Assembly (NCBI GenBank): GCA_963752475.1
Contig: CAVVYR010000029.1
Coordinates: forward strand, 1 to 64,000
Reading direction: 5' to 3'
Origin: an uncultured Chloroflexia bacterium
GTDB lineage: Bacteria > Chloroflexota > Limnocylindria > Limnocylindrales > CSP1-4
Length of the DNA: 64,000 nucleotides
In this document: in pieces, positions 1-64,000 of the stretch
Position numbering within the stretch: position 1 is the stretch's first letter
Layout: each line of letters starts with the position of its first letter
Notes under the pieces: generated by a model
The model's database searches: none
Told to the model about the DNA's origin: nothing
Seen by the model: the letters and a program-made list of their open reading frames with translations, nothing else
Made by a program: the position numbers and the translations under genes

Positions 1-268
1 CCTGCAGGCGCTCGCGGGTGCCGGCAAGGACGATGTCGCGGTCCTCGCCATCGACGGCTCCACCGTCGGTATCCAGGGCGTGCTCGACGGCAAGCTCCTC
101 GCCGACAACACCCAGGACCCGATGGCCATAGGCTCCATGGCAGCCGAGTTCGCTATCGGCATGGCCAATGGCGAGATCGAGCCGGGCTCCCTCGAGAAGT
201 ACTTCGACTCGGGCACCACGACGGTGACGATCGACAACGCCGAGGAGGCGATGGAACGCGCCTTCTAG
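1..268 (+). CDS. Sugar ABC transporter substrate-binding protein, C-terminal part (runs off window)
   Basis: Frame reads ...VLAIDGS..GIQGVLDGKLLADNTQDPMAIG...VTIDNA, typical RbsB-like C-terminus; followed by permeases and ATPase. Confidence 0.75.
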   Translation, partial: LQALAGAGKDDVAVLAIDGSTVGIQGVLDGKLLADNTQDPMAIGSMAAEFAIGMANGEIEPGSLEKYFDSGTTTVTIDNAEEAMERAF

Positions 269-340
269 GCCACGACCCTTTCGAAGCAAGCGACCGGCGC
301 GCCCACGCCGGGTGCGCCGGTCGCAAGGGAGACCCGGAGC

Positions 341-1327
341 ATGACCGCTCGCCAGAAGGCAGCGCTCCTGCGCGCCCTCGTCGCTGCAGTGTCGATCGCA
401 GCAGCGGTGTTGCTGGTGGGCCAGTTCGTACCCTTCTTCGCCACGGTCGCCAACCTCGAGAACGTCTGTCCCAGGCGGCCATCCTCTCGGTCGTCGCCTT
501 CGGCATGACCCTCGTGATCCTGACCGGCGGCATCGACCTGTCCGTGGGCGGCATCATGTCGCTCGTGGGCGTGACCGAGGTTGCGCTCGTCGGCGGCGGC
601 GTGCCCTGGCCAGCGGCCATCGTCGTGGGCCTGGGCGTGGGCGCGCTGGTGGGTTCGGCCAACGCGGTCATCGTCTCGCGCCTGAAGCTGCCACCCTTCA
701 TCGCCACCTTCGGCACGCTGGGTATCGCAGCTGGCCTGGCGCTCTACCTGGCCGACCTCGTGGGTCGGCCGATCCTGCCCCCGGACCTCGTGGCCATCGG
801 CAACGAGAGCATCTGAACGTGCCCTACCTCGTCTTCCTCGCCGTCGGTCTGCTGATCGTGCTCGAGCTCGTCTGGCGCGGCACGAGCTGGGCGTGCACCT
901 GCGCGCGACCGGTGACAACCTGGCCGTGGCCGAGCTCTCGGGCGTGCCTACCGTGCGGGTGCTCTCGAGCGCCTACATCGTCTCGGGACTGACGGCCGCC
1001 ACCGCCGGCTCGATGCTGGCCGCGCGCCTGGGTACGGCCAGTCCGCTGCAGGGCGAGCCCTTCACGCTCTCGGCTGTCGCCGCCTGCGTCATCGGTGGGG
1101 TCGACCTCTTCGGCGGGCGAGGCTACCTGTGGGCAGCCGGCGCCGGCGCCATCTTCCTCGTCTCGGTCCGCAACATCCTCAACCTGGAAGGCGTACAGCC
1201 CTTCATGCAGGACTTCGTCACGGGTCTGCTCATCATCCTCGCGGTGCTCGTGACCGTGCAGGGACCGGTGTTGCGTGACGCGCTCGGCAACGCCCTGCGC
1301 CGTGGACAGGAAGGCGGCGCGGCATGA
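341..1327 (+). CDS. Sugar ABC transporter permease (RbsC family), apparent frameshifts near 468, 813 and 891
   Basis: Motifs GMTLVILTGGIDLSVG, PPFIATFG and AACVIGGVDLFGGRG spread over adjacent frames; breaks fall at short C/G runs. Confidence 0.8.
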
Positions 1328-2286
1328 GCAGGGTGTGGGAGCGCATCAGCCGCAACCCCACGCTGGGCCTGCTGGCGCTGCTCATCGTAATGTGGGTCCT
1401 GGCCTGGGTATTCGTGCCCAACTTCGGCAGCCTGGACAACATCCGCAACATCCTGCGCCAGGCCTCGGACCTGTCCGTGGCCGCCATGGGCGTCCTCTTC
1501 GTGCTGCTCATCGGCGGCATCGACCTCTCGGTCGGCGCCCTCTACGGGCTCGTCTCAGTCGTGCTCGTGACCGTGATGATCGAGACCGGCAGCTTCCCGC
1601 TGGCCCTGGCTGCCGCCCTCGCCACTGGCCTCCTCTTCGGCCTGGTCAACGGCGTCCTCGTCCAGTACGTGCGCATCCCGGCATTCATCACCACGCTCGG
1701 CGGCTTCTACATCGCCTACGCCCTGGCGCAGATGATCTCGTCGGGCAGCATGCTCTCGATGCCGGCTGACGACCTCTTCCTCAGCCTGCAGCGCGGCCAG
1801 TTCCTGGGCATCCCGTACCTCGTGGTCCTGGCCGCGATCGTGGCCGTGGTGGCCTGGTTCGGGCTCAACCACACGTCCTTCGGTCGCTCGGTCGTGGCCG
1901 TCGGCTACAACCGTGTGACCGCCGGGCTCTCGGGCATCCGCGTGCCGCACATCATCGTCTCCTGCTTCGTCATCGGCAGCGGCATGGCAGCGCTGGCCGC
2001 GGTCATGCTGACGTCGCGCGTGCAGATCGGCGTGCCCACGCTGGGCGGCTTCAACGCCACGTTCGAGACGATCACGGCCGCGGTGGTCGGCGGCACCAGC
2101 CTCTTCGGTGGCCGCGGCACGGTGGTGGGCGTGATCATCGGCGCCATCATCATCCGCACCATCGGCAACAGCATCGTCCTGCTCAACATCACGCCCTTGC
2201 TCTACCAGGCCGTGATGGGCGCGCTCATCGTGACCTCGCTCGTCATCGACGCGATGCGCAGCCGCTACCTCGGAGAACGCGCATGA
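1324..2286 (+). CDS. Sugar ABC transporter permease (RbsC family)
   Basis: GGIDLSVG, IPAFITTLG and AAVVGGTSLFGGRG motifs; ATGA overlap with upstream gene. Confidence 0.9.
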   Translation: MSRVWERISRNPTLGLLALLIVMWVLAWVFVPNFGSLDNIRNILRQASDLSVAAMGVLFVLLIGGIDLSVGALYGLVSVVLVTVMIETGSFPLALAAALATGLLFGLVNGVLVQYVRIPAFITTLGGFYIAYALAQMISSGSMLSMPADDLFLSLQRGQFLGIPYLVVLAAIVAVVAWFGLNHTSFGRSVVAVGYNRVTAGLSGIRVPHIIVSCFVIGSGMAALAAVMLTSRVQIGVPTLGGFNATFETITAAVVGGTSLFGGRGTVVGVIIGAIIIRTIGNSIVLLNITPLLYQAVMGALIVTSLVIDAMRSRYLGERA

Positions 2287-3874
2287 CGACGACGTCGTGG
2301 CCGAGACACCCACCATGGACGGCCGATCACCCATCCTCGACGCGCAGCACATCCAGAAGTACGCCTACGACGACGAGGGCCGGCCCATCCGCGGCACCGA
2401 CGTGCTGCTGCTGTCCGATGCCAGCCTCGAACTCCGCTCGGGCGAGGTGCACGCGCTCGTGGGTGAGAACGGCGCCGGCAAGTCCACGCTCATCAAGGTC
2501 CTCGCCGGAGCCCTGCCGTTCGAGGGCGGGACGCTGGATGTCATGGGTCAGCCGCGCGGCGAGACCACCATCTCCGAGGTGCGCAAGGAAGGCATCGCGG
2601 TCATCTGGCAGGAGTTCAGCCTGGCGCCGCACCTGAGCGTGGTCGAGAACATGTTCCTGGGCCGCGAGCTACGCCGGGGTCGCCGTCTCGACAAGCCGGA
2701 GATGCGCCGACAGGCGGCCGAGGCCATCGCCTCGCTCGGGGTCGAGATCGACCTCGACAGCCCGGTCGAACGCCTCTCGACCTCCCAGCAGCAGTTGGTC
2801 GAGATCGCACGCGCGTTGAACGAGGATTCGAGATTCTCATCCTCGACGAACCGACCGCCAGCCTCAGCCGCCTCGAGACCGAACGACTGATCGAGCTCAT
2901 GGCGCAGCTCCGCTCCGAGGGGCTGGGCATCATCTTCGTGACCCATCGCCTCGACGAGGTCTTCACCATCTCGGACCGCGTCTCGGTGCTCAAGGACGGC
3001 CGCTCGACCGGCACCTTCCAGACCAGCCAGACCAGTCGCGATGAGATCGTCGAGCGCATGGTCGGCCGCCAGCTCGACTCGGTCTACCAACGCCGCGGCA
3101 GCACCGTCGGCGAGGTGGCCCTGGAGACCCGGGACCTGCGACCGATGGGCGCGGCTGCGCCGGTCTCGATCACCGTCCATCGCGGCGAGATCGTGGGCCT
3201 CGCGGGCCTCGTCGGCGCCGGTCGCACCGAGCTGGCGCGCGCCATCGTGGGCGCAGACCGGGCCGAGTCGGGCTCGGTGCTGCTCAACGGCGAGGACGTC
3301 ACGTCCTGGCCCATGCGCCAGCGCCTCGACGCCGGGCTCGGCTTCGTACCAGAGAACCGCAAGGACCAGGGCGTCATCCTGCCACTGCCCATCCTGCGCA
3401 ATCTGGCCATCACCGAGTGGCCCCGCCTGGGTGCCGGGGCCCTTCGTGATGCCCCGCCGGGAGCGCGGACTCGCACGCTCGATGATGGATGAGCTGAGCA
3501 TCGTGGCCCGCAGCGTGGACCAGCCCGCCTTCACGCTGAGCGGCGGCAACCAGCAGCGCGTGGCCATCGGCAAGTGGCTGGCCCGTGACCGCCTCGTATA
3601 CGTGCTCGATGAGCCGACCCGGGGCGTGGACGTCTCCGCCCGCTACGCGTTGTACCAACTGATGGAGGCCATCGCTGACCGAGGTGGGGCGGTGCTCATG
3701 ATCTCGTCCGACCTGCCCGAGATCATCAGCATGAGTGACCGCATCTACGTCATGCGTACCGGTTCCATCTCGGCCGAGATCGCACCAGGAGACGCGACCG
3801 AACAGTCGGTGCTGACGATGATGCTGCCCGAGCGGAACGAGGGCGACACGAACGGGCAGGCGGCCGGGCCATGA
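2283..3874 (+). CDS. Sugar ABC transporter ATP-binding protein (two ABC domains), apparent frameshifts
   Basis: GENGAGKS, QQLVEIARA, GLVGAGRTE, LSGGNQQ and LDEPTRGVD across ORFs 2297-2890, 2899-3492 and 3041-3874. Confidence 0.85.
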
Positions 3875-3908
3875 ACGCCGAGCCGTCCCCGGCGCACGAC
3901 GGAGTCTG

Positions 3909-4664
3909 ATGAGCTGCGGCCTCGTCTTCGACGTCCGCGAGTTCACCGTGCACGACGGCCCCGGCGTCCGCACGACGGTCTTCATGAAGGGCTGCCCGCT
4001 GCGCTGTACCTGGTGCCACAACCCCGAGGGCCTGGAACCCATGCCTCAGTTGATGCGGTCCGTGAACGGCGAGCGCACGGTCGGCCGCTACTACGAGGCA
4101 GCCGAGCTGGCGAGCATCCTCAACGGCCAAGCCGACGTGCTGGCAACGATGGGCGGCGGGGTCACGTTCTCGGGCGGGGAGCCGCTGATGCAGGCCGGCT
4201 TCCTGGCCGAGGTCATCGACCTGCTTGAGGGCTCGCACGCGGTGCTTGATACCTCGGGCTATGCCCGCTCGGGCGAGTTCGCCGACGTGGCCGGACGCTG
4301 CGACCTGGTGCTCTTCGATATCAAGCTCGTCGACGCGGAAGCGCACCGACGCTGGACCGGCCAGGACAACGAGCCGATCCTGGCCAACCTGGCCTCGCTG
4401 GAAACGCTGTCGACGGCGTTCGTGGCACGGGTACCCCTGGTCCCGGGCGTCACCGATACGCATGGGAACCTCGAGGCCATCGCCCGGCTGCTGGCGACGA
4501 CGCCAACGCTGGTCGAGGTACACCTACTGCCGTACAACCGCGCGGCCGGGGGCAAGTACGACGCGTGTGGCATGCCCTTCACGCCGGGCTACGACGAAGA
4601 GCGCCAGCCGGTCGCGCTCGTGGAACCGTTCGAGCGCAACGGAATCAAGGTGCGAGTCGCATGA
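3909..4664 (+). CDS. Glycyl-radical enzyme activating protein (radical SAM)
   Basis: HDGPGVRTTVFMKGCPLRCTWCHNPE, GGVTFSGGEP and LLPYN; short form without a ferredoxin insert. Confidence 0.92.
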   Translation: MSCGLVFDVREFTVHDGPGVRTTVFMKGCPLRCTWCHNPEGLEPMPQLMRSVNGERTVGRYYEAAELASILNGQADVLATMGGGVTFSGGEPLMQAGFLAEVIDLLEGSHAVLDTSGYARSGEFADVAGRCDLVLFDIKLVDAEAHRRWTGQDNEPILANLASLETLSTAFVARVPLVPGVTDTHGNLEAIARLLATTPTLVEVHLLPYNRAAGGKYDACGMPFTPGYDEERQPVALVEPFERNGIKVRVA

Positions 4665-6756
4665 AGCAGAGACTGATCGAGCTGCGTGAGCGAACACGTG
4701 ACGGCCACTTCGCTCGCTACCGGCAGGCGAAGTCGCCGCAGCTGGTCGAGGAATGTGACGCCGAGGGACTGTCGTGGAGCGCGCGACGGGCACGGCTGAC
4801 GAAACGCATGTGCGAGGCCGAGCGGGCCGTGATCGAACCCGACGAGCGCATCGTCTTCACCCGCACGCTGCGGGACATTCCCGAGGTCTTCTCCTCAGCC
4901 CAGTGCGCCGCCCTGACCGAGGGCTGGACGCTGCACGAAGGCGGAAACGTCAACAATGTCTGCGCCGACTGGGGTCTCGCCATCGCCAAGGCCTGAGCGG
5001 GCGACGTGCCGTGGCCCTCGAGACCCGAAGCAGGCCTTGGCGGCCAGCGAAGACGAGGAAGGTCGAGTTCATCGATGCGGCGATCGAGACCATCGATGCC
5101 GTCGTCGACCTCGCCCAGCGCTATGCCAACGAGGCTCGCGGCATGGGCAGCGACGAGGTCGCAGAGGTGCTGGAACGCGTCCCGGCCCAAGGCGCCCGTA
5201 CGTTCCACGAGGCGCTGCAGTCCTTGCGCTTGCTGCAGGCCGTGGTCTGGCTCAGCGGCCACCACCACGTGGGTCTGGGTCGCCTCGACCAGTACCTCTG
5301 GCCGTACCTCGCGAGTGACCTGAGTCGGGCCGGCTCGACGAGGCCGCGGCGGAGGAACTGCTGGCCGAGTTCTTCATCGCGCTCAACAAGGACTCGGACC
5401 TCTATCCGGGCATCCAGCAGGGTGACAACGGCCAGTCGATGACGCTGGGCGGCACCACGCCCGATGGTGCGACGGCGTCAACCCATTGACCTGGATGGCC
5501 CTGCGTGCGGCACGCGACGCGGGACTGATCGACCCCAAGGTCAACCTGCGCATCACCACAGACACCGACCAGGCGCTGCTGAGGCTGGCCACCGAGCTGA
5601 CCCGCAAGGGTCTGGGCTTCCCGCAGTACTCCAACGACGACGTGGTGTGCCCGCGCTGGTCAGCCACGGCTACGACCTCGAAGACGCGCGCGACTACACC
5701 GTGGCAGCCTGCTGGGAGTTTATCATCCCCGGCCACGGCATGGACGTGGTCAACATCGGCGCTGTGTCCTTCCCGGCTGCGGCCGACATGGCCATCCGAA
5801 CAGGGCTGTCCGCTGGCTCGTCCTTCGAGGCCATCCTCGCGTGCGCCGAGGTCGAGGTCGCCGGCCAGGTGCGAGCGCGCACGGAGCCGTACGAACGGCT
5901 GTTGTGGGCGCCGGCACCCTGGTACTCCGTCCTCATGTCCGACGCCCTCGAACGCGGTGTCGACCACGGTCGCGGCGCCAAGTACCGCAACCTGGGCATC
6001 CACGGCGCCGCGGCTGCCAGCGCCGCCGATTTACTCGCAGCGATCCGGCGTCACGTGTTCGAGCTGGAGAACGTCACAGCCGATGAACTACTACAGGCGC
6101 TGGACGACGACTTCGTGGGCCATGAGGCGCTGCGCGAACGACTGAGCCAGGAGAGTCCTCGGGTCGGTCTTAACGATTTGGCGGTGGACGACCTGCTGGT
6201 GAGGCTGTACGACTGGCTGGCCGACGCGTGCGAAGCCGAACTGAAAGGCTCCGGGCTGGTGGTCCGGCCGGGCACGGGCACGGCCATGTACTACCTCTGG
6301 CTGGCCCGTGGCCGCGATGATGGTCCCCTGCCGGAGCCGGTGGTCGGTGCCACGGCCGATGGGCGGCGGCAGGGCGATCCCTTCGGGGCGAACCTGGCAC
6401 CGACACCGGGCACCGACCTGCGAGGACCCATCAGCGTGCTCCAGTCTTACGCCAAGGTCGACTACGACCGCATCTGCAACGGCGGTCCCATCACGCTCGA
6501 GCTATCCGACTCCGTCTTCCGCGGCGACGAGTCCATCGACAAGGTCGCGGCCCTCGTGCGCACCTTCGCCACGCTCGGCGGCCAGCAGCTGCAGTTGAAT
6601 GCGCTCAGTGCCAGCCAGCTGCTCGAGGCCAAGGCGCACCCGGAGCGGCACCGCGATCTCATCGTCCGCGTGTGGGGCTGGAGCGGCTACTTCTGCGAGC
6701 TGTCGCCCGAGTACCAGGACCACGTCATAGCGAGGCATCTGCACGCCGAGGTCTGA
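4661..6756 (+). CDS. Pyruvate formate-lyase-family glycyl radical enzyme, substrate unknown, apparent frameshifts
   Basis: LGRLDQYLWPY, GLGFPQYSND, Cys loop AACWEF, QLQLN and the C-terminal Gly loop LIVRVWGWSGYF; adjacent to activase. Confidence 0.88.
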
Positions 6757-6914
6757 CGGCCGATTGCGGATAGCGCACCCTGCTGTCGGGTCGAGGATGG
6801 CCAGGACGATCCCGACGACGGTCGATGGCGCCGGTCTCGACTCCGTGCCAAAACTGCGGGAACGTACGGGCGGCCTTGCGATCGCCACCGCCTGTAGCCT
6901 CCGAGCTGTCATCA

Positions 6915-7024
6915 GTCTCCCCTGACCCACAGCGGAGACACCAACCAGAGCATCCGAGGATCAGGAGTCAGAAGGGGATCGAAGGTTCGAATCCTTCCTC
7001 GCCAGCCATTCCCATGAGCGTGAA
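6915..7024 (+). repeat. att-like junction copy 1: conserved arm plus tRNA-Gln 3' fragment (6973-7008)
   Basis: AGGGGATCGAAGGTTCGAATCCTTCCTCGCCAGCCA = variable loop, T arm, acceptor 3' strand and CCA; upstream arm and downstream TTCCC..TGAGCGTGAA shared with the 16161-16306 copy. Confidence 0.8.
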
Positions 7025-7138
7025 GGTTGGGTTCGGGTACCGGATCGAAGGGCGCACCACCTTCGAACTACCCCCAGCGCCACCCCCACCAACTGCCTGG
7101 GACACCTCATCCGACTCCTCGGGTGGAGCGGCCGAGAA

Positions 7139-7230
7139 TCACATCCATCCGATCTGCGACATGCCGTCCGTGAGGTGCCCGTAGGTATCCAAAGTCGTGG
7201 AGATGGTGGAGTGACCGAGCACCTTGGATT
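7139..7230 (-). pseudogene. Tyrosine recombinase/integrase C-terminal remnant
   Basis: SKVLGHSTISTTLDTYGHL matches the box II LGH...Y motif; about 130 bp from the tRNA fragment; the rest of the gene is absent. Confidence 0.75.
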
Positions 7231-7353
7231 CCGGTGCCTCATCGCCGGGCCAGATGGGGCTCTCGACGTTGATCGATCCGTTCATGGCGCGAACCAAGCG
7301 GTCCGCGAAATAGGGAGTAGTGTGCATGGCGTGAACGGACTCACGCCAGACAG

Positions 7354-7977
7354 ATGACCAAGAGATTGACTGGAGCGGAGACGCGTGCCCGGATCACCGC
7401 CTCGGTCGTTGCCCTTATCGAGGAACAGGGCGCCGCCGGTATCAGCACGTCTGAAGCGATGCGCCGAGCCCAGGTCTCGCGAACTGCCTTCTATCGACAC
7501 TATTCCGATGTCTACGCCGTCGTCGTGGAGATCCTGGAAGGGGTCGCGCTGGAGTTCCAGGAGCAGTCGGGTGGTTGGTTTAGGGACCCGGGGAGTGTCG
7601 GCAGCCTTGCCGTCATCTACCCGAACCTCCTCGCCTATGCCCGTGCCTACGTCAAGTACGGCCGACTCATGGCGGCGCTAGCGGACGCTGCGGGCGTCGA
7701 TGATCGTGTCCATTCGATCTGGTGGGATGATCTGATCGGGGGCTACGTCGACACCACTGCTGCCGCGATCAGGCGGGACCAGGCGGCCGGGGCGATCCGC
7801 GCCGACCTTGACCCCGAAGACACGGCCTCCGCTCTCACGCTGGCGGGAGAACGGGTCTCGTACGACTTGTTCGGGCGTCATCGACGCGGGGAGCCAGAGG
7901 ACTTCGCTCGGATCATGTCGCCGATCTGGGCCGCGTCGCTCTTCGGTGTGGTCCCGGCCGACGACGACCCCTCATAG
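7354..7977 (+). CDS. TetR/AcrR family transcriptional regulator
   Basis: N-terminal HTH ...RRAQVSRTAFYRHYSD; 207 aa. Confidence 0.85.
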   Translation: MTKRLTGAETRARITASVVALIEEQGAAGISTSEAMRRAQVSRTAFYRHYSDVYAVVVEILEGVALEFQEQSGGWFRDPGSVGSLAVIYPNLLAYARAYVKYGRLMAALADAAGVDDRVHSIWWDDLIGGYVDTTAAAIRRDQAAGAIRADLDPEDTASALTLAGERVSYDLFGRHRRGEPEDFARIMSPIWAASLFGVVPADDDPS

Positions 7978-8139
7978 GGCCGACTGTGCGATCCAGCCGC
8001 GACGGGTAGTTCGGCTGGAGCTAGGGGATGTGACGCCCTGTCACTTTGAAGGTACCCTTGCTGCGGGGCCGGCCCCAGCGGGGCTTAGCCATTACGCCCA
8101 CGAACGACACGGCCCGATGGCCCGACAGAGGAGAACACC

Positions 8140-9597
8140 ATGGCAGGCGACATCCCCAAGGGCTACAACACGCCGATCCCCGTGAAGGTCACCACGCCCG
8201 ACCAGGTAGAGACCAGCCTCGGGACACTCGACTTCGACGATGGTGTGCCCACGGCCGAGACCGCCCAGAAGCTCTTCCACAACCTCGACCTCATGCGTGC
8301 AGTGGAGGTGTTCCTGAACTGCATCCCGGCCGCGTCCATGGAGGCGGTGCGTCTCGGCCTCGCCGAGGTCGGGGCCGATGCCAACCACAAGATGGGCATC
8401 ATGGATCGCCTGCTGGATTCCGATCCCCTGTTCCTGACCGGCAACACCGACACCGTGTACTGCTCGGGCTTCCTGGACCTGACGGACGGTCCGCTCGTCG
8501 TGGAGATCCCACCCGGCTGCGGTCCCGGCACCGTGAACGACGCGTGGTTCCGCTTCGTCGTCGACATGGGCGGACCGGGTCCCGACCGCGGTCAGGGCGG
8601 CAAGTACCTCTTGCTACCGCCCGACTACGAGGGCGAGGAGCCCGAAGGCTACTTCGTGGCGCGTTCGCGCAGCTACGGCAACGCGCTCGTCCTGCGTGGC
8701 TTCCTCGTCGATGGTAAGCCTGACGCCGCGGCGCGCATGTTCCGCGAGGGTGTGCGGATCTACCCACTGTCAGAGGCGAACGACCCGCCGCAGATGGAGT
8801 TCGTGAGCACATCCGAGCGGCAGTTCAACACCGTCCACGCCAACAACGTCGACTACTTCGACGAGATCGCCCCGGTCATCGCCCGCGAGCCCGTCGAGAT
8901 GATCGATCCCGAGACTCGCGGCCTGCTGGCCTCGATCGGCATCCACAAGGACAAGCCCTTCGCCCCCGACGAGCGCATGCGCGAGATCCTCGTCGAGGCC
9001 GCAGCCATCGGCAACGCCACCGCTCGCGCCCTCTTCTTCCACAACCGTGACGAGGGCTTCCTGCTCTACGACGACCGCCAGTGGCACACCTTCTTCATCG
9101 GCGGTGACTATCGCTGGCTGCGCGATGACGGCCGCGGTGGCCGGCACCTCGACGCACGCTCACTGTTCTTCTACGTGGCCACCGTCAACACGCCGGCCAT
9201 GGCGCTGGAGATGGTCGGCATCGGCTCGCAGTACGGCGGAGCCTCCAAGGACGCCGACGGCGACTGCTTCGATGGCGCTGCCGACTACCGGTTGCGGTTG
9301 CCGGCCGGTGTCCCGGTGAAGGACTTCTGGTCGGTCTGCGTCTACGACCCCCAGACGCGCTCCGAGCTACAGACGGGCCAGCCCTTCCCCAGCCTCAACA
9401 ACGTCAGCGGTGACCTCGAGTTCAACAGCGACGGCTCGGTCGACCTCCTTTTCGGGCCGGAACCGCCTGCGGAGAAGGCCGGCAACTGGATCCAGACGGT
9501 GCCGGGCAAGGGCTGGTTCGCGGTCATCCGCCTGTATGGGCCACTCGAGGGGTGGTTCGACAAGACGTGGAGGCCGAACGACATCGAGAAGATCTGA
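8140..9597 (+). CDS. DUF1254/DUF1214 domain protein
   Basis: LTGNTDTVY, GPDRGQGGKYLLLP, FWSVCVYD, DGSVDLLFGP, NWIQT and RLYGP motifs; RBS GAGGAG. Confidence 0.88.
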   Translation: MAGDIPKGYNTPIPVKVTTPDQVETSLGTLDFDDGVPTAETAQKLFHNLDLMRAVEVFLNCIPAASMEAVRLGLAEVGADANHKMGIMDRLLDSDPLFLTGNTDTVYCSGFLDLTDGPLVVEIPPGCGPGTVNDAWFRFVVDMGGPGPDRGQGGKYLLLPPDYEGEEPEGYFVARSRSYGNALVLRGFLVDGKPDAAARMFREGVRIYPLSEANDPPQMEFVSTSERQFNTVHANNVDYFDEIAPVIAREPVEMIDPETRGLLASIGIHKDKPFAPDERMREILVEAAAIGNATARALFFHNRDEGFLLYDDRQWHTFFIGGDYRWLRDDGRGGRHLDARSLFFYVATVNTPAMALEMVGIGSQYGGASKDADGDCFDGAADYRLRLPAGVPVKDFWSVCVYDPQTRSELQTGQPFPSLNNVSGDLEFNSDGSVDLLFGPEPPAEKAGNWIQTVPGKGWFAVIRLYGPLEGWFDKTWRPNDIEKI

Positions 9598-11415
9598 CGT
9601 CGGGGCCCGCGGTGTCCGAGGTCAGATGTCGAAGACCGACTTCACCAACGACACCCACCGGGCCAGCCGTGACCGGTCGCCGCCGACGTCGTAGACATCG
9701 CGGAACAGCAGCTCCACGACGCAGTCACGCGCCGCATCGTACGTCCGGCGAAGGTCGGGCTTGCGGCTGAAGACGTAGTCCGACCCACCAAGGGATGTGA
9801 CACGCTGATCACGTTGAAGGTAACCATGCCGACGGGGTCGGGACCAGCGTCGGGACACCGACTTCGAGGATGGCGTGCCCACGGCCGAGACCGCCCAGAA
9901 GCTCTTCCACAACCTCGACCTCATGCGTGCAGTGGAGGTGTTCCTGAACTGCATCCCGGCCGCGTCCATGGAGGCGGTGCGTCTCGGCCTCGCCGAGGTC
10001 GGGGCCGATGCCAACCACAAGATGGGCATCTTCGATCGACCTCCTGGATTCCAATCCCCTGTTCCTGACCGGCAACACCGACACCGTGTACTGCTCGGGC
10101 TTCCTGGACCTGACGGACGGTCCGGTAGTGGTGGAAGTCCCGCCCGGCTGCGGTCCGGGAACCGTGAACGACGCCTGGTTCAGGTTCGTCGTCGACATGG
10201 GCGGACCGGGTCCCGACCGCGGTCAGGGCGGCAAGTACCTCTTGCTACCGCCCGACTACGAGGGCGAGGAGCCCGAAGGCTACTTCGTGGCGCGTTCGCG
10301 CAGCTACGGCAACGCGCTCGTCCTGCGTGGCTTCCTCGTCGATGGTAAGCCTGACGCCGCGGCGCGCATGTTCCGCGAGGGTGTGCGGATCTACCCGCTG
10401 TCAGAGGCGAACGACCCGCCGCAGATGGAGTTCGTGAGCACATCCGAGCGGCAGTTCAACACCGTCCACGCCAACAACGTCGACTACTTCGACGAGATCG
10501 CCCCGGTCATCGCCCGCGAGCCCGTCGAGATCGATCGATCCCGAGACTCGCGGCCTGCTGGCCTCGATCGGCATCCACAAGGACAAGCCCTTCGCCCCCG
10601 ACGAGCGCATGCGCGAGATCCTCGTCGAGGCCGCAGCCATCGGCAACGCCACCGCTCGTGCCCTCTTCTTCCACAACCGTGACGAGGGCTTCCTGCTCTA
10701 CGACGACCGCCAGTGGCACACCTTCTTCATCGGCGGTGACTATCGCTGGCTGCGCGATGACGGCCGCGGTGGCCGGCATCTCGACGCACGCTCGCTGTAC
10801 TTCTACGTCGCCACCGTCAACACGCCGGCCATGGCGCTGGAGATGGTCGGCATCGGCTCGCAGTACGGCGGAGCCTCCAAGGACGCCGACGGCGACTGCT
10901 TCGATGGCGCTGCCGACTACCGGTTGCGGTTGCCGGCCGGTGTCCCGGTGAAGGACTTCTGGTCGGTCTGCGTCTACGACCCCCAGACGCGCTCTGAGCT
11001 ACAGACGGGCCAGCCCTTCCCCAGCCTCAACAACGTCAGCGGTGACCTCGAGTTCAACAGCGACGGCTCGGTCGACCTCCTTTTCGGGCCGGAACCGCCT
11101 GCGGAGAAGACCGGCAACTGGATCCAGACGGTGCCGGGCAAGGGCTGGTTCGCGGTCATCCGCCTGTATGGGCCACTCGAGGGGTGGTTCGACAAGACGT
11201 GGAGGCCGAACGACATCGAGAAGATCTGACGTCGGGGCCCGCGGTGTCCGAGGTCAGATGTCGAAGACCGACTTCACCAACGACACCCACCGGGCCAGCC
11301 GTGACCGGTCGCCGCCGACGTCGTAGACATCGCGGAACAGCAGCTCCACGACGCAGTCACGCGCCGCATCGTACGTCCGGCGAAGGTCGGGCTTGCGGCT
11401 GAAGACGTAGTCCGA
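8212..11415 (+). repeat. Near-identical tandem duplication, about 1.63 kb period (8212-9783 vs 9843-11415)
   Basis: Gene body and about 185 bp of downstream non-coding DNA are repeated almost verbatim. Confidence 0.92.
9843..11229 (+). pseudogene. Second copy of the DUF1254/DUF1214 gene, lacking its 5' end and frameshifted
   Basis: ORF pieces 9875, 10008 and 10609 reproduce the 8140-9597 protein. Confidence 0.8.
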
Positions 11416-11418
11416 GCC

Positions 11419-11605
11419 CATCATCTCCGCCGCCATCGTGGTGGCTGCCTCACTCAGTGGTGATGTCGTGGTGCTCACGATGGTCGGCGCGCTCATCATC
11501 CCCATCGTCCTCATCGTCCTCGCCGGCGAGCTGGGCAGGCGGGTCGCGCCGACCGTCGGCGACGCGAACGGCGAGACACCGGCCACCGAACCAGCCTCCC
11601 GCTGA
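11419..11605 (+). pseudogene. C-terminal fragment of a membrane transporter (bile acid:sodium symporter-like)
   Basis: IISAAIVVAASLSGDVVVLTMVGALIIPIVLIVLAGELGRR; no start codon; begins at the duplication boundary. Confidence 0.4.
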
Positions 11606-11624
11606 GCACACCAAGGAGTCTTAG

Positions 11625-12953
11625 ATGAACAGCACCATGACCGCCACTGAGGCCAAGGCCATCGCCAGGGAGGCCTACCTCTTCGCCTTCCCCATGCTGA
11701 TGGGCTACCGCTTCGCCTACGCCACCTTCCTGCAGCCGGCATCGCCGGCCTACCGCGGCCCAGCCAACAGCGGGCCCTTCGGCAAGGCCGTCCCCCTCGA
11801 TCACACCTTCAAGGACGTCATCACCCCCAACTCGGATACGCCCTACTCGTTCGCGCTGCTCGACCTGCGCGCCGGCCCCGTGGTGGTCTCGGCGCCGGAG
11901 ATCAGCGGTCGCTACTACGTCCTCCAGTTCGAGGACCTGCTCGGCTTCAATGAACTCTTCGTCGGCAGCCGTGCCACCGGCACGGAGGCCCAGCGCTGGT
12001 TCCTGATGGGCCCGCGCTACGAGGGCGACGTACCCGACGGCTTCGACGGCTCGCACCGCTTCGAGACGGAGCTCGTATTCCTGCTCGGCCGCACCCAGCT
12101 ACTGGGCCCCGCGGACCAAGCCGACTGTGGCGAGGTCATGGCCAGCTACCGGGTCGAGCCCAACTCCAGCGCGACCGTCCCGGCGACCGAGTGGCCGGCG
12201 TGGATCGATGAAGCCTCGCGCGACGAGCGTTTCATCGGCTACCTGAACGCCCTGCTGCCACTCTGCGAGCCGCTCCACCCCGCTGACGCCGACCTCTTCG
12301 AGCGCATGGAGCAGCTCGGCATCGGCGCCGGTCGGCCCTTCGACGCAGCGGCACTGGACCCGGACATCCGCGATGCCATCCGTGCAGGCGTCTCCGAGGC
12401 GCGGGCGGCCATGCCCGAAGCCATCTCGGCGATCAGCGACCTCGTCGACGGCTGGCAGCTGTCGAGGCGTTCGCCCTTCGGGAACCGCGCCCACTACGAT
12501 GGTGACTATCTGCTGCGCGCCAGCGCGGCCATGCTCGGCTGGGGCGGCAATGACCTCATCGAGGCCAGCTATCCGCTCTCACGTGTCGACGCCGATGGCG
12601 ACCCCTACGACGGCAGGGCCACGTATCGACTGCGGCTCGACTCGGATCCGCCGGTGCGCGCGTTCTGGTCGCTGACCATGTATGACACCTCGTACGACGG
12701 CACCGCCGGCTATCTCGTCGAGAACCCCATCGACCGCTACCTCATCAGCTCCACGACCGAGGGACTCGTGCGCGACAAGGACGGGGGCCTGGTCATCACG
12801 CTGCAGCGGGATGAGCCGACCGACCCGGTCGAGCGTGCCAACTGGCTGCCGACACCCGACGGCCCCTTCTACCTGTCCTTCCGTCTGTACTGGCCGGAGG
12901 CCTCGGCGCTCGACGGCAGCTGGACCGTGCCGCCGGTCCGGCGCATCGACTGA
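11625..12953 (+). CDS. DUF1254/DUF1214 domain protein (divergent paralog)
   Basis: VITPNSDTPYS, PPVRAFWSLTMYD, NWLPTP and RLYWP motifs; RBS AAGGAG. Confidence 0.88.
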   Translation: MNSTMTATEAKAIAREAYLFAFPMLMGYRFAYATFLQPASPAYRGPANSGPFGKAVPLDHTFKDVITPNSDTPYSFALLDLRAGPVVVSAPEISGRYYVLQFEDLLGFNELFVGSRATGTEAQRWFLMGPRYEGDVPDGFDGSHRFETELVFLLGRTQLLGPADQADCGEVMASYRVEPNSSATVPATEWPAWIDEASRDERFIGYLNALLPLCEPLHPADADLFERMEQLGIGAGRPFDAAALDPDIRDAIRAGVSEARAAMPEAISAISDLVDGWQLSRRSPFGNRAHYDGDYLLRASAAMLGWGGNDLIEASYPLSRVDADGDPYDGRATYRLRLDSDPPVRAFWSLTMYDTSYDGTAGYLVENPIDRYLISSTTEGLVRDKDGGLVITLQRDEPTDPVERANWLPTPDGPFYLSFRLYWPEASALDGSWTVPPVRRID

Positions 12954-13077
12954 ATCGCCGCTGCGAGGGCCGCCCAAGGATGGGCATCATGCTCGCAGGT
13001 GTGTAGCGTCGGCACGCGGGCCGGCGGTTGCAGGGAATGGCTTGGTCGGCGATCCGGCCCGAGAAGGAGTGACTTCG

Positions 13078-13440
13078 ATGAAACCGTTGGGCACCGATGA
13101 TGCGCCCGAGCGGCTATCCCGCGAGGACATGCTCGACCAGCTCCAGGTCATGGCTCGCCAGATCGCCAGCGACGCACCCCCTGCTCTGCGTGAGGCCAGC
13201 GTGGTCGCGGCTGAGCTGGCCGCGATCGCCGCGCGCGGCACTGGTCCCATCGCGCACACGCTGGCAGACCTGACCGACGATGCCAGCCTGCGCTTCGCGG
13301 AGCGCATGGAGGCCTACGCCGCGAGCGTCCGTGAGGCGGACGTCATCGAGGCCGACCTGAGCGACAGCGACGGTGCTGAGACAGACGACAGCACCTCGAC
13401 GGAGGCCACCGAACCAGCCGAGATGGAGGACCGAGAGTGA
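13078..13440 (+). CDS. Hypothetical protein, acidic C-terminus
   Basis: RBS AAGGAG before ATG; stop overlaps the GTG of the next gene. Confidence 0.6.
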   Translation: MKPLGTDDAPERLSREDMLDQLQVMARQIASDAPPALREASVVAAELAAIAARGTGPIAHTLADLTDDASLRFAERMEAYAASVREADVIEADLSDSDGAETDDSTSTEATEPAEMEDRE

Positions 13441-15683
13441 GCCCCGAGGCCAAGGACCCCGGCCCCAGTCGAGAGATCGTGACAGCCGGCGCGAAGGGAC
13501 CGGCCGAACAGTGGACATGGGTGCGCCCGCTCCTCGTGCGCGTGGGCGTCAACGCCCTGACCCTGCTGGCCGCACTCATCGTATTCAGCTTCATCCGGCT
13601 TCCCGGAACCAACGCTGCGGGTGAGTACGTCCTCAATGTGCCGCTGCTGGAGATCAGCGGCGGCGGATTGCTGGCGCTCATCCCGCTGGGCCTGTCGCTG
13701 GCGCTCGTCGAGACCTTCGTCAGGCCCATCCTGACCGCGCTCTTCGGCAAGTACGTGATTCGCACGTATGGCCTGCTGCTCCTGCTTGTCAACGCGATCG
13801 TATTCTGGGTGGCCATCCTGCTCGTCACGAGCCTCACTCGGCTCGACGTGTCCGTGCCAGACCCGCAGTGGCTGTGGATGCTGGTGGTAGCGGCGCTCTT
13901 CTCGCTCGCAGTGCTGGTGGTCAACACCTTGATCGGGCTCAATCGGCCGCGTCTCAGTGAGCTTGGAGCTGGCAACCCGTTTTGGCAACTCGTGGACAGC
14001 CTGCCGCTGTCGCGTCGTAGCCGTGTCGTGGAGAACCTGCGCCTGGGCGAAGTCCGGCAACTGCTCTACGAATATGCCATCGACATCTCCCTCTCGAACA
14101 CGAGCCTGGGCAGACTGCGCAACGTGGGCGACCGGCTCCTGGGACGCGACTCGGACGAGTTCGACGACCTGACGACGCCGGCCAAGGTGCGGGTCATGCT
14201 GCAGCAGCTGGGGCCGACGTACGTAAAGATCGGCCAGATGGTCTCCAGCCGCGCGGACCTACTGCCAGAGGGTTGGCGCGAGGAGCTGGAGAAGCTCCAG
14301 AACGACGTTCCGCCGGTGCCCTACGAGAAGGTCGAGGCCACCATCATCAAGGATCTGGGCAGCAGCCCGGACGAGCTCTTCAGCGAGTTCGACCGAACAC
14401 CGCTGGCGGCAGCGTCGCTGGCCCAGGTGCATCGCGCCCGACTGCCCAACGGCGATGCCGTCGCGGTGAAGGCGCAGCGACCCGACATCGGTGCGCTTGT
14501 GCGCGCCGACCTCGGTGTCATCGAGGACCTCGCAGCCCAGGGCGAACGAGGCGTGGCAGCCGCCCGGGCCATGAACCTGCACGCCGTGGTCAAGGAGTTC
14601 GGAGCCGGTGTCATCCAGGAGCTCGACTACGACATCGAGGCGTATCACGCGCTGCGCCTGGCCGAGGTGCTCGAGGGCATGGAGGGCGTCCATGTCCCAC
14701 GTGTCTATCTCGACCACAGCTCACAGCATGTCATCACCATGGAGTTCATCGCCGGTATCAAGCTGACGCGGAGCGAAGAGATCGACGCGGCGGGCATCGA
14801 CCGCGAGACAGTCGCCCGACGCCTCCTGCGCGCGTTCATCAAGCAGGTGCTGATCGTGGGCTTCTTCCACGGCGACCCTCACCCGGGCAACCTCGTCATC
14901 GACCCAGAGACCAGCACCGTGACGTTCCTCGACCTGGGACTCATGGGCGAGCTCGACAGCGCCAAGCGGATCCAGCTGCTGAGCCTGATGTGGGCACTGC
15001 GCGAGCGTGACCCCAATGCTCTCGCGACCGCCATCCTGGGCGTTTGCGAGCGGACCGGACCGGTCGACGAAGACAGGTTCAAGAACGGCATCCAGCGCGT
15101 CTGCTACCAGTACTGGATCTACGGCACGCCGAACTTCTCCAAGATGATGGCGGCCATCTTCAGCGTGCTGTCCGCCAACAACCTGCGCCTGGACAAGTCG
15201 CTCACGCTGGCCATGAAGTCGCTGATCCAGGCGGAGGAGCTGATCAGCACGCTCTCGCCGGACTTCCCGCTCGTCGAGGTCATGTTCGAGGAAGGACAGG
15301 AGCTGCTACAGACAGAGTTCACGCCTGAGCGCCTGAGCGAGTTGGCCAAGGCCGAGCTGACAGGGACGATGGTCGAGCTGGGCCAGAGGTTGCCCTCCCT
15401 GCGGAAGGCGACCTTCGGCTGGCTGGACCAGTATCAGCGCGGTCGCTTCGTGGTCACGATCGACACTGGGGACCTCCAGAAAGGCCTGGAGTCGGTGGGC
15501 TCGGTGAGCAAGAACCTGACCATCGGCCTGATCGTGGCCGGCCAGCTCGTGGCACTCGCCCTGGTCCTGGCTATCGTCGTCAGCAACGATGCCCTCGACC
15601 AGGGTCTGCTCAATCTCTTGACGCTCGCGTTCGGTGCCTTCCTCGTGTTCAGCGTGGTCGTTATCCGTCGCGTCTCACGGTGA
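13437..15683 (+). CDS. AarF/ABC1/UbiB atypical kinase with N-terminal phage-holin-like (YvlD-type) membrane domain
   Basis: LGPTYVKIGQ, AAASLAQVHRA, VAVKAQRP, FFHGDPHPGN and FLDLG; N-terminal LVETFVRPIL...YGLLLLLVNAIVFW. Confidence 0.85.
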   Translation: MSPEAKDPGPSREIVTAGAKGPAEQWTWVRPLLVRVGVNALTLLAALIVFSFIRLPGTNAAGEYVLNVPLLEISGGGLLALIPLGLSLALVETFVRPILTALFGKYVIRTYGLLLLLVNAIVFWVAILLVTSLTRLDVSVPDPQWLWMLVVAALFSLAVLVVNTLIGLNRPRLSELGAGNPFWQLVDSLPLSRRSRVVENLRLGEVRQLLYEYAIDISLSNTSLGRLRNVGDRLLGRDSDEFDDLTTPAKVRVMLQQLGPTYVKIGQMVSSRADLLPEGWREELEKLQNDVPPVPYEKVEATIIKDLGSSPDELFSEFDRTPLAAASLAQVHRARLPNGDAVAVKAQRPDIGALVRADLGVIEDLAAQGERGVAAARAMNLHAVVKEFGAGVIQELDYDIEAYHALRLAEVLEGMEGVHVPRVYLDHSSQHVITMEFIAGIKLTRSEEIDAAGIDRETVARRLLRAFIKQVLIVGFFHGDPHPGNLVIDPETSTVTFLDLGLMGELDSAKRIQLLSLMWALRERDPNALATAILGVCERTGPVDEDRFKNGIQRVCYQYWIYGTPNFSKMMAAIFSVLSANNLRLDKSLTLAMKSLIQAEELISTLSPDFPLVEVMFEEGQELLQTEFTPERLSELAKAELTGTMVELGQRLPSLRKATFGWLDQYQRGRFVVTIDTGDLQKGLESVGSVSKNLTIGLIVAGQLVALALVLAIVVSNDALDQGLLNLLTLAFGAFLVFSVVVIRRVSR

Positions 15684-15935
15684 GCGGCGCGGGCTGACCG
15701 ATGCCGGACGTGGAACAGCTCGACCAGATCCTCGATACGCGACGCTGACCCTCAGCGAGCTGCTGCTTGCAGGGCTCGTCGTCATCGTCAGCGTGTTCAT
15801 CGCAAGATACGTGCGAGGGGTCGTGCGCACCACCCTCGAGAAGCGGCCCAACATCGACACCCACGTGCCAGCAGACCGTGGCACGGTTCACGGGCTGGTC
15901 GATCGTGCTCACGTGCATCGTCCTGGCACTAGAAG
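15680..15935 (+). pseudogene. 5' fragment of a membrane protein (MscS-like), truncated
   Basis: Hydrophobic LTLSELLLAGLVVIVSVFIARYVR...VARFTGWSIVL..IVLAL, then an abrupt switch to unrelated sequence. Confidence 0.4.
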
Positions 15936-16090
15936 TCGCCCTGGCCGAGGGTCTTGAAGACGTTGTGGTAGATCATCCCGCTGCCAGGACCTGCCATGAA
16001 CCCCTGGAACGCATCGATGCCGTCGGGGACGGTCGGATCGTGCTGCACGTACTGCTCAGACCGCTGCCTCACGGTGCCCAGCTCCTGGCC
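15929..16090 (-). pseudogene. Fragment of a SnoaL-like protein, paralogous to 35128-35898
   Basis: YVQHDPTVPDGIDAFQGFMAGPGSGMIYHNVFKTLGQGDF aligns to YIQHDPRVPDGLEALQAFMAGPGSDMVYRDVFKIIGQGDF. Confidence 0.75.
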
Positions 16091-16160
16091 GCTATGGAAC
16101 CGTGGGAACACGCCCCGACCGCGGCACTCCCGGGCGCCGCCAGTCTCCTAGCCACCTAGC

Positions 16161-16306
16161 GTCTCCCCTGACCTGCAGTGGAGACACCAACCACAGCATC
16201 CGAGGATTAGGAGTCAGAAGAGCCGAATCGAGCGTGGCGCCTCTGGATCAGGGGATCGAAGGTTCGAATCCTTCCTCGCCAGCCATTCCCTTTGTTTGAG
16301 CGTGAA
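16161..16306 (+). repeat. att-like junction copy 2: arm plus tRNA-Gln(CTG) 3' half (16241-16285)
   Basis: CTCTGGA TCAGG GGATC GAAGG TTCGAAT CCTTC CTCGCCA GCCA; starts exactly at the anticodon loop; no 5' half. Confidence 0.85.
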
Positions 16307-16654
16307 TGCCCGCGACATCGGCGAACGTCCACGGACGGCTGACGACGATCCAGGCGTTCCCGACCAGTTGCGCGACCGCTACGGGTGTCAGTTCGGGATC
16401 TTGTCCAACTTCTGCTCCACGGTGAGCGCGTCACACGTCACCCTTGGGCATGGCGTCGACGTACGTCGCTTCGAGCGTGCGGCTGGCGGCGAGGCCACGC
16501 AGCTGCTCGACGGAGACTCGAACGGTGGCGTCGGGCGCTGCGTCATCGACGCCATCCACGATCATCGCCCGTTGCGGAGGACGTGCGCGCAGTCGGTACT
16601 GCTGCACGTGCGAAAAGGGTATCGACCGGTGTGCGTAAGTGGTATCGTCGGCGC

Positions 16655-17887
16655 ATGACCGGCTACCGACCACGGCTCATCGACGACACGCTTTCGGAGA
16701 TGCTGGAAGAGCTCCCGGCGCTCTTCCTCACTGGGCCGCGAGCATCGGGAAAGACCACCACAGCTGTACGTCACGCGGCGACGATCGTTCGCCTCGACCG
16801 CAGTGCTGAAGCGGTGGCCTTCCGAGCTGATCCGGATGCCGCCCTCCGCGATCTGGCTGAACCCGTCCTGCTCGACGAGTGGCAGGTCGTCCCTGGTGTC
16901 ATCGGTGCCGTCAAGCGTGCCGTTGATGAAGACCCGCGGCCGGGTCGTGTCATCGTGACCGGCTCCGTTCGAGGTGACCTCGAAGGAGATCTCTGGCCTG
17001 GGACCGGTCGCCTTACCCGCATCCCACTGTTCGGCATGACCGTGCGCGAGCAGCTCAGCCTGACGACGCACGAGCCCTTCCTCGATCGTGTCGCGTCCGG
17101 GTCAGACCTCCAGGCCGCCGACGATACTCCGGACCTCCGCGGCTACGTGGAACTGCTGCTTCGAAGTGGCTTCCCTGAGCCAGCGCTGCGCTTCGGAACG
17201 GAGGCCAGGCGCCGATGGCTTGAGAGCTACGTCGACCATCTGCTGACCCGGGACGCCGAACAGGTCGACGGAGGACGAGACCCTGTTCGGCTGCGCCGAT
17301 ACCTCGAGGCCTACGCGCTCAACACGGCCGGGATCGTTCGGGATGCCACCATCCTGGAGGCTGCGGGCATCAACCGGAAGACCGGTCTCGCCTACGAGCG
17401 CCTACTGACGAACCTCCTCGTGGTCGAATCGGTCCCAGCATGGACGTCGAACCGGCTGAAGCGACTGATCCTGTCACCGAAGCGCTACGTCATCGATCCA
17501 GCGGTCGCGACTGCCGTGCTCGGCCTTGACGTCGGTCTGGTGATGCGGAATGGCGACTTGCTCGGCCGTTTGCTCGACACGTTCGTACTCGCCCAACTTC
17601 GAGCCGAACTCACCGTCACGAGCGCTCGGCCGCGCCTCTATCACGTGCGCCAAAGGGAAGGGCGGCTGGAGATCGACCTTCTTGCTGAGCTGGCTGGCGG
17701 GCGGCTCGTCGGCCTCGAAGTCAAGGCTGACGCGTCCCCGGGGCCCGATAGTGCGCGGCATCTCGCTGCGCTCCGTGATCGCTGCCAGGAAGCGTTCCTT
17801 GCAGGAATCGTGTTGCACACCGGTCCGCGAACGTACTCCCTCGGCGACCGATTGGTGGCGGCGCCCATCTCGACGCTGTGGGCGTGA
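16655..17887 (+). CDS. AAA-family ATPase with DUF4143 domain
   Basis: GPRASGKTT, LLDEWQ, VTGS, SPKRYVID, EIDLL and GLEVKA. Confidence 0.88.
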   Translation: MTGYRPRLIDDTLSEMLEELPALFLTGPRASGKTTTAVRHAATIVRLDRSAEAVAFRADPDAALRDLAEPVLLDEWQVVPGVIGAVKRAVDEDPRPGRVIVTGSVRGDLEGDLWPGTGRLTRIPLFGMTVREQLSLTTHEPFLDRVASGSDLQAADDTPDLRGYVELLLRSGFPEPALRFGTEARRRWLESYVDHLLTRDAEQVDGGRDPVRLRRYLEAYALNTAGIVRDATILEAAGINRKTGLAYERLLTNLLVVESVPAWTSNRLKRLILSPKRYVIDPAVATAVLGLDVGLVMRNGDLLGRLLDTFVLAQLRAELTVTSARPRLYHVRQREGRLEIDLLAELAGGRLVGLEVKADASPGPDSARHLAALRDRCQEAFLAGIVLHTGPRTYSLGDRLVAAPISTLWA

Positions 17888-18018
17888 CCTCGTAGGATTT
17901 CTCGCGATCGGGAGACAGCAGGTCCTCGGTCCCGGCACTCCGCCCCTCAGGTAGGTCGCCTAGCTGAGCGCGCTACGCTCCCCTGCCCATGCTGGCTAGC
18001 AGGCCGCTCAGGCGTTCG

Positions 18019-18066
18019 TGACTCCGGATCAGGGGATCGAAGGTTCGACTCCTTCCTCGCCAACCA
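18019..18066 (+). repeat. tRNA-Gln 3' fragment copy 3 (3 mismatches to copy 2)
   Basis: TGACTCCGGATCAGGGGATCGAAGGTTCGACTCCTTCCTCGCCAACCA. Confidence 0.8.
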
Positions 18067-18204
18067 TCTCTTTGCCGCGGTCGATGTCTGGCCCAACGCC
18101 AAGCGCAAGTCGTCGCGCCTCCAGCCGTTGCCGCTGCCCGACAGCTCCAATGATCAGCAGCCAACGAAGCCGAGTCGACGCGGCGCTGCTCGATCGCCTC
18201 GAGG

Positions 18205-19026
18205 TCAGGGACCGGTCGTCTGCGCGGTGTCGAAGGTGATGGACTCCACTACCGCCTCGATCGACGTGAGCGGTGGCGCGAACTCGTCCGCAGCGGCGCC
18301 GTTCAAGGTCTTGGAACTCCGGCCCACGTACTTCGTCCACCGCTTGGCCGAGCTCACTCGGTTCACCTCCTTGGGGCTGACCTTCGCCGGGAACATGCCG
18401 GCTTCGACAGGGACGTCGACGGCCACGTACCAGGAGCCGTCGTGGCTGAGGCCCTGGAACGTGTACCAGAAGTCGCTCGCGGAGAAGGGGTAGACGTCCT
18501 GGCGGAACACGGTGAGGTAGGCGATACCCGCCAGCTCCGTCGTATCGATGTAGTGCGCCCTTGCATGGATAGCCTGCCCGGCGCCGGTGAACTGCACGAA
18601 TGGCAACGGCCGGGTGCTCCCGTCGTCCGCATCCACGGTGGCTCTGGCAAGGTCAGGACGCCGGTCGAGCAGTGACGTCAACCCGCTGAGCTGTCCCGAG
18701 GCCCAGTCGTAGTCCACGAGGTCTGCGGTCTGGTAGAACCGGAGCGCGCCGGGCGCATCGATTGGACGCGGCACCTTCGCGCCCTCCTGGCGCGACCCGT
18801 AGAGGCTGAACGTGAGATGACGGGGGCCGAGGTCGAACGGCCCCTCGGGTGAAGGCGGCTCACCAGGCACCCGCGTGATATTGACGCTGCGCCCGAGCGT
18901 CGCATCGAACGTGAACCCGACACCGTCGAACGAAACCGTGCTCGACAGGTCCTGAGCCTGAGCTGATAGCGGCAAGAGGAGCAACGTGGCGGCTGTGAGT
19001 GCGATGCCCCTGGAGCGGAGTCCCAT
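18205..19026 (-). CDS. Secreted hypothetical protein
   Basis: RBS GGAGGT; signal peptide ending AQA-QD; YTFQGLSHDGSWYVA. Confidence 0.7.
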   Translation of the reverse strand: MGLRSRGIALTAATLLLLPLSAQAQDLSSTVSFDGVGFTFDATLGRSVNITRVPGEPPSPEGPFDLGPRHLTFSLYGSRQEGAKVPRPIDAPGALRFYQTADLVDYDWASGQLSGLTSLLDRRPDLARATVDADDGSTRPLPFVQFTGAGQAIHARAHYIDTTELAGIAYLTVFRQDVYPFSASDFWYTFQGLSHDGSWYVAVDVPVEAGMFPAKVSPKEVNRVSSAKRWTKYVGRSSKTLNGAAADEFAPPLTSIEAVVESITFDTAQTTGP

Positions 19027-19226
19027 GTCATACCTCCAAGTCCGGTCTTGCGCCTTGCGCCTGCACTCGGGGGCCGTGACCCGAGCGGGCCGTTCGCATT
19101 CGAGGGGGCGCACTAGATACTAGAGGTGAAGCGGTAGCGCGCGAGAAGCGCGACCGGACCGAGATCGATGAGCCGCCTCCCCAGGCCGCTCGGGATCGAG
19201 AACACCCGAGACGGAAGGAGAGACAG

Positions 19227-19490
19227 ATGAGCGGCGATCCGGTCCTGGATGTCCGCCCGATACCACCCGCGCGACGCTACGCGCAGATCTTCGAGGTGTT
19301 CGATGCGCTCGCGCCCGGAGCGGGCTTCGAACTCGTGAACGACCACGACCCCAAGCCGCTCTACTTCCAGTTCGCGGCCGAGCGCCCCGGGACGTTCACC
19401 AGGGACTACCTCGAGACAGGCCCAGAGGTCTGGCGCGTGCGGATCGGCCGACCGACTGCCCCGGCCACGACGGACGACCCATCGTCCTGA
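19227..19490 (+). CDS. DUF2249 domain protein
   Basis: LDVRPIPP, LVNDHDPKPLYFQF and GPEVWRVRI. Confidence 0.85.
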   Translation: MSGDPVLDVRPIPPARRYAQIFEVFDALAPGAGFELVNDHDPKPLYFQFAAERPGTFTRDYLETGPEVWRVRIGRPTAPATTDDPSS

Positions 19491-19635
19491 CCGTGGATCG
19501 CGATGAGCTCGTGATCGAGGGGCTCATCCTCCACGACGGCCTGCGCCTCGGCGAAGGCGCGCGCTGACGACGGAACACCGCGAACACAGCACCGACGACG
19601 GGTCCGAGGTTCGCGCTTCGTCTCAGCTGGACATC

Positions 19636-19721
19636 GTCTCCCGTGACCAGCAGCGGAGACGCCAGCCGGAGGATCCGAGGACGTGGCCAGGGAGAGCCGA
19701 ACCGAGCGTGGCGTCTCTTGA
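19636..19721 (+). repeat. Third copy of the att arm, ending in core-like CTCTTGA with no tRNA remainder
   Basis: GTCTCCCGTGACCAGCAGCGGAGACGCC...ATCCGAGGA...GAGCCGAACCGAGCGTGGCGTCTCTTGA aligns with 16161-16247. Confidence 0.7.
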
Positions 19722-19770
19722 GGCAACTCGCGCCCGCATGACGACGTCGCACATGTGCTACATTCGTCGC

Positions 19771-20022
19771 ATGACGGAGGTCGCCTCTCGACAACTACGC
19801 AATCAGACGCGCGCGCTGCTCGATCGGGTCGCGGCCGGCGAGCAGATCACAGTCACCGTCGACGGCAGGGCTGTGGCGAGGCTCGTCCCGCCAGCGTCCC
19901 GTCCACGCTGGATGCCTCGGGAGGTCTTCGTCGCCAGCGTCCTCGGGCATCAGGCAGATCCGGACCTGGCAGCAGATCTCGCCGAGCTGGCACCCGATAC
20001 GACCGCCGACCTGCCGCTGTGA
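19771..20022 (+). CDS. Type II TA antitoxin, Phd/YefM family
   Basis: MTEVASRQLRNQTRALLDRVAAGEQITVTVDGRAVARLVP; palindrome GCACATGTGC upstream. Confidence 0.88.
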   Translation: MTEVASRQLRNQTRALLDRVAAGEQITVTVDGRAVARLVPPASRPRWMPREVFVASVLGHQADPDLAADLAELAPDTTADLPL

Positions 20023-20408
20023 CCGAGCACGGGCTCGCCGACACATCGGTGTTCATCGCACGGGAATCGCGCCGCCCGATCGACGTCGAAGCGATGCCCG
20101 ACCGATTGGCCGTCTCCGTGATCACGATCGGAGAACTGCGGGCCGGCGTGCTGGCGGCCAGCGACATGACCACCCGAGATCGCCGCCTCGACACGCTCAC
20201 TGCGGCCCTCTCGCTCGAGCCGATCCCGGTCGATGTGGAGGTCGCGAACGCCTGGGCCAGGCTGCGCCTCGCACTGCGGGACGCAGGCTTGCGAATGCCG
20301 GTGAACAATTCCTGGATCGCGGCGACGGCCATGGCCCTGGGCGTGCCTATCGTGACCCAGGATGACGACTTCCCGACCCTCGCGAATCTCACGGTCATCC
20401 ACGTCTGA
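20019..20408 (+). CDS. vapC: Type II TA toxin, VapC PIN domain
   Basis: LADTSVFIA, VITIGEL, SWIAATA and TQDDDF; GTGA overlap with the antitoxin. Confidence 0.88.
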   Translation: MTEHGLADTSVFIARESRRPIDVEAMPDRLAVSVITIGELRAGVLAASDMTTRDRRLDTLTAALSLEPIPVDVEVANAWARLRLALRDAGLRMPVNNSWIAATAMALGVPIVTQDDDFPTLANLTVIHV

Positions 20409-20612
20409 CGACCCGACCTGTCGCTGTCATCGGCCGAGAAGCGCGGCCAGGGAAGGATGACGCCCCTCCGACGGTGCTTGTCGGCACTACCGAGGATCGC
20501 CGCGACTCCGCTACGACGAGAACGACCGCGAACACCTGGTGTCCCCATGGCGTTCGCTCGCCTGTCCTGCACGCCAGCAGGCACGACATCGGCCGCCTTG
20601 AGGGGAGACGCT

Positions 20613-21098
20613 GTGATCGCAGATCTGACACCGGACCAGGTATGGGAGGTCATCGAGAAGCAGAACTTCGGCGTGCTCGGGATGGTGACCGCGAAGCATG
20701 AGGCACGCACCACGGGCATCGTCTACATCCTGGGCGGCCGGCGTCTGTACATCGGCACGTGGACCAGCATGTGGAAGGTGCGACATGTCCAGCAGAACCC
20801 ACACGTGTCGGTGACGATCCCCATCCACAAACGTGTGCCGTTCATGCCCTGGATCAAGGTCCCAGCGGCGACGATCACCTTCAGCGGTGAGGCCGACGTC
20901 ATCGCCGCGCTCGAAGCGCCACGCGAGCTGCTTGAGAAGCTCTACCACGGCGTGGCCTCGGACGAGCAGGAGATGGCCCGCTACTCGCTCATCGAGGTGA
21001 CGCCAACAGGGGAGTTCCTGACCTACGGCATCGGCATGTCCGTGCTCGACATGCGCGACCCGCAGAAGGCGCGCAGGCGAGTGCCGGTGGGCGTGTAG
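20613..21098 (+). CDS. Pyridoxamine 5'-phosphate oxidase-like family protein
   Basis: FGVLGMVT, WKVRHVQQNPHVSVT; RBS GAGGGGAG. Confidence 0.7.
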   Translation: MIADLTPDQVWEVIEKQNFGVLGMVTAKHEARTTGIVYILGGRRLYIGTWTSMWKVRHVQQNPHVSVTIPIHKRVPFMPWIKVPAATITFSGEADVIAALEAPRELLEKLYHGVASDEQEMARYSLIEVTPTGEFLTYGIGMSVLDMRDPQKARRRVPVGV

Positions 21099-21161
21099 CC
21101 GGGCCCATCTCAGGGTCTACCTCGTGCGTGCCGATGCTGCGAGAGGTCTGCCGGGGTGCGC

Positions 21162-21743
21162 TCACTCACCTCCCCCAGGCTTCAAGTCCCGGAACGCCTC
21201 GTCCATGCGCGGGGTCATCCACGGCCACGGCCTTGGTTCGACGTTCTGGACGATCTTGCGGACGAACGCCTCGGTGTTCTCGATCTTCGGCCGGACCGCC
21301 GGCGCCACGTCCTTGTTGTGGGCCACGAACGAGGAGTAGACGTACTCCCGAAGGTCCGACGGGAGCCCATCGAAGAAGCGCATGGGCAGGTTGACCCAGT
21401 TCACCATCAGCCCCGTCTCCACTCGCTCACGTTTCTTCGGGACCAGGTAGCTGACACAGAGCTGGTCGAGCATCCCGAGCATCGACGCCTCGAAGCCGGC
21501 GTTCGCGGCATGCTGCTTCATCTGGCCGTACATCCGCTCCAGGCTCGGCGCGAGCACGCAGCCGCTCAGGTCGAGACTCTCCGAGTGCTGGTAGGCATCG
21601 ATGATGGGCTGACCAGCGAAGTAGGCGTCCTGGATGAAGAACTCACCGAACGACACGGCCCCGCGGAGCGGCAGGCCAACGTCGAACATCTGCCGCAGCA
21701 GAACGGCGCACACCTCGATGAAGCCAACGACACGGGTCCCCAC
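21162..21743 (-). pseudogene. Nucleotidyl-cyclase-like protein, N-terminally truncated
   Basis: LPLRGAVSFGEF...FAGQPIIDAY resembles the class III cyclase-fold RGAI-GE/G-A-V-AY signature; N-terminal acidic motifs not found. Confidence 0.5.
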
Positions 21744-21916
21744 AAGGAAGATGTCCTCATCTGGGTTGGGACCAATTCCATGGAACCGGTCCCAACAATA
21801 GCTTCTGAGTCAAGGCCAGCAGGCACACGTGACCACCCGCAAGCCGCGATCCAGCAGGCTCGGCAGCTAGGCTCCGGATCGAGCGGCGGTGGCGTCGCGA
21901 ACCACGGGCTCGGCGA

Positions 21917-23356
21917 TCAGGATGGAGGGTCGTGCGGGAGTGCGAGCCGTCCCATTCGGAAGGTGGCATAGGGGCCGGGGAAGAGCAGGTTGGAGACACG
22001 GGACGTGTAGATGTCGGCGTAGCGTTCGATCTGGCGGAAGAACAGGCTCTTGTCCTGCTTGGCCCGCGACAACGTTCCCCACCCCTGGTTCTGCAGTCGG
22101 CTCGCCTGGTCCTTGAGAGGGGCCATCAGCTCGTCGAGCTGGGACAGCTCGGCCTCTGTTTCGGCGATCGACGCGAGGTGGTCTTCACTGGGCCCCAACG
22201 GGTCCGCGTACCCTTCGGCGGCTCGCAGTCGGGCGAGCTGTTGGGCACTCAGCTGCGTCTCGAGTCGCTCGCGGTGGTCGATGAGCTCACTGAGATGAGC
22301 CTGGGTCGGCTTGAACTCGGCAAGAGCGTGGATCTCCGCCTCGAGCTCCTGGAGGATCAGGGCCGTCCTCCAGCGACGCAGCGCCTTGGAGTAGTGGACG
22401 TCACCGTAGAGGTGGTCACCCACATAGAGGATCTCGTCGCCGATGAGGCCAAGGCTCTCCTCCAGCAGCTGCGCGTTGCCCCCGTAGAACACACCGCCAC
22501 TGCCCAGTGGGCCGAAGTGGGGTTCGAGCAGACCTCGCTCTTCGTCCACCACCCGGTACAGCGGGTTCGCCGAGGTGAAGAACCCGGGCTTCGATGATGA
22601 AACGACCACGATCTCGAAGAGGTCGCGCCACGTGTCGCCACCTTTGAGGAAGGGGTCGAACGTGTAGGTCATGACCTTGTTCGTGTAGCTCCACTCGGAG
22701 TTCGTGATGAGCATGAGGAGCTTCCCTGACTCTCGCTGGTCAAGGAGGCTCGCCGCGATGTCCCCATCCAGGGAGATGAACCGTGCGGGGTCCGCCAAGA
22801 CGCCCTGCTTCAGCATTCCGTCCTGATGGACCCGGTCCACCGAGTCCACGACGGCAGCAAACACCTCTCGATACCCCATGCCGCCGGGAAGCTTCCCCGC
22901 GTCGAGCAGCTCGACGCCCTGGGCGAACAGGCTCGCCTCCGAGAGCGAGAACAAGGAATTGAGCATGACGTAGCGGTCGTCTGCGAGGTCGATGTGCGTT
23001 CCCAGATAGGCACTTCGGATCTCTTCGTGGTCCAGGAACCGACCGCCGTGCTTGGCTGTGACGACCCAGCCGAAACGAGTCGCCTTGACGAGGTTCCCAA
23101 GGTCCTGATCGACCACGAGCCCTCGGGCAGTCGAGATCGGATCGAAGGAGAGGGCTTCGACTGGCCAACCGAGCTGAGCGAGGTGACCGATGGCGTAGGA
23201 GAACGCGAAGTCCTCGAAGGCCTCCGCCTTGTACTGGGTCAGGGTGTAGTCCATGTCGTAGCCGACCGCACGGATCGACTTCATCTTCAAGGTGCGATTG
23301 GCAAAGACCTGACGTTCGGGAGCGGGTTCGGGAAAGCGTCTGTCCTTGGCCGTCAT
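21917..23356 (-). CDS. HAD-superfamily 5'-nucleotidase (cN-II family)
   Basis: GYDMDYTL, LITNS, KPGFF, LYVGDHLYGD and RYADIYTS. Confidence 0.92.
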   Translation of the reverse strand: MTAKDRRFPEPAPERQVFANRTLKMKSIRAVGYDMDYTLTQYKAEAFEDFAFSYAIGHLAQLGWPVEALSFDPISTARGLVVDQDLGNLVKATRFGWVVTAKHGGRFLDHEEIRSAYLGTHIDLADDRYVMLNSLFSLSEASLFAQGVELLDAGKLPGGMGYREVFAAVVDSVDRVHQDGMLKQGVLADPARFISLDGDIAASLLDQRESGKLLMLITNSEWSYTNKVMTYTFDPFLKGGDTWRDLFEIVVVSSSKPGFFTSANPLYRVVDEERGLLEPHFGPLGSGGVFYGGNAQLLEESLGLIGDEILYVGDHLYGDVHYSKALRRWRTALILQELEAEIHALAEFKPTQAHLSELIDHRERLETQLSAQQLARLRAAEGYADPLGPSEDHLASIAETEAELSQLDELMAPLKDQASRLQNQGWGTLSRAKQDKSLFFRQIERYADIYTSRVSNLLFPGPYATFRMGRLALPHDPPS

Positions 23357-23444
23357 CGTGGAAGGGTAGCGCGTGGCACATGCCTTCCCAGGAGCCGCTC
23401 GGGGCGGGCAGATGACTGCGGGGCACGCCGCTCCGGTGGTCCCA

Positions 23445-23490
23445 ACTCTGGATCGGGCGACCGAAGGTTCGGATCCTTTCTCGCCAGTCA
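23445..23490 (+). repeat. tRNA-Gln 3' fragment copy 4 (about 6 mismatches)
   Basis: ACTCTGGATCGGGCGACCGAAGGTTCGGATCCTTTCTCGCCAGTCA. Confidence 0.7.
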
Positions 23491-23515
23491 GCGTCTGTCA
23501 GGACGCGTTGCAGAG

Positions 23516-23794
23516 TCAGATATGCCTGTGCAAGTCACCTTCAGTGCCGGAGTCGGGCTCGTCTTCGCGTGGAGCCTGCTCCCATCCCAGCTGCTCCACG
23601 GCCTCATGTGTGAGGCTGAGGTGGATGGTCTCGTGTTCCACATTGGCGATGTATGAGGCTGGAACGTAGAGGTCCGCCGCGAAGCCATGGCGAGACACCA
23701 GGACGAAGCTTCGCCCCACGTCCTTGACGGCGCCCAGCCGACGATCGTCGTTGGTCACGACAGTCCAGCCTGGGCGAAAGTCTGTCATCCGCAT
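23516..23794 (-). CDS. DUF2171/PRC-barrel-like small protein
   Basis: RPGWTVVTNDDRRLGAV...DLYVPASYI. Confidence 0.65.
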   Translation of the reverse strand: MRMTDFRPGWTVVTNDDRRLGAVKDVGRSFVLVSRHGFAADLYVPASYIANVEHETIHLSLTHEAVEQLGWEQAPREDEPDSGTEGDLHRHI

Positions 23795-23870
23795 CGTGGC
23801 ACCCCATGGAACATGCTATGAGCATAGAGCCAGGTGAGCTCGGGCGGCAGTTCGCGTCGTTCGGCTGGCC

Positions 23871-24950
23871 TCACGCTGCCGTCACGACACCCCGCTGGAC
23901 GTTCGTGACCTGCGAGACGAAGGGCGAGGTCATGGCTCGGACGAGCGCGCTGTAGCCCAGACCGAATCGGACCTCGGTCCCGACCGGCGGCAGGTCCGAC
24001 CCACAATCGAGGACCAGGTGATCGCTGCTGGCCCCGGTGATCTCGAACCCGGGAGGTGCGGTCAGCGAGTGGCAATCGGTGTCCTGCTCTCCGACAGCGA
24101 GTACCGCTTGCTGCGTGATCCCGTTCCGCTCGGGCCGGGTGGCCTGGCCGAACGCACTCTGGGCGATGTCACCCCACGGCTGGGAAGGCTTGGGCCCCGA
24201 TTCGATGACTTCCGCGACCAGGGTGATGGCATCGGTGTGGAGCCCGTCCATGGGTCGGCGATGAAGCGGCTCCCGCCCCAGCAGTAGGGATTCGCCAAGG
24301 CGCAGATCATTGACACGCCCGGTGTCGGCTCCGCTGAGGACCCAGTCGAGGTTGCCGGAGTTGCCTCCGGAGATGATCGGCAAGACGAGTCCGAACGTGG
24401 CCTCGATCGAGTCGGCCAAGCCTGAGAGTTCGCCCATGTTCCTGGTGTCAGGCGAGACGCCGTTGTGGCAGGCGAGGTTCGTACCGATACCGTCGAGGGA
24501 GATGTTCGGCAGTCGCAGGGTCTCGCGGGCCACGCCCTCAAGATCGAGGGGCATGATGCCCTCGCGCAGGTCCCCCAGCTCCACCATCAGGACCACACCG
24601 TGGACCCGCTCCGCCCGAGCCGCCGCAGCAGACAGATGGCGGATGACGGCGATCTCGGTGTTGAGGCTCACATCCGCCTCGCGGACCACGATATCGACCT
24701 GCGTGAGCATGGGTGAGCGGATGAGCGTCAGTCGGGCCGTGATCGAGGCCACCCGCAAGGCATGCAGGTTCTCGACGCGAGAATCGCCTAGCCCGGCAAC
24801 GCCGGCCCGCAACCACACCTTGGCGATCTCGGAGGAGCCCAACGTGGCCTTGGTCACGCCCGTGACGGCGATGCCCCGGGCAGCGAGGGCTCCCACGAGC
24901 ACATCGGCGTTGTGCTCGATCTTGACGAGATCGATCTCCAGTCGCGGTGT
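23871..24950 (-). CDS. Alanine/ornithine racemase family PLP-dependent enzyme (start uncertain)
   Basis: PRLEIDL, GVTKA, DSRVEN, MVELGDLREG, ISGGNS, LRLGE and GASSDHL. Confidence 0.85.
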   Translation of the reverse strand, partial: TPRLEIDLVKIEHNADVLVGALAARGIAVTGVTKATLGSSEIAKVWLRAGVAGLGDSRVENLHALRVASITARLTLIRSPMLTQVDIVVREADVSLNTEIAVIRHLSAAAARAERVHGVVLMVELGDLREGIMPLDLEGVARETLRLPNISLDGIGTNLACHNGVSPDTRNMGELSGLADSIEATFGLVLPIISGGNSGNLDWVLSGADTGRVNDLRLGESLLLGREPLHRRPMDGLHTDAITLVAEVIESGPKPSQPWGDIAQSAFGQATRPERNGITQQAVLAVGEQDTDCHSLTAPPGFEITGASSDHLVLDCGSDLPPVGTEVRFGLGYSALVRAMTSPFVSQVTNVQRGVVTAA

Positions 24951-24952
24951 GG

Positions 24953-26200
24953 CTAGCGTGTCGCGGCGCTCGGTATCCGTGCGAGCTCGGGGAAGGCCGT
25001 GAAGACCATGTCCACGAGCGACGCCGGCGATCGCGTCAGAGCGTCGGTGGTGGTGAGGCCAAGGTCGCGTTCGTACTGCCCGATGGCCGCGCTGACCTGC
25101 GCCTCGTCCATGTTCTCGTGGTTGATGGTCAGGCCGATGACTTGCGTGTCCGCGAAGGTCTCGATGAGCTCGATCTCCGAGCGGGGCTCAGGCATGGCCA
25201 TGGCCGGGAAGTCGCAGCGATGTGCTCGTCTCGGTGCGTGCTGCAGGATCACGGCCTGGGGACAGCTGCCGCGCAAGATGAAGGACGAGGTCGAGTAGGC
25301 CGGGTGGCTGAGCGCTCCCTGCCCCTCGACGATGATGACGTCGGGCTGCTCGGCTTCGTAGGCCTCGATGATGGTGGCCTCCAGCTCGCCGGCGCAGAAC
25401 TGAGTCGGAACGGCGTCGAGCGCGACGCCATAGCGGGCGCCCTGCATCAGGCCGGTCTGACCGGTACCGACCATCACCGCCTTGAGGCCGCGGTCACGGA
25501 GGGCTTGGGTCAGGACCGTCGCGGTCGTCCGCTTGCCGATGGCGCAGTCGGTACCGAGGATCGCGATGCGCGGGCAGTCGACCTCTGAGATCCGTCCGCT
25601 GAAGACGCGCAGGTCCTTCGTCGCCCGAGGCTTGCGGACATCGCGGATGCGGACCCCGTTGGTGGCAGCCGCCACCGCGAACTCGGGGTCATCGGCGAGG
25701 AACTCGTGCAGGCCGCTGACGATGTCCATGCCCAGGCCGATGGCCTTGAGCACGAGCGCGCGCTCGTGGACCGACAGCATGCCACTCGAGGGCGCGATCC
25801 CGAAGATGAAGTAGTCCGGCACTCGGTCCGCGTGGGCCAGCGCCGCCTCGAGGTCGAGACAGATGGGGATCGCGTTGGGCTCGCCATCGAGCACGAGGCC
25901 GCTGTCGAGGCCGGCCTTGTGGCTGTCGATGACGGACACGATGTCGTACTTCTCGGAGTGACGGACGAGCCCGTTGGCCGTCTTGCCATCGACGGCACCG
26001 AAGTTCGCCTCGCAGTAGACGACCGCGGTCGCGAGTCGCTGGCGGTCGGCGACGGACAAGTGCGACTTGGATACGACTTGGGGCGAGGGCGCCAATGGGT
26101 TGCTAGGCGGATACACCGGAGCCTGGATGGGCGTGGTATCGCCGGTCGGCGATACCGGGAGGGGGCTCGCTGCCGGAGCGGCAGCCGGGACTGAGGTCAT
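24953..26200 (-). CDS. DUF1611 domain protein (DgcN-like)
   Basis: GKTANGL, IVSGLH, GTDCAIGKRTT, TGQTG and VEGQGAL. Confidence 0.88.
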   Translation of the reverse strand: MTSVPAAAPAASPLPVSPTGDTTPIQAPVYPPSNPLAPSPQVVSKSHLSVADRQRLATAVVYCEANFGAVDGKTANGLVRHSEKYDIVSVIDSHKAGLDSGLVLDGEPNAIPICLDLEAALAHADRVPDYFIFGIAPSSGMLSVHERALVLKAIGLGMDIVSGLHEFLADDPEFAVAAATNGVRIRDVRKPRATKDLRVFSGRISEVDCPRIAILGTDCAIGKRTTATVLTQALRDRGLKAVMVGTGQTGLMQGARYGVALDAVPTQFCAGELEATIIEAYEAEQPDVIIVEGQGALSHPAYSTSSFILRGSCPQAVILQHAPRRAHRCDFPAMAMPEPRSEIELIETFADTQVIGLTINHENMDEAQVSAAIGQYERDLGLTTTDALTRSPASLVDMVFTAFPELARIPSAATR

Positions 26201-26225
26201 GAAGGCTCCAAGTGTCGGTGGGGGG

Positions 26226-26639
26226 CTATCGTGAGGAGTGACTGCGGAAGCGCAGGAAGGCGAGGTACTTGAGCAGCTCCTCCTCCTCCTCGGCGGTCAG
26301 GTCGTCGATGGCGAACACGGCTAGCCGCCGCTGTCGTCCGTCCTGCCCGTCGGTGTCGGGCAGGAGATACCCGGCCTTCTCCATCAACGTCTCGTAGGGG
26401 ACGCCGTAGACCTCTGCGAGGCTGCGCAGGACGTCAGGCGACGGCTTCTTGATCTTCTGGCGTTCGAGCTGGCTCAGGTACGCGTTGGAGACCGCGCCAC
26501 CGGTAGCTTCCTGGACCTCTCGGAGCGAGAGCCCCTTGGCCTTGCGCAGATCAGCGAGGACGATACCGATGACGTTGGGCTGCCCCTCGAACTCGGAGCG
26601 GCTCTCGTCGCTCTCGCTAGCGGGGGTGTCGTCGGTCAC
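26226..26639 (-). CDS. XRE-family HTH transcriptional regulator
   Basis: LRKAKGLSLREV...SNAYLSQLE...KPSPDVLRSLAEVYGVPY; C-terminal LTAEEEEELLKYLAFLR. Confidence 0.85.
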   Translation of the reverse strand: MTDDTPASESDESRSEFEGQPNVIGIVLADLRKAKGLSLREVQEATGGAVSNAYLSQLERQKIKKPSPDVLRSLAEVYGVPYETLMEKAGYLLPDTDGQDGRQRRLAVFAIDDLTAEEEEELLKYLAFLRFRSHSSR

Positions 26640-26645
26640 CTGCTC

Positions 26646-26674
26646 ACTATACTACACGTTGCTAAGTTTCTCAA
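26646..26674 (-). promoter_or_regulatory. Sigma70-type promoter of the XRE gene (leaderless)
   Basis: TTGAGA-N17-TATAGT, 6 nt before GTG. Confidence 0.7.
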
Positions 26675-26764
26675 GCGCGAGTATCGTACGTGCACGAACG
26701 TGTGCCATCCGCATTCCGATCTGCGCAGGGTCTGAGCGTCGCCACGTTGAAGAGGTCGAACGTC

Positions 26765-27274
26765 ATGCGCTACCGCCTTCCAAGCATCCGCCTGAGTCCG
26801 GCGGTGTCGCGGGTCTCCGCAAGGCGACCCACTAACCCAGCGCCGCCTTCAACACCCGATGCCGCTCGCCAAGCGGCCGGGCGGGTGATGCAGACCGGAG
26901 GTCGACTCGTGAGGCCCGTGAGTCGCTCGGTCGAGAACTTCGCCGATCGCTTCTTCCACCGTGCGAGCCGCCGATCCTTAACGTCCCAGGCCCAGCCGAC
27001 CGCGCCACTCATGGTCGCGGGAGGCCCAGAAGCGGTCGTGCCCGAGGTCCGAGGTAGCTCGGAGGACGAAGCTATCGAACGCCTGGTGGCAGCGGGCCTG
27101 GTGGTGGAGCGGCTGGGCGCAGATCGATCCGACGGCCCGCCGACCGGATGTGTCCTGCGCACGAAGCCGGCAGCCGGTGCCGTCGTTGCGGTCGGCGCCA
27201 CGGTGGGCTATGTCGTCGCCTCGCCGCTATGGCCGGCCCCGGAGGCGCTCGTACCGCAGCCACATCGACCCTGA
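26765..27274 (+). CDS. PASTA domain-containing protein
   Basis: VVPEVRGSSEDEAIERLVAAGL...GCVLRTKPAAGAVVAVGATVGYVV. Confidence 0.55.
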   Translation: MRYRLPSIRLSPAVSRVSARRPTNPAPPSTPDAARQAAGRVMQTGGRLVRPVSRSVENFADRFFHRASRRSLTSQAQPTAPLMVAGGPEAVVPEVRGSSEDEAIERLVAAGLVVERLGADRSDGPPTGCVLRTKPAAGAVVAVGATVGYVVASPLWPAPEALVPQPHRP

Positions 27275-27391
27275 TGCCTTCAAGTCCCTCACGCGGGTCC
27301 CGGTGATCGACTCGCCTGGCCTGCTCGGCCATCCGCTGCACGACGGGTGGGACCTCTGAGAGCACGTACCGCAAGGTCGTGGTCGCCGAAG

Positions 27392-28249
27392 CTAGGCGTC
27401 CTCATCGCGGTCGAAGAGGGAGCGGAATCGATCGACGAGAGAACGAGTCGCCCCATCGGGATCGTCGACATCTGATTCTTCGGATGTCGTGCCGTCCATC
27501 GCGTCAAGTTCCGAACCCTCGTCGATGGCCGATCCATCGCCGGTCGCGTCAGTCGCATCGCCGAGGTCAGTTGCGTCCTCATCGGCGAGATCGGGTTCGG
27601 TTCCGGGTGCCCAGACCTTGGTCAGCTTGGGCTTGTAGTAGGCGTGGAGGATCTCGATGCTGTCGTATTCGAGCCGCTCCGCGCAGTCCTGGGCGCTGGT
27701 CGCATAGAGCCTCCATTCGTCGTGGTCTTGCGCGCACTTGGTGGCCGAGCCCTGGCGGTAGCCGGTGAGGAAGAACTTGTCGTTCTTGCGGAGCGACAAG
27801 CCCCAGAGCTCGTCGCGAGCCGCTTTCTGCTTCTCGGTCGGTTCGGCCGTCTCCGGTCGGTAGACCTGATCGTTGCCGTCGTCACGTACGTCGTAGCACA
27901 TGCCTCCGGCTGTCTTGTAGCCGTCTCGGTGATTGCCCTCGAGGGCGTAGTACCAGGCGTACTGCTTCGTGACGAGCGCCCCCGCCTCCAGCAAGGCCAC
28001 CGGCAGCGATGTGGGCCACTCGCCGGACGCCATGACCACGGCCACGTAGCGCTTGAAGCCGACTTCCTCCACCTTGCCCGCGGCCGTGCGGAGCACGAGG
28101 ATCGACTCCGGCGGCTCCTTCTTGCTCGTCCAGTTGGTGCCACACGCGGCCTGCGCCGGCGGCGGGTCGGCGGCGGCGATCAGCAGTGCCACGAGCACAG
28201 CGAAGACTGCCGAGAGCACGATGGATCCGAGACCTGATCGCTGGGACAT
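27392..28249 (-). CDS. SpoIID/LytB domain protein, exported
   Basis: YVAVVMASGEWP, LLEAGALVTKQYAWY, YDVRDDGNDQVY and ILHAYY. Confidence 0.75.
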   Translation of the reverse strand: MSQRSGLGSIVLSAVFAVLVALLIAAADPPPAQAACGTNWTSKKEPPESILVLRTAAGKVEEVGFKRYVAVVMASGEWPTSLPVALLEAGALVTKQYAWYYALEGNHRDGYKTAGGMCYDVRDDGNDQVYRPETAEPTEKQKAARDELWGLSLRKNDKFFLTGYRQGSATKCAQDHDEWRLYATSAQDCAERLEYDSIEILHAYYKPKLTKVWAPGTEPDLADEDATDLGDATDATGDGSAIDEGSELDAMDGTTSEESDVDDPDGATRSLVDRFRSLFDRDEDA

Positions 28250-28380
28250 GTGTGGACGGTACCGCACCCGCCTGCCTTGCCCCTCTTCCTTGAAGACAAG
28301 GTCATCGAAGATGCGCCGGGCGCTTCGACACTGAGCCAGTCGCTATCATCAGCACCCCGCCCCGACGCTTGAAGGACCGC

Positions 28381-29415
28381 ATGCCACCCACCCGGACAGA
28401 CGCATCGCCGATCATCCGCGCCAAGGACGTCGTCAAGCGCTTCGGCAAGGAAACACTCGCACTCGACGGCGTCAGCCTCTCGATCGAACCCGGCAGCATC
28501 TATGGCCTGCTGGGTCCGAACGGCGCCGGCAAGACGACGCTCATCCGCGTGCTGACCACACTGCTAGAGCCGGACGCGGGCGAGGCCTGGGTCGCCGGCG
28601 TGGACGTCCTGAAGGATCCAGTCACCGCGCGCACCAAGATCGGCCTCGCCGGCCAGTCTGCCGCGATCGATGGCTTCCTCACGGGCAAGGAGAACGTGGA
28701 GATGATCGGGCAGCTATACGGCCTGCCGTCCGGGGAGGCCAGGTTGCGAGCCGCAGATGTGCTGCGACGCATCGACCTCACCGACGCGGCCGATCGCCAG
28801 GTGAAGACGTACTCCGGTGGCATGCGCCGGCGACTGGACCTGGCCGCATCACTCGTCGGTCGCCCGGAGGTGATGTTCCTCGACGAGCCGACGACCGGCA
28901 TCGACCCGCGCAGCCGCATCGACATCTGGGACATCATCCGCGACCTCCAGTCGGAGGGCACGACGCTGCTCATGACGACGCAGTATCTCGAGGAGGTCGA
29001 CTACCTCGCTGACCGCATCGGGGTCATCGACCACGGGAAGCTCATCGCCGAGGGCACGGCCAACGAGCTCAAGTCCCGTATCGGTGGAACGATCATCGAG
29101 GCGGTCGTGCCCGAGGAACAGCGGGAGCTCGCGACCGACGTCCTGCGCGACGCTACCGGCGAGGAGCCGATGTTCGAGCCCAACAAGGCCTGCCTCGTGG
29201 TGCATGCGCCAGAGGGGTCCAAGACCCTCATCAGCGTCGTGCGCGCACTCGACGCAGCGGACATCACGGCTGAGGACCTGGAGATGCACAAGCCAACGCT
29301 CGACGAGGTCTTCCTCACCTTGACCGGCCATGTGGCCAAGACGGAGGGGGACGAGGAGGAGGAACCGGCGCCGACGGCCGCTGGCCGCTCGCGATTCGGG
29401 AGGCGACCCCGATGA
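28381..29415 (+). CDS. DrrA-family ABC exporter ATP-binding protein
   Basis: GPNGAGKTT, YSGGMRRRLDLA, LDEPTTG and TTQYLEE. Confidence 0.9.
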   Translation: MPPTRTDASPIIRAKDVVKRFGKETLALDGVSLSIEPGSIYGLLGPNGAGKTTLIRVLTTLLEPDAGEAWVAGVDVLKDPVTARTKIGLAGQSAAIDGFLTGKENVEMIGQLYGLPSGEARLRAADVLRRIDLTDAADRQVKTYSGGMRRRLDLAASLVGRPEVMFLDEPTTGIDPRSRIDIWDIIRDLQSEGTTLLMTTQYLEEVDYLADRIGVIDHGKLIAEGTANELKSRIGGTIIEAVVPEEQRELATDVLRDATGEEPMFEPNKACLVVHAPEGSKTLISVVRALDAADITAEDLEMHKPTLDEVFLTLTGHVAKTEGDEEEEPAPTAAGRSRFGRRPR

Positions 29416-30248
29416 CGTCCACTACCCGGAACGCTCCCGCCCGGGCCAGCATCAGTCCCGCTCGTGGACTGCGTGACATGGCCATCATCGCCAAGCGGAA
29501 CCTGCTGCGGTTCGTGCGCATGCCACAGCTGCTGCTCTTCGCAGTCGTGCAGCCGGTCATGTTCCTGCTGCTGTTCAACTTCGTCTTTGGCGGCGCGCTC
29601 GCGTTGGGCTTCGGCGGAGCTGATGGCAACTACATCAACTTCCTCATCCCGGGCATCCTTGTCCAGACCGTCGTCTTCGGCGCGACGAATACCGCGGTCG
29701 GGCTGACCGAGGATCTCAACGCCGGCGTCATCGACCGCTTCCGCTCCCTGCCCATGGCCCGCTCGGCGGTGATGGGCGGGCGCACGATCGCCGACCTCGT
29801 TCGGAGCGCCGGCGTGCAGGCGCTGATGCTCGTCGTAGGCATCATCATCGGCTTCCAGGCCGGCAGCTGGATCGGGCTCGGCGTCGGCTTCGTCCTGGCC
29901 GTGCTCTTCGGCTTCGCGGTGTCGTGGTTCTTCGCAGCCCTTGGCCTGACGGTGCGCAACCCGGAAGCGACCCAGGGCGCGTCGTTCGTGCTGGTGTTCC
30001 CGTTCGTGTTCGCCAGCTCGGTATTCGTGCCCACGGCCACGATGCCGGACTGGCTGGCCCTGTTCGCCGAGAACCAGCCGGTCACGATCCTGACCAACAC
30101 GGTACGCAAGCTCACGTTCCCGGATACACCCGTGGCCGGCGGAGACTCGATCGAGTCGCTGATCATCCGCTCGCTGCTCTGGATCGTCGGGCTCATCGCT
30201 GTCTTCGGCTGGCTCAGCGTTCGCCAGTACAAGAAGGTCGTGTCCTAG
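29412..30248 (+). CDS. DrrB-family ABC-2 permease
   Basis: QPVMFLLLF, DRFRSLPMAR and MPDWL..FAENQP. Confidence 0.88.
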   Translation: MTSTTRNAPARASISPARGLRDMAIIAKRNLLRFVRMPQLLLFAVVQPVMFLLLFNFVFGGALALGFGGADGNYINFLIPGILVQTVVFGATNTAVGLTEDLNAGVIDRFRSLPMARSAVMGGRTIADLVRSAGVQALMLVVGIIIGFQAGSWIGLGVGFVLAVLFGFAVSWFFAALGLTVRNPEATQGASFVLVFPFVFASSVFVPTATMPDWLALFAENQPVTILTNTVRKLTFPDTPVAGGDSIESLIIRSLLWIVGLIAVFGWLSVRQYKKVVS

Positions 30249-30271
30249 CTCCTCGCCGCTCAGGCCTTCCA

Positions 30272-30317
30272 GACCCTGGACCAGGGACTGGAGGTTCGAG
30301 TCCGTCCTCGTCAGCCA
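30272..30317 (+). repeat. tRNA-Gln 3' fragment copy 5 (most degenerate, about 9 differences)
   Basis: GACCCTGGACCAGGGACTGGAGGTTCGAGTCCGTCCTCGTCAGCCA; upstream GCCGCTCAGGC shared with copy 3. Confidence 0.65.
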
Positions 30318-30344
30318 TCCCTATACCTTCGGGATGACCCCCGC

Positions 30345-31370
30345 TCAGCTCTCCGTGCTCACCCGTGTCCGCAGCCAGCTCACGCCGATGGCCAGCACGA
30401 TCAACCCTCCGAACGCGATGTCCTGGAGGAAGGGGTCGACTCGCATGAGGTTCAGCATGTTGGAGATCACGCCCAGCAGGAGCACGCCGAAGAACGTGCC
30501 CACGACACCTCCGCGGCCACCGGTGATGGGCACACCGCCGATGACGACCGCGCCGATGGCCCGCAGCTCCAGGCCGGCACCCGTGTCGGGCAGGGCGGAG
30601 CCGATGCGGCTGATGAGCACGATGGCGGCGAGACCGACGAGAACGCCGTTGATGGCGAAGAGCAACACGGTCGTACGGGACACGTCGATCCCCGCGAGGA
30701 ACGCTGCACGCGGGTTGTCGCCGATGGCGTAGGTGCGTCGGCCGATGCGGGTGTACTTCAGGAGTAGACCCACGGCCACGTAGCCGGCGAGGCTGATGAC
30801 CCAGATCAGCGGCAGTTGACCGCCGATCCTCGTGCTGGCCAGGAAGGTGAAGTTGTTGGGCACCATCTGGATGACGCCGGAGGTCATCCACAGCGCGATG
30901 CCCGTGAATATGCCCAGCGTGGCCAGCGAGACGATGAACGTCGGCGCCTGGAACGCACGCGCGATGACGGCGTTGAACATGCTGCAGAGCACAGCCACCA
31001 CGATCGCAGCCAGCATGGCCACTTCCTCCGGGTAGCCGGCCAGGACGATCATCGACATCACGACCGCACAGAAGCCCACGATGGCGCCCACGGAGATATC
31101 GAAGTTGCCCGAGATGATGAGGACCGTGGCACCGGCGGCGACCAGGCCCAGGACTGACGTCTGCTCGAGGATGTTGAACAGGTTGCGCGGGTTGAAGAAG
31201 CGCTCGTTCACGAGTCCGGTGATGAGCGCGAGCACCAGCGTCAGGGCCAGCAGGAGCACCCACTGGTTGGCGGCGACGAATTTCAGGACGGCGTTGCGAC
31301 GACTCCGCCGCGGACCGGTCGTGGAGGGGCCGCCCGTGTTGCCGGGAACCGCTTCAGCCTGTGACACCAA
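30345..31370 (-). CDS. Sugar ABC transporter permease
   Basis: GNFDISVG, PTFIVSLA and AVVIGG..ITGGRG. Confidence 0.9.
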   Translation of the reverse strand: MVSQAEAVPGNTGGPSTTGPRRSRRNAVLKFVAANQWVLLLALTLVLALITGLVNERFFNPRNLFNILEQTSVLGLVAAGATVLIISGNFDISVGAIVGFCAVVMSMIVLAGYPEEVAMLAAIVVAVLCSMFNAVIARAFQAPTFIVSLATLGIFTGIALWMTSGVIQMVPNNFTFLASTRIGGQLPLIWVISLAGYVAVGLLLKYTRIGRRTYAIGDNPRAAFLAGIDVSRTTVLLFAINGVLVGLAAIVLISRIGSALPDTGAGLELRAIGAVVIGGVPITGGRGGVVGTFFGVLLLGVISNMLNLMRVDPFLQDIAFGGLIVLAIGVSWLRTRVSTES

Positions 31371-32883
31371 GGAACTCCTTCATGAGGCCCTCTTCGGTCG
31401 CTTCCGCGGCGTCCACGGTCGCGATGATGCGGCCCGATCGCATGATGGCGATGCGGTCGCTGATCGAGAGCAGCTCCGGCAGATCGGACGACACGATGAT
31501 GACGGCCCGCCCTTGCTTGAGTAGATCCGCGATGAAGCCATAGATGTCGTGCTTGGCGCCGATGTCGACGCCCTTGGTGGGCTCGTCGAAGATGTAGACC
31601 TTGGCGTCGATGGCCAACCAGCGGCCGATGACGACCTTCTGCTGGTTGCCGCCGGAGAGACGCCTGACCTCCTGCTCGATGCTGGGCGTGACCACACTCA
31701 GGCGCTCGACGAGATCGCGTGCGAGACCCGATTCGCCCTGCACCACGTGTCCGCGGAGCTCGTTCCACACCGTCGAGAGGTTCTCGCGGACGGCGCGGTC
31801 CGGGAAGAGCCCGGTGCGTGCGCGATCCTCGGTCACCAGACAGATGCCCGCCTCGACGGCCTCCCGTGGGCTATGCGGCTTGACGATCTCTCCGTCGATG
31901 ACCAGATGGCCGCTCCGACGCGCTCGCGCACCGAAGACGAGCTCCATCAACTCGGTGCGCCCAGCGCCCACGAGCCCACCGAAGCCGAGGATCTCGCCGC
32001 CGTGCACTTCGAAGGAGACCGGCTCCGGGATGCCCGGACCGCTCAGGTCATGAGCGCTCAGGCGAACGTCGCCGATCTCGACGGATTCCTTCACGAAGAA
32101 GGCCGATGCGTCGCGCCCCACCATCAGCTGGACGAGGCCATCCGGGGTGGTCTCTGCCACCGGCTGTGTACCCACCCAGCGGCCATCCTTGAGCACCGTC
32201 ACACGGTCGCCGATCTCAAGGACCTCCTCGAGGTAGTGCGAGATGTAGATGATGCCCAGTCCCTTTTCCGCCAGCCGGCGCACCAGGCCCAGTAGGTGCT
32301 CCGTCTCGCTCTGGCCGAGCGAGGCCGTGGGTTCGTCGAGCACCAGGACCGACGGCTCGAAGCTGAGCGCCCGCACGATCATCGTGAGTTGTCGCTCCGC
32401 TGGCGAGAGATCCGCCCCCAGCGCATCGGGGTCGAGCCCGACGCCAAGGTCGTCGACCAGCTCGCGAACCACGCGGCGCTGGTGGCTACCGTCGACGACG
32501 CCGAGCCCGCTCGTCGGCTCCTTGCCCAGGAAGATGTTCTCGGCCACCGACAAGCTGGTGACGATGTCCGCGTCCTGATAGATGGTGCTGACACCAAGCG
32601 CCAACGCGGTGCGTGGCGTGAGGTGGTCGTGCGGCTCTCCGGAGATCCGGACCGTGCCTCGATCCGGTCGTTCGACGCCGGCCAGGATCTTCATCAGCGT
32701 GGACTTGCCAGCGCCGTTCTCACCGACCAGGCAATGCACTTCGCCGGCGTACAGGTCGAAGCTGACGTCGACGAGGGCGCGCGTACCCGGATACGTCTTG
32801 GAGATGGCCTCGAGAGAGAGGACCGGCCGCTCGGTTCGCGTCTCCGCGACCGAACGCCCGGTCCCTTCAGCTTGCGCGATCAA
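31354..32883 (-). CDS. Sugar ABC transporter ATP-binding protein
   Basis: GENGAGKS, LSGGNQQK and DEPTKGVD. Confidence 0.92.
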   Translation of the reverse strand: MIAQAEGTGRSVAETRTERPVLSLEAISKTYPGTRALVDVSFDLYAGEVHCLVGENGAGKSTLMKILAGVERPDRGTVRISGEPHDHLTPRTALALGVSTIYQDADIVTSLSVAENIFLGKEPTSGLGVVDGSHQRRVVRELVDDLGVGLDPDALGADLSPAERQLTMIVRALSFEPSVLVLDEPTASLGQSETEHLLGLVRRLAEKGLGIIYISHYLEEVLEIGDRVTVLKDGRWVGTQPVAETTPDGLVQLMVGRDASAFFVKESVEIGDVRLSAHDLSGPGIPEPVSFEVHGGEILGFGGLVGAGRTELMELVFGARARRSGHLVIDGEIVKPHSPREAVEAGICLVTEDRARTGLFPDRAVRENLSTVWNELRGHVVQGESGLARDLVERLSVVTPSIEQEVRRLSGGNQQKVVIGRWLAIDAKVYIFDEPTKGVDIGAKHDIYGFIADLLKQGRAVIIVSSDLPELLSISDRIAIMRSGRIIATVDAAEATEEGLMKEFLGVTG

Positions 32884-32907
32884 GGGTGAGCAGGGTGGCT
32901 CTAGGGA

Positions 32908-33981
32908 CTAGCGACCCACGAGCAGTTCGGGGTAGTGGGTCTCGGTCAGCTCCCAGTAGATGTCGTCGGGGATCCACGGAACGACCTGGGTGGGGTCGTC
33001 CATGTTCGCCTCGGTGACCTCGATGACCGGCAGCACGATGTGCTGGTTGATCTCATCGGTGCAGCCGCTCACGTAGTTGTTGAGCGCGTGATAGGCGACG
33101 AAGCCCTCCCAGCCGGGGGAGCTGCTGATGGTGTAGTGCAGCGAACCGTCCTGCAGCAGCTGGACGCCGACATCGGGATCGCCGTTCTGCGCGAAGACCT
33201 TGATGGGGTCGTTCAGCGCACCCTCGTTGCGGAGCATGCGGATGACCGCGCTGGCCATGTCCTCGTCCATGACGAAGAGGAGGCCGAAGTCCTCGCCTGC
33301 GAAGAGCAGGTCCTGGGCCAGCTGCGCGGCGTTGTCGGGGCTGTAGCCGGTCTCCTGGATGCCGACGAGCTCGTTGACGCCCAGCTCTTCAGCCTTGGTC
33401 GTCATGCCCTCGTTGATCTTCTCGCTCGGCGGAGAGCCGAAGATGCCGGTCAGGATGTAGAAGGCCTCGCCGGGATGGTTGTCGGCCATCCACTGGGCAT
33501 AGGACTCACCCATGCCGACCCAGTCGAAGTCGACCGAGGCGACGTGGTCGGTACCGTTGGCGATGACCGTGCCCACGCTATCGGTGAGGACGACCGGGAT
33601 GCCAGCGTCGTTGCCGGCGTTGGCGGCCGCGGTCGCACCAGCCTCGGTGGACGAGAACATGCTGATGCCGTCGACCTCTTCGTTCACCGCGTTGGCGATG
33701 TTCTGGAGTTCCTTCTCGGCGTCGTAGGCGGTGTCGTACTCGATGACCGTATTGCCGTCTGCCTCAGCCGCGAACTTGAAGCCGTCGACATCTCGCTGGT
33801 ACCAGGTGTCCGGTCCGGGCTTGATGTAGGCGTACGTCTTGCCGCCGGCGGTCGGGTCACAGGCCGCGGCGTCGTCCTGCGCCACCGCCGGTGCCGCTCC
33901 AGCGAGCATCGAGCCGGCCAGGACCGCGCCACTGACAAGGGCGATGCGCGCGTGCGCGCGAGTAGGGGAACCAGCAGTCAT
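32908..33981 (-). CDS. Sugar ABC transporter substrate-binding protein
   Basis: Signal peptide AVA-QD; RbsB-like AGIPVV; operon context. Confidence 0.85.
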   Translation of the reverse strand: MTAGSPTRAHARIALVSGAVLAGSMLAGAAPAVAQDDAAACDPTAGGKTYAYIKPGPDTWYQRDVDGFKFAAEADGNTVIEYDTAYDAEKELQNIANAVNEEVDGISMFSSTEAGATAAANAGNDAGIPVVLTDSVGTVIANGTDHVASVDFDWVGMGESYAQWMADNHPGEAFYILTGIFGSPPSEKINEGMTTKAEELGVNELVGIQETGYSPDNAAQLAQDLLFAGEDFGLLFVMDEDMASAVIRMLRNEGALNDPIKVFAQNGDPDVGVQLLQDGSLHYTISSSPGWEGFVAYHALNNYVSGCTDEINQHIVLPVIEVTEANMDDPTQVVPWIPDDIYWELTETHYPELLVGR

Positions 33982-34115
33982 CAGTAACTCCTCACTCCTG
34001 CTTGGACCGAGAGCATCCGGGAATCCGGAGCCCGGGGGCCCTCATCGTGACACGCACTGTCAATCGAGGATCGACCAACGTGCCGCCATGGATGGGCGCG
34101 CTCAGCGACGCCCGC

Positions 34116-35018
34116 TCAGGCCTCGCTGTGGGCGATCGCCTCGCGCCAGCGACGCACCGATTCCACGAGGTCGGTGAGCGTTTCATCATCGGGCGCCTCG
34201 AAAGCGGGCATGACCTCGAAGATGAGCGGCGCCGTCGATCCCGGCCCCAGAGCCTCGAGTACCGCCGCTGGACGGATCCGTCCCGTCTCATCGTGCTCAG
34301 GGGTGAACGGCCAGTGCCGGTCACCGTGGACGTCGGTCTGCTGGATCTGGATGACCGCTGCCCGCTGGCCCAGCCGTCGCAGCCAGGCATAGGGATCACG
34401 CTCCTCCCCCTCGGTCCCCGGCACGCACATGTGTCCCACGTCGAGACACAGCTGGAGCGGGACGTGCTCGTCGTCACCATCGGTGATGAGTGATTCGATG
34501 TCGGCCATCGTCGACGGCTCGCGCCGGGCGGCGAGGTTCTCGACGAGGAACCCCTGCAGCCCGCGGCGTCGAGCTGACGCTGCGAGTCGGTCGAGGCGCA
34601 TCCGTAGCTCGTCCCAGAGCTTCGAGCGTCGCTCCGCATCAGCCCAGTCAGGGACGCTGAAGGCACCGACATGCCCGCCGACCGACTCGGCGCCGAGCCG
34701 CGACGTGAACTCGATGGCGATCTCGTACCAGCGCTCCGCCGCATCCCGTTCGCGCACGTCCGGGTGCAGGAGCAGGTTCGAGGAATAGCCGGCGACGCCG
34801 GTGAAGGCCGAGTGGATGGCGATCCCGTGCCGATCCGCCGCCTCCCGGTGCTCGACGGCCACGCGGGCCAGCGTGTCGCCGTCCTGGGTCAGGTCGACGA
34901 GGTCAAGTGAGACCTGGACCAGATCGAGGCCGAGCGTGTCACGCACGACCGGGGCCCAGTCCGCGGGACGTGGCCAGCGCTTGACGGCGAAACAGGTGTT
35001 GATTCCGAGCTGGACCAT
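34116..35018 (-). CDS. Sugar phosphate isomerase/epimerase (xylose isomerase-like TIM barrel)
   Basis: LGINTCFAVKRWP, LVEN, LCLDVGH, QQTD..GDRHWPF and FEV. Confidence 0.8.
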   Translation of the reverse strand: MVQLGINTCFAVKRWPRPADWAPVVRDTLGLDLVQVSLDLVDLTQDGDTLARVAVEHREAADRHGIAIHSAFTGVAGYSSNLLLHPDVRERDAAERWYEIAIEFTSRLGAESVGGHVGAFSVPDWADAERRSKLWDELRMRLDRLAASARRRGLQGFLVENLAARREPSTMADIESLITDGDDEHVPLQLCLDVGHMCVPGTEGEERDPYAWLRRLGQRAAVIQIQQTDVHGDRHWPFTPEHDETGRIRPAAVLEALGPGSTAPLIFEVMPAFEAPDDETLTDLVESVRRWREAIAHSEA

Positions 35019-35127
35019 GTCACTTCCTCCGGCGGGCGGGACAGCCGAGACGATATCAGCAGGAACGATCGAGGCGGGCTCGCAGATGGTCAGGGCCTTC
35101 GGCATCGAGCCGAACGACGCTGCTGGT

Positions 35128-35898
35128 CTAGAACTTGCCGCTGTTGGGCTGTGGGCCCTCCGGCATCGGCTCCATGTTGTCCCAGTGCTCGACGATCTGG
35201 CCATCCTTCACCCGGAAAAGGTCGAAGACGGCCAGCTCCTGGCCCAGGAACACGTGGCTGTAGACCATCACGAAGTCACCCTGGCCGATGATCTTGAAGA
35301 CGTCGCGATAGACCATGTCGCTGCCGGGGCCGGCCATGAACGCCTGGAGGGCCTCCAGCCCGTCGGGCACCCGCGGGTCGTGCTGGATGTACCTCTCGGC
35401 CGAGACGTAGTCGACGATGCGCTCGGTCCGGTGGTGGACCAGGACGTCATCGACGAACGATGCCACCAGCGCCTTGTTCTCCTCGGTCTTGTCCTCATCG
35501 CTGATCCGCGTGGGGCCGTCGATCTGGGTGTGACCGTTGGCGGAGGGCTCATCGCTGTAGGCGGCGATGACGTCCCAGTGCTCGACGATCCTGTCGTTCT
35601 GGTCGGTATCGAAGAGGTCGGTCGTGACCCACTTGGCGGCGCCGTCGTTGATGTCCTGGTAGACGTGGACGAAGACGAAGTTCCCGTCCACGAGCGAACG
35701 GACCACCCGGATATCGCGCTTGGGGTTGTTCCGGACGAACGGCTCGAAGAAGGCTACGAAGCCCTCGACGCCGTCGGCCACGCCGGTGCTGTGCTGGGTG
35801 TAGCGATCGCCGGTATAGGCCTCGACCGCGCAGCGGACATCGCCGTCACGGATGCCTTCCATGTACAGGGCCGTCGCGTTGGCGAGCTTCTGGTTCAT
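35128..35898 (-). CDS. Tandem SnoaL/NTF2-like domain protein
   Basis: Two repeats of YxQH..V.DG...VEHWD. Confidence 0.85.
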   Translation of the reverse strand: MNQKLANATALYMEGIRDGDVRCAVEAYTGDRYTQHSTGVADGVEGFVAFFEPFVRNNPKRDIRVVRSLVDGNFVFVHVYQDINDGAAKWVTTDLFDTDQNDRIVEHWDVIAAYSDEPSANGHTQIDGPTRISDEDKTEENKALVASFVDDVLVHHRTERIVDYVSAERYIQHDPRVPDGLEALQAFMAGPGSDMVYRDVFKIIGQGDFVMVYSHVFLGQELAVFDLFRVKDGQIVEHWDNMEPMPEGPQPNSGKF

Positions 35899-36006
35899 GC
35901 GTGTCCTCTGCTTCCGAGACATTCGGGGGCGACTAACTGGAGGGTGCCAGCGCGATGAGGGTGTCCCTCGCGGCCCGTCAGCCTGTGCGCTGCCGGGCCG
36001 TTGCTC

Positions 36007-36958
36007 TCAGGCAGCCCACTCCTTGGCGAGGGCGCCCAACAGGTCGACGTAGTCGAGGTCGTGAGGCATGAAGTCCTGGAGCACGATCATGTCGACCCCA
36101 GCGTCTGCGTAGGCGCGGATCGTGGCGGCCGCCTGGTCTGGTGTACCGACGGCCCAGGAACCGCCCCGCTCCGACGTGAGCGACGCCGCGCTCTCGAGTT
36201 CCAAGGTCTCGACGATGTCGGCGATGCGGCGGTCGGCCTCGCCGCGATCGGCGCCGATAGCGGCGGCACACAGCACGGATGTCATGACCTCGCCCGGGTC
36301 GCGGCCAACGGCTGAGCAAGTGTCGCGGAAGCGACCGAGGGTCTCGGCCGTGCCGGCGGGATCGATGGTGTTGAGGTTGAGATGGTCGGACCACCGTGCG
36401 GCCGTGCGCAGCCCTCGCGGCTTGCCGACGGTACCCATGATCAACGGGATCCCCGGCTGTCTGTACGGGCTTGGGCGCGTACCGCGTGTCCTCCACCGTG
36501 TAGTGCTCCCCGTGGAATGACCAGCCCGGCGCCTCGGTCCAGAAGCCGCGCACGACCTGGAACTGCTCCTCCATCATCTCGATGCGAGTGGTCCAGTCGT
36601 GGAAGGCCAGGCCGTGGCGCGTGTGTTCGGCTTCGTTCCAGCCGGCGCCCAGGCCTAGCTCCACGCGACCGCCGCTCATCTCGTCGATGGTGGCCACGAC
36701 CTTGGCCACGTTGGCCGGATGTCGGAACGTGACCGGCGAGACCATCGTCCCGTGCCGCAAGGTGGAGGTCTCGTGCACGAGGCCCGCGATCGTGGCCCAG
36801 GCATCGGTCGTGTGCTTGCCCGCAGGGCCGGGGAACGACTCGTAGTGGTCGGACCGATAGAGGGTCTCGAAGCCGGCGGCCTCGGCGTGCTGCGCGATCT
36901 CGACGTGGGTCGACCAGTCGACGTCTTGCTGGTTCTCGATCATCAGGGCGAAACGCAT
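36007..36958 (-). CDS. LLM-class (luciferase-like, possibly F420-dependent) oxidoreductase, one apparent frameshift near 36450
   Basis: YRSDHY, VSPVTFRHP, SGGRVELGLGAGW and PKPVQ; continues in ORF 36007-36444. Confidence 0.85.
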
Positions 36959-37247
36959 ACTCACCTCTTGCCGGGCTGCCAATCGCGGTCGTTGCCGCCA
37001 GCCCATGGTATGTCGGCGCTGCGCTTGGAATCGGTCTGGTCCATCGTCTCACTGGGGTTCTGTTGCAACCGGCTTGCCGGATCGCGCGACTCGACAACGG
37101 GTCTTGATCAGCGCAGCGTCGGGCGAGATCGGGTACCAGACGCACCTGGCTCTCGCGCCCGGGAGACGATGAAGCCCCGGACTTCATGCCCGGGGCCCAT
37201 CGCGTTAGCGGACGGGTTTGCAGCTCCCGCCCGATTCGATCAGGTCG

Positions 37248-38330
37248 CTATTCGGCCTTGGGGCACGCGAACGTGTTGCAGACCTCCTGTGCGTTGTCCG
37301 GCGCGACCGTGTCGAACGGCAGCACCAGCCACAGCGGCGGATTGGTGCCGTTCACGAGCAGTTCATAGGCCCAGTCGATGGCCTGCTGGCCGCCGGTGGG
37401 ATAGACGAACGTGACGCCAAGCCTGCCGTCGAGGACGGACATGATGCCGCCGTCGGGGGTCGGCAGGGCGTCGATGCCGATGAACAGGACCTCGCTAGCG
37501 TCGATGCCCGCGTCCTGGGCGGCGATGTATGCGCCCTCGGCCATGGGGTCGTTGTGTCCATACAGGACGTCGACATCGGGATGGGCCTGGAAGGCAGCTG
37601 CCGCGGACGGCACGGCCTTCTCACGCAGCCAGTCGGCGTTCTGCGAGAAGACGATGTTGTCCTCCGCCAGGCCACCGGCCTCGAGACCCATACGGAAGCC
37701 GTCACCACGGTCCTTGGCGGGCGGAGCGCCCTCCAGGCCGCGGATCTCAGCGATCTTGCAGGCGTCGCGACCGTTGTCCGCGCACCACTGGGCCGCATAC
37801 TCACCGGCGCCCTGGCCGATGGCCACGTTGTCGGCGCCGATGAACATGGAATAGTTGGTCTCGACCAGGTTGCGGTCGAGCACGATGACCGGGACGCAGT
37901 CCTCCCAAGCCTCCTTGACGATGTCATTCAGGGGAGCCGCCTCGTTGGGGGAGATGATCAGCAGGTCGATGCCCTGGATGAGCAGGTTCTCGACGTCACT
38001 GACCTGGTCGGCATTGTCCTGGGCGGCATCCTGGAAGACGATCTCGATCTCGGGATAGCCTTCCGCCGCAGCGGCGAGCTGGCTGTCCATGGCCTCGCGC
38101 CATGGCTCGGCGCGGTTCGCCTGCGACATGCCCACAAGGTACGTGTCCTTGGCTTCCGGCATCGGACAATCGGCGGGCAGCGGGCCGTCGGCTCGCGCGT
38201 CCTCCTTGACGGTGCCGCCACCGAGCTGATCGTCGGTATACGGGGTCCAGGCGTCTGCGGCCAGGGCAGCGGACGCCGAGCCTACGGTCAGCGCGGCTGT
38301 GAGCGCGCCGACGAGGATCTTCTTGGTCAT
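37248..38330 (-). CDS. Sugar ABC transporter substrate-binding protein
   Basis: Signal peptide; DLLIISPNEA, PVIVLDR, IGADN, HNDPMA and GIDAL. Confidence 0.9.
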   Translation of the reverse strand: MTKKILVGALTAALTVGSASAALAADAWTPYTDDQLGGGTVKEDARADGPLPADCPMPEAKDTYLVGMSQANRAEPWREAMDSQLAAAAEGYPEIEIVFQDAAQDNADQVSDVENLLIQGIDLLIISPNEAAPLNDIVKEAWEDCVPVIVLDRNLVETNYSMFIGADNVAIGQGAGEYAAQWCADNGRDACKIAEIRGLEGAPPAKDRGDGFRMGLEAGGLAEDNIVFSQNADWLREKAVPSAAAAFQAHPDVDVLYGHNDPMAEGAYIAAQDAGIDASEVLFIGIDALPTPDGGIMSVLDGRLGVTFVYPTGGQQAIDWAYELLVNGTNPPLWLVLPFDTVAPDNAQEVCNTFACPKAE

Positions 38331-38502
38331 CCTTGGTTCCTTTCAGGTAGACGTACGTGACTGGAACTCGGCTCGTGATCGTACTTCTGTCAGGTGCCAC
38401 CCCCTCGTCGCGTGATCCGGTGCTCGACGTGGTCGTCGGTATGCATCGGCTGTCCTTCGCGTGATGACCGAGAACGCAGGTTCGTCGCTTCTCCTCCTCG
38501 TG

Positions 38503-40065
38503 CTACTCGTCTGCCAGGCGTGGACGCATCTGCTGAAGCGCTACCGCACCCACCACTAGCATTCCCTTGATGATCAACTGGGCGTTGCTGTTCACGTTGT
38601 TGAGGCTGAGCATGTTGTCGAGGATGCCCAGGATGAATGCGCCCGCGACGGCGCCGGCGATGGTCCCTCGGCCGCCCATCAGACTGGCACCGCCGATGAC
38701 CACTGCCGCGATGGCGTTGAGCTCGTAGCCCACGGCTTCATTGGGACTGCCCTGGTCGAGCTGTGCCGCATGCACGATGCCAGCCATGGCGGCGAAGAAG
38801 GCGCAGAGCATGAAGGCCATGATCTTGATGCGAGAGACGGCCAAGCCTGACAGTCGTGCAGCGACCTGATTGCCGCCGATCGCGTAGAGATACCGACCCC
38901 ACGTCGAGTAGCGCAAGACCAGGGCCATGATGGTGGCCACGCTGAACATGATGAGCGCCGGTACCGGGAGCTGCGGGAGCGCGTCGTGCACATCCAGGCG
39001 CTGGCCGATGACCTCGAACATCGGGTCGGCCCCGCCCTCGCCATAGGAGATGGGCACGGCGATATCGTTGGACCAGATATGGGCGATGCCGCGGGCTACG
39101 CTCATCATCGCCAGGGTGGTGATGAAGGCGGGAACTCGGAAGCGCTCGCTCAGCCAGCCGTTCCACCAGCCGATGAACAGGCCCAGCGCCAGGATGACCA
39201 TGACCGCCGCGTACCAGGGCACGAGGTCGCGCATGAGCAGATAGGCCACGCCTGTAGCGCCGAGGGCCACGACCGAGCCGACAGAGAGGTCGATGCCGCC
39301 GATGATGATGACCAGCAGCATGCCCACCGCGAGGATCCCGGTCTCCGAGACGTCACGCGCGACGTTGCTCAGGTTGCGCTGGTTGAGGAACAGGATGCTG
39401 TCGTCGCGCGTGGGCGAGAAGACGATGGCCAGCACGATGACGATGAAGAGCCCGAAGAACGGCTGGAAGCGGAAGACGAGCGAGACCGACTTGGCCACGC
39501 GCGGGTTGTCCATCCAGGCGCCCACGGACTCGCGCAGTCGTTGCAGCCAGTTCACCTCGCTCGAGACGGTCTGCAAGGACGCGGTCGACCGCACTGCGAA
39601 GCGCTGGATGATGAGCACGGCTGAGGCGAAGCACGCCAGCCAGAACCCGACGCCGGTGTGCTGCAGCAGTTGCACCGGCGAGTCGCTGTCGTCGAGGAAA
39701 TACAGCACGAAGTAGGCGAAGGTGATGAGCCCGCCGACCGGCACGAGGGCCGAGGCCCAGCGGAGACCCCAGCGCTCGCTGGTCGTGATGTAGAGGCTGA
39801 CGCCGGCGACCACGGCCCCAAGAGGCACGAGCAGCAGCCGCCATCGCGTGTCCGCGAGGTAGGCGCTGAGATCCTCCGACAGCGGCGGCGAGCCTGAGAA
39901 GAGCAGGCTGATCGCGCTGACATCGACGCCTTCCTCGCTCATCCATGGCAACGCGAAGAAGGCCAGGGCCACAGCCACGATGCCGCCAAGACAGAGGACG
40001 TCGACCGGCGTCAGGCGAGCGCTCCTCCAGCCCCGTGGCGTGGCCCTTGCGGATCGCTGGCTCAT
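38503..40065 (-). CDS. Sugar ABC transporter permease with an extra N-terminal membrane domain
   Basis: C-terminal GGIDLSVG, PAFITTLA and AVVIGGASLMGGRG; about 190 aa extra hydrophobic N-terminus. Confidence 0.85.
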   Translation of the reverse strand: MSQRSARATPRGWRSARLTPVDVLCLGGIVAVALAFFALPWMSEEGVDVSAISLLFSGSPPLSEDLSAYLADTRWRLLLVPLGAVVAGVSLYITTSERWGLRWASALVPVGGLITFAYFVLYFLDDSDSPVQLLQHTGVGFWLACFASAVLIIQRFAVRSTASLQTVSSEVNWLQRLRESVGAWMDNPRVAKSVSLVFRFQPFFGLFIVIVLAIVFSPTRDDSILFLNQRNLSNVARDVSETGILAVGMLLVIIIGGIDLSVGSVVALGATGVAYLLMRDLVPWYAAVMVILALGLFIGWWNGWLSERFRVPAFITTLAMMSVARGIAHIWSNDIAVPISYGEGGADPMFEVIGQRLDVHDALPQLPVPALIMFSVATIMALVLRYSTWGRYLYAIGGNQVAARLSGLAVSRIKIMAFMLCAFFAAMAGIVHAAQLDQGSPNEAVGYELNAIAAVVIGGASLMGGRGTIAGAVAGAFILGILDNMLSLNNVNSNAQLIIKGMLVVGAVALQQMRPRLADE

Positions 40066-40070
40066 CGGTG

Positions 40071-41672
40071 CTACCCCTGCGGCTGGGCGCCAGCCAGGAG
40101 GCTGTCGCTGGGCTTGTCGGTGAAGCGAGTGGCCGCTTCCATGATGGCTTCCTGGTCGAACGCCTCCCGCTCGAACTGACCCGTCAGGCGACCGTCGCAG
40201 AGCACATAGATGCGGTCGCAAACAGCTAGCAGCTCGGGCATCTCGCTCGACACCAGTAGGAAGGCCGTGCCGTTCTTGGCCAGCTGTCCAACCAGCTGGT
40301 AGATCTCGGCCTTGGCGCCCACGTCGATCCCTCGCGTAGGTTCGTCGAGGAGGAAGAGCGAGATCTCGCTCAGCAGGAACTTGCCGATGACGACCTTCTG
40401 CTGATTACCGCCGCTGAGGCTGGCGACCATGGTGTCGATGCTCGGAGTCTTGATGCTCAGGTCTTCCACGACGCGGCTAACGGCCTGCTTCTCAGCGCGC
40501 TGGCTGATGACGCGCAGCCGATTGGTGAACTGGCCCAGCGAGGCCAGCGTGGCGTTGGCTGTCACTGACTGCTCCAGTACCAGGCTCTGCAGCTTGCGGT
40601 CCTCGGCCACCAGCCCCAGGCCGCGGGCGATGGCGTCCTGTGGCGAATCGAAGACGACCCGCTGACCCTTGAGGAAGATGCTGCCGCTCAGGCTCTCGGG
40701 TGGGTATGCCCCGAAGACGGCCTCCAGTAGCTGGGTGCGTCCGGCACCCATGAGGCCGGCCACGCCCACGATCTCGCCCTCGCGTACGTTGACCGAGACA
40801 TCGTCGAGCACATGCGTGCGGCCCTGGCGGTAGGTCAGGTGCTCGACCCGCAGGACCTCCTCGCCTGTCTCAACGGGCACCTTGGGGTAGAGCTCGTCCA
40901 GGTCCCGACCGACCATCAAGCTGATGAGCTCGCGGCGGGGCAGTTCCGCGGCCCTGCCATGGCCCACAACGCGGCCGTCACGCAGGACGGTGATGCGATC
41001 GGTGATGGCGTAGACCTCGTCGAGCCGGTGCGAGATGTAGACGACGGCCACGTCGTGCTCGCGCAACCCTCGGATGACACCGAAGAGGTACTCGACCTCG
41101 CTATCGCTGAGCGCTGAGGTCGGCTCGTCCATGACGAGGACCCTGGTATCGAGACTAAGAGCCTTGGCGATCTCGACCAACTGGCGTTGGCTCACGCGCA
41201 GGCGGTCGATGGTGCGATCCGTGTCGATGTCCAGCCCGAGGCGTGACATCAGTTCCTCGGCCGCCTTGCGCATGGCGCCCCGGTCGATCGTGCCCAGACG
41301 GGTCTTCATCTCGCGACCCAGGAAGATGTTCTCGAAGACCGACAGCTCCGGCACCAGGTTCAGCTCCTGGTGGATCATGGCTACACCGCTGTCGATGGCC
41401 TCGCGTGTGCTGTCGAAGGCGACCGGTTCGCCATCGAGCAGCATCGAGCCGTCGTACTCGGTATAGATGCCGCTCATGATCTTCATCAGGGTGGACTTGC
41501 CCGCACCGTTCTCTCCCACCAGGCCGTGGACCTGGCCCACGTGCACGTCGAACGAGACGTCGTCGAGGGCGACCACGCCAGGGAAACGCTTGGTGATGTT
41601 GCGCATGACCATGTGAGGCGGCACAGCCGTGACCCCCATCGCTCCCCCATCAGCCGGTCGCGGGTCGGTCAT
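40071..41672 (-). CDS. Sugar ABC transporter ATP-binding protein
   Basis: GENGAGKS, LSGGNQQK and DEPTRGIDVGAK. Confidence 0.92.
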   Translation of the reverse strand: MTDPRPADGGAMGVTAVPPHMVMRNITKRFPGVVALDDVSFDVHVGQVHGLVGENGAGKSTLMKIMSGIYTEYDGSMLLDGEPVAFDSTREAIDSGVAMIHQELNLVPELSVFENIFLGREMKTRLGTIDRGAMRKAAEELMSRLGLDIDTDRTIDRLRVSQRQLVEIAKALSLDTRVLVMDEPTSALSDSEVEYLFGVIRGLREHDVAVVYISHRLDEVYAITDRITVLRDGRVVGHGRAAELPRRELISLMVGRDLDELYPKVPVETGEEVLRVEHLTYRQGRTHVLDDVSVNVREGEIVGVAGLMGAGRTQLLEAVFGAYPPESLSGSIFLKGQRVVFDSPQDAIARGLGLVAEDRKLQSLVLEQSVTANATLASLGQFTNRLRVISQRAEKQAVSRVVEDLSIKTPSIDTMVASLSGGNQQKVVIGKFLLSEISLFLLDEPTRGIDVGAKAEIYQLVGQLAKNGTAFLLVSSEMPELLAVCDRIYVLCDGRLTGQFEREAFDQEAIMEAATRFTDKPSDSLLAGAQPQG

Positions 41673-42052
41673 CGCGAGGTGGTGGCGATGATGATGCCCA
41701 CGGCTCGCTCGGCCGCCATCGCGCCAAAGCTGGCCGCCTCTCGCTCAGGACTCTCATCGGTGCTGGAGAGCATCAGCGTGTAGCCGTGGCGCTGGGCCAC
41801 ATCTTCGGCACCGCGGGTCACGGCGGTGAAGAAGGGATTGCCGATGTCGCCGCTGACCAGGCCCAGAATGCGAGCGGTATCCGCGCGCATGTTGCGGGCC
41901 AGGTTGTTGGGGATGTACTCCAGGTCGTCAGCGGCATCGATGATGACCCTGAGCGCGGTGGTGCTGACCTGTCTGGGATCTCCTGAAAGCGCGCGTGAGA
42001 CCGTCGCGACGAATACCCCGGCCCGCTCTGCGACATCAGCCATCGTTGGCAT
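41669..42052 (-). pseudogene. LacI-family regulator, truncated (127 aa)
   Basis: PTMADVAERAGV.VATVSRAL, YIPN and NPFF; most of the ligand-binding domain is missing. Confidence 0.75.
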
Positions 42053-42174
42053 CTGCGGTCCCTGGTCCCCTCCCCGGGATGCGTCTCATGAAACCGATCT
42101 CGGGTCCCTGACGCGCATGCCCAACGTGATCCACGCATGATTCGAACGCCACGCAAGACCTCTGCCAAGGGTAG

Positions 42175-42188
42175 TGAAACCGATTACA
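42175..42188. promoter_or_regulatory. LacI-family operator
   Basis: TGAAACCGATTACA fits the TGWAAxCGxTTxCA pattern; upstream of the lacI-led operon. Confidence 0.65.
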
Positions 42189-42428
42189 TGACTGAAGTCA
42201 ATGATCCGGCTCTCGCCCATCGCACGAGTTCGATACACTGAATCCGGCATCCGATGTCGAACGCCCAGCGATCCCACTTGTGCCCTGCGCAGCAGCGTGA
42301 GTTGCGAATAGGGCATCGTCAATCCGGTGCGGCTCGAGCGCTCGTTGATCGGCGCCGACGACGTGCTCCTCGGGCGCGAGGCCGGCAGCCAGGCCGCGGC
42401 GGCGGCCCCAAGAGCGCGAAAACGGCGG

Positions 42429-43040
42429 TCAGTCCTGCCAGCAGGCGGGCACGGGTGTCGTCTCGGGTCCGGGCTCCCAGCTCGGATCACGCCAGCCGGC
42501 CACCGTCTCCGACCCACGCTCGATGACGATCTCGCTGGAGGCCGTGACCCAGGCGATGAGCTGCTGGACCTGACGGTCGCTGAGATGGCCCTTCGGCTGC
42601 TTATAGGCGAGCATGAGGCTGGCCGGATCGCCACAGACGTAGCTGCCACCCTCGGTCAGCAGCTCGTCGATGAAGAGCGGATCGAGATAGCCGCCGCCAG
42701 GCTCACCGGCCGGCGTCAGAGCCTCGAAGAGCTTGGCCTGATCGTTGAGGGTGGGACCAGTCCCGCCCTGGCCGTCGGGGCCATGACACGCCGCGCAGTT
42801 GATCTGGTACAGGCCGAAGCCACGCGCGACGTCGGTGACGAGCTGGGCCTCGGCCGAACCGTCGTCGACCGGCGTCGGCGTGCGCGTGGCCGATGCGGAT
42901 GCGGTCGCTTGGGATGGGCTGGGCGGGTCGGTGGCTGTGAGCGGAGCGGAAGACCAGTCACTGCCCGTCTCGCTGGTGCATGCCACGGCCACCATGGGCA
43001 ACACGAGCAGCGCGACCCAGACCAACGGCTGAGTCCTCAC
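42429..43040 (-). CDS. Cytochrome c lipoprotein (start uncertain)
   Basis: Lipobox AVAC; heme motif CAACH; GPTLN. Confidence 0.75.
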   Translation of the reverse strand: MRTQPLVWVALLVLPMVAVACTSETGSDWSSAPLTATDPPSPSQATASASATRTPTPVDDGSAEAQLVTDVARGFGLYQINCAACHGPDGQGGTGPTLNDQAKLFEALTPAGEPGGGYLDPLFIDELLTEGGSYVCGDPASLMLAYKQPKGHLSDRQVQQLIAWVTASSEIVIERGSETVAGWRDPSWEPGPETTPVPACWQD

Positions 43041-43233
43041 TACTGGCCCTGATCCTGGGTAACGACGCTTCGCTCCACGATGCACCACCCCCCGTTCGTG
43101 CGTTCGCTCTACCCATGGTGCCACGCACGGAGGCGTACGGACCCGGATGTGCCGCGACTGACTCCTCCGCTGGGGATGGTGGGCAGCGCCAGGCCACCGC
43201 TACGCCAGCGGCACCCGGCGTGAGGCACTTGCC

Positions 43234-44208
43234 CTAGGGCAGCAACACCGTCGATCCGGTGGTCTTTCGAGCCTCGAGGTCTCGATGTGCCCGCGCCGCA
43301 TCGGCCAGCGGGTAGGTCTGGTTGATCTCGATCTTGACCGAGCCGTCCTCGATGGCCTCGAAGAGCTCGTTCGAGCCGGCCACGAGGTCCTCGCGCTCGG
43401 CGGTGTAGTCCATGAGCGTCGGTCGGGTCAGGTAGAGCGAACCCCTGGCCGCGAGTTCGACGGGCGCGAACGGCGGTACCGCCCCCGAGGCGTTGCCGAA
43501 GCTGACCATCGTGCCGAAGCGCTCAAGACTGTCGAGTGACGCATCCCAGGTGTCCGCCCCGACTCCGTCGTAGACCACGGGCACGCCGACCCCATCGGTC
43601 AACTCGCGAACGCGTGCGGCCACTTCTTCGCGGCGATAGTCGATGACGTGGTCGCAACCATGCGCCCGCGCGAGCCCAGCCTTCTCCTCGCTCCCAGCGG
43701 TGCCGATGACGGTCGCGCCCAGGCTCTTGGCCCACTGGCAGGCGATGAGCCCAACGCCACCGGCAGCGGCGTGGAAGAGGATGGTCTCCCCGGCCTCGAG
43801 GCGGTATGTCCTCCGAAGGAGGTACCAGGCCGTGAGCCCCTTGAGCATCGCGGCTGCCGCGGTGCCCTCGTCGATGGTGGCGGGCAGGCGTACCACTCGG
43901 GCAGCCGGCATCAGCCGCTCCTCGGCGTACGCGCCCAGCGGTCCGGAGGCGTAGGCCACGCGGTCACCCACGGACAGGTCCGCCACCTCCGACCCCACGG
44001 CCTCGACGACGCCGGCAGCCTCCAGGCCGAGTCCGCTCGGCAGTTCGAGCGGGTAGAGCCCACCGCGGTGGTACGTGTCGATGTAGTTGAGGCCCACCGC
44101 GGAGTGCCGGATGCGGACCTCGGCGGGACCGGGATCACCGACGTCGACCGTCTCCCAGTTGAGGACCTCGGGGCCACCGGTGGCGTGGATGCGAACGGCG
44201 TTGCTCAT
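43234..44208 (-). CDS. qor: NADPH:quinone oxidoreductase (zeta-crystallin family)
   Basis: GLNYIDTYHRGGLYP, HAAAGGVG, YDGVG, SFGNASG and KTTGS. Confidence 0.9.
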   Translation of the reverse strand: MSNAVRIHATGGPEVLNWETVDVGDPGPAEVRIRHSAVGLNYIDTYHRGGLYPLELPSGLGLEAAGVVEAVGSEVADLSVGDRVAYASGPLGAYAEERLMPAARVVRLPATIDEGTAAAAMLKGLTAWYLLRRTYRLEAGETILFHAAAGGVGLIACQWAKSLGATVIGTAGSEEKAGLARAHGCDHVIDYRREEVAARVRELTDGVGVPVVYDGVGADTWDASLDSLERFGTMVSFGNASGAVPPFAPVELAARGSLYLTRPTLMDYTAEREDLVAGSNELFEAIEDGSVKIEINQTYPLADAARAHRDLEARKTTGSTVLLP

Positions 44209-44235
44209 GACCCCAGTCTACCTGCCGGTCGGGGC

Positions 44236-44284
44236 TTGACTAACGAAACGCGCCGTATCATAATGAATTACGAAACGAGCCGAC
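44236..44284 (+). promoter_or_regulatory. Sigma70-type promoter with direct-repeat operator
   Basis: TTGACT-N17-CATAAT; ACGAAACGnGCCG occurs twice, 27 bp apart. Confidence 0.65.
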
Positions 44285-44307
44285 TAGTAATTGATAGGAG
44301 TCACGAC

Positions 44308-44583
44308 GTGGCCTTCCCCACCACCGCCGAGCAGGACCTCACCACCCGCGAGCTGAACGCCCGTGAGCACGCCCGTGCCGTCGACCTCATCGAGTCGGCC
44401 GAGCGCAGCGCTCCCTACTGCCTCTGTGGCGCCCACATGTTGGCCGTCGCCGACGAAAGCGATGCCGTCTGGCTGGAGTGCTCCGAGCGCGGCCGCGAGC
44501 GCAACGCCCTCAGCGCTCTCTACGCCAAGCTCACCGGCTGGACCCACACCCGACGCATGATCATGGACCAGCCGGGCCGGTAG
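44308..44583 (+). CDS. Small hypothetical protein with CxC..C..H (possible Zn site)
   Basis: RBS AGGAG, GTG start; YCLCGAHM...WLECS...HTRR; has its own promoter and downstream hairpin. Confidence 0.65.
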   Translation: MAFPTTAEQDLTTRELNAREHARAVDLIESAERSAPYCLCGAHMLAVADESDAVWLECSERGRERNALSALYAKLTGWTHTRRMIMDQPGR

Positions 44584-44608
44584 CTAACGCTCCCTCCCCC
44601 GCCAGGCA

Positions 44609-44636
44609 CGACCCGCCTTCGACCCAAGGCGGGTCG
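44609..44636 (+). terminator. GC-rich hairpin (probable terminator)
   Basis: CGACCCGCCTT-N6-AAGGCGGGTCG, perfect 11-bp stem. Confidence 0.6.
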
Positions 44637-44835
44637 CTCGATTCCCGGTGCCCGCCACACGTCCGGGCTTCGTGACTGTCCTTCGCCGTGAGCCCGCACC
44701 GTAGACCTCGCGCAGACGGTCGATCGCCTCCAAGAACGCCAGCCGAGCCGAGCGGGTCACGGGCCCCTCCGTGGCTCGCTCATCCTGTGACCGATGGACC
44801 GTGCACGACGGCGCGCGAAAGGGAATCATCGGAGC

Positions 44836-45210
44836 GTGAAGACCGACGACTCGGGCTGGAGGGCGCTGCCTGCGCCGGCGCTGGCCTTTCGACTGTTGCA
44901 CATCACATGGGGCATCGTGGCCATGGGCGCGTTGGCCAACGTCTGGATGCATGCCGCGCGCCGCACCCGGAGCCGACTACTGTGGGCAGGGGTCGCGATG
45001 CTCGTTTCGCAAGCTGCGGGTCTGGTCATCGGCCGAGGCGACTGCCCGCTCGGGCCGTTCCAACGCAGACTCGGTGACCCGGTCCCGATGTTCGAGTTGG
45101 CCCTGCCGCCGCGCGCAGCCAAGGCCTCCATCCCCACGCTCTTCGTGATCGGCGTTGCCGGCCTGGTCCTCCTTCTGATGCGCCCACCGATGAAGGCGCG
45201 ACCGACCTAG
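44836..45210 (+). CDS. Small membrane protein (DUF2784-like)
   Basis: Three hydrophobic segments; GDCPLG motif. Confidence 0.55.
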   Translation: MKTDDSGWRALPAPALAFRLLHITWGIVAMGALANVWMHAARRTRSRLLWAGVAMLVSQAAGLVIGRGDCPLGPFQRRLGDPVPMFELALPPRAAKASIPTLFVIGVAGLVLLLMRPPMKARPT

Positions 45211-45761
45211 CCTTCGGTCGGCTCCATCATCTCGAGCAGCTTCGTGGTGGTGTTCCAGTTGCGGATGGTCATGCGCTGGTAGAACGGGTGCGAGGCGATC
45301 TTCGAGAGCCCGCTCTTGGATGCCAATGCGGCCTTGCGGCTGACGTAGACGACACCCGGGCCGGGCCACGCGTCGTCGACGCCATCGCGCAACTTCAGGA
45401 CCTCGAGCACCTCCTCGGACGTCAGTGGCGGCAACAGGAAGAGCACGTCGTAGCGGTAGGTGTCCCTGTCCGTGCCGAAGCCCGACGGGGCAGCGTCGAC
45501 CACGGCCTCCAGCTCGGACCGATCCCGCAACTCCACCGTCGCGGCGTAGTCGAAGGCCTCGGCCAACAGCCGCTCGAGTGCTCCCCGGAGAGCCTCGCGA
45601 TCACGTTCGCCGGACCCGAAGACGACGTTGCCGCTCTGGATGTACGTGCGCACATCGTCGTAGCCGGCATCCTTGAAGCAGACCCGCAGATCGGCCATCA
45701 GGATGCGGTTCCGCCCACCGACGTTGATCCCGCGCAGCAATGCCACGTGCCTCGTCCTCAT
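45207..45761 (-). CDS. DUF1697 domain protein
   Basis: ALLRGINVGG, VRTYIQSGNV and TIRNWNT. Confidence 0.9.
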   Translation of the reverse strand: MRTRHVALLRGINVGGRNRILMADLRVCFKDAGYDDVRTYIQSGNVVFGSGERDREALRGALERLLAEAFDYAATVELRDRSELEAVVDAAPSGFGTDRDTYRYDVLFLLPPLTSEEVLEVLKLRDGVDDAWPGPGVVYVSRKAALASKSGLSKIASHPFYQRMTIRNWNTTTKLLEMMEPTEG

Positions 45762-45852
45762 CGCCGCAGGATAGACGGGTGACTCATCGGCAGCATCGGC
45801 TGGGACCATCGACGGGTGTCCGGTCGCGGTCGGCGCTCGTACCGTTCCGGCC

Positions 45853-46368
45853 ATGGATACACGCACGCTTGGCTACGTCGGCCTTGGCGTCCTCGCCGGC
45901 ATCGTCGTGGCGACACTCATCGGCATCTCACCGGTCATCTGGATCGCGGCCGCGATCGTGGCTCTCGTCGGCACCGCGGCCATTCTGATGGCCCGATCCG
46001 ACGGCTCGAACGACGCCGCTCGCATGCTCGCCCACGAGGCACCAGCGACCCCGGCACCGCTGCCCGCACGCACATCCGATGTCGAGATGGAGCTCGTGAG
46101 TGAGGCTGACGCGTCGGTCGACACGCCCGCCGTCTGGCTCCACCGCCGTGGCGGCCGTCGGGTGCACCGCTTCGAAACCCCCGATGGCTGGGTCGTCGAG
46201 CGCGTCTCGACCAAGGATCCCGACAACCCCAGGAAGCGCGTCATCGGTGATCCGTTGACGCTCACGAGCGAGGCCGACGCCATCACCGCCGCCGACGAAC
46301 TGGCCCAGGGACAGGCCCCGACGACGCCCGTTCTCGACCGGCCCGTTCTCGTCGCAGCCGAGGCCTAG
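45853..46368 (+). CDS. Hypothetical membrane-anchored protein
   Basis: Two N-terminal TM segments; coding-like GC3. Confidence 0.6.
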   Translation: MDTRTLGYVGLGVLAGIVVATLIGISPVIWIAAAIVALVGTAAILMARSDGSNDAARMLAHEAPATPAPLPARTSDVEMELVSEADASVDTPAVWLHRRGGRRVHRFETPDGWVVERVSTKDPDNPRKRVIGDPLTLTSEADAITAADELAQGQAPTTPVLDRPVLVAAEA

Positions 46369-46375
46369 ACGCGCC

Positions 46376-47371
46376 CTACGGCCACGGCCACGTCGAGATC
46401 CAGCGCGCCAGCACGAGCGAGAGGCCGTACAACGCCGCGACGGCGATGACCCCGAGGGCGGTCGTCACCCGCCGGCTGCGTCCGCTCGGGTAGAGCCACC
46501 AGCCGAAGATCCGGTCGGCAGCCGGCACCAGGACCCATCCGAGCGCCGCGACCGAAGCGATGTTGGCCAGGAACAGCGCCAGCCAGAATGGCACGCCGTT
46601 GCCCACCAACAGCGGGTCCTGCACGAAGAACGCGGTCAGGAAGACCATCGGGTAGAGCACCAGCAGCACCAGCATGTTGCGTTTCCAGGCCGGCGCCGCG
46701 CTTCCCTCCCCGCCGGTGTTGAACCAGGCGTCGAGCTCGTTGCGCACGATATGGACGCGGGCACGCTCATCGAAGGAGGCGCCGTCGGCGAGCAACTCGG
46801 CCCGCTCCCGGGATGAGAGCCAGGCACGCATGTGGGCATCGGTGTCGTAGCTGAGGATGGCGATCCAGTCGTCCTGGATGCCGGTGATCGGGGGCTCGAC
46901 CTGGTAGCTGATGAAGCCCTCGAAGGCCGCCTGGGCCGCGGCCACACGCGTCGACCAGTCGAGGAACTCGTCCTCGTGGCCGGGGTCGACGCGCGTCGTG
47001 AACAGCGCCGAGACGACGCCGCGGCGCCGGGGATCAGAGGTGTAGAGATGGATGTCGACCTCTCCGGTCGCGACCGACTCGACCTCAGCGAGCAGCTGTC
47101 GATGCTCCTCGGAGTGGACCCACGAGCTCGCTGCCGCGCGGTCGACGAAGCGGTGCACCAGGACCCAGTCCTCGTCGAAGCCCGGGGTCGGGCGCGTGAG
47201 GTCGTAGTCGATGTGGCCCTCGCTGACCTGGGCCTGGCCGTTGTAGCGCCGGAGCCACTCCTCGAAGGCCTCGCGCTGGCTGGCTCGCACGTCGACCTGC
47301 GTGACGACGAGCTCGGGCGCACCCGGCTGTGCCATCAGATCCTGCCGGGTCCAGCTTCGGGGTTCGGTCAC
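46376..47371 (-). CDS. Antibiotic biosynthesis monooxygenase (ABM) domain membrane protein
   Basis: Two ABM-like repeats (W..S.ER) plus C-terminal PAWK..LVLLVLYP TM region. Confidence 0.75.
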   Translation of the reverse strand: MTEPRSWTRQDLMAQPGAPELVVTQVDVRASQREAFEEWLRRYNGQAQVSEGHIDYDLTRPTPGFDEDWVLVHRFVDRAAASSWVHSEEHRQLLAEVESVATGEVDIHLYTSDPRRRGVVSALFTTRVDPGHEDEFLDWSTRVAAAQAAFEGFISYQVEPPITGIQDDWIAILSYDTDAHMRAWLSSRERAELLADGASFDERARVHIVRNELDAWFNTGGEGSAAPAWKRNMLVLLVLYPMVFLTAFFVQDPLLVGNGVPFWLALFLANIASVAALGWVLVPAADRIFGWWLYPSGRSRRVTTALGVIAVAALYGLSLVLARWISTWPWP

Positions 47372-47780
47372 CTCGATCGATCACTCACGGGTCAACCGTA
47401 CCTGACGAGAAGGGCCAAATGGACGGCTGCGCAAATCCGGTCGCCGTGCGAGATTCCTCGTGGTCGCATCCTTCTCGAGGGACCGCGAACGATGTCGTCG
47501 TTGCCGGGTCACACCTGGCAAGGGACCGACGGCCAGCCGCACGAAACGGGTCGCCCCAGCCGAACTCCGAGCACATCGAGTCGGGACTCGCGCCGAGCGT
47601 GACTGCTGCAGCCGGACCCATCGCGGACCACCCTCGAACTGCCGTGGGATGAAGACCACCGCCCATAGCCGTGGCCGCACTCGACCGTGACTTCGCCTGC
47701 GCGAAGTGAGAGCGGAGCGGGCACTCGATGTCTCCATGGCCGGGCGGAGGCCAAACACGTACGAGCGATCCGCCTTGCGC

Positions 47781-48665
47781 ATGCCACTCCGCCACCTCCG
47801 ATACCTCGTGCTCGCGGCCCTCGCTGTGGCCATCCTGCTGCCGGCCCCAGCCGGCGCGGCTCTCGATGGCGCCGTCGTCGCGACCGACAAGATGGCCGCT
47901 GCCGAAGCTCGGCTCCTGCGTGAGATCAACGAGATCCGCGCGATGAACGGCCGAGCCCCGCTGCGCCTGGACAAGCGCACCAGCCACGTCGCCCGTTCCC
48001 GCTCGCTGGACATGGCCGCAAAGCGCTACTTCGACCACACCGAGCCTGATGGCGACGAAGCCGAGGACATCCTCGATCGGCGGGACATCGAGGCCAGGGA
48101 GGTGACCGAGAACATCGGCCACACCGTGGGGCTCACGCTCAAGGCCGGGTCGAGCCGGATGGCCGACTGGTGGTATCACTCGCCGCCACACCGCGTGCAG
48201 ATGCTGGCGAACGATGTCAACTACGTGGGCATCGGCATCGCTCGATACGGCAGCCGCTTCACGTACACCGCGATCTTCACGCGTTCACCCGACAAGACCA
48301 GCCCGCGTGTGGCCGTCGAAGCGAAGCGCTGGTACAGCGGCGCTGATGGCACGGAGATCATGCTCGACTGGCATGGCGTCGATCCCAAGCTCGCGACCGG
48401 CACCGCCGGCATCAAGCGGTTCGAGGTCCAGCGCGTCACCCCGCTCGGCGACTGGGCGCGGGTCGAGACCGATCCACGCAAGTCGAAGGTGAAGCTCAAG
48501 ACCCTTGGCGGCGGCGACCAGCACGTACGCGTCCGCGCCATCGACAAAGCCGGCAACAAGGGACCTTGGAAGTACGCCCGATTCGACCTTCCCGATACCC
48601 TGCCGAGCCGTGTGATGGACGCCACCCCGACGCGCACCCCGACCCTCGACACCGACCTGGCCTAG
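47781..48665 (+). CDS. CAP/SCP domain secreted protein
   Basis: INEIRA..G.APL, YFDH, ENIG, WYHSPPHR and VGIG; Ig/FN3-like tail VRAIDKAGN. Confidence 0.85.
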   Translation: MPLRHLRYLVLAALAVAILLPAPAGAALDGAVVATDKMAAAEARLLREINEIRAMNGRAPLRLDKRTSHVARSRSLDMAAKRYFDHTEPDGDEAEDILDRRDIEAREVTENIGHTVGLTLKAGSSRMADWWYHSPPHRVQMLANDVNYVGIGIARYGSRFTYTAIFTRSPDKTSPRVAVEAKRWYSGADGTEIMLDWHGVDPKLATGTAGIKRFEVQRVTPLGDWARVETDPRKSKVKLKTLGGGDQHVRVRAIDKAGNKGPWKYARFDLPDTLPSRVMDATPTRTPTLDTDLA

Positions 48666-48731
48666 CCGGCTCGGCCCCCGCCACCGCCCGCTCGGTGCGA
48701 GACTGGGAGCTCACCGAGAACCGAGGGAGCC

Positions 48732-50111
48732 ATGGCCTACAAGACGATCATCGAGCCGTTCCGTGTCCATACCGTGCAGGCCATCGACCTGCCCGACCGA
48801 GAGGCTCGTGAGGTCGCCCTCGTCCGCGCCGGCTACAACCTCTTCGGGCTCCATGCCGACGAGGTCATCATCGACCTGCTGACTGACTCGGGCACGGGCG
48901 CGATGTCCACCCGGCAGTGGTCCGGGATGATGCTGGGCGACGAGTCGTATGCCGGCTCCCGCTCGTTCTACCGCTTCGAGGAGGTCGTGCGCGACCTCAC
49001 CGGCTACACCGAGATCATCCCCACCCACCAGGGCCGCGCGGCCGAGAAGATCCTCTTCAGTGTGGCCGTCGACGACGGCGACCTGGTGCCCAACAACACG
49101 CACTTCGACACCACCCGCGCCAACGTCGAGTACCAGGGCGCGACGGCCTTCGACTGCGTCTGCGCCGAGGGCCAGGACCCGTCGCTCGAAGCGCCCTTCA
49201 AGGGCAACGTCGACATCGCACGGCTGCGTGCCACGATCGAGGAGCGCGGGGTCGAGAAGGTGCCGCTGGTGATGGTCACGGTGACCAACAACTCGGGCGG
49301 TGGGCAGCCGGTGTCGATGGCCAACCTGCGCGAGGTACGGGCGGTCTGCGACGAGTTCGGCATCCCCATGTTCCTCGACGCCTGCCGCTTCGCCGAGAAC
49401 GCCTGGTTCATCAAGATGCGCGAGGATGGCTACGCGGACGCGACGCCCAAGGAGATCGCGCAGGAGATGTTCTCCATCGCCGATGGCTGCACGGTCTCGG
49501 CGAAGAAGGACGGCATGGCCAACATCGGCGGGTTCCTGGCGCTCAACGATCGGGAGTGGGCGCTGCAGGCGCGCAACCTGCTCATCCTTACCGAGGGCTT
49601 CCCGACCTACGGCGGCCTTGCCGGCTACGACCTCGAGGCCATCGCCACGGGCCTGGAGGAGGTACTCGACGAGAACTACCTGCACTACCGCATCCGTTCG
49701 ACCGAGTACCTCGCGGACACCGTGCACCAGGCGGGCATCCCGACCGTGCGCCCTGCCGGCGGCCACGCCGTCTACCTCGACGCGGCGGCGTTGCTGCCGC
49801 ATATCCCGGCGCACGAGTACCCCGCCCAGGCGCTGGCCGTCGAACTCTATCGAGCGGGTGGCGTGCGTGGTGTCGAGATCGGCACGGTCATGTTCGGCCG
49901 AGCCCGTGAGGGCGAGCCCGACGAGCCAGCGACCATGGAGCTCGTGCGCCTGGCCATCCCGCGGCGGATGTACACGCAGAGCCACATCGACTACGTGGGC
50001 GAGGTCATCATCGACGTCGCCTCACGTGCCGCCGACATGCGCGGCTACCGCATCGTCGAACAGGCGCCCTGGCTGCGCCACTTCACCGCCCGCCTGGAAC
50101 CGCTCGGCTAG
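48732..50111 (+). CDS. tnaA: Tryptophanase
   Basis: IDLLTDSGT, HQGRAAE, HFDTT, SAKKDG and C-terminal LRHFTA (His typical of TnaA; tyrosine phenol-lyase has LRFFTA). Confidence 0.88.
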   Translation: MAYKTIIEPFRVHTVQAIDLPDREAREVALVRAGYNLFGLHADEVIIDLLTDSGTGAMSTRQWSGMMLGDESYAGSRSFYRFEEVVRDLTGYTEIIPTHQGRAAEKILFSVAVDDGDLVPNNTHFDTTRANVEYQGATAFDCVCAEGQDPSLEAPFKGNVDIARLRATIEERGVEKVPLVMVTVTNNSGGGQPVSMANLREVRAVCDEFGIPMFLDACRFAENAWFIKMREDGYADATPKEIAQEMFSIADGCTVSAKKDGMANIGGFLALNDREWALQARNLLILTEGFPTYGGLAGYDLEAIATGLEEVLDENYLHYRIRSTEYLADTVHQAGIPTVRPAGGHAVYLDAAALLPHIPAHEYPAQALAVELYRAGGVRGVEIGTVMFGRAREGEPDEPATMELVRLAIPRRMYTQSHIDYVGEVIIDVASRAADMRGYRIVEQAPWLRHFTARLEPLG

Positions 50112-50250
50112 GGCACGGGCTGCGGGCCCAGGAGGCGGGGACGACCGTGGTGCGGCTCGCCGACGGTGGTGCATCACGGGGGGTCGTGCCCGGTCGACCG
50201 GTCAGGGGTCGCACTCGGTCGACCGAGGAGCGGCCTGCCCGAGGTGCCGC

Positions 50251-50433
50251 TGTGGACAGATGTCGTCGGAGTCGACCGTAGTCACCCTCGTAGCCACCGA
50301 TCCGGGGTCCGCGGGACGACCGGCTACCAGCCCTGAGCGTGGCAGGGCATAACCGACGCCGGATGCGAGTGGCGCGGAGGCGCGAGCTGGTCGTGGCGTG
50401 CGACTACGGTCGACTCCCACGACGGTTGACCAC
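50251..50433. repeat. Inverted-repeat (REP/MITE-like) element, copy 1
   Basis: TGTGGACAGATGTCGTCGGAGTCGACCGTAGTC ... GACTACGGTCGACTC; related to 61302-61485. Confidence 0.65.
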
Positions 50434-50650
50434 CGGAACCGGCCCGATGGGCCGATAGCGTCGATGGGGGCGACGACCGGCCACGAGCGGCTGCTAGCGT
50501 CGACGGTTGACCACCGGAACCGGCCCGATGGGCCGATAGCGTCGATGGGGGCGACGACCGGCCGGATGGGCCGCTGGCGTCGACGGGGGCGACGACCGGC
50601 CACGAGCGGCTGCTGGCGTCGATGGGGACGACGGGGGCGACGACCGGCTA
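50420..50650 (+). repeat. Irregular tandem repeat
   Basis: About 63-bp exact duplication (50420 and 50501) and four copies of GGGGGCGACGACCGGC. Confidence 0.75.
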
Positions 50651-50745
50651 CGATCCAGCCGGCCCCCCGGGCGCCGAGAGAAGCGACGCTAGGCGGCCGA
50701 ATGCCCCGATGCGGACGAGGTCCCGGGGCAGTCCGGCCGTTGAGC

Positions 50746-51963
50746 CTACGGCAGGGCCGCGATGGCCTCCTCGACCTTCTCGCGCTCACCGAGCGGGTCG
50801 CTGATGACCCAGATCGTGTCGGCGCTACCGAAGATGTACTGGAGGTTGTCACCATAGTCGAGCGTGGTGACCGTCTTGCCCGCGATCTCCTCCTCACCGA
50901 ACTCGACACCGGTGAGAGCTGCGGCCACCGGATCGACGTCCTGGAGCGCATCCTCCGTCTCGGTGTCCTCGCTGATCTCGGGTGGTCGGATGAGGAAGAT
51001 GTCCTCGAGCAGCCGCTGGGTCAGTTCCTCGCCACCCTCGGGCAGGCGATAGCCCTCGATCTGGACGCCGTCGGCGGTTGCCTCGAGACCCCACCAGGTG
51101 ATGACGCCCAGCATCTCGGAGGGCGCGATGCCCGCATCGAGGTAGAGGTCCAGGAGCCAGTCCTCGATACCGTCGCCCAGGCGCTCGCCAAGGGTCGGCA
51201 GGAACAGCGGCTCGGTGGATTCGTACAGGCCGATACGACGCTGGCCGGCCAGCGAGAGCGGGACATCGGTGAAGAGCGTGTCAGCGGAGGACTCGCCTAC
51301 GGGGGCGGCGTCCGGCAACTGGTCAAGCGCGTCCCACACGTATTCGTTGCCACCCTGGATGAACCAGGCTGTGTCGTCGTTGAGGTAGATCGTACGGGGA
51401 TAGACGCCGGGCATCGCCGAGTCGGTCACACGGAGCGTCCACTTGGTGCTCAGGGGGCGCATGATCAGGCCTGGTTCGATGACGTCGCCGACGAACACGT
51501 CGACCGCGCCTTCGACCCACTCGCGGGCATCGGTCCCCGCGATGCGCAGGGCCAGCACGACGCCAGGCTCGCCGGGGATCTCCTCACCGGTGAGCTCGTC
51601 GAATGACACCTGCTCGTACATGGCGGTCTTGACGCTGACATCCTCGATGGCTGCGCCGGCCGCGTCCACCAGACCCTGCACGCCTTCGACGAAGGCAGGG
51701 TCGCCATCCTCGCCGGAGAACAGCTCCAGCCATTCGGCACCGCTGTAGGTCTCGGGGGACAGTAGCTGGCCGCCGAGCATGACCGGGAAGGCGACTCCTC
51801 CCTCCACAGCGGCTTCCGTGGCGGGCAGCTCCTGGTCGGCGACCGGGCTCTCCTCGGCGTCCTGGGCCATGGCCGGTAGTGGCAGGGTCAACGCGAAGGC
51901 CGCGGCCAGCGCGATGGCGAGAGGTCGGCCGCGACCGCTACGCGAGGTATTCGGGTTGCTCAA
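50746..51963 (-). CDS. Secreted acidic hypothetical protein
   Basis: RBS GGAGGA, TTG start; signal peptide AMA-QD; internal repeats ending ..ALDQLP and ..AIAALP. Confidence 0.7.
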   Translation of the reverse strand: MSNPNTSRSGRGRPLAIALAAAFALTLPLPAMAQDAEESPVADQELPATEAAVEGGVAFPVMLGGQLLSPETYSGAEWLELFSGEDGDPAFVEGVQGLVDAAGAAIEDVSVKTAMYEQVSFDELTGEEIPGEPGVVLALRIAGTDAREWVEGAVDVFVGDVIEPGLIMRPLSTKWTLRVTDSAMPGVYPRTIYLNDDTAWFIQGGNEYVWDALDQLPDAAPVGESSADTLFTDVPLSLAGQRRIGLYESTEPLFLPTLGERLGDGIEDWLLDLYLDAGIAPSEMLGVITWWGLEATADGVQIEGYRLPEGGEELTQRLLEDIFLIRPPEISEDTETEDALQDVDPVAAALTGVEFGEEEIAGKTVTTLDYGDNLQYIFGSADTIWVISDPLGEREKVEEAIAALP

Positions 51964-52078
51964 GTATTCCTCCTCAGGGCTGCCGGTCCAGACACGGCTG
52001 ACCGGCGGGCGATGGAGCCAATGTACTCCCGCACGCACGAATCAGGGCGCAGGCGATGCCGGGCTGATGTAGGGCGCC

Positions 52079-53431
52079 CTAGGAAGTGGCCGGCGAGTTC
52101 GCGCGGTATGGCTTGGGCGCGGCCGGCAGGCCACCGCTCTCACCTTCGAGCCGAGCGAGCAGGTCCGTGGGGTCGCACTCCTCACCCTTGGGCAGATCGG
52201 GACAGAGCTCGAAGGCCTGGACCTCTTCCCAGGTCACGGTCGGGTACTTGACCGTCTTGCTGGGCTTGGGCGTCGGCGTGGGCTTGGGCTTGGGCGTGGC
52301 CTTGGCGGCATCGGCGGCGCGATCCTTGGCGTTCTGACCAGGGATGGTGGTGGTCTTGTCGACGTTCACCACGCCCGTCGGCAGGTACGTCGTCGGGTCG
52401 ACGTCCTTGCCGTTCCTGAGCAGCTCGAAGTGCAGGTGCGAACCAGTGGACTTGCCCGTGCTGCCCATCTTGCCGATGACCTGGCCGGTGTGCACGAGGT
52501 CGCCCGCGCGCACATGGTTCGTGGGTAGGAGATGGCCGTAGATGGAGGTGAAGCCGTCCGGATGGGCGACGTGGACCACGTAGGCGCGACCTTCCCTGTC
52601 CCACGGATTCCAGCCGCTATAGGCGACCACGCCGACAGCCAGCGACCGGACTGGCGTGCCGCTGGGGCCAGCCACGTCGATGCCGTCATGGAAGTGTTTG
52701 CAGCTGCCCCGCCGGGCGTTGAAGACGACGCCAGTGCAGCCGTAGACCTGGGTGATGCGTCCGGTCGTGGGCCAGGAGAAGGCCCCCGACTGCGCATTCA
52801 ATTCGACGGCGGCCTGCTGCTCGGCCTTGATCTTGGCGATCTCGGTCATCTGTTTGATGAGGCCGCCCAGCACGGCCGCCGAGCTGTTCCGGCGGGCCAG
52901 CACCGATCGACGCTGAGCATCGATCCGGTTCACCGCGGCCTTTCTGGCGTTGATCGTCTTCTGATGGTTGCGGATCCTCGCGTTGACGCTCTTGACCCGC
53001 GCCTCTGCGGTTCGGATCTCCTGCCGGATCGTACGCAGCCGTTCGCGGTAGATGTCCGGCGCGGGCGCCAGCTCGGGGCGACCGTATTGACCTTCGACGC
53101 GTGCATAGCGCGCTCTGCGTTCCGCGAGCACGGCCTTGGCGGAACGCAGGTCCTTGTTGATGCCGGCCACGCCCTTCTTGGCCTTCTGATAGGCATTGCC
53201 AGCGGCGACACGCTGGGACTTCAGCCGCTCCACCTGCGAGTCGAGAGCACGCATCGAGCGCTGGGCGCTGGCCTGGGCCGTGCGGATGCTGACGATCCTC
53301 GCGGTGAGGTCCTGGGCCATGACCGGCTGGGCCGCCACGACGATGGAGCTGGCGGCGAGCACGAACGCACAGAAGAGCGCGACCAGTCGTACCGAGACCG
53401 TGGACCACGTGGCGCTACCGGCCAAGGGCAC
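52079..53431 (-). CDS. M23 family metallopeptidase with coiled coil (EnvC/CwlO-like architecture)
   Basis: HDGID, YGHL and MGSTGKSTGSHLHFE; N-terminal signal and coiled coil. Confidence 0.88.
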   Translation of the reverse strand: MPLAGSATWSTVSVRLVALFCAFVLAASSIVVAAQPVMAQDLTARIVSIRTAQASAQRSMRALDSQVERLKSQRVAAGNAYQKAKKGVAGINKDLRSAKAVLAERRARYARVEGQYGRPELAPAPDIYRERLRTIRQEIRTAEARVKSVNARIRNHQKTINARKAAVNRIDAQRRSVLARRNSSAAVLGGLIKQMTEIAKIKAEQQAAVELNAQSGAFSWPTTGRITQVYGCTGVVFNARRGSCKHFHDGIDVAGPSGTPVRSLAVGVVAYSGWNPWDREGRAYVVHVAHPDGFTSIYGHLLPTNHVRAGDLVHTGQVIGKMGSTGKSTGSHLHFELLRNGKDVDPTTYLPTGVVNVDKTTTIPGQNAKDRAADAAKATPKPKPTPTPKPSKTVKYPTVTWEEVQAFELCPDLPKGEECDPTDLLARLEGESGGLPAAPKPYRANSPATS

Positions 53432-53591
53432 TGCTCTCCGCTCCTTCTCTAACCTGGGACGGCCATGGCCGTGGGTGGTCGGCAGGCATGCGGACCCGTC
53501 CCGTGGAGCCCGAATCGTAGCGGGCCGCTGTGGAACGTGCGGACTAGCCATTGGTCCGCTGCCATCGGTACGCATGGGCTACGCAGTACTG

Positions 53592-53903
53592 CTAAGTCAG
53601 AGCCTCAAGCAACCATACGCTGAGCATGCCCGCCAGCAGGGTCCAGCCGAACGATCTGGTGCGCCAAGCCACCACCGCCGCGATGGCTCCCGCGACGTAC
53701 CAGGTGCCGAATGGTCGGAAGTCGCCGGCGTCGAGGAAGAGCGTCTGGGCGACCAGGCCGGCCAGCACCGCCGGTGCCACGAGGCCGAGCGCCTGCTCCA
53801 CGCGCGGCGGGATGGTCACGTCGGCGAGGAGCGTGATCATCGAGGCGCGCATGGCCAGCGTGCCCACGGCCACGGCCGCGACGATGAAGAGGTCAGTCGT
53901 CAT
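53592..53903 (-). CDS. AzlD domain branched-chain amino acid exporter small subunit
   Basis: GT.AMR, APAVLAGLV; downstream of AzlC. Confidence 0.8.
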   Translation of the reverse strand: MTTDLFIVAAVAVGTLAMRASMITLLADVTIPPRVEQALGLVAPAVLAGLVAQTLFLDAGDFRPFGTWYVAGAIAAVVAWRTRSFGWTLLAGMLSVWLLEALT

Positions 53904-54642
53904 CACGGACCTCCGATCCCTCGTCAGGGACGACCACCACGGGCTCGGCCTCGCCACGCAGCTTGGCCAACATGCCGAAGGCGATGCCGGTGCCCGCACC
54001 GATGAGCAGGCCCGTGTTCATGGGCGCGTCCTTGGCGATGAGCGTGACCGAGAACGCGATGGCGGCCGCGATGAGCGCCGCGCGGTCGCGGATCGAAGGC
54101 ACGGCCAGCGCGATGAACATCAGGGGCGCGGCGAAGCCGACCTGCAGTTCGGGCGGGATGGTGGCACCGATGACCACACCGATGGTGGTGCCGATCCACC
54201 ACGAACCCGCGAAGCTGAGCCCGGCGCCGACGTAGTACGCGAAGCGCTTCCTCGGCTCCCGCTCGCCCTGGTCGTAGAGCAGGGAGGTGACCGTGGCCTG
54301 GTCGGTCATGAAGTGGGAAAGGGGGACGCGCCAACGCCGCGGGAACTGCGAGAAAGCGGGTGCGAGCGCACCCGAATACATCATGAAGCGAGCGTTGATG
54401 ACCAACGCCGTACCGATGACGATGAACCACGGCGCGCCCTGATCGATGAGATCGCTGATCGCGAGCTGGGAGGCACCGGCGAGCACGAGGAACGAGGCCA
54501 GCCAGCCGACGAGGTCGTTCATCGACGACTCGACCACGGTCACGCCGTAGGCCAGGCCGAAGGGGAAGGCCCCGATCGACAGCGGCAGGATCGCCCTGGC
54601 ACCGGCACGCATCGAGACGAAGCCGAACCAGTCGCGACTCAC
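53893..54642 (-). CDS. AzlC family permease
   Basis: PFGLAYG, AGASQL, INARFMMYS and TDQ. Confidence 0.88.
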   Translation of the reverse strand: MSRDWFGFVSMRAGARAILPLSIGAFPFGLAYGVTVVESSMNDLVGWLASFLVLAGASQLAISDLIDQGAPWFIVIGTALVINARFMMYSGALAPAFSQFPRRWRVPLSHFMTDQATVTSLLYDQGEREPRKRFAYYVGAGLSFAGSWWIGTTIGVVIGATIPPELQVGFAAPLMFIALAVPSIRDRAALIAAAIAFSVTLIAKDAPMNTGLLIGAGTGIAFGMLAKLRGEAEPVVVVPDEGSEVRDDD

Positions 54643-55649
54643 GGCACGTTCCGATACATGACGTAGTGCGGGACGGTGCTGCCATCAGGCAGCCGGAAGC
54701 CGTCGGGCACGGTGCCCACGATGCGGAAGCCGAGGGAGCGCCAGAGGTGGATGGCATTGGCGTTGGTGCTGACGACGGTGTTGAACTGCATCGCGCCATA
54801 GCCCAGATCAGCGGCCAGCTCCAGCGAGGCCTCGCCCATCTGCCGGCCGAGGCCGATGCCACGGACATCCGCACGCACCGCGTACGAGGCGTTGGCCACG
54901 TGGGCGCCTGGACCGGGGTTGTTGGGCCGGATGACGAACAGGCCCACGACCGCACCGTCGAGCTCGGCCACGAAGCCATGGCCTCGCTTCGGCGGGCACC
55001 AGTAGGCCCACAGCTCCTCGTCGCTGATGTCTGGCTCGTAGGCGTAGGTGTCGGCCGTGCGCACCAGCTCGTGGGCGATATGCAGGACTGACTCGCGGTC
55101 ACCCGCGACGGTCGGGCGGATGGTCACGGGTCTTGGCTCATGGACGCGGCGGGCACTCCCCTCCTCTCGCGCCAGGCGCCGCAGCACACGAGCGTCGAGC
55201 TCCTCCTCGTCGAAGAGCCGCTCGATCGAGGCCAGACACGAGAGTGCATCCCCACCGGCGGTCTGTTCGATGACGTCCTCGAGCTCGGCGCCGATGACAC
55301 GCCACAGGCGCTTGAACTCCGGCATCCGCTGGCGGCCCTCCTCGCTCAGGGAGAGCACCCGGCGCCGGCCGTCGGCCGGGTCCGGCGCGGCCGAGACGAG
55401 GCCCTTCGACTCCATCCGTCGCGCCATCTCGATGATCGCGGGGTGGCTGACGCGCAGGGCGATCGCGGCCTCCGTCACCGCCACCTGGCCATGGCGGTCG
55501 AGGTACGACAGCAATGCGTGCCAGTTCGGCTCGAGCGGCAGGTCGAGCGTCTCGTAGAGGCGGCGGCCGGCGTCCCCGATACGGTCGGCAAGGCGGCGCG
55601 TACGGAAAGTGAAGCCGAGGGTGCCGAGGCTGGCCAGATGGTCCGTCAT
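54639..55649 (-). CDS. Bifunctional MarR-type HTH / GNAT acetyltransferase
   Basis: VSHPAI, DPADGRRRVLSL; HVANASY, RGIGLGR, MQFNTVVSTN and LGFRIVG. Confidence 0.88.
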   Translation of the reverse strand: MTDHLASLGTLGFTFRTRRLADRIGDAGRRLYETLDLPLEPNWHALLSYLDRHGQVAVTEAAIALRVSHPAIIEMARRMESKGLVSAAPDPADGRRRVLSLSEEGRQRMPEFKRLWRVIGAELEDVIEQTAGGDALSCLASIERLFDEEELDARVLRRLAREEGSARRVHEPRPVTIRPTVAGDRESVLHIAHELVRTADTYAYEPDISDEELWAYWCPPKRGHGFVAELDGAVVGLFVIRPNNPGPGAHVANASYAVRADVRGIGLGRQMGEASLELAADLGYGAMQFNTVVSTNANAIHLWRSLGFRIVGTVPDGFRLPDGSTVPHYVMYRNVP

Positions 55650-55728
55650 TCGGGAGTCGGATCGAATCCAAGCAAATGATTACGTAAGTTGTTACACGAT
55701 AGGGGCGTCGTCAAGCCCGAGCGTTGGC

Positions 55729-55792
55729 TGTAAAACATGTTTGACACAATGTACGTGATGCTTTACCTTGCTGATGTAAGACAACTTTGACA
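55729..55792 (+). promoter_or_regulatory. Three 18-bp imperfect palindromic operators
   Basis: TGTAAAACATGTTTGACA, TGTACGTGATGCTTTACC and TGTAAGACAACTTTGACA upstream of a membrane protein + XRE operon. Confidence 0.65.
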
Positions 55793-55807
55793 TCAGGAGC
55801 CCCGATC

Positions 55808-56227
55808 ATGTCCTTCAAAGCCTCCGTCACGGCCGTCATGCTCGTCGTCCTCGGTATCGTCTACGGCTGGTACTTCGCTCAGGTCCTCATCGAGGCCGGC
55901 TCGACCCCGGTCGCGGACATCGCCTACCAGGGCCTGTTGCTGGTGATGGTCGCCATCCTCGTGGTGCTCTCGATCATCGGGGTGGCGATCGTGGCCGTGC
56001 TGCGCCGTCGAGAGTCGGACCAGGAGGATGAGCGCGACAAGCTCATCGAGATGCGCGGCGACCAGGTCGGCAGCTACGTGCTCGCGGTGGCCGCGCTCGC
56101 AGCCATGGGCCTGGCCATGCTCGAGGGCGAGTACTTCTGGATCGCCCACGCCCTGCTGGCCGGCCTCGTCCTGAGCGAGATGGCCAAGGCCGTGGTCATG
56201 CTCCTCGCCTACCGCCGAGGCTTCTGA
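55808..56227 (+). CDS. Membrane protein (DUF2178-like)
   Basis: Four TM segments with DERD..I motif; RBS AGGAG. Confidence 0.7.
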   Translation: MSFKASVTAVMLVVLGIVYGWYFAQVLIEAGSTPVADIAYQGLLLVMVAILVVLSIIGVAIVAVLRRRESDQEDERDKLIEMRGDQVGSYVLAVAALAAMGLAMLEGEYFWIAHALLAGLVLSEMAKAVVMLLAYRRGF

Positions 56228-56229
56228 CG

Positions 56230-56451
56230 ATGGGAAAGCCCACGCGGGTGACCAACGACATCCGCCGCCTCCGCTTCGAGCGCGGGGAGATGACCCAGGC
56301 CGACCTGGCCGACAAGGTCGGGCTCACGCGTCAGACCATCATCGCCATCGAGCAGGGCAAGTACTCGCCCTCGCTGGAGGTGGCGTTCAAGATCGCGCGG
56401 GCCCTCGGCGTGCGCCTCGAGGAGGCCTTCGGCTACCCGGCGGAGGACTGA
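56230..56451 (+). CDS. XRE-family HTH regulator
   Basis: MTQADLADKVGLTRQTIIAIEQGKYSPSLEVAFKIA. Confidence 0.92.
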   Translation: MGKPTRVTNDIRRLRFERGEMTQADLADKVGLTRQTIIAIEQGKYSPSLEVAFKIARALGVRLEEAFGYPAED

Positions 56452-56452
56452 G

Positions 56453-56779
56453 CTAGTGGACGAGGCGAGGACCGGAGTCGGTCGGATGGTCGGGCATGTC
56501 CTGCTCGAAGTCGTGGCCGATGCGCTCGGCCGTGCGATGGATGGCTTCGTCGATCTCCAGGAACTCGGCCAGACCGCCGAAGTTGGCGTGCCAGTCGAGT
56601 AGCTCATGGAAGGCCTCATGGATGACGGCGTCGCGCAGGCCCGCGACCTGTAGCTCGACGAGCACCTGGTCGTCCACACCCTCACCGGTCAGGACCATGC
56701 CGATGGCCGATTCGAGCGGCTCACCCTGGTCGAGGCGGCCGATGATCTCGCGGGCCAGCTCGCTCACCGTCTTGGCCAT
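56453..56779 (-). CDS. Hypothetical protein
   Basis: RBS GGAGGT; coding-like composition. Confidence 0.6.
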   Translation of the reverse strand: MAKTVSELAREIIGRLDQGEPLESAIGMVLTGEGVDDQVLVELQVAGLRDAVIHEAFHELLDWHANFGGLAEFLEIDEAIHRTAERIGHDFEQDMPDHPTDSGPRLVH

Positions 56780-56858
56780 GCGCCACCTCCTCTTTCGTCG
56801 TCGCGGGGCACGCCCTTCGCGCCCATCCCGAGGGCTAGCGTAGACGGTCTCGAGCCCA

Positions 56859-57746
56859 TCAGTCGCTCGGCGCGTCGTCCTCGCAGTCGTCCTCCTGGCA
56901 GCGCGTCTCGATCGTCTGCGGGCTGCCGTGGGCGACTTCGGCGATGGTGAAGCGACCGGCGTGCTCCTTGTGCGGGTCCTGGATGACGATGCCGAAGGTC
57001 TCCATCAGCCGATCGGGCGTAAGCACCTCACGCCCCGCGCCCAGGGCGACGACTCGTCGCGCCAGCAGTAGCACCTGGTCGTACTCCACGGCCTCGGCGA
57101 TGTCGTGCGTGGCGGTGACGATGGCGGCACCCCGGCGCAGCTCCTCGGCGAAGGCCTTGAGGTAGAGCTCACGGCCGCCCGCGTCGATACCGGCGGTCGG
57201 CTCGTCGAGCACGATGAGATCCGCACGCCGGGCCAGGACCTGGGCCAGATACACCCGCTGCAGCTGCCCGCCTGAGAGGCTGCGCATCGGCTCCCTGGTC
57301 AGGTGGCTGACACCCATGCGCTCCATGCTCTCAGCCACCAACCGATGGTCCTCCTCATCCATGTGGCCGGTGAGCCCCAGCGCCGGATAACGAGCCATGC
57401 GCACGACGTCGATGACGCGGATGGGCAGGATGTAGCCCGAGGAGTGGAACTGGGAGTGGTAGGCGATCCGCTTGGGCGACGCGCCCGGTGGCCGGCCCAG
57501 GACCTCGAGCGAGCCTCCCGCCACCGACAGCAGACCCACGAGGGTCCTGATCAGGGTCGACTTGCCCGAGCCGTTGGTCCCCACCAGCGCCACCGAGCCG
57601 CCCGGGCGGACCTGAAGATCGATGGATTCGACCACCAGGTCCCGGCCGTATCCCACGGACAGGTTCTGTGCGGAGATGCTCATGGCCGCTGACTCGCGTG
57701 TCTCCACCGACTCGCCTGCGGAGACCGCCGCTTGGACCGTGCTCAC
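56859..57746 (-). CDS. znuC: Zn/Mn ABC transporter ATP-binding protein
   Basis: GTNGSGKS, LSGGQLQRV, LDEP and THD. Confidence 0.82.
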   Translation of the reverse strand: MSTVQAAVSAGESVETRESAAMSISAQNLSVGYGRDLVVESIDLQVRPGGSVALVGTNGSGKSTLIRTLVGLLSVAGGSLEVLGRPPGASPKRIAYHSQFHSSGYILPIRVIDVVRMARYPALGLTGHMDEEDHRLVAESMERMGVSHLTREPMRSLSGGQLQRVYLAQVLARRADLIVLDEPTAGIDAGGRELYLKAFAEELRRGAAIVTATHDIAEAVEYDQVLLLARRVVALGAGREVLTPDRLMETFGIVIQDPHKEHAGRFTIAEVAHGSPQTIETRCQEDDCEDDAPSD

Positions 57747-58606
57747 GAGACGGTCTCGCCGCTGGCGTCGGTCTTGCCGATGTGGACGCCTGAGTCGCGT
57801 GCCTGCGTGAGAGCAAAGACGACGAAGAAGACGGCGACCGAGGTGAGCACGACGGTGGCGCCAGCTGCCAGATCGAACCAGTAGGAAAGCAACAGGCCGG
57901 CATAGGTGCTGGCGGCGCCGATGACGCTGGCGACGATCATCATCGTGTTGATGCGGCTGACCAGCAGGGCTGCGCTCGAGGCGGGTGCCAGCAGCATGCC
58001 GAAGACGAGCAGCGCTCCGACCGTCTGGAAGGAGATCACCACCGTCAGGGCCACGAGTAGCAGCATCAGCAGGTGATAGCGCTTCGACGAGAAGCCGGCG
58101 ACATCGGCTTGCTCTGGATCGAAGCTCAGCAACAGGAACGGGCGAGAGGCGAAGTAGGTCACGACCAACACAAGGATGGTGGCCGCCAGCATGATCACCA
58201 CCTGCCCTGAGCTTGTGCCCAGGATGTCGCCGAAGAGGATCGCGGTGACGTCACCCTGAAAGACATCGCTGGCGCTGATGATGACCACGCCAAGGGCGAG
58301 CATGGCCACGAAGAGCAGGCCGATGGCGGTATCCGAGGACAGACGCGAGCGGTGCTGCACGAGCGACACCCCGCCGATCATCACGATCGCACCAACCGCC
58401 GCCCCGATCATGCTCGGGACCCCCAAGAGGATGGCTGCGGCGATCCCCGGCAGCACGCCGTGGGCCAGCGCGTCACCGATGAAGGCGAGGCCTCGCAACA
58501 CCACGAACGTGCCGACGACGGCACAGGCGATCGACACGAGCACGCCGGCGACGAGGGCGCGCTGCATGAAGGCGTTGCTCAGGAATGGATCTAGGAGATA
58601 CTCCAA
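57743..58606 (-). CDS. znuB: Zn/Mn ABC transporter permease
   Basis: FMQRAL, GDALAHGVLPG, LFGDILG and VGALLV. Confidence 0.85.
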   Translation of the reverse strand: MEYLLDPFLSNAFMQRALVAGVLVSIACAVVGTFVVLRGLAFIGDALAHGVLPGIAAAILLGVPSMIGAAVGAIVMIGGVSLVQHRSRLSSDTAIGLLFVAMLALGVVIISASDVFQGDVTAILFGDILGTSSGQVVIMLAATILVLVVTYFASRPFLLLSFDPEQADVAGFSSKRYHLLMLLLVALTVVISFQTVGALLVFGMLLAPASSAALLVSRINTMMIVASVIGAASTYAGLLLSYWFDLAAGATVVLTSVAVFFVVFALTQARDSGVHIGKTDASGETVS

Positions 58607-58698
58607 GTCTGCTCCCGTCGGTGGCGACGGGCCGTGTCAGCACGACCCTGCCGCCACTCGAGCATATCAGCGAGACCGTGTCTCAGTAGGACCCTCGT

Positions 58699-59727
58699 TC
58701 ACTCACCGAGTGCCCCTGCGATGGTCACGGCCAGGGTTCGGACGAGGTCCTGGTAATCACCGCCTTCGGGCAGATTGGGCACGTCGATCTCGACGAGTTC
58801 GGCGCCGGTGTCGTCGGCTACGGCCTGCGCTACGGCCTGCGGCGTGCCGACCCCGGCGAATACGACCGTGACGCCGTTCTCCTCGATGTCATCGATGAGT
58901 TGGGTCAGCTCCCTCGCGGTGGGTGCACCGCTGGTCGTGAGACCGGGGATGACGGTGCCGATCAGCTCGAAGTCGTACTGGTCGGCGAAGTAGCCCATGG
59001 ACATGTGGCCGGTGACCATCTTGCGCTGATCCTCGGGCACGACCGCCAGGATCTCGGCGACCTCGCCGTCGAGCGATTCCAGCTCCGTCACGAGTGCGGC
59101 CGAGTTCTCGGTCACATCGACGCCGGCATCGGCAAGCACCGCGTCCAGGGCCTCGACGACGTCGATCATGAAGACGGGGTTCGTCCAGATGTGCGGATCG
59201 ATCGCGCCGTGGTCGTGCTCGTGCTCGTCCGCCTCCTCGGCGTCGTGGTCGTCCTCGTGGTCGGACTCGTGGTCGTCCTCGTCGTGTCCGTGGCCTTCTT
59301 CCTCAGCGTGGTCGTCGTACTCCTCGGCGTGGTCGTCGTGCTCCTCGGCTTCGGCGAGGTCGAGCACGGAGATGTGGTCGGCCGCCTGGAACCAGGTCAC
59401 GCCCTCGGCCTCGGCGGATTCGAGGATGCCCGTCAGCGCCTCTTCGAGCTCGAGCCCGTTCGAGACGAGCAAGTCGGCGTTGAGCATCCGCTCGGCGTCA
59501 CGGGCGGATGCCTCGTAGCTGTGCGGGTTCGCGCCACTGGGCATGATCACGGTGACGTCGGCCACATCGCCCACCAGCTGCTCGACGACGGAGCCCAGTA
59601 CCTCGGTCGTGACCACGACGGAGCGGGCCTCCTCCTGTGCGGCAGCCGGCATCGTGCCCACGAGTGCGAGTGAGGCGGCCACAGCCGTGGTGGTGACAAA
59701 CGTGAGGCGGGGGCGGGAGGTTCGCAT
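58699..59727 (-). CDS. znuA: Zn ABC transporter substrate-binding protein with His/acid-rich loop
   Basis: NPHSYE, NGLELE, DPHIW and VTGH; long H/D/E loop. Confidence 0.85.
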   Translation of the reverse strand: MRTSRPRLTFVTTTAVAASLALVGTMPAAAQEEARSVVVTTEVLGSVVEQLVGDVADVTVIMPSGANPHSYEASARDAERMLNADLLVSNGLELEEALTGILESAEAEGVTWFQAADHISVLDLAEAEEHDDHAEEYDDHAEEEGHGHDEDDHESDHEDDHDAEEADEHEHDHGAIDPHIWTNPVFMIDVVEALDAVLADAGVDVTENSAALVTELESLDGEVAEILAVVPEDQRKMVTGHMSMGYFADQYDFELIGTVIPGLTTSGAPTARELTQLIDDIEENGVTVVFAGVGTPQAVAQAVADDTGAELVEIDVPNLPEGGDYQDLVRTLAVTIAGALGE

Positions 59728-59760
59728 CTGGGCTCCTGATCTCCTGATGTCCGTGTCGCT

Positions 59761-59781
59761 TATTGATACCTAGTATCAATA
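59761..59781. promoter_or_regulatory. Perfect 9-3-9 inverted repeat, probable Zur/Fur-family box
   Basis: TATTGATAC-CTA-GTATCAATA between divergent znuA and SCO genes. Confidence 0.7.
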
Positions 59782-59845
59782 GTACACATGGAGCGGAGCG
59801 GCGGCAAGCCCCTCCGCGCGCCCGGTGGTACGCTCGAGCGACGTG

Positions 59846-60565
59846 ATGACCAAACACCGGAATACGACCCTCGCGGCGGTCGCAGCCCTCGGACTGATCG
59901 TCGCCGCCTGCAGTGGATCGGATGAAGCCACGCCCGCGCCGACGCCCGACGCGACCCAAGCCCCGGCCACCGAAACGGCGACGGAGGCCCCGACCCCCGC
60001 GCCGACGGAGGAAGCGGCTGTGGCGACCCCCGTGCCGACGGAGGAAGCGGCTGCGGCCGGAGCCCTCACGGCGACGAGCTTCGGCGACCCCGTGCCGGCA
60101 CCGGCTCTCGAGGGCCTGCTGAACCCCGATCGAAGCACCTTCGACATCACCGAGCTCCAGGGCGACCCCACGCTCGTCTTCTTCGGCTACACCCATTGCC
60201 CTGACGTCTGCCCGGCCACGATGGGCGAACTGTTCGGGGTCTTCGAGGAGCAGCCAGAGGCCCAGGCGGTGTTCGTCTCGGTCGACCCCGAGCGTGATAC
60301 GCCCGAGTTCCTCGACGAATGGACGACCTACCTGCCGGAGAACCTGCACGCCATCACCGGCACACCGGGCGCCATCCGCCGGGCAGCCGATGACTGGGGC
60401 GTCAAGTACGCGCGCGTGGAGACCACTTCGACAGCCGGCTACACGATGTCGCACACAGCGGACCTGTACCTGCTCGACGAGGAAGGCCGACTCCTCGCCA
60501 CGTATCCATTCGGCACGACGTCAGCGCAGATCGTGGAGGACCTGCGCGCGCTCGCGGCCGCCTAG
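59846..60565 (+). CDS. SCO1/SenC family lipoprotein
   Basis: Lipobox VAAC; FFGYTHCPDVCP, VDPERD and conserved His (MSHTA). Confidence 0.9.
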   Translation: MTKHRNTTLAAVAALGLIVAACSGSDEATPAPTPDATQAPATETATEAPTPAPTEEAAVATPVPTEEAAAAGALTATSFGDPVPAPALEGLLNPDRSTFDITELQGDPTLVFFGYTHCPDVCPATMGELFGVFEEQPEAQAVFVSVDPERDTPEFLDEWTTYLPENLHAITGTPGAIRRAADDWGVKYARVETTSTAGYTMSHTADLYLLDEEGRLLATYPFGTTSAQIVEDLRALAAA

Positions 60566-60579
60566 ACATTGGGGGACCC

Positions 60580-61248
60580 ATGAACCGATCGACCCGCACG
60601 ATGCTCATGTCCGGCGCCGCTGTCGCCGCCACGCTCAGCCTCACCTTCGCCTCGGTCGCGGCCGAGGAAGAAGAGGCCATGTCCGACGATATGGACGCGA
60701 TGGCGCCGATGGAGGAGATGGAGCCCGGGCTCCATGTGATGGACGCCTGGACGCGCGAGTCACCGATGCTCGACCTTGCCGGTGCCGCCTACATGGTCAT
60801 CCACAACAACACCGACGCGGATGACGCGCTGGTCGGTGCGTCCAGCCCTGCGGCCGAGTTCGTGGAGCTGCACCTCTCGTCGATGGATGACGAGGGCATG
60901 ATGTCGATGAACCAGGTCACCGAGATCCCGATCCCGGCGCACGGCGACGCGGTGCTCAAGCCTGGCAGTTACCACGTCATGCTCATCAACCTCGTGGAGC
61001 CGCTGACCGAGGGTGTCGAGGTGGAATTGAGCCTCGAGTTCATGAATGCCGAGCCGCAGACGGTCGGCGCACCCGTGATGGCCGGCGCGCCGATGATGAT
61101 GGGCGACATGGACATGGATGGCATGTCCCACGGCGACGACATGGACATGGACATGGACGATATGTCCGACGACACGATGGATATGGACGACGACATGTCC
61201 GACGACACGATGGACATGGACGAGGAGCCGGAGGAGGACGAGGGCTAG
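60580..61248 (+). CDS. Copper chaperone PCu(A)C with Met/Asp-rich tail
   Basis: AAYMVIHN, VELH, MMSM and LKPGSYHVMLINL. Confidence 0.9.
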   Translation: MNRSTRTMLMSGAAVAATLSLTFASVAAEEEEAMSDDMDAMAPMEEMEPGLHVMDAWTRESPMLDLAGAAYMVIHNNTDADDALVGASSPAAEFVELHLSSMDDEGMMSMNQVTEIPIPAHGDAVLKPGSYHVMLINLVEPLTEGVEVELSLEFMNAEPQTVGAPVMAGAPMMMGDMDMDGMSHGDDMDMDMDDMSDDTMDMDDDMSDDTMDMDEEPEEDEG

Positions 61249-61271
61249 CCGCCGCTCGACACCGCTCTCAT

Positions 61272-61295
61272 GGCCCCGGATGTGAGTCCGGGGCC
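61272..61295 (+). terminator. Hairpin after PCuAC
   Basis: GGCCCCGGA-TGTGAG-TCCGGGGCC followed by TT. Confidence 0.6.
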
Positions 61296-61301
61296 TTCGC
61301 T

Positions 61302-61485
61302 TGTGGACGGATGTCGTCCGAGTCGACGCTAGTCATGCTCGTAGTCACCTGCACGGCAGGCTCGTCGCCATCACCGGTCGGCGTTGAGCGTGGCTGGGCA
61401 TGATCGCGTCGCGACTCGGGAGGATCCGGAGTCCAGGGGTGCCGGTTCGTGCGACTACGGTCGACTCGGGCGACATGTGTCCACA
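61302..61485. repeat. Inverted-repeat (REP/MITE-like) element, copy 2
   Basis: About 33-bp imperfect terminal inverted repeats TGTGGACGGATGTCGTCCGAGTCGACGCTAGTC / GACTACGGTCGACTCGGGCGACATGTGTCCACA. Confidence 0.7.
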
Positions 61486-61684
61486 TGATCGGGCTTGACC
61501 GGCCGACAACGTCGAGTGGAGCGACACCTGTCCACATCCGGCCACCGCTGTCGATGCGGGCGACACGCAAGGGGCCTTCCGTGTCGGCGTGAACCGCGGG
61601 GGTCGTCGGCACCCAGCACTCCGGGACCAGAGTTCCGGAGCCTCGACTATGCTGGCCGGACCTCCATCCCCCAAGAGGACCCAG

Positions 61685-62455
61685 ATGCACTTCCTCGACC
61701 GCGCTCGCCATGGCGCCTCCCTCCTCCTGACGCTACTGCTGACCACGCTGCTGGTCGCAGCCTCCGGGTCCGTCGTCGCCGCTCAGGAGCGTGACGATGG
61801 CCTGACATGGGCGCCACTGACCACGCCGCCGCCGATCGCGACCCCGCCCATCTGGTCTCCCACCGACCAGGTCGACGGCTTCTCGATGGGCGACCCGGAC
61901 GCACCGGTCGTGATCGAGGTCTGGGAAGACTTCCAGTGTCCCTACTGCCAGCGTTTCTCCTTCGAGATCAAGCCAGGTCTCGTCCAGGGCTATGTCGAGA
62001 CCGGCGACGTCCGGCTCGTGTTCCGCAACCTGGCCTTCCTGGGCGACGAGTCGCAGTGGGCGGCCGTAGCTGCCAGCCTCGCGGCGGACCAGAACATGTT
62101 CTGGCCCTTCCACGACTACCTCTTCGCCAACTTCGGGGGTAACGAGAGTGGCGCCTTCCACATCGACCGCCTGCTCGAGATGGGTGAGGCCGTCGGCCTC
62201 GACATGGAGCAGTTCCGTGAGGGCCTGGCCCTCGAGAACGCGCGCGAGCGTTGGGCCGAGATCGAGGCCGAGTCACGCATGGAGGCGTACGCCCAGGGCA
62301 TCAACGCTACCCCGACCGTGGTCGTGAACGGCGTGCCCCTTGAATCCCCGGACCTGGTCACCATCTCCGACGCGGTCGACATCGAACTGGCCAAGGCCGC
62401 CACGGCTTCGTCCGAGAGCGAGGTCGACGAGGCGGAGGATTCCGAAGAAGGCTAG
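61685..62455 (+). CDS. DsbA/thioredoxin-fold protein
   Basis: GDPDAPV, DFQCPYC and GINATPT. Confidence 0.88.
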   Translation: MHFLDRARHGASLLLTLLLTTLLVAASGSVVAAQERDDGLTWAPLTTPPPIATPPIWSPTDQVDGFSMGDPDAPVVIEVWEDFQCPYCQRFSFEIKPGLVQGYVETGDVRLVFRNLAFLGDESQWAAVAASLAADQNMFWPFHDYLFANFGGNESGAFHIDRLLEMGEAVGLDMEQFREGLALENARERWAEIEAESRMEAYAQGINATPTVVVNGVPLESPDLVTISDAVDIELAKAATASSESEVDEAEDSEEG

Positions 62456-62530
62456 TCCGGGACTGTTACGCCGGTGGTGGCGGGCGCGCTAGGATTGCCC
62501 AGTCCGGGCGCGCTGCAGGGAGACACCACA

Positions 62531-63310
62531 TTGACCTCGCCACCACCCACCGACGAGACCCCGGAGCCCAGAGAGTCGTCTGAGCCGGTCGAGTCCGACC
62601 ACATCGAGACCGGGCCTGCGACCGAGCCCGAAGTATCGGTGCCTGGGGCTGATCCTGAGGCCGGGTCCACGGACTCCGGCCGAAGGGCCGATATCGACCA
62701 GGTGTCGGCCATCGCCGAGGATCTCATCACTCGCGGTGCGCCCTGGGACTCCCGTACCTCCTGGACCATCGTCCTCGTCGAGGGCATCGTGGCCGCAATC
62801 GTCGGCCTGCTCTTCATCTTCAAGCCGCTCGGTGGCTCGAGCACCACGCTGCAGATCGTCGGGCTCATCCTGCTCGCGGGCTCGCTCGTGGCCAGCTTCC
62901 AACTCTGGCGCCGCCACCTGCGCCCGGAGATCGAACAACTGGCGTCGTTCCGCGCAGGGTCGGGTGTGACGGTGGGTCTCGTGGTCATCGTGGCCACCAT
63001 CTTCGTGCCCGTGACCGACGCGGTCGTGGCCGCTCTCGCGGTGGTCGTCGGCATCGGGTTCTTCATCTTCGGGATCACCGGCATCGCCGGCAGCTTCGTG
63101 CGGATGCAGATGGACGCGCCCCTGCCGCTGCCGACGCTCGTGGCCAACGCGATCCTGGCGCTCGCCGGCCTGGTGCTGGTCATCGCGGGTGCTCGCGGCG
63201 CTCAGTCGGTCGACGGCATCTTCAACCTTCTCGGCGTGCTGCTGATCGCCGCCGGCCTGGCGCTCGCCGGATACTCGTACATGCTTCGCCAACAGGACGA
63301 GGGCCGCTGA
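62531..63310 (+). CDS. HdeD/DUF308-like membrane protein
   Basis: Six TM segments; LVEGIVAAIVGLL..P. Confidence 0.6.
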   Translation: MTSPPPTDETPEPRESSEPVESDHIETGPATEPEVSVPGADPEAGSTDSGRRADIDQVSAIAEDLITRGAPWDSRTSWTIVLVEGIVAAIVGLLFIFKPLGGSSTTLQIVGLILLAGSLVASFQLWRRHLRPEIEQLASFRAGSGVTVGLVVIVATIFVPVTDAVVAALAVVVGIGFFIFGITGIAGSFVRMQMDAPLPLPTLVANAILALAGLVLVIAGARGAQSVDGIFNLLGVLLIAAGLALAGYSYMLRQQDEGR

Positions 63311-63403
63311 TGCGGCGGCCTGGCTGAACCCGTCGCACTGAGGACCGACTAGCCCCGTCCCAACAGCTCGTCGAGTACCCCTAGTAGCTCCTCGCTCCCG
63401 GTC

Positions 63404-64000
63404 TCAGCCGAGGCCGCCCTTGCCCTCGCGGTCGGAGCTGTGGGCCTTCAGGCCGGTGATGAGCCGGCTGCCGCGGCCACGCGAGATGAACGACCACGCC
63501 CAGCGGACCATCACGAGCAAGCGGTTCTGCAGCCCGATGAGCCAGAAGATGTGGATGGCGAGCCAGGCGAACCAAGCCATGAAGCCGCTGAAGCGGATCA
63601 TGCGGAAGTCGGCCACGGCACGGAGCCGGCCGATGGTCGCGAGCTCGCCGAGGTCCTTGAACTCGAAGTCCGGGATGGCCACGCCGTCGCGCTTGGCGAT
63701 GATCGAGCGAGCTGCGTACTGACCGCCCTGGATGCCGCCCTGGGCCACGCCCGGCACCATCTGGCCCGGTGACCACTCGGCCGCGGCGAGGTCGCCGACG
63801 ACCCAGATATCGGGATAGTCGGGGATGGTCAGGTCCTGGTTGACCTGGATCCGACCGACCCGGTCGGTGGGAGCATCGGTGGCTTCGGCCACGGCCTTGC
63901 CGAACCTGCCCACGGCGACGCCGGCAGCCCAGAGCACGGTGCGGGCATTGATGCGGCTGGTTTCCGTGCCCTCGGTGCCGCGGACGGTGACGCCCTCGCC
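63404..64000 (-). CDS. Type II NADH dehydrogenase / NAD(P)/FAD oxidoreductase, C-terminal part (runs off window)
   Basis: TVLWAAGV, VVGDLA, PGVAQG, LATIGR and AWLAIHIFWLIG..NR. Confidence 0.85.
   Translation of the reverse strand, partial: GEGVTVRGTEGTETSRINARTVLWAAGVAVGRFGKAVAEATDAPTDRVGRIQVNQDLTIPDYPDIWVVGDLAAAEWSPGQMVPGVAQGGIQGGQYAARSIIAKRDGVAIPDFEFKDLGELATIGRLRAVADFRMIRFSGFMAWFAWLAIHIFWLIGLQNRLLVMVRWAWSFISRGRGSRLITGLKAHSSDREGKGGLG

Follow-up and report, generated by a model that had tools for sequence, protein, structure and literature searches.

Accessory gene blocks downstream of tRNA-Gln(CTG) in an uncultured Chloroflexia bacterium: probable tandem accretion of cis-mobilizable islands rather than an integron

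Organization of the locus

The DNA analyzed here (the window) comprises 64,000 nt from an uncultured Chloroflexia bacterium (Limnocylindrales; CSP1-4), corresponding to positions 1–64,000 of the + strand of contig CAVVYR010000029.1 in assembly GCA_963752475.1. The assembly, referred to as G000, is 88.8% complete. ARAGORN detected no tRNA gene in the window, no Rfam family was matched at positions 6000–31000, and a literature search returned no publication covering the locus. The features assigned are as follows.

1–6756, +: right part of a sugar-ABC/radical-SAM activase/glycyl-radical (PFL-like) block; the left part lies in an assembly gap
6915–6974, +: truncated arm A; a ~31-nt deletion took the proximal GAGCGTG and the 7-nt loop
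6973–7008, +: tRNA-Gln(CTG) 3′ half, copy 1, followed by the left-end GAGCGTGAA motif
7154–7240, −: C-terminal remnant (25–30 aa) of a phage-type tyrosine integrase
7354–15683, +: cargo block 4; TetR regulator, three DUF1254/DUF1214 genes, ABC1 kinase
16156–16240, +: complete arm A (~85 nt), an inverted repeat, ending with GAGCGTG 11 nt before the loop
16241–16285, +: tRNA-Gln 3′ half, copy 2; its first base begins the anticodon loop CTCTGGA
16286–16350, +: left end of block 5
16385–17887, +: AAA_14 + DUF4143 ATPase, sole cargo of the 1.8-kb block 5
17901–17930, +: truncated tRNA-Thr(CGT) 3′ half (stub) lying within block 5; it scores 44, and no shuffle exceeds 24
17933–18021, +: complete arm B (~90 nt)
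18022–18066, +: tRNA-Gln 3′ half, copy 3
18205–19490, no single strand: cargo block 6; protein without Pfam match (−) and DUF2249 (+)
19632–19721, +: sixth scar, truncated; arm A and a one-mismatch loop without tRNA half (profile seed)
19771–23284, no strand assigned: cargo block 7; Phd-family antitoxin and PIN/VapC-like toxin, PNPOx-like protein, unknown ORF, 5′ nucleotidase
23415–23490, +: proximal ~28 nt of arm B and tRNA-Gln 3′ half, copy 4 (23446–23490)
23516–30248, no strand assigned: cargo block 8; DUF2171, racemase-like, DUF1611, HTH, PASTA, SpoIID-like, ABC-2 exporter
30254–30317, +: proximal 20 nt of arm B and 3′ half, copy 5 (30274–30317); outermost detectable scar
30318–48690, no strand assigned: scar-free variable tail; sugar transporters and others

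The five same-strand tRNA-Gln(CTG) 3′ halves reported in the initial annotation were confirmed. The 28-nt core of the half gave 4 matches at ≤3 mismatches compared with 0 in 100 shuffles, and copy 5 was recovered by nhmmer with an E value of 3.4e-7. The differences from copy 2 that had been counted by hand (0, 0, 3, 6, and 9 for copies 1–5) were reproduced over 45 nt, with the loop missing from copy 1 and the 9 differences of copy 5 comprising 8 substitutions and 1 gap. Four copies had been described as starting at the 7-nt loop; this holds cleanly for copy 2 only; copies 3–5 reach 5′ into the anticodon stem and arm B, and copy 1 is without the loop. Likewise, the halves do divide the accessory genes into blocks, but the 5.4-kb block consists of two (1.7 and 3.7 kb) split by the scar at 19632–19721. 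That description omits the conserved arms and the tRNA-Thr(CGT) stub. Site 19715 was considered as a secondary-site capture junction; this is possible, but a joint of 16292 to 19719 in one contig from run X4, where the tRNA half meets 19719 (side 33 nt), favors deletion.

An intact, co-oriented tRNA-Gln(CTG), which had been expected upstream, is present at 18947–19022 of another G000 contig (C10), with a RACo gene upstream of it; the same contig carries three further scar sites. All 10 genome-wide matches to a profile of the Gln half fall on C10 and the window, in one array and on the + strand, and not scattered in both orientations, an outcome named beforehand as incompatible with the proposed model. 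Two further ARAGORN calls on C10, a second tRNA-Gln and a tRNA-Leu, are arm-half chimeras and not genes; sequencing errors may account for indels in the C10 copies. In four relatives (G021, G013, G009, and G024), the tRNA, the array region, and the right-hand core of the window lie in the same order on one contig. From this synteny we infer the C10-window junction, which is unassembled; the array interior in G000 contains an assembly gap of at least ~4 kb. The intact C10 gene, the single array, and the synteny together support the earlier proposal that elements integrated repeatedly at the anticodon loop of a tRNA-Gln(CTG) lying upstream.

The blocks contain 1–20 genes on mixed strands with their own regulators, and those as small as 1.7–1.9 kb retain both ends. 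Two of the DUF1254/DUF1214 genes of block 4 derive from a 1632-bp tandem duplication. The block 5 ATPase, whose true start is probably downstream of 16385, matched the PADLOC candidate defence system PDC-S01 (E 2.4e-99). A Pfam scan of 51 + 12 G000 ORFs revealed no primase, helicase, terminase, or capsid hallmark genes. Cargo without recombination genes lies between retained att sites, an arrangement expected of a CIME. The DNA remains strain-variable for ~18 kb beyond copy 5, and the conserved core begins at ~48.7 kb; the variable tail is in part common to G340, G014, G005, and G013.

Conserved arms at the scars

Every scar bears a conserved arm, A or B, upstream of the 7-nt anticodon loop. 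Eight genomes of the genus carry a conserved arm A (~85 nt), with GAGCGTG at a fixed position of −11. At arm A sites the switch to tRNA sequence occurs at the first loop base, and at arm B sites part of the anticodon stem is also common with the tRNA. The scar at 6915–6974 (copy 1) is likely inactive, because the ~31-nt deletion removed the GAGCGTG motif and the loop. Of the arm A profile matches, 18 are its seeds; non-seed matches were obtained in G001 (contig C5), G005, G014, G021 (73961), G340, L123, C10 (25705), and the window (6908). A metagenome arm is 90% identical to 16156–16240. Arm B was also found at C10:22021–22108 and in G006 and G335. Its profile seeds included copy 4, and the arm B match at 23359 is therefore one by construction; the stretch there is mostly DNA upstream of the nucleotidase that is common to G021.

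Species-specific arms, as in super-integrons, were considered and rejected: identity was 76% within and 71% between genomes, and arm lineages cross species. Neither RNA nor single-strand structure was apparent in the arms (folding z of −1.67 to 0.08 relative to shuffles), and the covariation of the arm A inverted repeat was matched by 272 of 500 shuffles.

Integrase remnants

The reported integrase remnant beside copy 1 is real. On the minus strand at 7154–7240, it shows 66% identity (E 1.4e-4) to residues 324–353 of a 365-aa tyrosine integrase and is oriented toward the tRNA half, an orientation also seen in G021, G019, G008, and G005. The same 365-aa integrase is 90% identical over 73 residues to the G021 remnant. 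The family combines PF14659 and PF00589, and its longer members adjoin tRNA-Arg(TCG) and tRNA-Pro(GGG). In G015 and G153, the distal tRNA-Pro half begins at the loop; the distal arm beside these tRNA-Pro integrase elements has only GAGCGTG in common with arm A and contains tandem GTACCC repeats that arm A is without.

Full-length integrases were found in none of 30 regions examined; 7 of the 30 contained fragments only, these being tail fragments of 25–200 aa at left ends. The intact integrase predicted near the tRNA was not found in the G000 assembly, which has the completeness and the array gap given above. Searches of G000 with PF00589 returned one remnant and genes judged XerC- and XerD-like on inspection of their sequences; P0001, the family of the 365-aa integrase, returned the PF00589 matches and two more remnants; and PF07508 gave one weak partial match. 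These searches yielded no candidate for a resident helper integrase. Because no element with its integrase intact was encountered at tRNA-Gln, neither arm A nor arm B was observed on an element that also carries a whole integrase. Two patterns used to look for a phage source matched no viral contig, and 17 viral relatives of P0001 are distant (best full-length identity, 38%).

Recurrence of blocks in related genomes and metagenomes

Further Gln arrays were identified in G001, G010, and G013, and G021 carries ten scars over 67 kb on one contig. The Gln arrays of G021 and G340 also contain the sugar/PFL block, terminating at arm A (77–78% identity). The block occupies the first place in G340, the sixth in G021, and the fourth or a later one in G000, with different neighbors; in the three species the cargo has differing left ends and unalignable spacers before arm A. 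Block 5 in G006 is 93% identical, compared with 69–79% for the core, which indicates transfer of block 5 between species.

Metagenome runs with a small word share were left out of the comparison. Block 5 occurs scar-to-scar in runs X6 and X3, including a soil contig. One X6 contig matches 16241–18074 with other DNA on both flanks, and in X3 the depth of block 5 was 16.9 compared with 3–6.5 for the listed pieces of the neighboring block. Integrase-free modules, as initially proposed, thus recur elsewhere with scar-bounded ends. Block 6 was thinly covered in X3 and X6, to no evidential value. Circular junctions and empty sites were sought among contigs only, and none was seen.

Traces of a second tRNA site were also detected. 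Block 5 contains tRNA-Thr(CGT) remnants, and so do the two ends of C10 block 1. The left end of block 5 (16286–16350) is similar to the arm preceding a tRNA-Thr(CGT) half in G340 (it scores 50, and no shuffle exceeds 38); comparison with the corresponding G021 arm was not significant (22 of 500 shuffles scored as high). The block 5 ATPase ends at a tRNA-Thr(CGT) half in both of these species, and the toxin-antitoxin pair and nucleotidase of block 7 sit in the tRNA-Thr array of G021 (82% and 88%). A Thr half precedes the full arm B in the two cases from G000 and in G006; no upstream Thr half was detected for the G335 arm B (73 of 500 shuffles scored as high). It is likely that some blocks came from this second tRNA site.

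Origin of the array

The arrangement is best explained by tandem accretion of cis-mobilizable islands and is not an integron. Probably, the stack of blocks was produced by repeated tyrosine-integrase insertion at the anticodon loop, was later stripped of its integrases, and had its blocks moved in cis. The window covers the outer section of a stack downstream of the intact tRNA-Gln(CTG), in which each block terminates with a conserved arm and a tRNA half, likely built through repeated insertion at the 7-nt loop, with integrase genes likely lost from the blocks by deletion. Each internal scar would be a hybrid in which the right arm of one element meets the tRNA half and left end belonging to its successor; therefore, only the outermost half would be a displaced host copy. 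A visiting element with a ~365-aa P0001-family integrase may enter at the tRNA and could excise jointly with resident integrase-free blocks, moving and reordering them. Some blocks may first have been bounded by tRNA-Thr(CGT) sites and have reached the Gln array nested inside Gln-type ends.

Capture in trans had been suggested for the small modules, and mobilization in cis fits the data equally well. According to the corresponding alternative, the blocks never had integrases but are dedicated non-autonomous mini-elements with standard ends that a helper integrase encoded elsewhere excises and reinserts one by one in trans, and arm B would serve as an adapter readdressing tRNA-Thr cassettes to tRNA-Gln. 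The two retained ends of the smallest blocks, the conservation of arm A with its fixed motif, the scar-to-scar occurrence of block 5 and its depth in X3, the position of full arm B after Thr halves, and the absence of full-length integrases from all arrays examined are consistent with such cassettes. However, the integrase tails at left ends in seven regions are a prediction of decayed autonomous elements, the sugar/PFL cargo has neither constant left ends nor alignable spacers, the G335 arm B has no Thr half, G000 offers no candidate helper, and cis-mobilization yields identical end products. This alternative is considered unlikely. Its extension to a genus-wide pool of integrase-free mini-cassettes moved singly in trans between species and tRNA sites, where the gene-less ~100-nt arm B would be an address adapter docking tRNA-Thr cassettes (defence ATPase, toxin-antitoxin pair, secreted protein) at tRNA-Gln, is likewise considered unlikely.

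The initial annotation also read the array as an ordered chronology. In the strict version of this reading, insertions push older blocks outward, none moves later, and the age of a block can be told from the decay of its scar. Relative to the intact half, differences do climb along G000 (0, 0, 3, 3, 1, 4, 7, and 8; rho 0.92, n = 8) and G001 (rho 0.88, n = 6), and the outermost part is a scar-free tail. However, one G001 point is a Gln/Arg hybrid and not decay, the possible sequencing errors in C10 bear on the G000 series, and no climb was seen in G010 (5, 0, and 9) or in G021 (7, 3, 8, 0, 4, 3, 5, 2, 5, and 3; rho −0.26, n = 10). The decay gradient is no reliable chronology, because it is absent from this ten-scar array. 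Moreover, the distal block 5, at 93% across species, looks younger than the proximal block 3, at 77–78%, and the rank of the sugar/PFL block varies. In light of G021, strict chronology as a general rule is largely refuted, and as an account of this locus it is very improbable; the record of insertion order is partial, with position only loosely reflecting age.

An integron, in which a resident IntI takes up promoterless cassettes at attC sites that fold, shares with the array its repeated sites dividing accessory blocks and its toxin-antitoxin and candidate defence cargo, but the "integron-like" reading is refuted by the absent IntI (no integrase lies beside the tRNA, and P0001 reaches 62 bits with the integron-integrase model, whose cut-off is 265) and absent attC features (sites fold no better than shuffles, the inverted repeat is without covariation) and by the multi-gene, mixed-orientation blocks with their own regulators, and has next to no probability.

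Discussion

Dehalococcoides, like the present organism, belongs to the Chloroflexota. The same accretion model is in print for several systems (PMC3146451, PMC5704250, PMC7563491, bioRxiv 10.1101/2020.12.28.424599). As in the array described here, the tandem ssrA islands of Dehalococcoides have many repeats of the target-gene 3′ end located downstream of an intact copy, each immediately preceded by a conserved motif, as well as 15 islands without integration module that were read as CIMEs, and a repeat-free outer region (PMC3146451). By contrast, their target is tmRNA, with a T-loop crossover and a serine integrase, and 16 islands retain a six-gene integration module (PMC3146451), whereas the array here has a tRNA-Gln anticodon loop, a tyrosine integrase remnant, and no intact module found.

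Streptococcal ICE/IME accretion with CIMEs and microCIMEs likewise involves integrase-free cargo elements (1.2–13 kb) with retained att sites, internal att sites that are chimeric, elements nested in "matryoshka" fashion, and transfer by cis-mobilization (PMC5704250, PMC7563491). The composites in those reports contain two to three elements, always with an active or decayed ICE/IME nearest the target (PMC5704250, PMC7563491); here up to ten blocks occur, an intact integrase was not found, and the blocks enclose sites of a second tRNA.

The model proposed initially is already in print for Prochlorococcus tycheposons, in which newcomers push older elements inward to the island and partial tRNAs and fragmented integrases remain (bioRxiv 10.1101/2020.12.28.424599). 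Tycheposons have integrase, replication, and packaging hallmark genes, and none was seen in the G000 blocks (Pfam, G000 ORFs only). Islander tDNA islands of subsite A also pair an intact tRNA with a co-oriented 3′ fragment downstream, and an anticodon-loop crossover is given for 2083 of 3919 islands (PMC4383910). Near-identical cassettes across species are a further likeness to Islander and to the additive flexible islands of Alteromonas (PMC4383910; PMC4898812). Unlike here, Islander requires an integrase per island, and only 4 tandems of three or more are given (PMC4383910). The present blocks would fail its filter, because an integrase is required in each island.

Although the underlying process has already been described, arm A, arm B, the tRNA-Gln loop, and the matching 365-aa integrase constitute defined parts for a cis-versus-trans test of integrase-free islands, and a single array does not suffice for using scar decay as a clock. 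Nested tRNA-Thr remnants point to movement of cargo among tRNA arrays. For this uncultured soil/sediment Chloroflexia, the array implies that sugar-use, toxin-antitoxin, and candidate defence genes are gained blockwise, in blocks that integrase-based finders would miss.

tRNA-Gln halves and their target gene

The initial annotation described five co-oriented 3' halves of tRNA-Gln(CTG) in the window, and all five were confirmed.

6973-7008, + strand, copy 1 (loop missing)
16241-16285, + strand, copy 2
18022-18066, + strand, copy 3
23446-23490, + strand, copy 4
30274-30317, + strand, copy 5

A 28-nt core of the half gave four matches in the window at ≤3 mismatches, compared with none in 100 shuffles. 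The reported differences from copy 2 (0, 0, 3, 6, and 9) were reproduced; copy 1, however, lacks the loop. A tRNA gene search of the window returned none, an Rfam search of 6000-31000 gave no match, and the region is unmarked by composition because GC content is flat at 63–71% across the window.

The window is the beginning of its contig, C29 (assembly completeness, 88.8%), and the expected intact tRNA-Gln(CTG) was found on another contig, C10, at 18947-19022. It is followed there by further scars, each a conserved arm (A or B) plus a tRNA 3' half.

C10:22109, scar
C10:23929/23966, scar
C10:25791, scar, at which the contig ends

In four relatives (G021, G013, G009, and G024), a single contig carries, in this order, the genes to the left of the tRNA, the tRNA itself, and the window genes from ∼48.7 kb. 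This synteny makes it very likely that C10 lies upstream of the window and runs in the same direction. The two contigs are separated by a gap of ∼4 kb or more, given that the first window block has in G021 a left part for which no block was recovered elsewhere in the assembly. The halves are not scattered: 10 of 10 profile matches of the Gln half in this genome lay within the array on one strand. Compared with ten relatives, the intact gene carries an additional A in its T loop, likely a sequencing error, as are several frameshifts in window 1-6756. Positions 1-600 of C10 match contigs C19 and C27 at ≥99%, reflecting a repeated element or assembly redundancy.

Anatomy of the scars

Arm A (∼85 nt) lies directly upstream of the loop and was located by profile search, with 18 arm A sites as seeds.

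Window 16156, arm A
Window 19632, arm A
Window 6915, arm A, shortened
C10, two arm A sites

The motif GAGCGTG closes arm A 11 nt ahead of the loop, and the first loop base is where tRNA identity begins at arm A sites. The site at 19632-19721 is a sixth scar without a tRNA half. Arm B (∼90 nt) lies upstream of copy 3 and of C10:22109; just 20–30 nt of it is left at copies 4 and 5. The halves are followed by left-end motifs, GAGCGTGAA or its inverse. In one contig of metagenome run X1, arm A is joined straight to window 7260, skipping the tRNA half and integrase remnant.

In tandem integration, an internal scar consists of one element's right arm plus the next element's replacement tRNA half and left end. 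The host's displaced half would be the outermost one only. Since internal halves would be replacement halves, part of the apparent decay may be allele differences imported by elements. A single T/C difference is common to window copies 1–4, many relatives' scars, and the intact tRNA of G018.

Distribution among relatives

The site was matched in 21 of 24 same-genus genomes, mostly through the tRNA alone. The strict arm A pattern was present in 4 of 301 family genomes, namely this genome and 3 of the 18 genus members, and in 0 of 282 others; control matches were 0. By profile, arm A was detected in this genome (G000), G001, G005 (partial), G010, G013, G014, G021, G340, and one metagenome contig. 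The G021 array comprises ten scars over 67 kb of one contig, with blocks of 1.8–20 kb. Arm identity is 76% within genomes and 71% between them, and arm lineages cross species borders. A third arm type, near-identical in G153 and G345 (contig C3 of each), lies upstream of tRNA-Gln halves.

One half in G001 (contig C8, region position 49163) is a hybrid between targets, with a tRNA-Gln start and a tRNA-Arg(TCG) end. In G001 C8 (two scars), G013 C2, and G339 C5 (after tRNA-Cys), one and the same sequence begins right behind the CCA of a tRNA gene or half; it carries an insertion sequence-like end, presumably of the IS481 type.

Integrase remnants and the proposed mechanism

Window 7154-7240 codes for the final conserved stretch of a tyrosine integrase; the remnant is fused, across 7229-7305, to a piece similar to the terminal part of a G024 sensor-kinase gene. 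A longer G021 remnant, used as a 64-aa query, retrieved full-length proteins of 365–369 aa with PF14659 and PF00589, including the 365-aa P0001 (94% over the query). Long matches occurred in 13 of 49 genus genomes, and those that could be placed adjoin tRNA-Arg(TCG), tRNA-Pro(GGG), or tRNA-Lys, oriented toward the tRNA. The intact integrase anticipated near the array was not found: a PF00589 search of this genome and five relatives revealed none inside a Gln array, and a profile of six full-length proteins gave fragments only, in 7 of 30 fetched regions (∼1.2 Mb).

The explanation that we consider probable is that P0001-family elements would accrete in tandem at the anticodon loop, that their integrase genes would be deleted to leave cis-mobilizable blocks (cargo between att sites without recombination genes), and that a new active element could enter and depart with its neighbors, reshuffling the blocks. 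Two observations count against this reading: no element with a whole integrase was seen to carry arm A, and GAGCGTG is all that arm A has in common with the distal arm of the G015 tRNA-Pro element.

Blocks as mobile units and probable traffic with tRNA-Thr arrays

Mobilization of single blocks in trans, with arm B as an adapter, is an unlikely alternative, although small blocks with sharp boundaries fit it and these data do not separate it from accretion. A 2369-nt contig of metagenome run X6 matches 16241-18074 (52 differing and 27 gap letters) and is flanked on either side by DNA that is unrelated. In X3, from the same study, a contig covers 16241-17975 at a depth of 16.9, and the listed pieces of the neighboring block have depths of 3–6.5. 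In X4, from another study, three different sequences follow the tRNA half, two of which match C10 block left ends. These contigs come from mixed communities, and unitigs break at repeats regardless; no circle junction was seen in the metagenome contigs.

The ATPase (PDC-S01) of the 1.8-kb block 5, between copies 2 and 3, also occurs in tRNA-Thr(CGT) arrays of G021 (85%) and G340 (83%), with a Thr half directly after it; in G340 it forms a 1.54-kb Thr-to-Thr cassette. A 30-nt remainder of this junction persists just ahead of arm B.

17901-17930, remainder of ATPase/Thr junction (score 44; shuffle maximum, 24)

In C10 block 1, a Thr half precedes arm B (score 53; shuffle maximum, 24), and the left end of the block holds a less clear Thr-like stretch (46; shuffle maximum, 38). 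Two pieces of block 7 cargo (19771-23284), the nucleotidase and the toxin-antitoxin pair, are present in the G021 Thr array, and Thr halves also lie downstream of tRNA-Gln in G341 and within the G001 region. An obligatory adapter role for arm B is countered by its occurrence without an upstream Thr half in G335 and by the presence of full arm B in G000, G006, and G335 only.

The tRNA-Thr(CGT) arrays span G021 C19 55416-70710 (at least three loop-start scars) and G340 C5 309567-343928 (at least six); no integrase match was obtained in the 40 kb retrieved per array. Smaller pairs of a tRNA and a 3' half occur in this genome for tRNA-Thr(CGT) (C1 192458-215156, with two integrase remnants), tRNA-Gly(TCC) (C29 234956-240498), and tRNA-Gly(CCC) (C6 82765-85410).

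Several repeats were observed. Window 8156-11423 holds an apparent 1632-bp tandem duplication (97%) with a DUF1254/DUF1214 gene, its second copy frameshifted, which may be real or an assembly artifact. C10:22109-25838 (16110-19839 of the fetched region, L001) is an apparent head-to-tail duplication of an 1857-bp block reaching the end of the contig, the two copies meeting at a partial tRNA half of 37 nt; its HTH_17/AbiEi-like gene and a partner lacking a Pfam match are presumably type IV toxin-antitoxin-like. The single cargo gene of C10 block 1 (L001 13269-15917) encodes an 882-aa protein that begins with a signal peptide-like stretch, contains an internal repeat (671 nt at 99.9%), and matches no Pfam family above cut-off. 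Intergenic GC-rich repeats of 38–95 nt occur at window 50251-50645 and 61448-61542, the related copy lying 11 kb off, in both orientations. Short tandem repeats at 59190-59392 (− strand) fit a His/Asp/Glu-rich stretch in ORF 58699-59727.

Block order and age

The decay gradient proposed initially held in two genomes and failed in two. Distances from the intact half rose along the array in this genome (0, 0, 3, 3, 1, 4, 7, 8; rho 0.92, n = 8) and in G001 (1, 2, 1, 7, 7, 8; rho 0.88, n = 6, over two contigs with one Gln/Arg hybrid), with no rise in G021 (rho −0.26, n = 10) or G010 (5, 0, 9). Arm A closes the sugar/PFL block (right part at window 1-6756) in each of three species, at 77–78% identity to the window, and the block ranks first, sixth, and fourth or later; its left ends in G340 and G021 are unlike, and the spacers before arm A cannot be aligned. 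Block 5, which lies farther out, has 93% identity to its G006 counterpart, compared with 69–79% for the G006 core. Block order is therefore a loose guide to age at best. The ordered chronological record once proposed fails these tests, so that a strict chronology is very improbable; an integron can be practically dismissed, the integron tests having failed.

Relation to known systems

In published accounts, newcomers push older elements into tRNA islands, leaving partial tRNAs and broken integrases (Hackl et al., bioRxiv 10.1101/2020.12.28.424599); 15 tandem ssrA islands of Dehalococcoides are without an integration module, with a conserved motif upstream (PMC3146451); CIMEs, chimeric att sites, microCIMEs, and nested elements are defined (PMC5704250, PMC7563491); the anticodon subsite is given and deep tandems are few (PMC4383910); and cassettes are near-identical between species (PMC4898812). 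A literature search found no paper on this tRNA-Gln locus. In summary, the array is real and deep, and its type is already known, being probably a further case of tandem tRNA-site accretion; less common are the absence of an intact integrase from the arrays examined and the nested tRNA-Thr sites.
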